Below are positions 1-42,758 of a stretch of 42,758 bases of DNA, piece by piece. Numbering within the stretch: the stretch's first letter is position 1; each line of letters opens with the position of its first letter. Where the stretch lies: NCBI GenBank assembly GCA_021817705.1, contig JAKAGB010000002.1:1-42758 (forward strand), written 5' to 3'. The stretch comes from a bacterium (GTDB lineage Bacteria; Patescibacteriota; Minisyncoccia; Phycocordibacterales; Phycocordibacteraceae). The position numbers and the translations under genes are program-made. Under the pieces are notes generated by a model. It did no database searches and had not been told where the DNA came from. It was given only the letters and a program-made list of their open reading frames with translations.

Positions 1-67
1 GCTTCTTCGAGAGTGGTTCGCCGCTTGCGAACAGGAGTGCTTCAATAGCCGCCGGAGGCGTAATCAT
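1..67 (-). CDS. scpB: SMC-Scp complex subunit ScpB, N-terminal fragment (runs off window start)
   Basis: Manual translation from ATG at 67: MITPPAAIEALLFASGEPLSKK, matching the ScpB N-terminal IEALLF..GEPL signature; lies downstream of scpA; TAGAAT at 74-79. Confidence 0.85.
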   Translation of the reverse strand, partial: MITPPAAIEALLFASGEPLSKK

Positions 68-159
68 TCCCCCATTCTAGCCGCTCATTTCCCCTCCGGC
101 AACGCGCGGGGTGGGTATGGAACAGGTGTCAGAGATTAGGGTAAGGTTTCAGAAGGCCA

Positions 160-190
160 ATAAAAAAACGGCGGGATATATCCCGCCGTC
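160..190 (-). terminator. Intrinsic terminator of the 205-468 orphan gene
   Basis: Stem ACGGCGGGA-TATA-TCCCGCCGT followed by a T7 run on the minus strand. Confidence 0.8.
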
Positions 191-204
191 AAGAATGCAC
201 AGCC

Positions 205-468
205 TCAACGTCGTGTAATGGTCGTCATTAACGCGCGAGCTGTCTTCTCGTTACTTTCTGCGATGGTGCGCAACGCGTCAGACGCTTTCGGACCGCTCTG
301 GACGGCGCCGAGAAGCATAAGCATGAAGGCATGAATCTGTATCTCGATTTCTCCCAGAACCACTCGGCGCAACTGATTTGGCAAGGCGTCCAAATTTGCC
401 GCGAGGTCTTCGGGTAATTCCCAGTCGAGGCTGCCAACGTGTTCGTCAGTGTAGTTGATGACCTGCAT
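205..468 (-). CDS. Hypothetical protein (87 aa), solitary cassette between scpA and scpB
   Basis: ORF with GGAGG SD (474-478), own promoter and terminator; no recognisable motif. Confidence 0.7.
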   Translation of the reverse strand: MQVINYTDEHVGSLDWELPEDLAANLDALPNQLRRVVLGEIEIQIHAFMLMLLGAVQSGPKASDALRTIAESNEKTARALMTTITRR

Positions 469-518
469 TGATTCCTCCGTCGGATTGACGAGAGCAGCTC
501 GTCGTTCATCCGGAGGCT

Positions 519-547
519 AACATAGCATATGCAGTTGTAAATGTCAA
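519..547 (-). promoter_or_regulatory. Sigma70-type promoter TTGACA-17-TATGTT with extended TG
   Basis: Minus strand reads TTGACA tttacaactgcatatgc TATGTT. Confidence 0.7.
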
Positions 548-562
548 GCCTTCCCAAAAACG

Positions 563-1303
563 CTACCCGTACCGAGGGGTAGCAGCCGCCGTGTTTGAAA
601 TGCGAATATCGCCGTACTGCTCGAACTGTTCGGCAGCGACGGCGCCCTGCTTGACGAGCTCAAGGAGCGCAAGGAACGAGACGATGACCTCTACCTTCTC
701 TCTTGCGGTGCCGGCAAATTCTTTGAACGACAGATTCATGGCTGTTTGCACGCGCTTTGCGAGCCGGTCCATCATTTCTTCGATGGTGACCATCGGCTTC
801 ACGCGGGCTTCGGGGAGTTTTTCTACCGCTTCGCGCGCGGCAAGCACGCGCGCGAGTGCTTCGGCAAGCGCCTCCTTGGTGAGGTCTTTGGCGGGCGCGA
901 ACACGGGCTCGGGTACGCGCTCACCCGCGTTCACCATTACGTTTTTGCCAAAAAGGCGGCCGAGCTCTTTGGCGGCCTCGCGCACTTTTTCGTATGCTTC
1001 GAGGCGCTTCTTCAGGTCGTCCACATCGCCCTGCTCTTCTTCGGTCAAGGAGAGGTCGGGGATGAGCGACTTGGATTTTATGAGAAGCAGCGTGGCGGCT
1101 ATCTGGATGAAATTCGCGGTCTCTTCCACCGGGAACGCTTCTTGCGCGCGCACATGCTGAATGAAGTCGTCCGTGATTGAGGCGAGCGCGAGGTCGTTCA
1201 CCAAAAGCTTCCGTGCTTCGATGAGGTCGAGCACCAGCTCGAACGGCCCCTGGAATCCGTCGGTCTTGATCGAAAAGCCGGTTTTAAGCGTCGTCGGGTT
1301 CAT
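563..1303 (-). CDS. scpA: Segregation/condensation protein A (kleisin)
   Basis: FQGPFELVLDLI N-terminal motif, AATLLLIKSKSLIP, C-terminal SFLALLELVKQG...Q...YGDI. Confidence 0.95.
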   Translation of the reverse strand: MNPTTLKTGFSIKTDGFQGPFELVLDLIEARKLLVNDLALASITDDFIQHVRAQEAFPVEETANFIQIAATLLLIKSKSLIPDLSLTEEEQGDVDDLKKRLEAYEKVREAAKELGRLFGKNVMVNAGERVPEPVFAPAKDLTKEALAEALARVLAAREAVEKLPEARVKPMVTIEEMMDRLAKRVQTAMNLSFKEFAGTAREKVEVIVSFLALLELVKQGAVAAEQFEQYGDIRISNTAAATPRYG

Positions 1304-2633
1304 TCGTATCGTCGGGAATGGAACCGGAAAGGAGGACGTCGATGCGGTTCATGTCGCGCGGGAAGAGCGTAGCCTCTTTTACGTTCTCGAGGCCGAGGTA
1401 CTTCTGCGTGAGACGCTCGAGACCCATACCGATGCCGCCGTGCGGCGGAAGGCCGTACTTGAAGGCCATGAGGTAGAACGAGAACTTTTCCGGGTCGAGG
1501 CCCTTGGCGCGGATTTTCTCCACCAGCATGTCGTAGTCGTGCACGCGCTGGCTGCCCGAAAGGATTTCGACGCCGCGGAAGAGGAGGTCGAAGCTCTTCG
1601 TGAAGCCGGGGTCGGCCTCGTCTTCCATCGTGTAGAACGGGCGCTTCGAAACCGGATAGTGCGTGACGAATACGAAGTCGCTCCCCTTTTCTTTGGCCGC
1701 CCATGAAGAGAGCTTGCGTTCGTGCTCGGGCTCGAGGTCAGGTTCGGTTTCGGAAACGCCAAGGATGCGCTGCGCCTCGCGCAGTTTTACTACCGGGAAT
1801 GACTCCGGCACGAGAGGGAGCGTCGCGCCGCAAGTCGCGAACGCTGCCGCGGAACGTTCGCCGAGGCGCTTCGTTATGTACTTCAGCGCGCCTTCTATCA
1901 TGCGCATCACGTCCGTATGGTCGTTAATGAAGCCCATTTCGAAGTCGAGCATGGAAATTTCGTTCAGGTGGCGCGTCGTGGCGTGCTTTTCTGCGCGAAA
2001 CTGCGGACCCGCGGCGTACACGCGCTCGAACGCGCCCACCATCATCTGCTTGTAGAGCTGCGGCGACGTGGCAAGGTACGCGGACTTGTCCTTGAAATAT
2101 TCCACCTTGAAGACGCCCGCACCGCCCTCGGCGTCGTCGCCCACGAGCTTCGGCGCCTGGAATTCGGTGAAGCCTTCGGCGTTCAGATATTCGCGGAAGC
2201 CGGCGAGAATCTCGTGCTGTACGGCGAAGATGGCGCGTTCGCGCGCGCGGCGTACCGTGAGGGGGCGGTAGTCGAGCAAGGTGTCGAGGTTGAGGTCGGC
2301 GTCGTCGGCAAACGGCAAGGGTTCCGCGCGCGAAAGGATTTCGATGCTGAGCACTTCGAGTTCGATGCTGCCGTTCTGCTTGCCTGCCTGCACGTTCTTT
2401 TCCGGGCGCTGGTTCACTTTGCCTAAGACGCGCACCACGTATTCGCCGCGGCACTCCTTGGCTGCGTCCATAGCCGCAGAGCCGGGGAGCACGACGCCCT
2501 GAACGAATCCAGAGCGGTCGCGGAAGTCGAAGAACACCATCTTGCCCTGGTCGCGCCGCACGTCTACGGAGCCGGCAATGGAAACCTCTGCGCCCACGTG
2601 CGCGGACAGATCGGCTATGAGGGTTCGTTCCAT
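1284..2633 (-). CDS. aspS: Aspartate--tRNA(Asp/Asn) ligase, short non-discriminating type
   Basis: OB-fold N-terminus, YLATSPQLYKQ, motif 2 FRAE, motif 3 PPHGGIGMGLERL; 449 aa, lacks the bacterial insertion domain. Confidence 0.93.
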   Translation of the reverse strand: MERTLIADLSAHVGAEVSIAGSVDVRRDQGKMVFFDFRDRSGFVQGVVLPGSAAMDAAKECRGEYVVRVLGKVNQRPEKNVQAGKQNGSIELEVLSIEILSRAEPLPFADDADLNLDTLLDYRPLTVRRARERAIFAVQHEILAGFREYLNAEGFTEFQAPKLVGDDAEGGAGVFKVEYFKDKSAYLATSPQLYKQMMVGAFERVYAAGPQFRAEKHATTRHLNEISMLDFEMGFINDHTDVMRMIEGALKYITKRLGERSAAAFATCGATLPLVPESFPVVKLREAQRILGVSETEPDLEPEHERKLSSWAAKEKGSDFVFVTHYPVSKRPFYTMEDEADPGFTKSFDLLFRGVEILSGSQRVHDYDMLVEKIRAKGLDPEKFSFYLMAFKYGLPPHGGIGMGLERLTQKYLGLENVKEATLFPRDMNRIDVLLSGSIPDDTNEPDDA

Positions 2634-2650
2634 GGCGTATAAAATACCAC

Positions 2651-2682
2651 AAAAAAGAAGACCCGCGCAGGTCGTGCGCGGG
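2651..2682 (-). terminator. Intrinsic terminator of the 2691-2978 gene
   Basis: CCCGCGCA/TGCGCGGG stem followed by TCTTCTTTTTT on the minus strand. Confidence 0.75.
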
Positions 2683-2690
2683 CAGATTCT

Positions 2691-2978
2691 TCACCATTTT
2701 TTACTCTCAACATGCCAGTACACATGCGAGGTGCGGAAGCCGTACGATCCTTCAGTCGCTGGGACTTCATCCGACTCGATCCGGTCGACAATGAAATTGA
2801 CCGTATAGCGATATTCCTTCAGAATTCGCTGCTCACATTTTTTCAACTCGGATTGAATCCTTCCACCAGCATTGTCCAAGCTTTGGTCAATCTGGTATGG
2901 GGTACGGCCATCGCGGGGGCTGAACCACGGCAATGTGACACGAATGATCTCCACGCCGGAGTCTATGATGGTGTGCAC
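2691..2978 (-). CDS. Hypothetical protein (95 aa), solitary cassette between trpS and aspS
   Basis: GTG start with GAGGAG SD (2985-2990); promoter TTGCGT-17-TACATT (3033-3005) overlapping the trpS end; visibly lower GC. Confidence 0.65.
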   Translation of the reverse strand: MHTIIDSGVEIIRVTLPWFSPRDGRTPYQIDQSLDNAGGRIQSELKKCEQRILKEYRYTVNFIVDRIESDEVPATEGSYGFRTSHVYWHVESKKW

Positions 2979-3025
2979 AGCGCTCTCCTCTCAAATCCGC
3001 GAGGAATGTACCACCGAACAATGGC

Positions 3026-3964
3026 TCACGCAACGCCCACGGCCTTGCGCACTTTTTCCATCTTGGCCTCGGAAACCGCGCGGGCTTGTCGGCCGCCGTC
3101 TTCAAGCACGGCGGCAACGTCTGCGCTCGTGATGCTCGCGCGCTTTTCGCGCATGGGCGCAAGGTATCGGTCGAGGTCTTCAATAAGCATTTCTTTGAGC
3201 GCTTTGTAGTTGCCCTGGTTACTTCCATATATGGAAGTGAGTTCGGTCTCGTCGCGCACGAGCTTGTGGATGGCGTAGACGTTTTCGGGGCGGTCGCCCG
3301 AAGAGTCCGTCACGATGCTCATGACGGCTTTCGCGAGCTCGTCCTTGGTGCCGAAGAGCGGTACGGTGTTCTTGTAGCTCTTACTCATCTTCTTGCCGTC
3401 AGTGCCCGGTACGACGCCAACGCCGGACAGGATCTTTTCCTTCGGTTCCTTAAAGAGTTCGCCGTAGGTGTTGTTGAATTTTACGGCTGCCTCGCGTGCG
3501 TACTCGACATGCTGGCGCTGGTCTTCGCCTACGGGCACCACGTCGGTGTCGTAGAGCAGGATGTCCGCTGCCATGAGCATGGGGTACGTGAAGAGTCCGG
3601 CGTTCGCTTCGAGCCCCTTCGCGACTTTGTCTTTGTACGCATGCCCCTGCATAAGAAATGGCACAGAAACGAGGCAGTCGAAAATCCACGCGAGCTCGGT
3701 GTGCGCCGGCACAGTGGACTGTTTGAATATGATCGCTTTCTTCGGGTCGACGCCGGACGCGAGATAATCCTTCACCACCTCGACGATATTCTTCCGCACC
3801 GCCTCGGGGTCTTTGAGCGAAGTGAGCGCGTGGTAGTCGGCCACCATGAGGTAGCTGTCGTATGCTTCGTAGAGGTCGACGAACGGTTTGATGGCGCCGA
3901 AGTAATTACCGATGTGGAGTTCGCCGGAGGACTGCAGGCCGGTAAGGAGTACGGGCTTATTCAT
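3026..3964 (-). CDS. trpS: Tryptophan--tRNA ligase
   Basis: HIGN and KMSKS motifs, YPMLMAADILLY, VPVGEDQRQH. Confidence 0.97.
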   Translation of the reverse strand: MNKPVLLTGLQSSGELHIGNYFGAIKPFVDLYEAYDSYLMVADYHALTSLKDPEAVRKNIVEVVKDYLASGVDPKKAIIFKQSTVPAHTELAWIFDCLVSVPFLMQGHAYKDKVAKGLEANAGLFTYPMLMAADILLYDTDVVPVGEDQRQHVEYAREAAVKFNNTYGELFKEPKEKILSGVGVVPGTDGKKMSKSYKNTVPLFGTKDELAKAVMSIVTDSSGDRPENVYAIHKLVRDETELTSIYGSNQGNYKALKEMLIEDLDRYLAPMREKRASITSADVAAVLEDGGRQARAVSEAKMEKVRKAVGVA

Positions 3965-3984
3965 GCGGACACAATAGCACGATT

Positions 3985-4070
3985 TGGTGCGCCGGGTTGG
4001 ATTCGAACCAACGTAGCCCGAAGGCGACAGGTTTACAGCCTGTTGTAATTGACCACTCTACCACCGACGC
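3985..4070 (-). tRNA. tRNA-Tyr (GTA), CCA encoded
   Basis: Cloverleaf: acceptor GCGTCGG/CCGGCGC, anticodon arm ACAGG-CTGTAAA-CCTGT, long variable arm, GGTTCGAATCC T-arm, ACCA end; immediately downstream of tyrS. Confidence 0.95.
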
Positions 4071-4099
4071 GAACCGTCGCAGTATACCGCGCCGACCGA

Positions 4100-5353
4100 T
4101 TATTTCAAAACGATGATGAGGACGCCGCGAGCGCCTTTGCGGACGAGTGCCGAGCCGTGGGAAAGGTCGCCCGGGTAGAGTTTTTGGTCGGGGTCTTCGA
4201 TGGTTTGGCCGGAGAGCGTGATGCCCCTCCCTTCTATAAGGCGGCGCGCATCGCCCTTCGAGCTTGCGAGGCCACCCGTAACCATGGCCTCGGCGAGCGA
4301 GAAGCCGTCGGCGAGCTCGCGAGTGCTGAGCGCGACGGTGGGCGCCTCGCCGAGCGCGGCCGCACGCGCTTCGCGCGAAAGTTCCTGCCAGGGCGTGTCG
4401 CCATACAAGGCGTCGGTGGCCGCGACCGCGCCGGCAACTGCTCCCGCGCCGTGCACGATTTCGGTGACGAGCCGTGCCAAGGTCTCTTGCGCCTCTCGTT
4501 CCTGGGGCGCGCGGCGGTGCAGCTCCATGAGCGCGTCAATCTCGTGAAGCGAGAGGAAGGTGTAGACCTTCAGGTATTGCTCGATGTTGGCGTCGGGAAG
4601 ATTCAACCAGAATTGGTAGAACTTGAATGGCGAGGTCTTCTTGGGGTCGAGCCAGACCGCATTGCCTTCGCTCTTGCCAAACTTCTTGCCGGCGGCGTCG
4701 GTGATGAGCGGGAAGGTGAACGCGAACGCTTCTTTGCCGGACTTCTTGCGGATGAGGTCGACGCCCGAGAGCACGTTCGTCCACTGGTCGCTGCCGCCAA
4801 TCTGCATCGTGCAGCCATACTTAGCGTTCAGCTCGAGGAAGTCGTATGCCTGGAGGAGCGCATAGGTGAACTCGGTGTACGAGATGCTCTCATCGGGCGT
4901 CTCGAGACGCTTCTTGATGAGCTCGCGCTTTATGAGGTCGTTTACCGTAAAGTGTTTTCCGATGTCGCGCAGGAACGGGATGAGGCGCACTTTCGTGAGC
5001 CAGTCGGCATTGTCGACCATACGGAACGAGACGCGGCCGAGGAGGCCTTTCAATTGGCGTTTTAGCGCGCGCGAGTTCGTGGCGAGCGTGCGCTCGTCAA
5101 GGAGGCTGCGTTCGCCCTTTTCCTTCGGGTCGCCGATCATGCCCGTGCCGCCGCCTACCAAGAATATGAGCTTGTGCCCCGCATTGCCGAGCCGCTTCAT
5201 GAGGAGGATGGGCACGAGGTGGCCGACGTGGAGCGAGTCGGCTGTCGGGTCGATGCCGAGGTATACCGTGCGCGGCTCCGCGAGCATGCGATCGAGCTCG
5301 GTCGAGGTATCTACCGCAAGCCCGCGGCCTTTCAGTTCTTCGGCGAGTGTCAT
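4100..5353 (-). CDS. tyrS: Tyrosine--tRNA ligase
   Basis: GIDPTADSLHVGH, QIGGSDQW, KFGKS, C-terminal S4-like domain; start placed 7 nt after TAGAAT. Confidence 0.97.
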   Translation of the reverse strand: MTLAEELKGRGLAVDTSTELDRMLAEPRTVYLGIDPTADSLHVGHLVPILLMKRLGNAGHKLIFLVGGGTGMIGDPKEKGERSLLDERTLATNSRALKRQLKGLLGRVSFRMVDNADWLTKVRLIPFLRDIGKHFTVNDLIKRELIKKRLETPDESISYTEFTYALLQAYDFLELNAKYGCTMQIGGSDQWTNVLSGVDLIRKKSGKEAFAFTFPLITDAAGKKFGKSEGNAVWLDPKKTSPFKFYQFWLNLPDANIEQYLKVYTFLSLHEIDALMELHRRAPQEREAQETLARLVTEIVHGAGAVAGAVAATDALYGDTPWQELSREARAAALGEAPTVALSTRELADGFSLAEAMVTGGLASSKGDARRLIEGRGITLSGQTIEDPDQKLYPGDLSHGSALVRKGARGVLIIVLK

Positions 5354-5369
5354 GGCGACCATTCTAGCA

Positions 5370-7163
5370 TTATTCGTGGAGGCCGATGTGGAGCTCGTAG
5401 AGCCGGCGGTAGATGCCGTTCGGGAGCGTGAGGAGTTCTTCGTGCGTGCCGCGCTCAGTAATCTTCCCGTCTTTAAGCACGAGGATGAGGTTCGCCTTAC
5501 GCACCGTGGAAAGACGATGCGCCACTATGAAGGTGGTGCGGCCATGCATGAGCTCTTCGAGCGCTTTACTAATGTACTGTTCGGTCTCCGGGTCGAGCGC
5601 GCTCGTGGGTTCGTCCAAGATGAGGATGCGCGGATTGCGCAGCATCGCTCGCGCGATGGCGATGCGCTGCTTCTGCCCCACCGAGAGCTTCACGCCGCGC
5701 TCGCCCACCTCCTGCGCGTAGCCGTTTTGAAATTTTGCAATGAATGCATCGGCGTGCGCGCGTTCGGCCGCGCGGTGCACCTCTTCGTCGCTTGCCTCCG
5801 GGCGGCCGTAGCGGATGTTGTCGGCTATCGAGGCATTGAAAAGCACGACCTCCTGCGGCACTACGGCGATCTGAGAGCGCAGCTCCGTGAGTGAGAGGCG
5901 ACGGATGTCGTGGCCGTCTATTTCCACTGTGCCCTCCGTCGGGAAGTAGTAGCCGGAGATGAGCTCGGTGGTGGTGGATTTGCCGACGCCGGTCTCCCCG
6001 ACGAGCGCCACCGACTGCCCCGCGCGCGCCTCGAACGAGATGCCTGCCAAGATTTCGCGGCCTTTCGGTTCATAGCGGAAGTGCACTCCCTTGAAGCCCA
6101 CGTTGCCCTGCAATACGCCGAGCGGTTCGGTGTCTTTCGGCGCGTAGACCTCGCTCGGCGTCGCGAATATCTTCTCGACGCGTGCCACGGCCACGAGCCC
6201 GTTCTGGAGCGTCTGCCACTGGTTGCCAAGCGCGACGAACGGCCCGATTATCATCCCCGCGTACGCGTTGAACGCGATGAGCTCGCCTATGGTGATGGCG
6301 CCGCTCGTCACGTAGTAAACGGAAAAGAGCAGAATGAGCCCCTGCACTCCGGCAACGATGATGCGCTGCGCGAAGGTCATGTTGCTCCACGCCACTTCGA
6401 GCCGGTACCAGAGCGGAATTGCCTTCGCATGAAATCCGGCGCGGATGCGCTCGCCCTCGTACGCCTCTGCGCCTGCCTGTTTTACGGTCTGGAAGTTCGC
6501 GTACGCGTCTTGCGCATCGCCCGCAGTGCGATTCCATATATTGAACGCTTCCATCTGCACGCGGCTCGTGGCCGGCAAAATAGCGACAAGGATGACAACG
6601 TAGAGCGCAATGCCCGCAACCATAAGAAGTGCGAGCTGCGGGAGGATGAGGAACGATATGACGATACCGATGAGGATGGTGAGGAATTGCGGCGCGAGCG
6701 AGGTGATGGTTCCCGTGAGCGCCGAAAGCATCCACGCGGCGCGGCTGATGGTCTCGGTTATCTCGCCCGCGCGCGCCTTCTTGAAGAACCCGAGCGGCAC
6801 GGTAAGCAGGTGCGCGTACGCGCGAGCCTGTATGCCCGCTTCGAGTTCGGTGGTGAGCCGACGGGTGCGTCGGTCGATGACCCACGACACGCCGCTCACG
6901 AACACCTGAATGACGACCCATGCGGCGATGAGCGCTTCCCAGAACGGCACGCTGCCCGCATAGGGCAGCACAAGCATGCGCGGCGTGATGAGGCCGTCGA
7001 AGAAACGACCGGTGATGTACGGCACGACGCCATTGCCGATGGCGGTGAGGATTTCGAGAACCGAAAGGAAGATGAGCGTGCTCCTGTATGGCGTAAGCTG
7101 GCGCGCAAGCGCTGCTTTTTTCTGCTGCCACGTAAAGGACTCTTTCCGCTCGGGCGCGGTCAT
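5370..7163 (-). CDS. ABC exporter, fused permease/ATP-binding (MsbA-like)
   Basis: Multi-TM N-terminal domain; Walker A GETGVGKS, LSVGQKQR signature, ILILDEPTSALD, AHRLST; start placed at MTAPERK, 6 nt after TACAAT. Confidence 0.93.
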   Translation of the reverse strand: MTAPERKESFTWQQKKAALARQLTPYRSTLIFLSVLEILTAIGNGVVPYITGRFFDGLITPRMLVLPYAGSVPFWEALIAAWVVIQVFVSGVSWVIDRRTRRLTTELEAGIQARAYAHLLTVPLGFFKKARAGEITETISRAAWMLSALTGTITSLAPQFLTILIGIVISFLILPQLALLMVAGIALYVVILVAILPATSRVQMEAFNIWNRTAGDAQDAYANFQTVKQAGAEAYEGERIRAGFHAKAIPLWYRLEVAWSNMTFAQRIIVAGVQGLILLFSVYYVTSGAITIGELIAFNAYAGMIIGPFVALGNQWQTLQNGLVAVARVEKIFATPSEVYAPKDTEPLGVLQGNVGFKGVHFRYEPKGREILAGISFEARAGQSVALVGETGVGKSTTTELISGYYFPTEGTVEIDGHDIRRLSLTELRSQIAVVPQEVVLFNASIADNIRYGRPEASDEEVHRAAERAHADAFIAKFQNGYAQEVGERGVKLSVGQKQRIAIARAMLRNPRILILDEPTSALDPETEQYISKALEELMHGRTTFIVAHRLSTVRKANLILVLKDGKITERGTHEELLTLPNGIYRRLYELHIGLHE

Positions 7164-7187
7164 GTATGCATTGTACACCGCACACAT

Positions 7188-7216
7188 AAAGAAAACGCCG
7201 CCCTTTTGGGGCGGCG
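7188..7216 (-). terminator. Intrinsic terminator of the radical SAM gene
   Basis: CGCCGCCC/GGGCGGCG stem followed by TTTTCTTT on the minus strand. Confidence 0.75.
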
Positions 7217-7221
7217 GGTGT

Positions 7222-8136
7222 TTACCGAGGACCGTGCCCGGTGTGAGCGACGTAGTAATCCTCGAGAAACTGTCCGCACGAGGAGCCGATGTCGGCGCCT
7301 GGCGGAGCGTAGAACTCGGTCTTGATGCCGTTCTCCTCGAGCGCATTGCGGATACGTCTTACGCGCGGCGAAGGCGTCCAGGCACATTCCGGCTTCGGAT
7401 TGTACCGAAGGAATTTCACCGGCAGGTCGCGTCCCTTCAAGAGGCGGACGAGCTCGGCGACATCTTCCTCGCGATCGTTCTCGCCCTCGATGAGCGAGTA
7501 GTGCACCTCGGCGGAGTTGCCGGTCTCGTGCATGAACTCGCTCACGAGGCGGACGCTTTCTTCCACCGGACTCGCGTGCGGCATCATCTCTTTGCGCACC
7601 GCATCGAATGGCGAGTGCAGCGACCAATGGAATTTCATTGCAAGGCCGCGCGTGCGCACCGCCTCGGTGAAACGCCGCATGGCCGCCGGCACCGGGATGA
7701 TGGAGGCAACTGCGAATCGCACCGTTTCGTACGCGCCTGCATACCAGTCGCGAATGAGCTCGCACGACTCAATCACGTTGCGTGCGTTCAGAAGCGGCTC
7801 GCCGCAGCCCATGTACGAGATGAGCAGGACGTCGTTCGCGTCGGGGCGTATGAGCAGCCGCAGGTCTTCTACGACATACTTCACGCCGTCTGCGATCTCT
7901 TCGGGCGAAAGATTCCGCACCGCGAGGTCATAGTCGGTCAGGAAGCAGAATTTGCAGCCCATCCTGCACCCGGTCTGGGAAGGAACGCAGATGATGTCCT
8001 TTCCGTCCCGTTTGTCGATGAAGCTGAATTCAAGCACTTGTCCTTGCGACAGGAACACGTACTTGACGGTGTTGTCCTGCTGCGAATGGATCTTGTCGAT
8101 AAGGACAAAACCAGGGTGAATCTCGATGTGTTGCAT
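7222..8136 (-). CDS. RlmN/Cfr-family radical SAM RNA methyltransferase-like protein (304 aa)
   Basis: ICVPSQTGCRMGCKFC (CxxxCxxC), MGCGEPL, SLHS, C-terminal GADIGSSCGQ; GGGAGA SD before MQHIE. Confidence 0.85.
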   Translation of the reverse strand: MQHIEIHPGFVLIDKIHSQQDNTVKYVFLSQGQVLEFSFIDKRDGKDIICVPSQTGCRMGCKFCFLTDYDLAVRNLSPEEIADGVKYVVEDLRLLIRPDANDVLLISYMGCGEPLLNARNVIESCELIRDWYAGAYETVRFAVASIIPVPAAMRRFTEAVRTRGLAMKFHWSLHSPFDAVRKEMMPHASPVEESVRLVSEFMHETGNSAEVHYSLIEGENDREEDVAELVRLLKGRDLPVKFLRYNPKPECAWTPSPRVRRIRNALEENGIKTEFYAPPGADIGSSCGQFLEDYYVAHTGHGPR

Positions 8137-8174
8137 GGCACTTCTCCCTTTGCTGACACGAGCTTCCGAACGGG

Positions 8175-8204
8175 AATGTACCAAGATTCTGTGCTCCATG
8201 TCAA
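8175..8204 (-). promoter_or_regulatory. Sigma70-type promoter TTGACA-18-TACATT with extended TG
   Basis: Direct reading upstream of the radical SAM gene. Confidence 0.65.
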
Positions 8205-8219
8205 CCCGCCCGAAAACGG

Positions 8220-8750
8220 TTATCGAGCGAAGAAAAAGAGGCCGATGGCGGGGGCGGCGAACCAGTAGAAGAAGTATTGCGTCGGCGCAAAGAGCTGCGC
8301 GATGGTGGGCGTGAAGTGATAGACGTCGGTTACGGAGAACACGTGGTACGCGAGCGCGATGAGGAATGCCGCGCCCAGGGTCGCTAAGATGATGTGCCCG
8401 AAAAGGCCGATGTAGAGGAAGTCGGAAACGACGACGCGACGCAAGATGATGTAGAACACGAGCACGAGGCCGAAGTAGACCGCCGCGTGCGAGAGCACGG
8501 CCGTGAGCGCAGGCGCGGACGGCAGGAACGCGAGGTACGGGAACGCGGCATAAATGGCATAGCCGGCATAGAACGAAAGAAGGAGCGCCACAAAGGGGCC
8601 GCGGCCAACGTAGCGCGCAAAGAGGAAGAGCGCGCTCGCGAGGATGAGGAGCGCGAGCACGTTGCCGAGCACCGCATAGGCCGAAAGCGCCGTGTGCGTG
8701 GCGAGCGCGTTCATCTGATTGAGCGCGTCTTGGGCAGACGTGGCGGACAT
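8220..8750 (-). CDS. Multi-pass membrane protein (176 aa)
   Basis: About five hydrophobic helices; start MSATSAQ 6 nt after TACAAT; the upstream ORF extension overlaps dnaJ and was rejected. Confidence 0.8.
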   Translation of the reverse strand: MSATSAQDALNQMNALATHTALSAYAVLGNVLALLILASALFLFARYVGRGPFVALLLSFYAGYAIYAAFPYLAFLPSAPALTAVLSHAAVYFGLVLVFYIILRRVVVSDFLYIGLFGHIILATLGAAFLIALAYHVFSVTDVYHFTPTIAQLFAPTQYFFYWFAAPAIGLFFFAR

Positions 8751-8767
8751 GGACTCATTGTAGCGTA

Positions 8768-8790
8768 CGCGCGCCGCTCCGCGGCGCGCG
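8768..8790. repeat. 23-bp palindromic repeat, copy 1 (inverted, GGA loop)
   Basis: Reverse complement CGCGCGCCGCGGAGCGGCGCGCG; one mismatch to copies at 23786 and 26418. Confidence 0.7.
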
Positions 8791-8794
8791 CTGT

Positions 8795-9898
8795 TTATAG
8801 CCCCTCCGCGTTCAAGTCCTCTATCGCCTTCTTCGCTTTGCCAGAAAGCTTCTGCGGGAGCGCCACCTCGAGCCGGATGATAAGGTCGCCCCGGTCGCGT
8901 CCCACCGGCACGCCGTTCCCGCGCACGCGCAAGAGTTCTTCGGCCTTCTTCATCTGCGGCACTTTCACTTCGAGCGTCTTCCCTTCGAGGGTAGCGATGG
9001 AGACCGTCGTGCCGAGGAGCGCATCGGTGAGCTTCACCGGCAAGTCCATCACGAGGCTCGAGCCTTCGCGCCGGAACTGCGCGTGCGGCTTCACATGGAC
9101 CTTCACATACAGGTCGCCCGAGGTGCCGCCCGCGACCGCCTCGCCCTGCTGCGGCAAGCGGATCATCTCGCCATTCTCGATGCCTGCGGGCACGGTTATC
9201 TTTATCTCTTCCTGCTTGCGGCGCACGCCGTGGCCTTTGCACTCGGGGCACTTCTCTTTTGGAATCTTTCCGGTGCCATGGCACGCTTCGCACGGGCGCA
9301 CGCTCGTGAACTGGCCGAGTATCGAATTGCGAATCTCGTGCACCTGGCCGCTGCCGTTACAAGTCTTGCAGGTTTCGAGCTCGGTTCCTGGCTTTGCGCC
9401 GCTACCCTTGCAGAGGTCGCAGGTGGAAACCTTTGCGAGAAGCACGGTGCGTTCAGTGCCGAAGATGGCGTCCTTGAACGGAATCTCGAGATCGATGGAA
9501 ATGTCGCGGCCGCGCGGTTTCTGTGCACGCCCGCCGCGGCCGCCGAACAGGTCGCCGAAGATATCACCGAAATCAAACTCGACATTCTGACCGCCAAATC
9601 CGCCTTGCTGGAATTGCGAAAAATCGAATCCGCCGAACGGGTTGCCGCCCATGCCCGCGCCGGCGGAGCCGGCGCGGGGCCCTCCCCCCGGAAACGCCTG
9701 CCCATACGCATCGTATTCGCGGCGTTTCTTTTCGTCGCCGAGCACCGCGTACGCTTCCGAAACCTCTTTGAATTTTGCCTCGTCGCCCCCCGACTTGTCG
9801 GGGTGGTATTTATGCGCGAGTTTTCGGAATGCCTTCTTGATGTCGTCCTGGCTCGCCTTCTTATCTACGCCGAGCGTTTGGTAATAGTCTTTCGCCAT
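8795..9898 (-). CDS. dnaJ: Chaperone DnaJ
   Basis: J-domain with HPD, G/F-rich region, four CxxCxGxG repeats. Confidence 0.98.
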
Positions 9899-9904
9899 CG
9901 TGAG

Positions 9905-11794
<1,890 letters not shown>

Positions 11795-11845
11795 AGTCAA
11801 ATAGGTTACTGAGTCAATTTTACGTAAACCGGATTTCCAGCGCAA

Positions 11846-12367
11846 CTAGTTCGCATACACGCGCACTTTTGCGGGGCGGACGACCGCATTGCCTATCTTC
11901 CAGCCCTGCTCAAGCACCGCAGAAACCGTGTCGTCCTGCTCAGCCGATTCTGCCGCATCCTGGCCGAGTGCTTCGTGGAGCGCAGGGTCGAACGCCTCGC
12001 CTGCGGCACCGAACGCTTCAAGGCCGAGCGAACTGAAACCGCTTTCGAGCTGCTTCACGATGCCGGCGAAGCCCTCGGGAATGTCGCCGTGGGCTTTGGC
12101 GCGCTCGAGGGCATCAAAAGCCGGCAGCAAGGCTTCTGCCGCTTTTACTACGCCCCGCCCGCGCTCGGCTTTCTTTTCTTCGTCGAAGCGCTTCAGAGAG
12201 TTCACGTAGTCGGCCTTTGCGCGTTGCCAGCCGTCCATGTACTCCTGCCGCTCCTTCTGGCATGCCTCAAGCTCGGCCTTCAGTTTTGCCACACGCTTTT
12301 CCGCGTCGCCGCCTTTCGGCGGCTCGTTGTTTTCTGCCTCGAACTCTACGTCGTCGTGCTCCTGCAT
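11846..12367 (-). CDS. grpE: Nucleotide exchange factor GrpE
   Basis: RAKADYVN, FDPALHEA, QGW...VVRPAKVRV; directly upstream of dnaK. Confidence 0.96.
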   Translation of the reverse strand: MQEHDDVEFEAENNEPPKGGDAEKRVAKLKAELEACQKERQEYMDGWQRAKADYVNSLKRFDEEKKAERGRGVVKAAEALLPAFDALERAKAHGDIPEGFAGIVKQLESGFSSLGLEAFGAAGEAFDPALHEALGQDAAESAEQDDTVSAVLEQGWKIGNAVVRPAKVRVYAN

Positions 12368-12392
12368 GTGCTTAGTATGCCAAAATGGAGCC

Positions 12393-12428
12393 AAAAAGAA
12401 AACGCGCCCGCCCTTTTGGGCGAGCGCG
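12393..12428 (-). terminator. Intrinsic terminator of the 12441-13094 gene
   Basis: 11-bp GC stem with one wobble, followed by TTTTCTTTTT on the minus strand. Confidence 0.75.
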
Positions 12429-12440
12429 GTTGCGCAGCGA

Positions 12441-13094
12441 CTAGTCGCTGCGCGGAATGAGGCCTTGGCGACGATTCAGTGGCCCGCCGCGCCGTCGAGG
12501 TTTTTTCAGCTTGCGTACGGGTGGGTCAGATTCCGGAAGGATGTCTGGATGGGTGAAGAACACATCCGTGTCCAGTTTCTCGCGCGGTTTCTGCTCCTCC
12601 TTGTAGACCGGCGGCGCAATGAGCGCCGAATCGCCAGCGGCGAGCCGCTCTGCGATACGACCGAAGAGATTCACCAAGCCCTCCCGGCCGTGGGTCATAG
12701 AGAAGGTGACCAGCGTCATTTCGCCCTCGAGGTGGCGCACCTGCGCATCTATTAGCTCGGCAACATAGTTCGTTACATTCTCGAGCTTCATGTCACGGAG
12801 GCGCGGCAGATCGCTTGCCCGCAGAACCGTTCGGGTCGCGCGGTACACATGACCAAGCTCCGAGAAACGGACAGCTTTTGCGGACCACACGCTGACGCCC
12901 TTCCCCGCTGCGTCGACGCAGAGGTCGCTGAAGCAGTACGACGCCGCGTCCATGAGACGCCTTTGCGTCTCGAGGACGATCTCGCGCAATAGCTCGGCGC
13001 CGATGCGCTTCGTGTTTAACGGTTGCCGAACGGGCATACCGATGAGCGCAAGGATCTTCTCACGACGGGCTTCGGCTGACAGTACTTTATGCAT
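12441..13094 (-). CDS. Hypothetical protein (217 aa, basic C-terminal tail), solitary cassette between rpsI and grpE
   Basis: AAGGGAG SD, own promoter and terminator. Confidence 0.7.
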   Translation of the reverse strand: MHKVLSAEARREKILALIGMPVRQPLNTKRIGAELLREIVLETQRRLMDAASYCFSDLCVDAAGKGVSVWSAKAVRFSELGHVYRATRTVLRASDLPRLRDMKLENVTNYVAELIDAQVRHLEGEMTLVTFSMTHGREGLVNLFGRIAERLAAGDSALIAPPVYKEEQKPREKLDTDVFFTHPDILPESDPPVRKLKKPRRRGGPLNRRQGLIPRSD

Positions 13095-13121
13095 GGAACA
13101 TCTCCCTTGGTTTCCGAAAGA

Positions 13122-13150
13122 AATCTAACTCCTGAGCAGCGATTTGTCAA
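13122..13150 (-). promoter_or_regulatory. Sigma70-type promoter TTGACA-17-TAGATT
   Basis: Direct reading, abutting the rpsI terminator. Confidence 0.7.
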
Positions 13151-13183
13151 GAAAAACGGAAACCGCCCTCGCGGGCGGTTTCA
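13151..13183 (-). terminator. Terminator of the ribosomal protein/rpoA operon
   Basis: GAAACCGCCC-GCGA-GGGCGGTTTC hairpin then TTTTT after the rpsI stop. Confidence 0.75.
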
Positions 13184-13189
13184 AGTCGA

Positions 13190-13585
13190 CTAGCGCTTCG
13201 ACCACTGCTTGCGCTTGCGAGCCTTAACCAAGCCCGGCTTCTTGCGTTCCTTCGCGCGCGGGTCGCGGGTGAGGAAGCCGGCGGCTTTGAGTGCCGGGCG
13301 TGTCTTCGGGTCGGCTGCAACCAGGGCGCGCGCGAGCGCGTGGCGCACGGCGCCGGCCTGTGCGGCGATGCCGCCGCCAGAAACCTGCGCGCTGGCCGCG
13401 TACTCGTTCGCGGCTTCGACTGCTGCGAACGCCGAAAGCGCGAGGCGTGCGCGCTCTTCAGTCTTGAAATAGGTCTTCGGGCTCTTGCCGTTAATAGTGA
13501 GCGCGTTCTTTTCGGCAGGCAAGAGACGCACGCTCGCGATAGCGGTCTTACGACGGCCTACAGAATGGATTGCGGCTTTGTTCAT
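13190..13585 (-). CDS. rpsI: 30S ribosomal protein S9
   Basis: GRRKTAIASVRL, GGGIAAQAGAVRH, LTRDPRAKERKKPG, QWSKR. Confidence 0.98.
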   Translation of the reverse strand: MNKAAIHSVGRRKTAIASVRLLPAEKNALTINGKSPKTYFKTEERARLALSAFAAVEAANEYAASAQVSGGGIAAQAGAVRHALARALVAADPKTRPALKAAGFLTRDPRAKERKKPGLVKARKRKQWSKR

Positions 13586-13935
13586 GCGGAAACGGTTAGG
13601 TTCTTCATGCGGGGCTTCCTGAGCTTGTTGCGCGGAATCATGCCGTCAACCGTCTTCTTCACCACCTCTTCGATGCCTTTCTTGGCAATCATTTCGTCCA
13701 TGCGGGTTTCGTAGAGGCCGCCCGGATAACCGCTGTAGCGGGTGTACACCTTGCCCTTCACGCGGCGCTCCGGCAGGTGGAGCTTCGACGCGTTCACGAT
13801 GGCGACCTTCGTGGGGTGCACGAGGTTCTTCGCGAACGAGGTCGAGCGCTTGCCGAGGAGCGCGTGCGCGGCTTCGCTTGCCACACGGCCGAGCGTGCGG
13901 TCCGTTGCGTCGATGGTGTAGGTGGTGGGCTGCAT
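13582..13935 (-). CDS. rplM: 50S ribosomal protein L13 (short)
   Basis: IDATDRTLGRVAS, YSGYPGG, GMIPRNKL; overlaps the rpsI start. Confidence 0.95.
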   Translation of the reverse strand: MQPTTYTIDATDRTLGRVASEAAHALLGKRSTSFAKNLVHPTKVAIVNASKLHLPERRVKGKVYTRYSGYPGGLYETRMDEMIAKKGIEEVVKKTVDGMIPRNKLRKPRMKNLTVSA

Positions 13936-13948
13936 AGAGGCTTTCATA

Positions 13949-14302
13949 CTAGACGAAGGCGATATACGCAAGCTTGCGCGCATCGGAAGCGCCACGCTTC
14001 GTGCGCTTCACGATGCGCGTGTAGCCGCCTGCGCGCTTCGCGTAGCGCGGCGCGATGGTCTTGAAGAGCTTCGCGACGGCTTCGTCGTCCCCGAGGCGCG
14101 CCGAAGCGAGGCGGCGGGTTGCCACCGTGCCCTTCTTACCATAGGTGACGAGCCGCTCCACGAACGGGCGCAGCTCCTTGGCTTTTGCCTCGGTCGTGGA
14201 AATGCGCTCGTGCAAGACGAGGGAGCGCGCCAAAGAGCGCAGGAGCGCACGCCGCTGACTCTGACGGCGATTGAACGAACGGGGCTGTGCGCGCTGGCTC
14301 AT
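13949..14302 (-). CDS. rplQ: 50S ribosomal protein L17
   Basis: HERISTTEAKAKELRP, RAGGYTRIVK. Confidence 0.97.
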   Translation of the reverse strand: MSQRAQPRSFNRRQSQRRALLRSLARSLVLHERISTTEAKAKELRPFVERLVTYGKKGTVATRRLASARLGDDEAVAKLFKTIAPRYAKRAGGYTRIVKRTKRGASDARKLAYIAFV

Positions 14303-14320
14303 AGTGATGCTGGTTACTGG

Positions 14321-15259
14321 TTACTCGCCCTTTAGCGTGAGGCCGTGGCGCGCGAGCGCGACGCCGATCTCTTCGATGGCCTTGTCGCCGATGCCATCGA
14401 GCTCCTTGAGCTGCGAAGCAGACTTGCGCGCAAGACCCGCGGCGCTCTTAATGCCGGCGTCTTCGAGCGCAGCGGCGACGCGCGTCGAGAGCTCGAGGTC
14501 GGCGATCTTCACCTTCGCGGCGTCGGCGGTCGGCGTCGGACCTTCGTCGGAAGCCGATTCCTCCGGCGTGGACTCCTGGAAGCCGATGACGGCCTTCAGC
14601 TGGTGAATCATGATTTCGATGGAGCGTTCGAGCGCTTCGCGCGGCGCGATAGTGCCGTTCGTCTCGATGAGGATGCGGAGGCGGTTGAAGTCGGTGCGAT
14701 CGCCCACGCGCATGTTCTCCACTTCGTAGTTCACGCGGCGGATAGGCGTGAACGTGGCATCGAGCGCGATCGTCCCGATGTCGACTTTCTCTTTCGTGAG
14801 CGCTTCGCGCGGCACGTAGCCGAGGCCGCGCTCAATGGTTGCTTCGAGTTCAAAAGACACTTTGCCCGCGAGGTCGGCAATGACCTGTTCCGGGTTTGCA
14901 ACTTCCACCTGGCTCGGGAGCTTGAAATCGCCCGCGGTCAAAGTCTTCGGGCCTTTTGCAGAAAGCGCGATAGTCTGCGGCTCGTCGCCATGGAGCACGA
15001 AGTGTACGCGCTTCAGGTTCAAAAGGATTTCCATGACGCTCTCGCGCACGCCTTCAAGTGTGGCGAATTCGTGCGGCACGCCGTCAATCTTCACCTGCGT
15101 GATGGCTGCGCCCGGCAAGGACGACAGGATGATGCGGCGAAGCGAGTTGCCAAGCGTGTGGCCGTAGCCCGGGTACAGGGCGTCAATCTCGTAGGTGCCG
15201 GAAAGTCCCTCTTCGGAAACAATGCGCGGCTTCGAAGGCAAAGTGATCTGGTGTTCCAT
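14321..15259 (-). CDS. rpoA: RNA polymerase subunit alpha
   Basis: GYGHTLGNSLRRIILSSLPG, RVNYEVENMRVG, alpha-CTD. Confidence 0.98.
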   Translation of the reverse strand: MEHQITLPSKPRIVSEEGLSGTYEIDALYPGYGHTLGNSLRRIILSSLPGAAITQVKIDGVPHEFATLEGVRESVMEILLNLKRVHFVLHGDEPQTIALSAKGPKTLTAGDFKLPSQVEVANPEQVIADLAGKVSFELEATIERGLGYVPREALTKEKVDIGTIALDATFTPIRRVNYEVENMRVGDRTDFNRLRILIETNGTIAPREALERSIEIMIHQLKAVIGFQESTPEESASDEGPTPTADAAKVKIADLELSTRVAAALEDAGIKSAAGLARKSASQLKELDGIGDKAIEEIGVALARHGLTLKGE

Positions 15260-15318
15260 AACTCAATCGTTGTAACCGGATAAGTGAAATAAATCCTACA
15301 ATAGAAACGTTTTTTGCG

Positions 15319-15930
15319 CTAGCGGGTGTAGAACGAGAGCACCGCTGCGAGATCGCCGGCCGGAGCCGCCGAGGCCTGCGTCGGGCGTTCCGTTACGGCG
15401 CCTTCCATGCTCTTCGGGTTCCAGGAAAGCCAGCTCGGGAGGGGGCGCTCCATGAAGCGCTCGTTGTAGCCCACGAGCCCGCCATGCGCCTTCGAGCCGT
15501 CGCGCACCGCGAGGCGGTCGGTAAGCGTAACCGGGTAGCTCGGCACGCGGACCTTCTTGCCGTTTACCGTCAGGTGTCCGTGCGCGATCAGCTGGCGCGC
15601 GGCGCGGCGCGACGGCGCGAGGCCGAGGCGGTATGCGACATTGTCGAGACGCATCTCGAGGAGTTCATGGAGGCGCGCGACCGGTTCCCCTGCGCCATGC
15701 GCGAGCGCGCGGTGCACGTAGGTGCGGAACTGCTTCTCAGAAATGCCGTAGGTCATGCGCACCTTCTGCTTCTCGAGGATCTGCTTCGCGTATTCGCTGC
15801 GTCCGCCACGGCGGCCGCGACGCGAACGCTCGGCGCGCTCGGCAGCGATAGCGAACTTCTGGCTCTGCGTCTTCTCGAAGACGGAAGGGCCGAGGCGCTT
15901 GGCAATCTTGTATTTAGGTCCGGTACGCAT
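15319..15930 (-). CDS. rpsD: 30S ribosomal protein S4
   Basis: LEKQKVRMTYG, LEMRLDNVAYRLG, ARQLIAHGH. Confidence 0.98.
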   Translation of the reverse strand: MRTGPKYKIAKRLGPSVFEKTQSQKFAIAAERAERSRRGRRGGRSEYAKQILEKQKVRMTYGISEKQFRTYVHRALAHGAGEPVARLHELLEMRLDNVAYRLGLAPSRRAARQLIAHGHLTVNGKKVRVPSYPVTLTDRLAVRDGSKAHGGLVGYNERFMERPLPSWLSWNPKSMEGAVTERPTQASAAPAGDLAAVLSFYTR

Positions 15931-15943
15931 AGTTCTCTAAAGG

Positions 15944-16378
15944 TTAGACGCGGCGAGCGCGCGGCGGACGCGGGCCGTTATGCGGCACCGGGGTCGCGTC
16001 TTTGATAGCAAGTATCTGAATGCCCTTGCCGGCGAATGCGCGGAGCGCAGCTTCGCGGCCGGCGCCGACGCCGCGGATGACCACCGACGCCTCCTTGAGG
16101 CCGATCATGGTACCCTTTTCGCCGACGAGCTCGCCCACCTTGCCGGCCGCATACGGGGTCGACTTGCGCGCGCCAGAGAAGCCCAAGGCGCCCGCAGATG
16201 ACGAGATGACCGCGTTGCCCTTCTCGTCCGTCAAGACCGCCTTCGTGTTGTTGAAGGTGGCTTCGATGTGGAGCACGCCCTTTTCGAGGTGGCGCTTCGT
16301 GGTCTTCGCGAGCGCGCGTTCCTTGCGCCCCTGGTCGAGGCCTTTGCCGCGCTTCTTGATGATGCGTTTCTTTCCCAT
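15944..16378 (-). CDS. rpsK: 30S ribosomal protein S11
   Basis: ATFNNT, RKSTPYAA, DATPVPHNGPRPP. Confidence 0.98.
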   Translation of the reverse strand: MGKKRIIKKRGKGLDQGRKERALAKTTKRHLEKGVLHIEATFNNTKAVLTDEKGNAVISSSAGALGFSGARKSTPYAAGKVGELVGEKGTMIGLKEASVVIRGVGAGREAALRAFAGKGIQILAIKDATPVPHNGPRPPRARRV

Positions 16379-16400
16379 AGGTAAAAGTGATTAGCGCGGA

Positions 16401-16781
16401 TTACGTCTTTTCAAGCGTACGGCGACCGGAGGTCATCGTCTTGCGCACGTTGCCGCGACGGGTGCGGGAGTTGGTCTTCGTGCGCTGATTGCGCACCGGG
16501 AGGCCGCGCTCGTGGCGAAGGCCGCGCGCGGCGCGGATGTCCTTCAAGCGCTTTATATTCTGGCCGATCTCGCGGCGCAGGTCGCCTTCGATGGTGAAGG
16601 CCTCGGCGAGCGAGCGGATCCTCTGCTCTTCGTCGGCGGTAAGCTCGCTCGCCTTCTTCTCGAAGGGAACGCCGGCTTCGGTGAGGATTTCGCGTGCACG
16701 GGTGGGGCCGATGCCGAAGATCTGCGGCAATGAGTACGCGAGCTGCTTGGTATCGGAAATGGTGACGCCGGAAATACGCAT
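16401..16781 (-). CDS. rpsM: 30S ribosomal protein S13
   Basis: RISGV, IFGIG, EGDLRR, GLPVRNQRTKTNSRTR. Confidence 0.98.
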   Translation of the reverse strand: MRISGVTISDTKQLAYSLPQIFGIGPTRAREILTEAGVPFEKKASELTADEEQRIRSLAEAFTIEGDLRREIGQNIKRLKDIRAARGLRHERGLPVRNQRTKTNSRTRRGNVRKTMTSGRRTLEKT

Positions 16782-16782
16782 A

Positions 16783-16899
16783 TTAGCCTTGGCGCGCTTT
16801 GCGGCGCGGCTTGCTCTTATTGATACGGTAAAGCCGCCCTTTGCGGCGGACGATGATATCTCCCGGCTGCTGTACTTTGATAGACGCCCGTACTTTCAT
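16783..16899 (-). CDS. rpmJ: 50S ribosomal protein L36, Cys-free form (not in ORF track)
   Basis: Manual translation [38 protein letters not shown]; canonical position between infA and rpsM. Confidence 0.95.
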
Positions 16900-16917
16900 C
16901 TGCCGTACCGTTTATTG

Positions 16918-17145
16918 CTAAGTAAGTCTTCGCACGATGCGCGCCCGGCCACCGTAGGGGTCGAGCACCATATCGACGCGATCGCCCATGAGGACGCGGA
17001 TACGATGCAAGCGCATCTTTCCTGCGAGATACGCGAGCACGAGCTCGCCCTCGCCGTCCTCTCCCACCCGTACGCGGAAAAGCGAATTCGGCAATACTTC
17101 TTCGACGACGCCAATCGCCGTGTTTGCCTCTGCGCTTTCGGTCAT
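16918..17145 (-). CDS. infA: Translation initiation factor IF-1
   Basis: GVVEEVLPNSLFRV, LAGKMRLHRIRVLMGDRV. Confidence 0.97.
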   Translation of the reverse strand: MTESAEANTAIGVVEEVLPNSLFRVRVGEDGEGELVLAYLAGKMRLHRIRVLMGDRVDMVLDPYGGRARIVRRLT

Positions 17146-17186
17146 GCGGATGCGTTAAACGTAGCAAATAGCCCGCAGGTCGTCAA

Positions 17187-18416
17187 CTACTGTCCGGCCG
17201 GGGCAAGGACCGTGACCGTTATCGAGGCCGGATCCTGGGGGAAAGTGGAACGCCAGAACGGGCGGAGGATGAGCACCGCCTGCTTCACCTCGGGGAAGTT
17301 CGAAAGCGCCACCTGGGCGGCCGTACGGGTCTTCCCTGCCACCGCGGAGGCTATGTGGTCGGGCACGACCGTGTAGACCAGGTTCGCAGTGCCAGCGACG
17401 GAGAACGAGAAGCTCTGCGTCGAGGCATCCGGGAGGCCCGTAGCCGGCGTGAGCATGAGACCGTTCGCGTTCTCGAGCGTGATGGGTTCGCCCTGATAGC
17501 CGAGACCCGGGACGCTTCCCGCGAGTGCCTTCGCGAGCGCTGCGTTCGGGAAGACGACTGCGGTCGCGGTCGCCTGCTCCTTCACGTCGACCATACCCGT
17601 GGTGGAGGAAGGCGAAGGCGTGAGCTCCGCGTAGGTGGTGGTGGCAGAACCAGGCACGAGGATGTAGCCCGGCGGCACCTGTGCCGAAAGCGCCGTCGCG
17701 ATGTCGGTCACGAGCGCCTGCTTCATGGCGGCCACCGCCTGAGACTCGGTCGCGCTGTCTACCACCGGTACAGTGCCGGAGGCGCCGCCGGTGAATGACG
17801 TACTCGAGCGGGCCGAGATTTCGGTGCCGAGCTTCGTGCCAGCGAGGCCGGGGAGCGTGAATGTGGAAGGTGCGACGTTATAGGAAGCGCCTGGCTGGTC
17901 GGCGTAGACAGTAACCGAAGCGCTGCCCGGTTTCGCACTCGTACCCGAAGGAACGGACAGTGTCGTGTGCGAGCGGAAGATGAGCCCCGACGCCGTGGCA
18001 AAGCGAGTGTTCTTCACGAAGTGCTGTGCCGTGCCGCTCGTGTTGTAGACCGTGAGGGTGCCGGAAGCCGAAGAATTCACGGTCTTCGTGCCGCTGCCCG
18101 TGACGCTCTGCGTCGCAATCTTACTCGTGGAGACGATGACGAACGGGAGGTCGCCCGTGCCCTGCGTGGCACTGAGCGATGCTTGCACCGCCGCCGAAAC
18201 CGAGGTGGGGGTCACCTCTACCTTCGCACCCGAGAAGTAAAAGAGCGCGCCGATGGCGGCGACGAGGATGATGGCGGCAAGGACGACGGTGGTCGTCGGG
18301 AATCGCGGCGCGCGCGGCTTCAAGCGCAAAGGCGCGGAGGTGCCGGCGTCTGCTGGCATGTCCACCGAAGGGCGCGGGCGCTTCGAGGGCGGGACGATAT
18401 CTTCGAGGGTTCTCAT
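17187..18416 (-). CDS. Membrane-anchored Ser/Thr-rich protein, baseplate J/gp47-like domain (tentative)
   Basis: N-terminal TM; ASGTLTVYN, TRFATASGLIF, VYADQPGASYN and FTGG segments recall baseplate-J-like beta domains. Confidence 0.6.
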   Translation of the reverse strand: MRTLEDIVPPSKRPRPSVDMPADAGTSAPLRLKPRAPRFPTTTVVLAAIILVAAIGALFYFSGAKVEVTPTSVSAAVQASLSATQGTGDLPFVIVSTSKIATQSVTGSGTKTVNSSASGTLTVYNTSGTAQHFVKNTRFATASGLIFRSHTTLSVPSGTSAKPGSASVTVYADQPGASYNVAPSTFTLPGLAGTKLGTEISARSSTSFTGGASGTVPVVDSATESQAVAAMKQALVTDIATALSAQVPPGYILVPGSATTTYAELTPSPSSTTGMVDVKEQATATAVVFPNAALAKALAGSVPGLGYQGEPITLENANGLMLTPATGLPDASTQSFSFSVAGTANLVYTVVPDHIASAVAGKTRTAAQVALSNFPEVKQAVLILRPFWRSTFPQDPASITVTVLAPAGQ

Positions 18417-18471
18417 GCAGGCAGTATAGCGCGCGACGCGCAGCATGCTACCGCTCGTTGGGCATAACGGC

Positions 18472-19509
18472 TTATCCGGCGCGATGCGCCCAGGCCACGG
18501 TCATAAGGCCGAGCAAGAGGTCTGCGGAGGCGTCGAGCGGCCGCGCAAGAAACGCGTTCAGATGTTCGGCAGAAAGCGGCAGGATGTGCGGCGGGTCCTC
18601 AGAAAGCCAGAGTTCGCGCATCGGTGCTCCGCCGAGCTTCGTAGTGAAGGTGCGCGCCTCTCCGCCCGAGGGCGCCAAGAGGAATACGAGCCGCGGCAGG
18701 GGGTACTTGCTCGCAAGGCGCTTCAGGTGTTCAGCAATCTCGCCGACCCAGGTATCGGTGCCCGGCGCGCCGTCGGGCGCGTCTTCTACTGCCGCGAGCA
18801 TACCGCGGCGGATGAGCGCGATAGATATTTCTGGACCAGCAGCATCCACGAGGAGCGCATCGTGTTCATGCGGGAATGCGGCTCGCACGCCCTGCGTACG
18901 CATGGATGCGCCGGCGATCAGTTCGGCCGACTCCCGGTGGTAGGCGGCGCGGAGCGTCGCGGTAATGGCGTCCGCTGCCGCCTGGGTGATGTGGGAGACG
19001 AGCACGGTCACGCGCGCCTGCGTAACTTGCCTTCCGTAGGGGCGCGCGGTCGGATAGCCGTTCAGCACCGTGCCGACGATGCTCTCGTCCGCGAGCACCT
19101 GCCCCGAGGGCGTCTTCCCTTCCCGGCGCAGCGCTTCGCTCACGATGCTGCGCGTGAAGGTGAAGGGGTGGAGTCGCTCGATGGTCTCGATGCGCAATTC
19201 GGTGGACTGCCACGGAGCATCGACCGAAACGAGGATGTCGTCGGGGTGGCCGTTGCCAGCTCGGCGCATAAGGAGCGGCGCGCCGTCCTTCTGGAGCGTG
19301 GCGCACAGGTGCTCGAGCGTGCGGGACATGGCCGCGAGCGGCGCTTCGCCCGAGTGTGGCGCGATGGCCATGCGGGTCGCATAGAGGATTTCGGGAAGAG
19401 CGTCCTCCGGCATGAGCGCGAGCGCGCCGCCCATGGTGACGGCGCCGATGTCGATGAGCACAGCCGAACGCGTACGCGTCTTCTCGAAGAGGCGCGAAAG
19501 GAATGCCAT
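18472..19509 (-). CDS. Degenerate FtsA/PilM-like actin-fold protein
   Basis: VLIDIGAVTMGGAL (phosphate-1-like), VLNGYPTARPYG, LLVDAAGPEISIALIRRG (phosphate-2-like). Confidence 0.6.
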   Translation of the reverse strand: MAFLSRLFEKTRTRSAVLIDIGAVTMGGALALMPEDALPEILYATRMAIAPHSGEAPLAAMSRTLEHLCATLQKDGAPLLMRRAGNGHPDDILVSVDAPWQSTELRIETIERLHPFTFTRSIVSEALRREGKTPSGQVLADESIVGTVLNGYPTARPYGRQVTQARVTVLVSHITQAAADAITATLRAAYHRESAELIAGASMRTQGVRAAFPHEHDALLVDAAGPEISIALIRRGMLAAVEDAPDGAPGTDTWVGEIAEHLKRLASKYPLPRLVFLLAPSGGEARTFTTKLGGAPMRELWLSEDPPHILPLSAEHLNAFLARPLDASADLLLGLMTVAWAHRAG

Positions 19510-19521
19510 GCAGATAGTATA

Positions 19522-19553
19522 ACGCGCGGACGCCCCTGCGGGGCGTCCGCGCG
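19522..19553. terminator. Hairpin downstream of alaS
   Basis: ACGCGCGGACGCCCC/GGGGCGTCCGCGCGT inverted repeat; short T tail. Confidence 0.5.
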
Positions 19554-19568
19554 TTGCTCGTCCGCATC

Positions 19569-21470
19569 TTATGCGAGCACCGCTTTGATGCGCCGCACGC
19601 CCGCGGATGATGCTTCTTCCTTCTGAATCTTGAAATGCTTACCGCCTTCGCCGAGCTCGCTCGTGTTGGCGACGTGCGGGCCGCCGCAGAATTCTATCGA
19701 GAACGCTTCGGCGAATTTCGGGTCTTCTTTGCTCGCGCCCTTCGGCCCCACCGAATACACCGAGACGCGCTCGGGGTATTTCGCGCCAAACTCGTGCTCG
19801 GCACCGAGCTTCTCGGCCTCTTCGAGCGCCATTTCCGTGCGCGTTACCGGCAGCGCTTCTGCAATCTTTTCGTTCACGATTTTCTCGACGGCGGCTTTCT
19901 GTTCGTCGGTCATCTTTGCGCCGTAATTGAAGTCGATGCGCAGGCGTTCGGCGGTGATGTTGCTGCCGCGCTGGTGCACTTCTTTGCCAAGCACATTCTG
20001 GAGCGCTTTAAGGAGCAGGTGGTGCGCGGTGTGGTACTTGATGGTCGCCGCCTGGTGGTCGGCGAGCCCGCCTGCGAATTTCTGTGCGGCTCCCGCGCGC
20101 GATTCTTCCTGATGCTTTTTCATTTTTTCGCGCACGGAGACGAGGTCAATCGAGACGCCGCGCTCCTTGGCTATTTCTTCGGTCAGCTCTATCGGGAAAC
20201 CATACGTGGTGAACAAAACGAACGCGTCGATGTTCTCCCCCATCTTTTCGAGTTCGCGCATGCCGTTTGAAAGCGTTTTCCTGAACTGCGATTCTTCTTT
20301 GGCGAGCTCGTCGCGGATGAAATCATGATTCTCTTTTACGAACGGGTACTGCTCCGCGTACGCAGCGCCGTAGCCGTCGGCGACCTCTGCCAAGACCGCG
20401 TCTTTTATGCCGAGCTTGTCTGCCTCGCGGATGCTGCGGCGGACGAGACGGCGCAAAACGTAGCCCTGCTCGGAGTTGCCCGGCACGATGCCGCTTGCGA
20501 GCATGAAGCTCGCTGCGCGCATGTGGTCGAGGATGATGCGGAATGACACGGTACTCGCCGAGTCGTCGCCATATTTTTTTCCTGAACGTGTTTCGAGCAC
20601 GGCGCGCGCTGCGTCGAACGCGTCGATGAGGAAGACATCCGGGTTGCCGCGCGTGGCAGCGGCAAGGCGTTCGAGCCCGCCGCCGAAGTCGACGTTCTTC
20701 TTCGGCAGCTCTTTGAACGAGCCATCCGCATCCTTTATGAACTGCATGAAGACCGAGTTCCCGATCTCGACGAATCGACCGCAGTCGCAGTTCGGGTGGC
20801 ACTCGGCACCGAACCGCGGGTCATGCGGCAGACCGAAGTCGTAAAAGACTTCCGAGTCGGGGCCGCCGATTTCTCCCGCCGGCATTTTGCTCGGCGTGCC
20901 CGCGCGGCTCCACCAGTTTTTCTTCGCGCCGTACGCGAAGATGCGGCCGCCCTGCATGCCGCGCTTGCCGCCCTCTTCTTCGGTGCCGAGCGACACGAAC
21001 TTCGCTTCGATGCCTTTCTCGGCGAACAGCTTCTGCCAAAGCGCAACGGCTTCCGTGTCGGCCGCCATGCCGCTTTCTTCATCGCCCGCAAATGTGGTGA
21101 CGAAAAGTCTTTCTGCGGCGAGGCCAAGGCCGTGTTCGGCGTCGGTCAAGAATTCGAAGAACCACGGCAGCTGCTCTTCCTTGAAATAGTCGCCGAGGCT
21201 CCAGTTGCCAAGCATCTCAAAAAACGTGGTGTGGCGGTTGTCGCCCACTTCCTCGATATCTTCGGCGCGGAAGCTCATCTGCGAATCCGCGAGGCGCGTG
21301 CCTGCAGGGTGTTCCTGCCCCATAAGGTACGGGACCAAGGGCTGCATGCCTGAGCTCGTGAAGAGCGTGGTGGAGTCGTTCTCCGGCACGATGGGTGCGC
21401 TCGGAATGATCGCGTGCCCGCGCTTCTTAAAAAATTCCAAGTAGCGACTGCGCACTTCTGCAACGTTCAT
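19569..21470 (-). CDS. alaS: Alanine--tRNA ligase lacking the C-Ala domain
   Basis: TLFTSSGMQP, HTTFFEMLGNWSLGDYFK, GGGLERL, editing motifs HTAHH and CGGPHV; ends at GVRRIKAVLA. Confidence 0.96.
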   Translation of the reverse strand: MNVAEVRSRYLEFFKKRGHAIIPSAPIVPENDSTTLFTSSGMQPLVPYLMGQEHPAGTRLADSQMSFRAEDIEEVGDNRHTTFFEMLGNWSLGDYFKEEQLPWFFEFLTDAEHGLGLAAERLFVTTFAGDEESGMAADTEAVALWQKLFAEKGIEAKFVSLGTEEEGGKRGMQGGRIFAYGAKKNWWSRAGTPSKMPAGEIGGPDSEVFYDFGLPHDPRFGAECHPNCDCGRFVEIGNSVFMQFIKDADGSFKELPKKNVDFGGGLERLAAATRGNPDVFLIDAFDAARAVLETRSGKKYGDDSASTVSFRIILDHMRAASFMLASGIVPGNSEQGYVLRRLVRRSIREADKLGIKDAVLAEVADGYGAAYAEQYPFVKENHDFIRDELAKEESQFRKTLSNGMRELEKMGENIDAFVLFTTYGFPIELTEEIAKERGVSIDLVSVREKMKKHQEESRAGAAQKFAGGLADHQAATIKYHTAHHLLLKALQNVLGKEVHQRGSNITAERLRIDFNYGAKMTDEQKAAVEKIVNEKIAEALPVTRTEMALEEAEKLGAEHEFGAKYPERVSVYSVGPKGASKEDPKFAEAFSIEFCGGPHVANTSELGEGGKHFKIQKEEASSAGVRRIKAVLA

Positions 21471-21486
21471 ATGCCCAAATTAGCAT

Positions 21487-21515
21487 AAAAAGAAAGGAGC
21501 CGCGCGTGCGGCTCC
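21487..21515 (-). terminator. Intrinsic terminator of the 21531-21932 gene
   Basis: GGAGCCGC/GCGGCTCC stem followed by TTTCTTTTT. Confidence 0.75.
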
Positions 21516-21530
21516 GATTGGGTTACAGTT

Positions 21531-21932
21531 TTACCTGTTCGCTCTCACCACCTTATCGGCGACTGCGTTCATGAGTTTGAAGGCGCGCTTGATGGAGGCC
21601 TCATCCTTAAGAGACGCAGGCATGGGGTCAGGGTTCCTGCTGGTAGGCCAGCTGATCGAAACCCGCTTGGTGTACTTACTGCGCTCGGCATAAATAATCA
21701 TGCCCTCAAAGCTGTCGTGACACGTCACGGTCAGGCTTTCCTCGAAGTCCTGAGGAATGTTACGGAACTTGTAATCCAGGTAGACCGTATATCCCCGCCA
21801 GCGCAAAATGGTCGCCGGGAAGTCTTTCTTCCATCGGTGCTCAATCAGATCAGTTCCATCGGGAGTCTTCGGAAGCTTGAGGCCAGCGAGCGTGGCTTGC
21901 GCTTTGCGCAACAAAGAACTTGCGCTAATCAT
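21531..21932 (-). CDS. Hypothetical protein (133 aa), solitary cassette upstream of alaS
   Basis: GAAGGAG SD; promoter TTGACA-16-TATCGT (22022-21995); lower GC. Confidence 0.7.
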   Translation of the reverse strand: MISASSLLRKAQATLAGLKLPKTPDGTDLIEHRWKKDFPATILRWRGYTVYLDYKFRNIPQDFEESLTVTCHDSFEGMIIYAERSKYTKRVSISWPTSRNPDPMPASLKDEASIKRAFKLMNAVADKVVRANR

Positions 21933-22034
21933 TGCACTCTCCTTCGCGAGTCGGTAGGACGGGAAATCCGGCCTTCAATCCCAACTCATATGATACGATA
22001 TCATATCTATTCGGTCTGTCAAGCGCCGCGGTTC

Positions 22035-22610
22035 CTACTTCCCTGCGCTGCCGAGTGCAGCGATGCGGCGGAACCAGCGCGCGTGGGTTTTTGCCGAGGC
22101 GCGTTCGGAGGGGCCGAAGACGGTGGCACGTGCGCGGATGCCCGCGAAGCCGAGTATAGAAAGCGAAAGGTGCGCCGTGGGCGAACCATACATGAGGCGC
22201 AAAAGCCACGGCGCGGTGTTTGCGGTGGAGATGATGCGTGCCGTGCGCCCGCGCAAGAGTTTCTTCCAGGTAAGCCCGTGCGGCGCGAAGTTAAATGCAT
22301 AGTGTGGCAGCCACGCGCGGTCGAACAGGCCTTTGAGTGCGGCGGGCATCGCGCACCACCAGATGGGATACACGAACACGATGTGTTCTGCCCAACGCAC
22401 GTTTTCTTGGAAGTCGTGCAGATCCGGCTCGAGCTCCTGGATGGACTTGTACCCCTCGTGGAGGATGGGATCGAAATGCATCTCACCCACGTTCATGCGA
22501 CGCACCTCGTGGCCGGCCGCGCGTGCGGCGGCTTCGTATGCGTCGGCATGCGCTCCCGAAAGCGTTGCGGCGTCGGTGTGACCGAGGAAAATAAGTATTT
22601 TCTTACTCAC
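22035..22610 (-). CDS. NAD(P)H-dependent oxidoreductase, flavodoxin-2 fold (KefF/MdaB/NQO-like)
   Basis: KILIFLGH, LEPDL, IVFVYPIWWCAMPAALKGLFDR; GTG start coupled to upstream stop (GTGA). Confidence 0.9.
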   Translation of the reverse strand: MSKKILIFLGHTDAATLSGAHADAYEAAARAAGHEVRRMNVGEMHFDPILHEGYKSIQELEPDLHDFQENVRWAEHIVFVYPIWWCAMPAALKGLFDRAWLPHYAFNFAPHGLTWKKLLRGRTARIISTANTAPWLLRLMYGSPTAHLSLSILGFAGIRARATVFGPSERASAKTHARWFRRIAALGSAGK

Positions 22611-23119
22611 GGCAGTTTCGGCTCCGGCGGAGTCGTGAGGAATCGCGCGTAGCGCAGGAGACCGTAGAAGATTGCCGCCGCCACCACATAGAGCGCGACG
22701 GCCGCGCCGAAGGAGCCGGCGGGCAATCGGCCGAGCGTGAGGTAGCCAAGGAACCACCAGCCGGTGAACACGAGCGCTGAGCCGAGCGCGAACGAGATGC
22801 GCTCACGCGAGAGCGCCCACGACGCGTAGATGATGAGCACCGAGAGTGCGATGAGAAGCCAGTAGCTGCCGGTAAGAGCCGGCTGCACGACCGCTTGTGC
22901 GCGGTACGCTTCGACCACTAGGCCGAACGACGCGAGCAGTACGAGCAGCATGCCGAACTTGAGACCGCGCGCGAGATGCGAAAGATGCGCACGCTCGGCG
23001 CGGTCTATGTGGCCGTCACGCAGTGCGTGCATGTACGATACTTCGCCGAGTACGGCGCTCGCTGCGCCGAACAAGGCGCCCACGGCCTGGAAGAAGATGA
23101 GTACGGCGACGACGTTCAT
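22607..23119 (-). CDS. Multi-pass membrane protein (170 aa)
   Basis: About five hydrophobic helices; ATGA/GTGA overlaps with both neighbours. Confidence 0.8.
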   Translation of the reverse strand: MNVVAVLIFFQAVGALFGAASAVLGEVSYMHALRDGHIDRAERAHLSHLARGLKFGMLLVLLASFGLVVEAYRAQAVVQPALTGSYWLLIALSVLIIYASWALSRERISFALGSALVFTGWWFLGYLTLGRLPAGSFGAAVALYVVAAAIFYGLLRYARFLTTPPEPKLP

Positions 23120-23349
23120 GGCTGCATAAGCAAGGGTGCCAGCTCCGCGCGATACTTCTTCATGACCTCGAGCGCGGCTTTCGTTTCGCTCTCGCCGCCT
23201 TTCTTCCGGCGTTCTATCTCCTCGCCGATTTTCTTGAAGAGCTCAGGGTTCTTTTCGACGAGCTTCGTGAAAAGCTCGCGCTGCGACGCAGGAACGTCTT
23301 TGAGTTTCCATTTGGCGTACTGGCCGAGCAAAAAGCTTTGGAAGGACAT
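23116..23349 (-). CDS. Small helical hypothetical protein (77 aa)
   Basis: Operonic ORF with protein-like composition (EKNPELFKKIGEEI). Confidence 0.75.
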   Translation of the reverse strand: MSFQSFLLGQYAKWKLKDVPASQRELFTKLVEKNPELFKKIGEEIERRKKGGESETKAALEVMKKYRAELAPLLMQP

Positions 23350-23352
23350 GGG

Positions 23353-23769
23353 TTAGTGCAGGTGAGGATGAAGTAAAAGACCGCGCACGGTGCGTGTTGT
23401 TGAATACAGTGCGAGGAGCGAGATGAGCGCGAGTACTTCTATGAACGCGAACGAGAAATCCGTGAATGGTATTCCGGACTGGAAGTTGTGTACTGCCGCG
23501 ATGCCGAAGAGGAGCGCGCCCAAGGCGGCGAGCGCGGTGTTTACGAAATGAATCCACACCTGCGCGGGACTCGTGATGCCCGCGGCCACCGCAAGGATGA
23601 TGGCCGCGACGACGGCACCGGCAGGCGAAAGCGGAAGCGCGACGCCAAGCGATGCGGCGATGACGAGGAGCAGCGCGCCGATGAGGAACAGCGCGCGGGC
23701 TTCGTCGCCGTGGTAATGCGGAATCGGATGGCGGCGCATGGCGGAGTCGCGGCTCTCTTCGTAGGTCAT
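23353..23769 (-). CDS. Four-TM membrane protein (138 aa)
   Basis: HYHGD motif then four hydrophobic helices; start 6 nt after perfect TATAAT. Confidence 0.8.
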   Translation of the reverse strand: MTYEESRDSAMRRHPIPHYHGDEARALFLIGALLLVIAASLGVALPLSPAGAVVAAIILAVAAGITSPAQVWIHFVNTALAALGALLFGIAAVHNFQSGIPFTDFSFAFIEVLALISLLALYSTTRTVRGLLLHPHLH

Positions 23770-23785
23770 GTCGTTATTATACACC

Positions 23786-23808
23786 CGCGCGCCGCGAAGC
23801 GGCGCGCG
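23786..23808. repeat. 23-bp palindromic repeat, copy 2
   Basis: CGCGCGCCGC-GAA-GCGGCGCGCG, identical to 26418-26440. Confidence 0.75.
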
Positions 23809-23824
23809 AAAGGTGAAAAGTAAT

Positions 23825-23849
23825 CCCGCGCGAGCGAAGCTCGCGCGGG
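23825..23849 (-). terminator. Hairpin/terminator after the 23856-24278 gene
   Basis: CCCGCGCGAGC-GAA-GCTCGCGCGGG; followed by ATTACTTTT on the minus strand. Confidence 0.6.
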
Positions 23850-23855
23850 TGTTGT

Positions 23856-24278
23856 TTAGGAACGTACTTCCGGGTCTTTCAGGAAGAGCGGCAACTCGGT
23901 TACGAATTGGCTGCGCTCTGCACAATAATGTCGCACCAAGGCCGCAACAGCGAAACGCATTATCTCCTTACTATATGGCACGCTGGGGTTTGTTACGTCC
24001 AGGACTGCATGCGCTGTACCGAATTCCGGCCATGTCTTCACAATGGCTTCGAAGTCGCACGAGGCGCCTGAGTACACGTATCCACTCTCGGGTTCTCCCA
24101 GATACCCAATGATGGATGATTGTCGGATGGTTCCGAGGAGCAAGTTGTCGAGTTCCAGACGGTTTTGCTCTCGTTCACTATCGTTCCCCAATCTGAGACG
24201 CCTGATCTCCCTACACCCAAAAAGCGCATGGATTTCGAAATGCGTCGCTCGTTGATGCGATTCAATCTGTGCGGGCAT
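23856..24278 (-). CDS. Hypothetical protein (140 aa), solitary cassette
   Basis: AAGGAGG SD (24284-24290); promoter TTGAAA-17-TAGAGT (24334-24306); lower GC. Confidence 0.65.
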   Translation of the reverse strand: MPAQIESHQRATHFEIHALFGCREIRRLRLGNDSEREQNRLELDNLLLGTIRQSSIIGYLGEPESGYVYSGASCDFEAIVKTWPEFGTAHAVLDVTNPSVPYSKEIMRFAVAALVRHYCAERSQFVTELPLFLKDPEVRS

Positions 24279-24322
24279 CTCGCCCTCCTTTTCTGATCCG
24301 CGCGCACTCTAGCACTCGGCGC

Positions 24323-24754
24323 TTAGCCTTTCAATGCAAGATGCGCCGGTTCGGCGACCACCGGCTTCTTCGATTTGAAGAATTTCTGCACGCCGGCAAA
24401 AAACTTCGTGACCTTCGCGTCGTTCACGTGCGTGATGTTGCAGAGGTGTGTGTTCACGATTGCCGAACCGTATTCCGGCCAGGTGTGGACGTCGATGGCG
24501 CTCTCGCCTATCCAGGCAAGGTACGTGTAGCCGTGTTTGGCTTCATCGCTGTAGCGTTCGACCGAAGAGCCGAACAAGGTGAGCCCGGCCGCACGCACGA
24601 GGTCGTCGATGGCCGTACGCATCTCGGCCAGATGTTCGCCGGTGCCTACCTCGAGCCGGTCGGCGCGTTTGCACGAATAAAACGCCGCAGGACGGATGAT
24701 GCTCTCGGGCATTCCGGTGAACTCAGCCGAAGTTCCGTGCTTTTTCGTTTTCAT
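24323..24754 (-). CDS. speD: S-adenosylmethionine decarboxylase proenzyme-like (class 1, pyruvoyl-dependent)
   Basis: GESAIDVHTWPEYG...C: Glu-Ser self-cleavage site, His at +5 and Cys at +20 as in class 1B AdoMetDC. Confidence 0.75.
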   Translation of the reverse strand: MKTKKHGTSAEFTGMPESIIRPAAFYSCKRADRLEVGTGEHLAEMRTAIDDLVRAAGLTLFGSSVERYSDEAKHGYTYLAWIGESAIDVHTWPEYGSAIVNTHLCNITHVNDAKVTKFFAGVQKFFKSKKPVVAEPAHLALKG

Positions 24755-25056
24755 TTCTCGTAATGGATAACCGCAGTGATTCGGGGGTTGGTAAGGGAGC
24801 GTGAGCACGCGCGGGCGTGCTCGGCATAACGAACCGACTGCCTTTAAGGAGAGTCCGACGGGGCATTGGCCGCAGTATGCAGCCAAGAGGCCGTCAAATG
24901 CAATACCTTTTGGCTCCCCGAACGCCGAATGTGTGGATAAAGCGCCAAGGTCGTGGTCGAGTGCGGTATCCCCCGCCCCGTCCGAAATGCGTTGCGCGAA
25001 GCCGTGTGGCAGGTATACTGAGGGGCGTTACATCGCTAAAACACATAAACGTAACT

Positions 25057-25314
25057 ATGCCAAGGAAAGCCAACCCCGCACTCCTGAAGCCGATGACGCT
25101 GTCGCCCGAACTCGAGGCGGTGGTGGGCAAGGGACCTATGTCCCGCGGAGAGGTCGTAAAGAAGATCTGGGAGTACATCAAGAAGAACAACCTTCAGAAT
25201 CCTAAGAACAAGCGCAACATCCTCGCGGACGAGAAGCTGAAGGTCATCTTCGGCGGTAAGGGCGAGGTGACGATGTTCGAGATGACGAAGCTCGTCTCGA
25301 AGCATCTCTCCTAA
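25057..25314 (+). CDS. SWIB/MDM2 domain protein (85 aa)
   Basis: LSPELEAVVG, RGEVVKKIWEYIKKNNLQNPKNKRNILADEKL, VTMFEMTKLVSKHL. Confidence 0.93.
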   Translation: MPRKANPALLKPMTLSPELEAVVGKGPMSRGEVVKKIWEYIKKNNLQNPKNKRNILADEKLKVIFGGKGEVTMFEMTKLVSKHLS

Positions 25315-25378
25315 GCTCGGTTCCCTTTTTTTGACAAGCGCCCGCCTCTGGCGGGCGCTTGTGCTATCCTAGGCGCAT

Positions 25379-25630
25379 ATGGGACTCGGAGAACGTATCG
25401 AACGCGTGAAGGCCGGTGGGTTCGAGGCGAGAGCGCCCGGGGATTGGCGCGAGAGTGGGGACGAGCGTATCCAGAATCTGCGTACGCATATGGAAGGCAT
25501 ACGTGCGCACATAGCTTCGGGCAACGGCACCAAGGAGGATTACGATGCCATTAGCCGCTTCCTGCCGCTCTTCAACGATGCGCTGCGCGAGAATGGCTTC
25601 GCGCCGCTCGACTCCATCGATGAGCTATGA
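25379..25630 (+). CDS. Hypothetical protein (83 aa)
   Basis: ORF preceded by TGcTATCCT 8 nt upstream and followed by hairpin 25634-25662. Confidence 0.6.
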   Translation: MGLGERIERVKAGGFEARAPGDWRESGDERIQNLRTHMEGIRAHIASGNGTKEDYDAISRFLPLFNDALRENGFAPLDSIDEL

Positions 25631-25690
25631 GATCGTTCAGCGCCCCGAAGGGGCGCTGAACGCGTCCGTGTGCTATATTCTCCCCACACC

Positions 25691-25815
25691 GGGCCCTTAG
25701 CTCATTTGGTAAGCCGAGCCGATTCAGAAACCAGCTCGGCTTTCTTGACTGCGCTCGCTCAGGAAAGAATGAGAAGACTCACTCTTTCCTTCGTTCACTT
25801 GTCAGTAGAGCGCAT
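25691..25815 (+). pseudogene. Duplicated 5' fragment of tRNA-Ala interrupted by a 93-nt structured insertion
   Basis: 25691-25711 equals tRNA nt 1-21; GTAGAGCGCAT resumes at 25805-25815; GTA repeated on both sides of the insert. Confidence 0.75.
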
Positions 25816-25855
25816 GATTGAGCGGTTTGTGTGCTAAGCTCTTACAATAGATTTT

Positions 25856-25928
25856 GGGCCCTTAGCTCATTTGGTAGAGCGCATCCATGGCATGGATGAG
25901 GTGAGGGGTTCGATCCCCCTAGGGTCCA
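25856..25928 (+). tRNA. tRNA-Ala (GGC), CCA not encoded
   Basis: Acceptor GGGCCCT/AGGGTCC with G3:U70, anticodon arm CATCC-ATGGCAT-GGATG, GGTTCGATCC T-arm. Confidence 0.95.
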
Positions 25929-26378
25929 CTACGATCGTTTTTTCAACGCCTCAAGGTCGGAGAGCACGCGGCGTATGTCTTCCGTGAGCGTCTCGAGCGT
26001 CTGCATCTGGCGGCGCTTGCGCTCCGCTTCGGCGCGCTCCTCGTGCTGGTCCTCTTCCGAGAGCTCCTCGACATCTTCCTGAATCTCATCGACGTCGCCC
26101 TGGATTTCGTCGACGTCTTCCTGAATCTCGTCGATGTCGGCCTCCACCTCGCGCAGGCTCGTCGTGTGCCGGTTCACGGTCATCTGAATGAAAATGGCGA
26201 GGTAGATGGCTTCAAGCGAGACGACTGTGGTGAGGATGAGGAACATGAGATCCCACGTGAGGATTCCCGCGAACGACAGCGCAAAAAAGAGGATGAAGAG
26301 CACGGTATGGAGCGCGAGCGACGACGTGGAGCCTATCCATGTCGTGATGCGTTCTACCGGATGCGAGCGCTCTCTCAT
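25929..26378 (-). CDS. DUF1003-like membrane protein with acidic coiled-coil tail
   Basis: Two TMs with LTTVVSLEAIYLAIFIQMTVNR; DVDEIQE heptad repeats. Confidence 0.8.
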   Translation of the reverse strand: MRERSHPVERITTWIGSTSSLALHTVLFILFFALSFAGILTWDLMFLILTTVVSLEAIYLAIFIQMTVNRHTTSLREVEADIDEIQEDVDEIQGDVDEIQEDVEELSEEDQHEERAEAERKRRQMQTLETLTEDIRRVLSDLEALKKRS

Positions 26379-26417
26379 GCGTGCAGTGTGGCACAGACAC
26401 GCTGCGGCAGGCAAGAG

Positions 26418-26440
26418 CGCGCGCCGCGAAGCGGCGCGCG
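26418..26440. repeat. 23-bp palindromic repeat, copy 3
   Basis: Identical to 23786-23808. Confidence 0.75.
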
Positions 26441-26444
26441 CATC

Positions 26445-28193
26445 CTATTTCGCGAGCTTCTCAAGCTCAGCGACGTCGGCCTCGATCGCCTTCAAGCCCT
26501 CCAAGAACACCGCGGGTTTCTTCGTGTCGATGCCGCACGCTTTGAAGATATCGTACGGCGATTTGCTCTCCCCGGCCGACAAGAACCCATCCACCTTCTC
26601 AATGTAACGCGCGTCCTTCGCGAGCTTCCGGTGCAGCGCCTTCGAGATGAGCTGTCCGTACGCATAGGAGTACACGTAGAAAAAATTGCGGACATGGCTC
26701 ACCGTTACGAAGAAGTAGCCGTCTTCCGGTAGAAGCGTGAACGCCTTACCGAGGTACGCGGCCATGGCTTCATTCATGAGTGCGGCAATGCGTTCCTTTG
26801 GCACGTATCCGTCCGCGCGCACCGTCTTGTGCAGCTCGCGTTCGAAATTGAAGAAGGCGATCTGGCGGAAGACGGTAGCGATGTCGTCCTGCACCGCGTC
26901 ATGGAGCGCGACGAGGCGGTCTTCTTCCGGCAGCCCTTCGATGAGCCGATGGAGCGCCGCTGTCTCGAAGAAGGTGCTCGCGGTCTCGGCGGTCGAGATG
27001 GGGTGCCCTTGGTACAAAGGGCGCTGCGTCTTTGCGCGTTCGGCGTGCACCGCGTGCCCCATCTCGTGCGCGAGCGTCCGGAGCGAATGGGAATCGTCCA
27101 CCTGATTGAGGAGCACGAAGGTGGGCTGGCCGACACCGCTCGAGCAGAACGCGCCGCCGGTCTTTCCTTTCTTCGGGAATACGTCTACCTGGCCGGAGGC
27201 GAGGAGGCGGTCAAAGATGCTGGCGTACTCCGGCGAAAGGTCTGCAAACACCGCTCGAACGGTTGACGTGGCCTTCTCGAACGGAATCTTCGCCTTGATC
27301 TTCCCGATGGGAGCCGAACGGTCGGCATACGTGAGCGTGTCGAGCCCAAGGAGCTTCTTCTTTACGGAGTAAAAGCGGTGCGCGATCGCCGTCGAGCGGT
27401 TCACCGCTTCTACCAAGGCCAGCACGCTTTTTACGTCGTTCTGGTAGCCGCGGATCGTGGCTTCATACGGCTCCTTCATGCCGCGCAGTTCGTCGTCTAT
27501 CTTCTTGTCGGTGTACACGGCGTTCAGTTCGCTTTCGGCGATGTCAGCCGTGCGTTCATAGACGCTCCGCACGCCTTTGTAGAGCGCGCGGCGCTTTGCG
27601 ATGGGCAAGGTTGCGTACTTCCCTTCCGCTTCGGGCAGAGGGAGCTGCCTTCCCTCGAACGGAACGGATTCCTTGTTCAAGATATTTTCGGTTGCCTGCA
27701 CCCAACGCCCGTGCGAGACGTCGCTTTTTAGAGAGAGAATCTTCTCTTCCGGTTCGGAAAGGTCGTATTTTGCGTTCTCGAAGAGCTGCGTGAGCCAGTA
27801 GCGGTAAGGTGCGAGCTCTTTGGCGGCCAAGAATTTCTTTTGAAGCGCCTTCGGAATCTTTCCGAGCTCGAGCGCGAAGAAGAGCGCCTGGTTGCCGCGC
27901 TTCGTGCCGCGTTCGCCGAGTTTCGCAAGGAGCGCTTCCGCCGCCTTGTCCTCCACGTCGAGCGCTTTGCGGTAGGACGCGTAGTACATCGCGTGCGAGT
28001 CCGGAAGCTCGATAAGCTTTTCGAAATCCTTGAGCGCGAGCGCGAGCGCCTTCGCGTTCTTCAGGTGGCGCTTGTCCTTGCGGTACTTCTTTGCAAACGC
28101 CGCAACTGCCTTGTCGGCAGACTTTTGATCGCGCTCGATGCGCGGGTCGTCGAGGCCTTTATAAAAAACAGAGAGGTCCCAGATGGTTTTCAT
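26445..28193 (-). CDS. pepF: M3-family oligoendopeptidase F
   Basis: N-terminal WDLS, KGKTGGAFC, TLAHEMGH (HExxH), AETASTFFE, FYVYSYAYG. Confidence 0.92.
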   Translation of the reverse strand: MKTIWDLSVFYKGLDDPRIERDQKSADKAVAAFAKKYRKDKRHLKNAKALALALKDFEKLIELPDSHAMYYASYRKALDVEDKAAEALLAKLGERGTKRGNQALFFALELGKIPKALQKKFLAAKELAPYRYWLTQLFENAKYDLSEPEEKILSLKSDVSHGRWVQATENILNKESVPFEGRQLPLPEAEGKYATLPIAKRRALYKGVRSVYERTADIAESELNAVYTDKKIDDELRGMKEPYEATIRGYQNDVKSVLALVEAVNRSTAIAHRFYSVKKKLLGLDTLTYADRSAPIGKIKAKIPFEKATSTVRAVFADLSPEYASIFDRLLASGQVDVFPKKGKTGGAFCSSGVGQPTFVLLNQVDDSHSLRTLAHEMGHAVHAERAKTQRPLYQGHPISTAETASTFFETAALHRLIEGLPEEDRLVALHDAVQDDIATVFRQIAFFNFERELHKTVRADGYVPKERIAALMNEAMAAYLGKAFTLLPEDGYFFVTVSHVRNFFYVYSYAYGQLISKALHRKLAKDARYIEKVDGFLSAGESKSPYDIFKACGIDTKKPAVFLEGLKAIEADVAELEKLAK

Positions 28194-28212
28194 CGACAGA
28201 CAGGATAGCACG

Positions 28213-28341
28213 CGGCTAGAATCCATTTCAAAACAACGCGCCGGCTCCTCGCTCGACCTGTCCCCGCGAAAGAGGGCCCATGCAAGTCTTTCGCATGAAC
28301 AGCTCTTCGCTCGGAGCCGGTTTTGAAATGGATTCTAGCCG
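28213..28341. mobile_element. MITE-like element with 22-bp perfect terminal inverted repeats
   Basis: CGGCTAGAATCCATTTCAAAAC (28213-28234) and its exact complement (28320-28341); inner CCGGCTCC/GGAGCCGG stem; non-coding. Confidence 0.65.
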
Positions 28342-29018
28342 AGCCAGTCTATGGGCTTTTCACCGTGTTCGGCAAGGTATTCATTCGCGCTTTTGAAATG
28401 CCCGTTGCCGAAGAAACCGTTTGCCGCGGAAAACGGCGACGGATGCGGGGATTCGAGCACGAGGTGCTTGGCGCGGTCGATGTGTGCGCCTTTTTGCTTC
28501 GCGTAATTGCCCCACAGGAGGAACACCAGGTGCTCGCGCTCGTCGGAAAGCGCTTTCACGGCAGCGTCGGTAAACTGTTCCCAGCCGTGCCCGGCGTGAG
28601 AGTTCGACTGCTTCGCGCGCACCGTGAGCGTTGCGTTCAAAAGCAGCACGCCCTGATTCGCCCAGCGCGAAAGGTCACCGCCTTTCTGAAGAAGCGATTC
28701 CACCGGAACCGCGTATTCGCTCGCAATCTCTTTGTAGATGTTCTGGAGCGATGGCGGCAGACGCGTGTCTTCGCCCACCGCGAAGCACAAGCCGTTTGCC
28801 TCACCCTGGTTTATGTACGGGTCTTGCCCGAGAATGACCACTTTTACCCGTTCAAACGGACAGAGGTCGAACGCACGGAAGATGAACTTCGGCGGTGGGT
28901 ACACCGCCTCACTCTCGTATTCGCTCTTCACGAACGCCGCGAGCTCCTTGAAATACGGCTTCTCGAATTCGGGTGCGAGACGTTCCTTCCAGGAGGGGGA
29001 GATCTGTACGTCCGTCAT
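28335..29018 (-). CDS. ung: Uracil-DNA glycosylase (family 1)
   Basis: VVILGQDPY, LPPSLQNI, GVLLLN, HPSP. Confidence 0.97.
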   Translation of the reverse strand: MTDVQISPSWKERLAPEFEKPYFKELAAFVKSEYESEAVYPPPKFIFRAFDLCPFERVKVVILGQDPYINQGEANGLCFAVGEDTRLPPSLQNIYKEIASEYAVPVESLLQKGGDLSRWANQGVLLLNATLTVRAKQSNSHAGHGWEQFTDAAVKALSDEREHLVFLLWGNYAKQKGAHIDRAKHLVLESPHPSPFSAANGFFGNGHFKSANEYLAEHGEKPIDWLG

Positions 29019-29030
29019 GCGCCTAGTATA

Positions 29031-29061
29031 AGAAAAACGCCGCTTCGTGAGAAGCGGCGTT
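29031..29061 (-). terminator. Intrinsic terminator after the 33-aa peptide gene
   Basis: AACGCCGCTTC/GAAGCGGCGTT stem followed by T-rich tail on the minus strand. Confidence 0.75.
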
Positions 29062-29077
29062 GCGCGGGAATGCGGAA

Positions 29078-29179
29078 CTAGGGGTGCGGTACGCCGTGAG
29101 AGCATGCCACGACCCACGCGAGGAATGCGAACACGATAAGGACTGCCGCGCTCGCTATCCATCTGAGCCGATTACGCAT
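29078..29179 (-). CDS. 33-aa hydrophobic peptide with lipobox-like VVAC (not in ORF track)
   Basis: MRNRLRWIASAAVLIVFAFLAWVVACSHGVPHP; AAGGAGG SD, TGcTAGAAT -10 (29208-29213), terminator downstream. Confidence 0.65.
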   Translation of the reverse strand: MRNRLRWIASAAVLIVFAFLAWVVACSHGVPHP

Positions 29180-29219
29180 GTCGGCCTCCTTCCTTCTACA
29201 CGGCGCTATTCTAGCACAG

Positions 29220-30005
29220 TTATTTATTCCGGGCTAGGTCGCGGAGGGTTTTCCCCGCCGCTTCGCGATACGTGCAGTAGTCGCACGGGCCGCCGCCGAA
29301 GGAGGTGCCGATTGCCGGAATCTCATCTGAGTCGAGCATCGCGCGCAAGTCCATGAGCGTGCCCTCTATCCACGCGTCGCTCCCGACATACGGGATGAGC
29401 GCGACATCGAATTCGAGCTTTGCATCGAATGCCTCGCGGTCGGTCTTGCCGTTCACGTACACGAAATACCCTTCGGGCGCGACGGTGAACCCGTTCTGTC
29501 GGAAGAGCCACTGGTAGATTTCCATCTGACGCTTGTAGGAGTCGTAGAGGTCGTCTGCCGACGAAGGCCCGACCTTCTTCGCGGTCGCCTTATAGTCGAC
29601 GATGATGAGTTCGCCCGAAGGGGTCGCCCACACGTCGTCGATGCCGCCACGCACGAGGAGGTTCGAGGGCTCGTGGTGGTAGCTCACGCCGCGGCGGAGC
29701 GAGTCGCGCCACTCGTCGAGCTTCTCATGATTGAACGGCACTGCATTGATGCCGTACGTCTTCATCCAAGGATGCGCCGTGCCGGCGGCGCGGTGTGTGT
29801 CGAACTCGCGCTTCAGGAGTTCATCGACGGCGACGTTCAGCGTGAATGCGGGGCCCGATGGGCGCTTCACGCCATATTTGAGGTCCAAGAACGAACAGCG
29901 CGGACACTCGCAGAAGGTGTCTATCTTCGAGCGGCTCAGCTTGAACGGCCCCGGTGCGGTCGGATCGTACACGCCCCAGCGTTTTTTGGGAGATGCGCTC
30001 GCCAT
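29220..30005 (-). CDS. PD-(D/E)XK nuclease, RecB/Cas4-like
   Basis: LSRSKI..F..CPRC, GGIDDVW, IIVDYKAT, QMEIY, C-terminal CDYC. Confidence 0.88.
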   Translation of the reverse strand: MASASPKKRWGVYDPTAPGPFKLSRSKIDTFCECPRCSFLDLKYGVKRPSGPAFTLNVAVDELLKREFDTHRAAGTAHPWMKTYGINAVPFNHEKLDEWRDSLRRGVSYHHEPSNLLVRGGIDDVWATPSGELIIVDYKATAKKVGPSSADDLYDSYKRQMEIYQWLFRQNGFTVAPEGYFVYVNGKTDREAFDAKLEFDVALIPYVGSDAWIEGTLMDLRAMLDSDEIPAIGTSFGGGPCDYCTYREAAGKTLRDLARNK

Positions 30006-30493
30006 TATTGCGTGGTGGTGAAGTACTGAACGACGCGCGAGCCCGAATCGAAATCGACGTACACGCTGTCTTCGGGCGGATCGAACACCCCGTCGCCATT
30101 TTCGCGATAGAGTATGACAGCGTATTGCGTGCCGGGCACGGTCGCGCGCAAGAGCGGTATGGAAAAGTTCGCGACTGGGCCGTGAGCACGCGCCGCGCCG
30201 AGGATATTGCCGAGCGTGCCGTCCGTATTCACGTCGCGGACGGCAACCCAGACGCCCGGCGGCGGCACCGTTACCGTGTCGACCACGACCGTCATGCCTG
30301 CTGGCTGATTTGATACGGCGAGCGTGCCGCTCTTGTCTGCGGGCGTCGCCAAGGGAGTACTGCTCGCCGTCGTTTCGGACGCCGGCTCCGTGGTGATGAA
30401 CACGGTCTCGCCGAGGAACCAGGCGCTCGCCGCCAAGGCCCCGAGCGCAAGGCCGATGAGGAACGGGATGGCATGCGCAGTGCGGACGGTCAT
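30005..30493 (-). CDS. Membrane-anchored exported protein (162 aa)
   Basis: N-terminal TM, Thr/Pro linker, beta-rich domain; start 6 nt after TACTAT. Confidence 0.75.
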   Translation of the reverse strand: MTVRTAHAIPFLIGLALGALAASAWFLGETVFITTEPASETTASSTPLATPADKSGTLAVSNQPAGMTVVVDTVTVPPPGVWVAVRDVNTDGTLGNILGAARAHGPVANFSIPLLRATVPGTQYAVILYRENGDGVFDPPEDSVYVDFDSGSRVVQYFTTTQ

Positions 30494-30525
30494 GCGCCCA
30501 TAGTACCCCAAGCGAGGGCGAGGCG

Positions 30526-31380
30526 CTACGCGGCCGGCACGTGCGGAAGCTCGAGCATGCCGAGCGCTTCTGCGCGGATGTCGCCCACCGCTTCGGGCGA
30601 AAGATGCAGGGGCGCGAGGACCGCAGCGTTCTCGGCTATTTCGTCCACGGTAAGGACGTGGCGGTCGATAAGGAGCTTCTTGGCGGCGCCCGAAAGGCTC
30701 GTGAGCGCGGTGATGGGATACACGCGGGAGTGCTGCATGCGGTCCAAAAGACTCGCGCCGTTCGGATAGCTCCAGCCAAGGAGCTCGACGCCGGCGCATT
30801 CGGCGTACTGGATCGCTTCGGAGGTGAATTTGGTGTTCGTGACGAGAAGACCGCGATCGATGGGACACGCGCGTACCGCGGGGTCGCAGGCGAAGATGTC
30901 GTCGAAGCGGCTCTTCACGTAGAGCGCGACCTTCAGGTCGGTCTTGTAGCCCGGGTCATTGTGGTATTTCAATTCTGCCGCGAGATATTCGCCCTTGCCG
31001 GGGTGCGATGCGTAGAAATCGACTTCGTGCGGCACGCACTTGCCGCGGATTATCTTGCGCGTCTCCACCTGCCATCCCTCCTCGGCATAGAGGCGAGAGA
31101 CGAAGTCTTCGAACGGATGACCAGAAGGCCCGAGGTCGAGAAGCGCACGGCGAAGCGCGTAACGCGCGGCAACCGGACGCGCCTCCTTGCGCAGCAGCGC
31201 GAATGCGCGACGGTACACGTCTTTCGACGAGGCGCCTTCGTGCACGATGCTTGTGACTTCCTGTGCGATGCGTTCCGCCGTGTGCGGTTGCGCGCCCGCG
31301 CGACGGAGCGACTGTTCGAGACGCGCCGGGTCGAACGGTACGCGTGTTCCATCCGACTTTATGATATGCGGAAATGTCAT
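30526..31380 (-). CDS. ATP-cone domain fused to restriction-endonuclease-like (Mrr-type) domain
   Basis: IIKSDGTRVPFDPARLEQSLRRAG (ATP cone); GHPFEDFV, HEVDF, ELKYH, LVTNTKFTSEA. Confidence 0.82.
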   Translation of the reverse strand: MTFPHIIKSDGTRVPFDPARLEQSLRRAGAQPHTAERIAQEVTSIVHEGASSKDVYRRAFALLRKEARPVAARYALRRALLDLGPSGHPFEDFVSRLYAEEGWQVETRKIIRGKCVPHEVDFYASHPGKGEYLAAELKYHNDPGYKTDLKVALYVKSRFDDIFACDPAVRACPIDRGLLVTNTKFTSEAIQYAECAGVELLGWSYPNGASLLDRMQHSRVYPITALTSLSGAAKKLLIDRHVLTVDEIAENAAVLAPLHLSPEAVGDIRAEALGMLELPHVPAA

Positions 31381-31802
31381 AGGGCACTTGTGGTCGCGGC
31401 GGTGCCGTTCACGAATATGGAAACAGGCGAGTCCTTCGGCGCGGTGAGGCTCGTGCTAAAAGGTAGCGTGGTCGGCAGTTCGAGACAGACGCCGTCGGTC
31501 GGCGCGAGCATGATGTCGAGACGGATGGATTGTGTCGTCGACGCATTCCCCACGAGCGTGGAGGTCGCGCTTACGGGCGCGCAGGCATCCGGCGCGACGA
31601 TAGTCCCGGTGAGCGTGCGCACTCCTTTGCGGAAGGTGTCTTTAAGAGTGACTGACGGCGTACTGGTCGCAGCGGGCGAGGCCTGCGGCACCGGTGCGGA
31701 CACTTCGCGCGCGTGTGGCACCGAGATGAGGAAGCTGAGCGCGATGATACCGGCAAGGATGAGCGCCGCGAGCAGATAGCGTCGCGAAAACGGGTTCGTC
31801 AT
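31377..31802 (-). CDS. Membrane-anchored exported protein (141 aa)
   Basis: N-terminal TM, two Cys, ATGA overlaps with mnmA and the downstream gene. Confidence 0.75.
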   Translation of the reverse strand: MTNPFSRRYLLAALILAGIIALSFLISVPHAREVSAPVPQASPAATSTPSVTLKDTFRKGVRTLTGTIVAPDACAPVSATSTLVGNASTTQSIRLDIMLAPTDGVCLELPTTLPFSTSLTAPKDSPVSIFVNGTAATTSAL

Positions 31803-32800
31803 GACTCGATAATACCACCCCCGACGAGTTCGTCCTCGTCATAAAACACGAGCGACTGACCGGGCGCGACGGGTTCGGGCAAAGGCACGTCAAAAATAAA
31901 TGAAGAGCCCTCGACGCGGCCGGGCAAAGCCTCTCCGCGATACCGGTATTGCGCGCTCCTGGCGCGCCTGCCTGCGCCGTGCTCGTCGCGGCAGGCAGAC
32001 GAAGCATCGGTGAGCCAGTGCGCGTCACGAAACGAGAGTTCTCGTGCGCCGCTTCGCGGCGCACGCTCCTCTGCCAGCTCCAAAGCGCCGTCTTTCTTCC
32101 CCACCACATATTTTCCAGCCACACGTTCGCCTATCGTGTGCAGGATGGTCGGGTCGCTCGTGTGAAGCTCGTGCTCGAGAAACTCTTTCACCGAAACGCT
32201 GCCGAGGAAGCACACGCCCTGACTGTCTTTCTTTTCCGCCACCGGCAGGTCGAACTGCTTGGCAAGCGCGCGCACTTCCGGCTTTGCGAGTTCGCCGAGC
32301 GGAAAAACCGTGTGTTCGAGCACATCCTTCGGCACTGCCCACAAAAAGTAGCTCTGGTCTTTGTTCTCGTCTTTGCCGCGCATAAGTTGCACCGCGCCGT
32401 CCGCTTCGCGAACGGCGCGCGCATAGTGCCCGGTGGCAATGAAATCCGCGCCGGCTTCGCGCGCGTAGCGATAGAACGCGCCGAACTTTACGTCGCGGTT
32501 GCACATCACGTCCGGATTCGGCGTGCGGCCGGCTTTATATTCTGCGAGCAGGTAATCAATGACGCTCTTTTTATATTCTGCGCTCGCGTCGAGGGTGTGG
32601 AACGGAATCTGCAGCCTCGCCGCCACGCGCATCGCATCGCGCCGGTCGGCCGCCCACGTGCACGGCATACCGGGCGGGTACCAGCCCTTTATGAACACGC
32701 CTTCCACCTGTGCGCCAGCCTGCTGTAAGAGCGCGGCCGTAACCGCGCTGTCCACGCCGCCCGAAAGTCCTACGAATATACGTCTGCCTCTTAGCTCCAT
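31799..32800 (-). CDS. mnmA: tRNA-specific 2-thiouridylase MnmA
   Basis: SGGVDS, TPNPDVMCN, ATGHYAR, KDQSYFL, DSQGVCF, APGQSLVFY. Confidence 0.96.
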   Translation of the reverse strand: MELRGRRIFVGLSGGVDSAVTAALLQQAGAQVEGVFIKGWYPPGMPCTWAADRRDAMRVAARLQIPFHTLDASAEYKKSVIDYLLAEYKAGRTPNPDVMCNRDVKFGAFYRYAREAGADFIATGHYARAVREADGAVQLMRGKDENKDQSYFLWAVPKDVLEHTVFPLGELAKPEVRALAKQFDLPVAEKKDSQGVCFLGSVSVKEFLEHELHTSDPTILHTIGERVAGKYVVGKKDGALELAEERAPRSGARELSFRDAHWLTDASSACRDEHGAGRRARSAQYRYRGEALPGRVEGSSFIFDVPLPEPVAPGQSLVFYDEDELVGGGIIES

Positions 32801-32829
32801 GCGTGCATCTAAGCACTAACATCGTTCCG

Positions 32830-33003
32830 ATGGAAGCAGCGGAGCGTCGGATGCGCGGACGGGGGCTCGCGGAGGCGAAGCAGCAAGGCAATTTTGCCGC
32901 TGAAGGGAGGCTGCGGCAAAATTTGCGAGCCGAGCGAAGGCGCCTGCCGGCAGGGGCAGGCGACGCGTACCCCGTACGGGTATCCGGCGTGGAGCTGTGC
33001 CAT
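32830..33003. other. Multi-stem structured non-coding element between mltG and mnmA
   Basis: Nested complementary segments ATGG/CCAT, GCAGC/GCTGT, CGTCGGAT/ATCCGGCG, GGCTCGC/GCGAGCC, AATTTTGCCGC/GCGGCAAAATT, CGCCTGCC/GGCAGGCG. Confidence 0.6.
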
Positions 33004-33005
33004 TA

Positions 33006-34010
33006 CTATTTTAGATACCGATTTTCGTTGGCGAGCTGGCCGGCATAGGTGGTGGCGTAGTGCATGAGGCCGTCTTTGCCGGTGAGGTAATACAGATATT
33101 TCGTCTTCGTGGGGTTTGTAGCAGCCGTGAGCGCATTCAGTCCCGGATTACTTATCGGCCCCGGCGGCAGTCCCACGTGCTTATACGTGTTGTACGGCGA
33201 GTCAACCGTTAGGTCGGCATACGAAGGCGAATACGTGGCGCGGTCGTGTATATAGCCGAATACCGCGTCCACCTGGAGCGGCATGCCGAGCTTGATGCGA
33301 TTCCACAAGATGCCCGCGACCATCTGCATGTCGGTGGGGTTGTTCGCCTCCTTTTCTACGATGCTCGCCATGATGACGATATCGGAAAGCGAGTGCCCGC
33401 TCGTGGTGATGTCGCCCATGAGCGGTGCGATGCGTGCATTAAAATTCGCACGCATGGCCGCCACCATGTCTCCCGCGCTCGCGTCCGGTGCGAACGAGTA
33501 CGTGTCGGGGAACAGGTAGCCTTCGTACGGCTCTGCGATTGCGAGGAAGTCGCTCTCAGAAACTTCGGGGAATACGGCTGCAATCTTCGTTGCCATCTGC
33601 CGCGCCGTGTCGCCTTCGATGAGCGTAATCTTCTGCGGCGCGATGCCGAAGCTGCCCGCCACGAGCCGGTACGCCACCGTGAGTGCGTTCTCTGGCGTAA
33701 TGAACCGATACGCGCCCGTACGCACGTTCCCGCCCTGCCCGGAGGCACGCAGGAGGATGCGCAGCACCAAGGGATGCGCAACGATGTGCTCGACACCGAA
33801 CGCGCGTGCAACCTCGGCAGCGCTCTCGCCTTTGGTCACTACCGCGATCGAGTTCTGCGGGAAGCTCGCTGGCGCCGCAAACAAGAGCGCATAGCCGCCG
33901 CCAAAGATGAGCACGATAGCCGCGAGCGAAATAATCCAATGCACGCCAAAGCGACGCAGATGGAACTCGAGTGCCGTCTTTACTGCGGCGTACCAATCGC
34001 GTGGGGTCAT
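33006..34010 (-). CDS. mltG: Endolytic transglycosylase MltG
   Basis: N-terminal TM, EGYLFPDTY, MASIVEKE, LQVDA, SPYNTY..GLPPGPISNPG. Confidence 0.96.
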   Translation of the reverse strand: MTPRDWYAAVKTALEFHLRRFGVHWIISLAAIVLIFGGGYALLFAAPASFPQNSIAVVTKGESAAEVARAFGVEHIVAHPLVLRILLRASGQGGNVRTGAYRFITPENALTVAYRLVAGSFGIAPQKITLIEGDTARQMATKIAAVFPEVSESDFLAIAEPYEGYLFPDTYSFAPDASAGDMVAAMRANFNARIAPLMGDITTSGHSLSDIVIMASIVEKEANNPTDMQMVAGILWNRIKLGMPLQVDAVFGYIHDRATYSPSYADLTVDSPYNTYKHVGLPPGPISNPGLNALTAATNPTKTKYLYYLTGKDGLMHYATTYAGQLANENRYLK

Positions 34011-35374
34011 TAGACGGGCAGATTAACGGGTGCCTCACTGGTCGCAGACTGAATTCTTGGAAGAGATGGCGCTTCGATTGCCGCGCTCGGTATATGGTAA
34101 AGCGTAGCAAACTCCTCCGTGCTCAAAACCATGTGACTCCCCGCCACGAACGGCGGGTAGTAGTACTGACGGCGCCGATATGCCTCTACGATGCCGCGTC
34201 GCGCTTTGTCCTGGAGCTTTTCGACACCAATTTCCCACGGATAGTTGTTGAAGTCGGTCATCCAGCGGGCAGGACGGATTCCGTTCCAGGGTGACTCGCT
34301 CGAGAATTGTTTGAAGCCGCCCGTGAGGCCGGTGATATTCACCGGGTCGAATTTTTCGGGCCGGGCGAGGTAAATGCCGCGCGCGCCCACGTCGAACGCG
34401 AGTTTTGCGATATTGCGCTCGATGGCGGCGATGAGGTCGCCACGGGCACCGGTGAGTATCGGCGGACTGAGGCGTTCCTTCCCCTGCTCATCCTTGTCTT
34501 TGATGCGCGCCTCTTTAATTATTTTCTCGACCACCTCCTTCGCCTCGTCCTTCCAGGTGTACTGCTTCCCTTCCGCGTTCTTCTTCCCTTTGAAGCTTTC
34601 GCCCTTGTGTGCGCGCACGACATACTGGATCCACATATATTCGCCCTTGCCGAGAGTGCCCATGAACTCGACCAGGTGCGCTAACGGGTCGACCTGCTCG
34701 GGCTCCTTCTGCGTCTTATCGAGGCCGTATTCGACGTAGGTTTTCAAGGGCACCGAAACTTTTGAGTTGGTGTGCACGAAATCGCAGCCCCAGAGCGCCC
34801 ATTCTTCTGGTTTGGCGGAGATGAGCTGCGTGTAGTCGGGCGCTTCGGTAATCTGCACGCCCGGATACTGTGCATAGAATTGCGCTTCGATGAGCTTCCT
34901 GAGCCCTGCGCGCGTCCAGAGGAAGAAGTGCACCTGGCCTTCGAGTGAGACGATTTCGAATGAAAGCCACGGACGGAGCTTCCCCGTGAAATATTTCTCG
35001 TACCAGGTGCCGTCGCCTCCCGAAAGGTGGAGGCCGGAGAGCACGGCTTCCATGGCGAGTGGCGTCTTCATGAGATTCCGCGGCGGTTTTATCTCGAGAA
35101 GTATGACCTTCTGTTTTGCGATAAAGCGCGAGCGGGAGAGATCCATCCAGAGCCCCCAGGCCGCAAGGACGATGATGGCCGGGAGCCACAAGGGGGCAAG
35201 GAAAAGCGCGAGCTCGACCGCGAGCCCCACCTGCGCGGTCATGATGAGGTACGCGAGCACGAGGAGTGCAAATCCGACGACGAAAAGCGGCCACGGGGAC
35301 GTACGCGTACCGCTCTTGTCTTTCAGGTTGTCCATGAACTTCTCGAGCCGGTCGTAAAACGGGAGGAAGGACAT
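34010..35374 (-). CDS. Conserved-looking membrane protein of unknown function (454 aa)
   Basis: Two N-terminal TMs; LLEIKPPR, SFEIVSLEGQVHF, YAQYP, LSTEEFATLYHIP; start 6 nt after TATAAT. Confidence 0.8.
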   Translation of the reverse strand: MSFLPFYDRLEKFMDNLKDKSGTRTSPWPLFVVGFALLVLAYLIMTAQVGLAVELALFLAPLWLPAIIVLAAWGLWMDLSRSRFIAKQKVILLEIKPPRNLMKTPLAMEAVLSGLHLSGGDGTWYEKYFTGKLRPWLSFEIVSLEGQVHFFLWTRAGLRKLIEAQFYAQYPGVQITEAPDYTQLISAKPEEWALWGCDFVHTNSKVSVPLKTYVEYGLDKTQKEPEQVDPLAHLVEFMGTLGKGEYMWIQYVVRAHKGESFKGKKNAEGKQYTWKDEAKEVVEKIIKEARIKDKDEQGKERLSPPILTGARGDLIAAIERNIAKLAFDVGARGIYLARPEKFDPVNITGLTGGFKQFSSESPWNGIRPARWMTDFNNYPWEIGVEKLQDKARRGIVEAYRRRQYYYPPFVAGSHMVLSTEEFATLYHIPSAAIEAPSLPRIQSATSEAPVNLPV

Positions 35375-35424
35375 GGTGCGATTATACCGCGCGCCGGCCT
35401 TGCCGGCGTGCGTATACGGGGAAA

Positions 35425-35459
35425 ATGAAAACCGCGGCGCTTCGCGCCGCGGTTTTCAT
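35425..35459 (-). terminator. Hairpin/terminator after the sigma-HTH gene
   Basis: 16-bp inverted repeat ATGAAAACCGCGGCGC/GCGCCGCGGTTTTCAT. Confidence 0.7.
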
Positions 35460-35467
35460 CAAGAACG

Positions 35468-36538
35468 TTACGCCACGTCGTAGCGACCGTCTTTGAGTTT
35501 CTTGAAATGCTTCTGGTCGTTCAGGTTAACGAGGATGGTGTTGTCCTTCACGAAGCGGGCGATCTTCACCTTCTTGATGATGTCCTCCTTCTTCATGGGG
35601 CCATGCTCTTCGATGACCTCGCGGATGACGTCGCGCACGACGCCCGGCTTGTAGCCCCACTCGGTGAGCGCGTAGAGGCCGCGTCCGACAAGGACGAAGC
35701 GCGGGTCCTTGATTAGCTCGTTGTGGGTCGTGGCCACGTGCGCCTTCTTCGAGAACATCGTGCTGATAGCCTTCGAGACTTCCGAGAAGTGCATCGGCTT
35801 GCCGTGATGCTTGATGGCGAGGTACGCGTAGTCGCGCACGCCCTTCGTGCGGATGGCGGCAGAGGAGACCTTGCCCCACTCGGCGAGCGGATTCACGCCG
35901 ATATTCTTGCTGAGGGAGAGCCAACGCTTCAACACTTCTTCGTTCTTGTATGCGTCGTTCACGCTCTTCAGTTCGTCGAGGAAGCGGTCGAGGAGTTCGC
36001 CTTCGGCGACTACCTCTTCGTCATCCAAGGAAGCGTACAAACGGCCGAGCGCGTCGTGAATCTGCTTCGCGGTCGAGGCATCGATGTGCCAGCGCGCGTA
36101 AAAGTCGTCGGTCTCGCGTTCGCGCAGGAACTGCGCGCCGAGCACAAGGAGGAAGCGGAAACGATTCTTGCCCTTCTCGTCCTTTGCGAACGAAGCGAGG
36201 AGTTCGTCTTCCGGCACAATGGCGCCCATGGCATCGATGGCTTTGGCAAGTTCGTCGAACGCGGCCTTCGATTCGGCGAAGGCTTTGGAGCCGCGGATGG
36301 CGTCGAGCCCTGCGGCCTCGATCTGGCGCACGCGTTCGCGGGTGATGCCGGAGCGGTCGCCGATGGCCTCGAGGGTCTCGCGACCCGCGTTCGTGCCAAG
36401 CCCGAAGCGGCGCACGAGAACGTCGCGAGCGCGCTCCGGAGCCGCCGCGAGGAGCTTCTTCGCGAGCGCCACGCTGTCGAACTTGAACGAGACGGACTTC
36501 GCCGCCTTTGCCTTCGTAGATGCCATCTTCTTTGCCAT
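35468..36538 (-). CDS. Sigma70 region-4 HTH protein with C-terminal winged-helix-like domains
   Basis: RRFGL...TLEAIG...ITRERVRQIE; C-terminal PMHFSE, THNELIKDPRFVLVGRGLYALTEWG; upstream TTGACT-17-TATAAC. Confidence 0.82.
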   Translation of the reverse strand: MAKKMASTKAKAAKSVSFKFDSVALAKKLLAAAPERARDVLVRRFGLGTNAGRETLEAIGDRSGITRERVRQIEAAGLDAIRGSKAFAESKAAFDELAKAIDAMGAIVPEDELLASFAKDEKGKNRFRFLLVLGAQFLRERETDDFYARWHIDASTAKQIHDALGRLYASLDDEEVVAEGELLDRFLDELKSVNDAYKNEEVLKRWLSLSKNIGVNPLAEWGKVSSAAIRTKGVRDYAYLAIKHHGKPMHFSEVSKAISTMFSKKAHVATTHNELIKDPRFVLVGRGLYALTEWGYKPGVVRDVIREVIEEHGPMKKEDIIKKVKIARFVKDNTILVNLNDQKHFKKLKDGRYDVA

Positions 36539-36634
36539 AGGGATAATGTGATTAGGTTATATCAGATGCCTCGAAAATAGTCAACGGGCACCACTATACC
36601 ACAACATTACGCCACAATGCCACCCACAGGCCGC

Positions 36635-36662
36635 TTGACATACAGACTCATTGCTGTATCGT
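36635..36662 (+). promoter_or_regulatory. Sigma70-type promoter TTGACA-16-TATCGT
   Basis: Direct reading upstream of the lipoprotein gene. Confidence 0.6.
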
Positions 36663-36689
36663 CTTCCCTGGAAGAAAGGAGTGATTGTT

Positions 36690-37079
36690 ATGAAAATGTT
36701 GCTTGCAATCGTCTTCGCGGCCGTTGCGCTTTCTGCCTGTAGTAACAAGCCGAACTCGGCTGAAACTGCGCGCGTTAAGGCGGTCGATGCCAGGGTGGCA
36801 CCCTATTGCAGCACGAAACCATTGCTTATTACCGAAGGCGTGGACTACTATCCGCATCTTTGCGGCGCCATCATCAATTATGATGGCGACGTGCTCGTGT
36901 TAACCGGGTATCATCCGCAACGTGGCGAACTGCTCGTGGTATGGGCCGACAGCAGAGGCACTGACTTCGATCAGACATTTATGCCCGACCCAAAGAGAAT
37001 CCGAGCCGTATATGCATTCGGCGATCCGCAAGCCACGTCGCTGTTAACGCAGTGGAAAGCAAAACACTACACGCATTAG
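36690..37079 (+). CDS. Putative lipoprotein (129 aa), solitary cassette
   Basis: MKMLLAIVFAAVALSAC signal with LSAC lipobox; AAGGAG SD; lower GC. Confidence 0.75.
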   Translation: MKMLLAIVFAAVALSACSNKPNSAETARVKAVDARVAPYCSTKPLLITEGVDYYPHLCGAIINYDGDVLVLTGYHPQRGELLVVWADSRGTDFDQTFMPDPKRIRAVYAFGDPQATSLLTQWKAKHYTH

Positions 37080-37085
37080 AAATAC

Positions 37086-37126
37086 AGCAGTGTGAGGACT
37101 TTGTTCCTCGCACTGCTTTTATTTTT
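37086..37126 (+). terminator. Intrinsic terminator of the lipoprotein gene, convergent with leuS
   Basis: AGCAGTGTGAGGA/TCCTCGCACTGCT stem followed by TTTATTTTT. Confidence 0.75.
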
Positions 37127-39506
37127 CCACAACAATATTCAAGATGCGGCCGGGCACGTAGATGACGCGCGAGGGGGCGCGGCCGGCGAAGCCGGCCGCG
37201 ATGGCCGGAATTTCTTTTGCAGCGGCGAGCGCGGCTTCTTCGGAAGCATCCCGCGCGAGCGTGATGGTGCCGCGCGTCTTGCCATTTATTTGCACGGCAA
37301 TTTCCACTTCGTCTTCCACCAGGAGTGCAGGGTCAAAAGTTGGCCACGCGGCCGTGTGCACGCTGCCTTCCTCGAGAGAGGCGTACCAGAGCTCTTCGGT
37401 TATGTGCGGGGCGAACGGCGCGAGTATTTTGAGGAATGCGCGCCACTCTCCCTTCCCTATCGCCTTTGCGTCTTCCGCGGCGTTCAAGAAAATCATCATC
37501 TGGCTTATGGCTGTATTGAAGCGGAACGCGCGGATGTCATCGCCCACTTTCTGAATGGTCTTTGCAAGCGGGCTCGCGAGCGCAGGCACGTCTTCTTCCT
37601 GCACCATTCCGGCGAGCCGCCACACGCGGTCGAGGAACCGGCGCGCACCCACGAGGCTCTGCGTATTCCATGCGATTGCGTTCTCGAACGGCCCCATGAA
37701 CATCTCGTACACACGGAGCGCATCCGCGCCGTACTCGGCAACGATGTCATCCGGATTCACCACGTTGCCGAACCGTTTGCTCATCTTCCGGCCGTCTTCG
37801 GCGATGATGAGGCCCACGGAATGGAGCTCGGTGAACGGCTCCTTGGTGGAAAGGATGCCGATGTCGTAGAGGAACTTGTGCCAGAAGCGCGCGTAAATGA
37901 GGTGGCGCGTGGCGTGCTCGGCGCCGCCCACATACACGTCTACCGGCGCCCAGTATTTTTCGCGCTTTCCGGAAACGAGCTCATGCTCGTTCTGCGGATC
38001 CATGTAGCGCAGGTAGTACCAACTCGAACCTGCCCACTGCGGCATAGTGTTCGTCTCGCGCTTCGCCGCGCCTTTGCATTTGGGGCACGTGGTGTTGACC
38101 CAGTCGGAAATGGCCGCCAAGGGCGATTCGCCGGTGCCCGTGGGCTCGTAGTGCTCCACCTCCGGCAGGCGCACCGGCAGGTCTTCGTACGGTACCGGAA
38201 CCGCACCGCATTTTTCGCAGTAGATGATGGGAATCGGCTCGCCCCAGTAGCGCTGGCGGCTGAACACCCAGTCGCGCAGTTTGTACTTCACCACCGCGCG
38301 GCCGTAGCGCGCAGTGATTTCTGCGCGCGTGGCCGCGCTCTCTTTGCCGGAATAGTCGCCGGAATCTACGAGCGCGCCATCGTCGACGTACGGCAGCTCG
38401 CCGCCTTCGACGACGCGTTTTATCAGCAACCCGAATTTCTGTGCGAAGGCGAAGTCGCGCTCATCGTGCGCCGGCACCGCCATGATGGCGCCGGTGCCGT
38501 AAGAGCCGAGCACGTAGTCGGCGACATACACGGGGATTTGTGCGCCCGTCGCCGGATTCGTTGAGGAGACGCCTTCGAGCCTTACGCCGGTCTTTTCGCG
38601 GCCTTCGGCCGTGCGGTCAATCTCGCTCGCCTGAGCGGCTTGCGCGACGTATGCCGAAACCTCGGCGCGATTAGAAAGATGCGGCGCGAGCATTGCCAGC
38701 GCCGGATGTTCGGGCGCAAGCACGAGATAGGTCGCGCCGAACAAGGTGTCGGCGCGCGTCGTAAACACGGTCACCGGCTTTTCAAGTCCTGATACGGCGA
38801 AATCGATTTCCGCACCTTCAGAACGACCGATCCAATTACGCTGGCTCTCCTTTATATGCTCCGGCCACTTGGGCAGAAGTTCCAAATCGTGGAGGAGACG
38901 GTCGGCGTAGTCGGTAATCTTGAGCACCCACTGCGGCAAGACTTTTTTTTCGACCGGCGTGTCGCAACGCTCGCAGCGCCCCTGCTCCACGTCTTCGTTC
39001 GCAAGGCCCGTCTTACACGACGGGCACCAGTTGATGGGCTCTTCGCTCCGGAACGCGAGCCCATGCTCGTAGAGCTTCAGGAAAATCCACTGCGTCCAGT
39101 GGTAGTAGCTTGGGTCGGTGGTGTTTATCTCGCGGCTCCAGTCGTAATCGAAGCCGATCTTCTGCAGCTGCTCTTTGAAGCGCGCGATGTTCTTTTCGAC
39201 TGCCACGCGCGGGTGCACCTTATTTTTGAGCGCGAAGTTCTCCGCAGGGAGCCCGAAGGCGTCCCAACCCATGGGGTGGAGCACTGTTTTGCCCTGCATG
39301 CGCGCGTGGCGCGAGACGACATCGGTGGCGATATAGCCTTTGGGGTGCCCGACATGGAGCCCTTCGCCCGAGGGGTATGGGAACATGTCGAGCACATAGG
39401 CTTTTTCTTTCGTCGCATCTTCTGCGGAACGGTAGGTGCCTTCTTCCGCCCAGCGCTTCTGCCAACGCGGTTCAAGCTCTTGCGGGTTGTATGCTTCTTG
39501 CGCCAC
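37119..39506 (-). CDS. leuS: Leucine--tRNA ligase
   Basis: MFPYPSGEGLHVGH, GTGAIMAVPAHDERD, SRQRYWGEPIP, KMSKR. Confidence 0.98.
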   Translation of the reverse strand: MAQEAYNPQELEPRWQKRWAEEGTYRSAEDATKEKAYVLDMFPYPSGEGLHVGHPKGYIATDVVSRHARMQGKTVLHPMGWDAFGLPAENFALKNKVHPRVAVEKNIARFKEQLQKIGFDYDWSREINTTDPSYYHWTQWIFLKLYEHGLAFRSEEPINWCPSCKTGLANEDVEQGRCERCDTPVEKKVLPQWVLKITDYADRLLHDLELLPKWPEHIKESQRNWIGRSEGAEIDFAVSGLEKPVTVFTTRADTLFGATYLVLAPEHPALAMLAPHLSNRAEVSAYVAQAAQASEIDRTAEGREKTGVRLEGVSSTNPATGAQIPVYVADYVLGSYGTGAIMAVPAHDERDFAFAQKFGLLIKRVVEGGELPYVDDGALVDSGDYSGKESAATRAEITARYGRAVVKYKLRDWVFSRQRYWGEPIPIIYCEKCGAVPVPYEDLPVRLPEVEHYEPTGTGESPLAAISDWVNTTCPKCKGAAKRETNTMPQWAGSSWYYLRYMDPQNEHELVSGKREKYWAPVDVYVGGAEHATRHLIYARFWHKFLYDIGILSTKEPFTELHSVGLIIAEDGRKMSKRFGNVVNPDDIVAEYGADALRVYEMFMGPFENAIAWNTQSLVGARRFLDRVWRLAGMVQEEDVPALASPLAKTIQKVGDDIRAFRFNTAISQMMIFLNAAEDAKAIGKGEWRAFLKILAPFAPHITEELWYASLEEGSVHTAAWPTFDPALLVEDEVEIAVQINGKTRGTITLARDASEEAALAAAKEIPAIAAGFAGRAPSRVIYVPGRILNIVVEK

Positions 39507-39507
39507 G

Positions 39508-40059
39508 TTAGTCTCTAAATTTCTTCACGCCGACATACATGAGCGCGCCGAGCGCGATGGCCGCAATGATGAGCCGCAGCCAGTTGCCCGCCGTGCCCCA
39601 ATAGGAAGCGCTACCGATCACGAGCGCCACGACGCCGCCATAGGAAAGGCCGTTCGCGACTGCGGAGGAGCCGAGCGGCAAAAATCCCACGAAGAGCGAC
39701 GCGATGCCGAACACCATCATCGCGACGAACGCGTAGAGCGCATGCGCATCCACGGCGTTCTGGAACGGCACCTGGCATTTGGCGGTGAGGTCGCAGTAGC
39801 CCGAAGGAGCGACCGGCTTCGTGGCACCGGCGGGCGCAGGCGTGGGATATTCCGTCCACGTGCCGCCAGCGCTATCGCAATCGGCAGCGTTCTGCGGAGT
39901 CGGCGCAGTCGCCGACGGGCAGTACGCGTTATAGTCCGGCGCCGGGAGCGCGATAGACAGAATGACCGCAAAAAAGAGGTTCAGTACGACGACGATGCCG
40001 AGCGTGAGCGCCCAGCGTACGAAACGCGGCGTGCGCGATGTCGCGATAGAGGATTCCAT
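39508..40059 (-). CDS. Membrane protein with Cys-containing extracellular loop (183 aa)
   Basis: One TM, a loop with four Cys, then three TMs. Confidence 0.8.
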   Translation of the reverse strand: MESSIATSRTPRFVRWALTLGIVVVLNLFFAVILSIALPAPDYNAYCPSATAPTPQNAADCDSAGGTWTEYPTPAPAGATKPVAPSGYCDLTAKCQVPFQNAVDAHALYAFVAMMVFGIASLFVGFLPLGSSAVANGLSYGGVVALVIGSASYWGTAGNWLRLIIAAIALGALMYVGVKKFRD

Positions 40060-40084
40060 ACGCCTTGGATTGTACCATTTTTAT

Positions 40085-40122
40085 AAAAAGAAGCCCGCAA
40101 GCGCATTCTGCGCTGCGGGCTT
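40085..40122 (-). terminator. Intrinsic terminator of the 40128-40730 gene
   Basis: AAGCCCGCA/TGCGGGCTT stem followed by CTTTTT on the minus strand. Confidence 0.7.
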
Positions 40123-40127
40123 GTAGT

Positions 40128-40730
40128 TCATGAGTGCTTCCATTCACGGAGCTTCTGCTCCAAGAATGCGAAGTCGGCGTTTGCGTGCGCACAGTCGGTG
40201 CGCACCTGGCGATCAAAGAAATCGTGGCCAGGAATGCGCATGACAACGCGAACGGGTTTGCACCCGTGCTCGGCCGGAAGCGCAATGAGGCGCGCTTTCC
40301 AAACCGACACGCCCGCCGCCCTGAAAACGGCAGCGAGCTTGCGCGTCGCGTGTTCGTGCGCAACCGAGCGTCTCGCCCGGACTGCGTGCGACTTCGGCAC
40401 GAACGAGTCGCGCACAGCCGGAGCCGCGAATGCGAGTTCGTTCGCGCCATAGCCGACCGTGTTCGCCCGGATATCCGCCTGGTAGTTCGCAAGGAACCAC
40501 AGGCCGAATATGATGAACAGACCGCTCAGGAAGCCTCGCTTCGAGTGCGAGACGGTGCCGCTTATTTCGCTGCGGAGCGAGCGGTGCCTCGCCGTACAAG
40601 GCACCAGCGGCGCATCTCCGCGCATTCGCGCGAAGTCGGCCGTAAGTGCTGCGCGTGCCGCTGCGGCACGCGCTTCAACCGAGGCTGGCGTCTGCCGGCC
40701 ACGGAATCGGAACAGACCGAGAAAACTCAT
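40128..40730 (-). CDS. Hypothetical single-TM basic protein (200 aa), solitary cassette
   Basis: GAGGAG SD; promoter TTGACA-17-TACCAT (40810-40782); central hydrophobic helix. Confidence 0.6.
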   Translation of the reverse strand: MSFLGLFRFRGRQTPASVEARAAAARAALTADFARMRGDAPLVPCTARHRSLRSEISGTVSHSKRGFLSGLFIIFGLWFLANYQADIRANTVGYGANELAFAAPAVRDSFVPKSHAVRARRSVAHEHATRKLAAVFRAAGVSVWKARLIALPAEHGCKPVRVVMRIPGHDFFDRQVRTDCAHANADFAFLEQKLREWKHS

Positions 40731-40806
40731 GACACTGGTACTCCTCTAAGGTTCTGCATGCCTGTTTGCATGCCGCAGGCCATGGTAGCACACTGCGATG
40801 TGTATG

Positions 40807-42051
40807 TCAAGTGCCGGGCACGGCGCGGGCTATTTCGTCGAAGTGCTTCCCGCTCTCGGAAACGTAGGTGTAGAGTCCCTCTCTCCCGTGCGGCCCTTTT
40901 GCCGGGCAGTAGGAAATGAACGGCCGCTCGCCACCCTCCGCCCAGCCGATGAGCGCCCCGTGTGCAGTGGTGGGGAGCGTGTGGTTCGCGGCCAAGAGCT
41001 GCGTGAGCGTGCGCTCGTCCATTTCCGAAATCTTCTGCGGGTAGTAGTCGCCCGCTTTGCCGGGATGCCGTCGTCGCAAGCTGCGGAGAGCTACCGCGAG
41101 GTTGTGCACGTTGTAAAGGATAGCGGCGCCCGCGTGGTCGCGCAGGGTCATAAGTTCCTCTACCGTATCCGGAATGCGCTTGTCTTCCGGGAGCGCTTGG
41201 TTCGCGAGCGCCGCATACCGGTACTGCGGTTTCCCGTGGCGTTCTTGCACGTCAAGCGCGAATTTGGTGAATTGAAACATACCGAACGAGACGAGCGCAT
41301 CATAGAGCGAAGGGATGCGCAGCAGGAATTCCGTGCCGGCGTTCTCAAGAAGGAACCGGTATACATCCACGCCACCGGGCATGATTTCAGTCATGGAGTA
41401 GGCGGCGAGCACATTCCCGTTTATACGCGAGGCAAGATGCAGGAGCATTTTCAAATCCCATGCGCCATCGGCGCCTTCAAACCCGTAGAGCTCATGCAAA
41501 CGCGTAGGCTCGATGCTCTCGACGAGCTCGCGCGCGAGGTTGGTCATCTTACCGAGATACGATTCAAAATCCGGCTCAAGCCCTTCCTGTGCGTTGTCGC
41601 GGAGTGCAGCGTATTCTTTCACGAGCGCATCGCCGAACTGTCTCGTCTCAGCACTTTCGCTCCGGTTCAGTTTCGTCTTTTCATCCCACATCTCATGCAG
41701 GTTGAGCTTGAACGAAAGTGGCTCTTGGGCGCGAATCTCGCCTTCGTGGCCGAAATAGTAGTGCGTGAGGCCGGTCGCGCGTCGATCCGCAAGAGTGCCC
41801 ATACGGTATAGGCGCGGTTCTCGCATCGGCTCGCCATGATGAGCGAAGAGCTCGAGCTTTCTGCCAGGATAGTATTCGACAAACCGCGGCTTCGTATACT
41901 CGTATGCCGCCGCACCGAGGCCAGTGCCTATCGCCCCTATCGCCGTGACCGACTTTGCGGCTTCTTTCGCGCTCTCTAAGAACCCGCGACGGGTGATGCC
42001 CGAAAGTTCTTCCTGTGGCGATGACGCGGGTCGGAATCGCTCTGCGCTCAT
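40807..42051 (-). CDS. Hypothetical protein with twin-arginine-like N-terminus (414 aa)
   Basis: ITRRGFL followed by a weakly hydrophobic segment; SFGMFQFT; start 7 nt after TGcTATCGT. Confidence 0.7.
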   Translation of the reverse strand: MSAERFRPASSPQEELSGITRRGFLESAKEAAKSVTAIGAIGTGLGAAAYEYTKPRFVEYYPGRKLELFAHHGEPMREPRLYRMGTLADRRATGLTHYYFGHEGEIRAQEPLSFKLNLHEMWDEKTKLNRSESAETRQFGDALVKEYAALRDNAQEGLEPDFESYLGKMTNLARELVESIEPTRLHELYGFEGADGAWDLKMLLHLASRINGNVLAAYSMTEIMPGGVDVYRFLLENAGTEFLLRIPSLYDALVSFGMFQFTKFALDVQERHGKPQYRYAALANQALPEDKRIPDTVEELMTLRDHAGAAILYNVHNLAVALRSLRRRHPGKAGDYYPQKISEMDERTLTQLLAANHTLPTTAHGALIGWAEGGERPFISYCPAKGPHGREGLYTYVSESGKHFDEIARAVPGT

Positions 42052-42084
42052 AGCGCATACGATAGCATGTCGAGGCGCGCCTTT

Positions 42085-42758
42085 TTATCCGTGGAGGAAC
42101 ACCATCACATCGCCATCTTTCACGATGTACTCCTTCCCTTCTGTCCGCACTTTTGCGGCGTCGCGCGCGGCCGCATAGGAACCGGCCGCGAGCAGGTCTT
42201 TGCTCGCCACCACTTCGGCACGAATGAACTTGTCGCGGAAATCGGTGTGGATGGCCGCGCCCGCTTCGGGCGCGGTGCTTCCTTCGGGAATCGTCCACGC
42301 GCGCGACTCCTTCTCGCCGGTCGTGAAAAAGGAGATGAGTCCCAGGGTGGCATAGGCACCCTTGATGAGAGCGTCGAGGCCGTCTTCGTGCACGCCGAAT
42401 TCTTCGCGGAAGGACTGCGCATCTTCGGGAGCGACGTCAGAAAGCTCGCGCTCGGTCGCCGCGTCGACGAACACATACCGCGACCCGAGATTCGCGATGA
42501 GCTCGAAGGTCTTCTGCGCGCGGCCATCGGCGAGCTCGTCGAGGTTGTGCCCGCCGCTTTTGCGGTTGAGCGCGTACAAAATGGGTTTCAAGGTGAGGAG
42601 ATTCAGATTGCGCACGAGCGCGGTTTCATCCGGCGTAAGCCCGGCCGAGCGCGCGAGCTTGCCCGCCGTGAGCGCCTGCTCCACCTTCGCGAGCGCGGCG
42701 TCTTCGGCAAACGCGGCCTTGTCGCCGGTCTTCTTGTCGCGCGTGAGCTTCTCGCGGC
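42085..42758 (-). CDS. ychF: Redox-regulated ATPase YchF, C-terminal part (runs off window end)
   Basis: LLTLKPILY, LGLISFFTTGEKESRAWTI, AAIHTDF, EGKEYIVKDGDV (TGS domain). Confidence 0.96.
   Translation of the reverse strand, partial: REKLTRDKKTGDKAAFAEDAALAKVEQALTAGKLARSAGLTPDETALVRNLNLLTLKPILYALNRKSGGHNLDELADGRAQKTFELIANLGSRYVFVDAATERELSDVAPEDAQSFREEFGVHEDGLDALIKGAYATLGLISFFTTGEKESRAWTIPEGSTAPEAGAAIHTDFRDKFIRAEVVASKDLLAAGSYAAARDAAKVRTEGKEYIVKDGDVMVFLHG

Follow-up and report, generated by a model that had tools for sequence, protein, structure and literature searches.

The 42,758-nt stretch of DNA analysed here (the window, taken at its full length) raises the question of why nine single genes with expression signals of their own lie wedged between core genes, and whether they were inserted there. 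It belongs to the 614-kb genome of an uncultured, ultra-small bacterium of the CPR and Parcubacteria type, available as a metagenome bin of 52 contigs that is 88% complete; genomes in this group are reduced (0.4-1.0 Mb). An initial annotation had described nine self-contained cassettes that use an expression grammar different from that of the host. All nine were present, each with a promoter, a GGAG-type Shine-Dalgarno (SD) motif and a hairpin terminator, and the -35 boxes were as had been counted, with TTGACA in six units, TTGAAA in one, TTGCGT in one and an extended -10 only in one.

The nine cassettes

Cassette 1 (167..547; minus strand, as are all units except cassette 8) encodes an 87-aa protein of no family (CDS 205-468). 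It has the promoter TTGACA-17-TATGTT at 547..519, the SD GGAGG 5 nt from the ATG and a hairpin at 190..167 followed by TTTTTATT. The protein had no Pfam, NCBIfam, PHROG or PADLOC match, and no match was found in the fetched regions of seven relatives or in the whole of the complete congener G015. Cassette 2 (2661..3033) encodes 95 aa from a GTG start (CDS 2691-2978), with TTGCGT-17-TACATT at about 3033..3005, the SD AGGAG and a hairpin at 2683..2661 followed by CTTCTTTTTT. Its -35 box overlaps the stop of TrpRS, and its sole match in the whole of G015 was weak (E = 0.002, 36% over 56 aa). Cassette 3 (7196..8204) has TTGACA-18-TACATT at 8204..8175, the SD GGAGA and a hairpin at 7216..7196 followed by TTTTCTTTAT. 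Its 304-aa product (CDS 7222-8136) is an RlmN/Cfr-like radical-SAM RNA methyltransferase that lacks the N-terminal ~70 model positions and scored 131 bits against TIGR00048, under the model cut-off of 290.

Cassette 4 (12403..13150; CDS 12441-13094, 217 aa) is driven by TTGACA-17-TAGATT at 13150..13122 and has the SD GGGAGA and a hairpin at 12428..12403 followed by TTTTCTTTTT. Cassette 5 (21496..22022; CDS 21531-21932, 133 aa) has TTGACA-16-TATCGT at 22022..21995, a 62-nt leader with the SD GGAGA and a hairpin at 21515..21496. Cassette 9 (40083..40810; CDS 40128-40730) encodes 200 aa with one hydrophobic segment from TTGACA-17-TACCAT at about 40810..40782, which overlaps the stop of the gene at 40807-42051; its SD, GGAGT, lies 10 nt from the ATG, and its hairpin is followed by CTTCTTTTTAT. 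The products of these three cassettes are ORFans that gave nothing but the self-match among 5.8 billion proteins, and each is present on 5 contigs.

Cassette 6 (23825..24334; CDS 23856-24278, 140 aa) has TTGAAA-17-TAGAGT at 24334..24306, the SD AAGGAGG and a two-way hairpin at 23849..23825. Its protein gave nothing but the self-match among 1.84 billion representatives, and the gene is distantly paralogous to the adjoining AdoMet_dc-like gene at 24323-24886 (31% identity over 75 aa, E = 9e-10), which points to an origin at least partly by local duplication and not by import. Cassette 7 (29036..29217) encodes a 33-aa hydrophobic peptide (CDS 29078-29179) with the SD GGAGG and a hairpin at 29061..29036; its promoter is the extended -10 TGcTAGAAT at about 29208-29216. 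Cassette 8 (36635..37117, plus strand; CDS 36690-37079, 129 aa) has TTGACA-16-TATCGT at 36635..36662, the SD GGAGT and a hairpin at 37086..37117, and its terminator T tail, on the opposite strand, provides the final two codons and stop codon of LeuRS. As read from the sequence, the protein has a signal peptide followed by Cys and is lipoprotein-like; the gene was found in 0/29 relatives. The initial annotation had called eight of the nine proteins unrecognisable; this is corrected by the assignments for cassettes 3, 6 and 8.

In six of the units on the minus strand, the terminator's T tail ran directly into the -10 of the next gene, which ends 6-9 nt before its ATG, as had been noticed. At 7161..7195 (minus strand), for example, the terminator tail of cassette 3 meets TACAAT-GCATAC-ATG (7175..7161), the leaderless-type start of a conserved ABC-transporter gene. 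Several inserts had looked lower in GC; the median GC3 was 0.69 for the nine cassettes, as compared to 0.80 for those 35 genes of the window that G015 also has (Mann-Whitney p = 6e-5).

Two start grammars across the genome

Conserved genes were of the leaderless type: they carried a TGnTAnnnT that ends 6 nt (range 5-10) upstream of (C)ATG, with neither an SD nor a -35. A TAnnnT ending exactly 6 nt upstream was found at 13-15% of about 600 called starts and at 0.2% of 8,477 internal in-frame start codons. The 89 sites with this spacing favoured T at -15 (51%), G at -14 (60%) and C at -1 (67%) and had no -35 signal.

The units of the window belong to a second, genome-wide grammar. A strict scan required a -35 box that matched at 5/6 positions or better, a spacer of 16-18 nt, TAnnnT, GGAG or GAGG with a start codon, and an ORF no shorter than 30 aa; the scan used motifs only and did not involve the coding model. 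Such a scan had been suggested in the initial annotation, and it returned 46 units, of which 38 had a terminator. As controls, the genome read in reverse yielded 1 unit and three block shuffles yielded 2, 0 and 2, all lacking a terminator. Seven of the nine window units passed, the other two having weaker promoters. A homologue in G015 was found for 1/46 of the strict units versus 211/282 leaderless genes, and of the 32 units in G015 four were shared with this genome.

The same division was seen among 691 gene calls, whose starts were set by our own simple model with a bonus for SD motifs and training on the majority class: 282 were leaderless, 232 had no signal, 146 had an SD and 31 were cut by contig ends. 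An upstream -35 promoter was present at 34/146 SD genes, 3/282 leaderless genes and 9/232 genes with no signal, in agreement with the proposed difference in grammar from the host. Conservation, scored by tblastn against one relative (G015; E<1e-5, at least 50% cover), was 211/282 for leaderless genes, 180/232 for genes with no signal and 27/146 for SD genes. SD-led -35 promoters were not equally common on core genes, as just 1/34 of the genes that carried one was conserved. The difference persisted when proteins of 60-250 aa were length-matched (1/28 versus 106/150 leaderless; Fisher p = 9e-12) and at a coding score of at least 25 (8/41 strong-SD versus 178/223 leaderless genes conserved). Moreover, the 27 conserved SD genes did not keep the SD in G015, and on inspection most were mis-set or leaderless starts.

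The two grammars also differed in composition and in terminators. Genes with SD and promoter had a lower per-codon coding score than leaderless genes (0.10 versus 0.27, p = 6e-15) and a lower GC3 (0.70 versus 0.78), and cassette-type proteins were richer in Cys and Trp (1.3% and 1.9%) than the core proteome (0.4% and 0.9%), with an overall amino-acid make-up that was protein-like and not shadow-ORF-like. Counting those no more than 70 nt from the stop codon, terminators followed 91/119 non-conserved SD genes and 29/34 genes with SD and promoter, as compared to 37/282 leaderless genes and 53/232 genes with no signal; intrinsic terminators were largely a property of inserts. GGAG preceded 100/241 non-conserved genes, an 8.7-fold enrichment over background, and in 102/149 cases before non-conserved genes GGA was followed by G. 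The closest identities of recognisable SD-led genes were 54-56% for PanD, 37% for a Usg-like protein and 33-34% for the RlmN-like protein.

Junctions in relatives and alternative origins

When the syntenic regions of seven same-genus genomes were searched by tblastn (E<=1e-3), none of the nine cassette genes gave a match; the flanking core genes were conserved and colinear there. Conservation and synteny with host-like codon usage, which would have spoken for resident genes, were thus not observed: the cassettes were absent and their codon usage was not host-like. For 6/9 cassettes, one or more relatives had an empty junction, the flanks there lying -6 to 82 nt apart; for the other three the flanks were non-adjacent in relatives or lay at a contig end. 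The junction of cassette 2 measured 7 nt in G015, 8 nt in G009, 17 nt in G014 and 82 nt in G003, and in four relatives that of cassette 3 spanned -6 to 25 nt. The cassette 4 junction, between GrpE and S9, was empty in G004 (75 nt) and held mutually unrelated genes in five other relatives. The junction of cassette 7, flanked by UDG and PD-(D/E)XK genes, was 17 nt in G005 and that of cassette 8 was 44 nt in G015, while G003 lacked both cassette 9 and the gene at 40807-42051, with the flanks 77 nt apart. These results supported the proposal of dispersed single-gene insertion at junctions.

An alignment with the uninterrupted G015 junction showed the LeuRS 3' end to be present a second time, in degenerate form (...AAT GTT GTG GTA TAG), at 36594..36627 on the minus strand, between cassette 8 and the promoter of a sigma-factor-like gene. 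This relic reads as the footprint of an insertion. None of the nine units was flanked by direct repeats in excess of chance. As the initial annotation had it, no integrase or transposase family matched among the 50 window ORFs scanned, and neither a transposase nor an integron integrase was found.

The cassettes may instead form a native, vertically inherited regulon of leadered, SD-like and strongly terminated genes whose homology was lost by fast divergence in place, without insertions. Promoters, the yGGAA start region and terminator tails were very uniform across unrelated genes and appear tuned to the host polymerase, nothing related to the ORFans was found elsewhere, and the GrpE/S9 slot holds a gene of like size (202-217 aa) in this genome, G014 and G015. 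However, those three genes had no detectable similarity and their start grammar was not the same in all, and the six empty junctions leave no space for a diverged gene. A homologue of the RlmN-like protein was absent in 29/29 relatives searched, the amino-acid usage was unlike that of the native proteome and the LeuRS relic marks an insertion; we therefore regard a native regulon as unlikely.

A second alternative concerns the ribosome. The 16S tail read GGA(A/U)CAU(A/U)UCC, without CCUCC, in 11/11 congeners with a readable end, in agreement with the Rfam alignment, and CCUCC was missing from the tail in 8/8 same-order genomes; the anti-SD of this genome is taken from these relatives, as its own 16S gene is absent from the assembly. 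Loss of the anti-SD has already been published for this Parcubacteria subgroup (PMC9297842), and the absence of uL1, found in 0/30 genomes, matches the anti-SD-less subgroup described there. The 16S tail of the lineage offers a canonical SD no visible partner, which makes it uncertain whether the motif functions as one in this genome. The GGAG units could be a separate translation channel, either served by a recogniser of the leader other than the 16S tail or built for the canonical ribosomes of another cell. AAGGAGG was strongly enriched only before non-conserved genes, the lineage tail reads ...CAUAUCC..., and the ORFs were intact with signals too regular for decaying relics. On the other hand, the remaining UCC in the tail can still pair with GGA, an unstructured A/G-rich leader may suffice for SD-independent loading, and nothing linked the cassettes to export, which makes such a channel distinctly improbable.

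It is more doubtful still that the cassettes are ancestral and were lost by relatives through streamlining, with the empty junctions as deletions. The genomes are indeed reduced and junction contents vary among relatives in every direction, but the same slot holds different, unrelated genes in different species, and with sharing of just 1/46 and 4/32 the ancestor would need all units. The atypical composition also argues against loss, and the duplicated LeuRS end would be left by an insertion, not a deletion. It is hardly credible that the pattern arose artificially, from chimeric assembly of the metagenome or from gene and start calling: despite the fragmented bin and the biases of the gene finder, the motif-only controls gave 0-2 units, the association survived coding-score cut-offs and length matching, junction sequences ran cleanly into conserved neighbours, and contigs of run X1 (possibly the same sample, hence not fully independent) covered 4850-8001 and 12239-13217, spanning two cassette junctions, with 0 differences.

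Probable insulated inserts in a two-grammar genome

In our view the cassettes are probably accessory genes specific to this species that entered gene junctions as insulated units, in a genome with two grammars. The leaderless host grammar, the anti-SD-less 16S of the lineage and the terminators found largely on inserts extend the initial annotation, and our literature search returned no published description of the cassette pattern. The nine units and roughly 100 further genes would be single or small-islet insertions between a core stop codon and the next -10. A typical cassette would consist of a near-consensus -35/-10 promoter, a yGGAA start region about 6 nt past the -10, a short leader rich in purines that bears a canonical AAGGAG(G) 5-8 nt from the start codon, and, after a GC hairpin, a terminator of the TTTTCTTT type.

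A leaderless gene would be translated only from a transcript starting at its own AUG, so every core gene would retain its own promoter, some 12 nt long, and inserts at junctions would be tolerated while that promoter survives. An insert would be unable to use read-through or coupling and so would be expressed only if it carried or acquired a promoter and a ribosome-loading leader, and its terminator would stop transcription from crossing the next promoter.

An origin outside the native gene pool is suggested with less certainty than the rest. Entry would probably have occurred by DNA uptake, ComEC being present in the genome, with illegitimate or microhomology-based integration; natural transformation was shown in Saccharibacteria, and com genes were reported to be conserved across CPR (PMC10633639). 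A point against an outside origin is that the ORFans tested (4/4) had no relatives anywhere and no donor was visible. These searches do not support a recent import from any organism sampled so far, and the uniform signals appear to fit shaping within the lineage better than supply by many donors. Fast turnover would leave each species with its own cassette set. The start grammar probably flags newly gained genes in this genome, and it poses the question of how the cassettes are translated.

Self-contained units between core genes

The nine candidate units of the window, numbered here as cassettes 1 to 9 (205-468(-), 2691-2978(-), 7222-8136(-), 12441-13094(-), 21531-21932(-), 23856-24278(-), 29078-29179(-), 36690-37079(+) and 40128-40730(-)), were read out together with their flanks (120 nt on the upstream side and 80 nt on the downstream side), combined with consensus scans. 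The initial annotation had given each gene a promoter, a strong Shine-Dalgarno (SD) sequence and a hairpin terminator, and all nine could be read in this way. Each has a predicted promoter of its own, which is a -35/-10 pair in eight units, with TTGACA as the -35 in six, TTGAAA in one and TTGCGT in one as had been tallied, and an extended -10 alone in the remaining unit. A GGAG-type motif was found 5-10 nt before the start codon in nine of nine units, and each ends in a putative intrinsic terminator, a GC hairpin followed by a T-rich tail. The closeness of the terminator tail to the -10 of the next core gene, also remarked on earlier, was seen after six minus-strand units, where the T tail was followed by a few bases and then by a TAnnnT ending 6-9 nt before the next conserved ATG.

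The host genome (G000) is a bin of 614 kb in 52 contigs, with 61% G+C and a completeness of 88%, and the GC3 of the cassettes was below that of this host. No sign of an alternative genetic code was found in G000, and the genomes of its relatives measure 0.4-1.0 Mb. The window is one entire contig (C7). Its genes lie almost all on the minus strand and are mostly housekeeping genes, including ScpA, MnmA, YceG, YchF and RpoA, the Asn/Asp-, Trp-, Tyr-, Ala- and Leu-tRNA synthetases, the chaperone genes DnaJ, DnaK and GrpE, and the ribosomal proteins S9, L13, L17, S4, S11 and S13. The AlaRS (19569-21470(-)) is only 633 aa long, a length that was kept in five of the six congeners holding AlaRS (74-77% identity over the full length; 59% in G003).

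A strict scan using motifs only (a -35 matching in at least 5 of 6 positions, a spacer of 16-18 nt, TAnnnT, GGAG or GAGG, and then a start codon opening an ORF of 30 aa or more) returned 46 units in G000, 38 of them with a strict terminator. The reversed genome gave 1 unit and three block shuffles gave 2, 0 and 2, with terminators in none, and thus the units are not explained by chance. The nine-unit observation is real, and the interpretation first placed on it is supported.

When 51 window proteins were used in tblastn searches, the core genes were found in order in syntenic stretches of seven congeners, and none of the nine cassettes was matched there. An empty site between adjacent flanks was present in at least one congener for six of the nine cassettes, so the nine genes are not conserved and syntenic in the relatives. 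The junction gap in relatives was 7, 8, 17 and 82 nt for cassette 2 and 25, -6, 21 and 16 nt for cassette 3. It was 75 nt for cassette 4 (in G004), 17 nt for cassette 7 (in G005), 44 nt for cassette 8 (in G015, the complete congener) and 77 nt for cassette 9 together with 40807-42051 (in G003). The empty-site comparison left out cassettes 1, 5 and 6, one at a contig end and two in the AlaRS-UDG stretch, which spans 2.7-13.7 kb and is variable in all relatives. At the empty sites, the -10 of the downstream gene lay at or over the upstream stop codon, as in CATAAT-ACTCGT-ATG in G015.

Several junctions hold inserts in the relatives as well, namely 794-2,724 nt in the GrpE|S9 slot of five relatives, 497-2,951 nt in the TrpRS|TyrRS slot of five and 702-1,674 nt in the DnaJ|DnaK slot of three. 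The GrpE|S9 genes of different species showed no similarity to ours or to one another (blastn-short at E<=0.01, none between genomes), so that no conserved control sequences around swapped genes were seen at this slot, and the GrpE promoter directly behind these inserts was conserved in all. Cassettes 8 (lipoprotein-like) and 3 (RlmN-like) had no match in any of 29 relatives, 17 from the same genus and 12 from the same order. The strict scan gave 32 units in G015 compared to 5 in its reversed control, with 4 of the 32 common to G000, and it gave 0-6 units in the fragments of each of the other six relatives (none in G004) and none in their reversed controls.

Contig sets from four sequencing runs (X1, X5, X6 and X7) were compared to window positions 1-20000 at 80% likeness, which returned mostly noise from other organisms; low or absent cover over the cassettes in X5-X7 was not counted as evidence. 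Contigs of X1, which may be the sample of the bin, bridge two cassette junctions, and an X6/X7 contig joins position 5353 to 8227 with 27 other letters between. DNA of this population is present in runs X1-X4.

Start signals of core and species-specific genes

Genes were called with our own 3-periodic Markov model trained on the long ORFs of the genome, and the gene and start calls rest on it. A TAnnnT ending exactly 6 nt upstream was present at 13-15% of about 600 called starts, with further cases at 7-9 nt, and at 0.2% of 8,477 internal in-frame start codons. The 89 sites at a distance of 6 nt had T at -15 in 51%, G at -14 in 60% and C at -1 in 67%, showed no -35 signal and had ATG as the start codon in 91%. 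The -10 of the core genes, at a fixed 6-9 nt and without an SD, was kept at orthologous starts in relatives, and the core genes are predicted to be leaderless in organisation. The 691 called genes comprised 282 of the leaderless type (an extended -10, TGnTAnnnT, ending about 6 nt before ATG, and no SD), 146 of the SD type, 232 in which neither signal was present and 31 truncated at a contig end. The tRNA genes were mostly found behind extended -10 boxes, with a -35 of at least 5/6 in only 3 of 36.

Two further upstream elements were observed. In front of conserved genes lacking both a typical -10 at 6 nt and an SD, CTAAC and TAACC(T) showed a 20-70-fold enrichment (12 and 10 of 179), with DnaK (9905-11794) and S4 (15319-15930) as examples in the window, and TAACCT may be a variant -10 at 8-10 nt. 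A conserved pre-tRNA leader, laid out as ...CTCGTTCGGCG, a variable hairpin and CCTCACTTC directly before the tRNA, was seen in the 75 nt ahead of many tRNA genes (Lys, Arg, Glu, Met, Asp and Ala); it is common to G000 (contigs C3, C5, C19 and C24) and G015. It was not among the Rfam matches of the window, and the leader-bearing tRNAs all lie outside the window.

Conservation was measured genome-wide against one complete relative, G015 (993 kb, DnaK 87% identical). A homologue in G015 was found for 211 of the 282 leaderless genes and 180 of the 232 genes with no signal, and for 27 of the 146 SD genes, 8 of the 76 genes with a strong SD and no strict promoter, and 1 of the 34 genes with both an SD and a -35 promoter. 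The difference was retained after length matching to 60-250 aa (1/28 versus 106/150, Fisher p = 9e-12), and the contrast between SD and leaderless genes persisted when only ORFs of high coding score were used. Among the 46 strict units, 1 had any match in G015. The 27 SD candidates on conserved core genes were inspected one by one, and their G015 orthologues had no SD, the cases being mostly leaderless genes or mis-set starts; conserved genes are thus essentially without SD use.

SD-led -35 promoters were not equally common on core genes, as the 120 nt upstream contained a -35 promoter in 34 of 146 SD genes and only 3 of 282 leaderless genes, with 9 of 232 in the no-signal class. The 34 genes with an SD and a -35 had a median length of 131 aa, a native coding score of 0.10 per codon versus 0.27 (p = 6e-15) and a GC3 of 0.70 versus 0.78. 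A terminator was present behind 91 of 119 non-conserved SD genes and 29 of the 34 with a promoter, compared to 37 of the 282 leaderless genes and 53 of the 232 in the no-signal class. An unbiased word count placed GGAG upstream of 100 of 241 non-conserved genes, which is 8.7 times background, with the consensus AAGGAG(G/A/T), and a GGAGG-type motif was enriched 6-8 times at 6-7 nt genome-wide.

Not all species-specific genes are SD-led, since the genes at 40807-42051(-) and 25379-25630(+) have no relatives in the seven congener fragments or G015, yet show the leaderless grammar. Among the non-conserved genes, 71 of 253 were of the leaderless type. Outside the window, contig C27 of G000 (~5566-14484(+)) carries a run of SD-led genes, none conserved in G015, that encode a PP2C phosphatase, a 621-aa protein of no family, a glutamine-dependent NAD synthase, a 237-aa protein and a nicotinate phosphoribosyltransferase. 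This run is a multi-gene accessory islet (NAD salvage) in the cassette grammar.

Cassette products and insertion sites

Four of the nine cassette ORFs were searched against very large protein sets. Cassettes 4, 5 and 9 had only self-matches among 5.8 billion proteins, each on 5 contigs, and cassette 6 had only a self-match in a full HMMER pass over 1.84 billion representatives. Cassette 6 is a remote tandem paralogue of the adjoining AdoMet-decarboxylase-like gene, the pair spanning 23856-24886(-) and having a TWPE(Y/F)G motif in common, and neither gene was found in the regions of the seven relatives or in the whole of G015. The best model for cassette 3 was TIGR00048, at 131 bits versus a cut-off of 290 and over model positions 71-343 only, with the N-terminal part absent. 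Cassette 3 is a divergent RlmN/Cfr-like radical-SAM methyltransferase, related to the family and not an equivalog. It was the sole RlmN/Cfr-family member found in G000 and 29 relatives, and therefore the whole order seems to be without RlmN. The product of cassette 8 resembles a small lipoprotein, and that of cassette 7 is a hydrophobic peptide of 33 aa.

PHROGs, PADLOC and NCBIfam gave nothing meaningful for seven of the nine cassettes, and in a scan of 11 window proteins eight of the nine cassettes had no PHROG match, the radical-SAM gene being the exception. Atlas models of 12441-13094 and 40128-40730 were poor (pLDDT 0.46 and 0.58), with no usable neighbour, and an AlphaFold2 single-sequence model of 23856-24278 had a mean pLDDT of 36. 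The majority-trained gene model missed three of the nine cassette genes.

From the 119 non-conserved SD genes, 81 strong-SD proteins encoded elsewhere than in the window and no shorter than 70 aa were scanned against Pfam; the selection dropped smaller proteins as well as genes that lie in the window, are truncated at a contig end, or have a weak SD but no promoter. A match at E<=1e-4 was obtained for 18 of the 81, 14 of them above the curated cut-off, and the families include NAD synthase, nicotinate phosphoribosyltransferase, PP2C, PanD, NUDIX, nucleoside deoxyribosyltransferases, YkuD and a Usg-like protein. The SD-class proteins had an ordinary composition, unlike out-of-frame ORFs, with Cys at 3 times and Trp at 2 times the level of the native proteome. 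No close donor was found with the recognisable SD-led genes used as queries: the RlmN-like protein had 33-34% identity to many Bacillota, the Usg-like protein had one match in Alphaproteobacteria at 37%, PanD had 46-56% identity in several phyla, and a putative beta-barrel-like protein had no related locus.

The inserts sit between the stop codon of one gene and the -10 of the next, which the terminator tail of the insert abuts. At cassette 8, a degenerate second 3' end of LeuRS (AAT GTT GTG GTA TAG, 36594-36627) has been left beyond the insert and aligns with the uninterrupted LeuRS-sigma junction of G015, and the present LeuRS takes its last two codons and its stop from the terminator tail of the cassette. 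This relic is an insertion footprint. A duplicated target of about 12-35 nt, diverged, was found only at cassette 8. In the flanks of the nine units, the longest shared words were 5-8 nt, where shuffled sequence gave 5.3-5.9 nt on average and 9-12 nt at most, and thus no flanking repeat exceeded chance. The 3' hairpins of the 46 units, compared by eye, had nothing in common beyond a GC stem and a T tract. The same LeuRS|sigma junction in the congener G007 (locus L025, ~16970-17230) holds a ~90-bp insert exactly at the LeuRS stop codon, whose terminal inverted repeats are perfect over 13 bp (CCCCGTTAGAGAC ... GTCTCTAACGGGG) and which has a duplicated TGGTA at its two flanks; it looks like a MITE.

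The genome, at 88% completeness, gave no match to rve, DDE_Tnp_1, Y1_Tnp or TnpB and contains one tyrosine recombinase (PF00589), on contig C5. ComEC is present, and DprA gave a weak match only. Natural transformation has been demonstrated in Saccharibacteria, according to the available part of PMC10633639. We infer that the units may have arrived by DNA uptake followed by illegitimate or microhomology-based integration and then selection. A leaderless core gene would need only its own 12-nt promoter, so that inserts at junctions would be tolerated; an insert would be useful only when bringing or gaining its own promoter and ribosome-loading leader, and its terminator would shield the next promoter. 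The units are uniform in their promoters, in the yGGAA start region and in their TTTTCTTT tails, which argues that these signals were selected or shaped within the lineage and makes simple import less likely. A canonical SD for which no 16S partner is visible is the one part that this account does not explain.

Translation signals and comparison with known systems

The 16S gene is absent from the G000 bin, and its tail was read in congeners. The tail was GGA(A/U)CAU(A/U)UCC... in all 11 congeners with a readable end, where the bacterial consensus is GGAUCACCUCC, and CCUCC was also absent in all eight genomes of the same order. In the alignment to the Rfam SSU model, GGAACAUAUCCAAA is placed against GGAUcACCUCCUUu at a high posterior probability. 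The 16S gene of G015 is enlarged by a ~1-kb insertion close to model position 1390 (locus L093, ~430-1450), because of which Rfam misplaces its 3' end; the 3' part searched alone gives the alignment. The ribosomal protein uL1 was found in none of 30 genomes searched and was present in 14 of 14 control genomes. The small genomes of the relatives, the 16S insertion in G015, the missing uL1 and the 16S tail all fit an assignment of the genome to Patescibacteria.

A wider account, to which we give a low probability, would take the GGAG package as the working format of a fast-turnover accessory pool and not as a donor leftover. The leader would be read by a factor other than CCUCC, opening a second translation-initiation channel for newly gained, species-specific genes apart from the leaderless core, and the cassettes would keep their own composition, GC-poorer than this GC-rich host.

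Phage morons, known from lambdoid phages, are autonomous units of promoter, gene and terminator set between conserved genes. The initial annotation had called the cassettes moron-like genes at gene junctions, and this description held, as each appears to have its own promoter and terminator and six of nine lie between genes that are adjacent in congeners. The likeness extends to a single gene, an atypical composition and undisturbed neighbours. In contrast to morons, the cassettes lie in a cellular chromosome among tRNA-synthetase, chaperone and ribosomal-protein genes and not in a prophage, and they differ from their host even in how translation is initiated. The pangenome concept of flexible islets and hotspot ORFans lying between core genes is also close, and the cassettes resemble such genes as short, compositionally atypical, lineage-restricted genes at recurrent slots (GrpE|S9 and TrpRS|TyrRS). 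Here, however, islet genes are set apart from core genes in a systematic way by the type of promoter, the translation signal and the use of terminators, and thus the signals alone predict accessory status. Integron cassettes are likewise single-ORF modules that end in a hairpin and together form a variable gene pool, but the present units are dispersed and not arrayed, each has its own promoter, and the hairpin is a plain GC stem with a T tract.

Leaderless-rich bacterial genomes are described as 'group C' of GeneMarkS-2 (PMC6028130) and by Zheng et al. 2011 (PMC3160421), and as far as the available parts of these papers go, they share the missing SD and a -10 that keeps a short, constant distance to the start codon downstream of it. 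Compared to them, almost the entire conserved set is SD-less here, the SD is limited to species-specific genes and its rRNA partner is gone. Loss of the anti-SD and absence of uL1 are given as traits of a Parcubacteria subgroup in the available part of Tsurumaki et al. 2022 (RNA 28:1041, PMC9297842), which the present lineage resembles in its CCUCC-less 16S tail and its lack of uL1. The anti-SD loss is thus not new; the paper nowhere uses the word 'leaderless', and its available part does not treat SD-bearing accessory genes. A limited literature search gave no description of leaderless conserved genes together with a canonical SD that is restricted to self-contained genes of a single species. 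Each component is known on its own, namely autonomous units of the moron kind, hotspot islets of ORFans, genomes with leaderless genes, and the loss of the anti-SD in Parcubacteria. What is new is the combination, a start grammar that splits core from accessory genes and a canonical SD in a lineage without the anti-SD.

A large share of the genes in ultra-small uncultured bacteria is of unknown function. If the signals separate the two pools reliably, core and species-specific genes would be distinguishable from a single genome; here 1 of 46 units was common to a congener, compared to 75% of the leaderless genes. Gene finders should model two start grammars in such genomes. The way in which ribosomes without an anti-SD would translate canonical-SD mRNAs bears on how strictly SD pairing is needed, and reduced genomes can still gain genes, with private 12-nt promoters that would make junctions safe landing sites. 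The finding is of real interest for translation biology and for the interpretation of CPR genomes.
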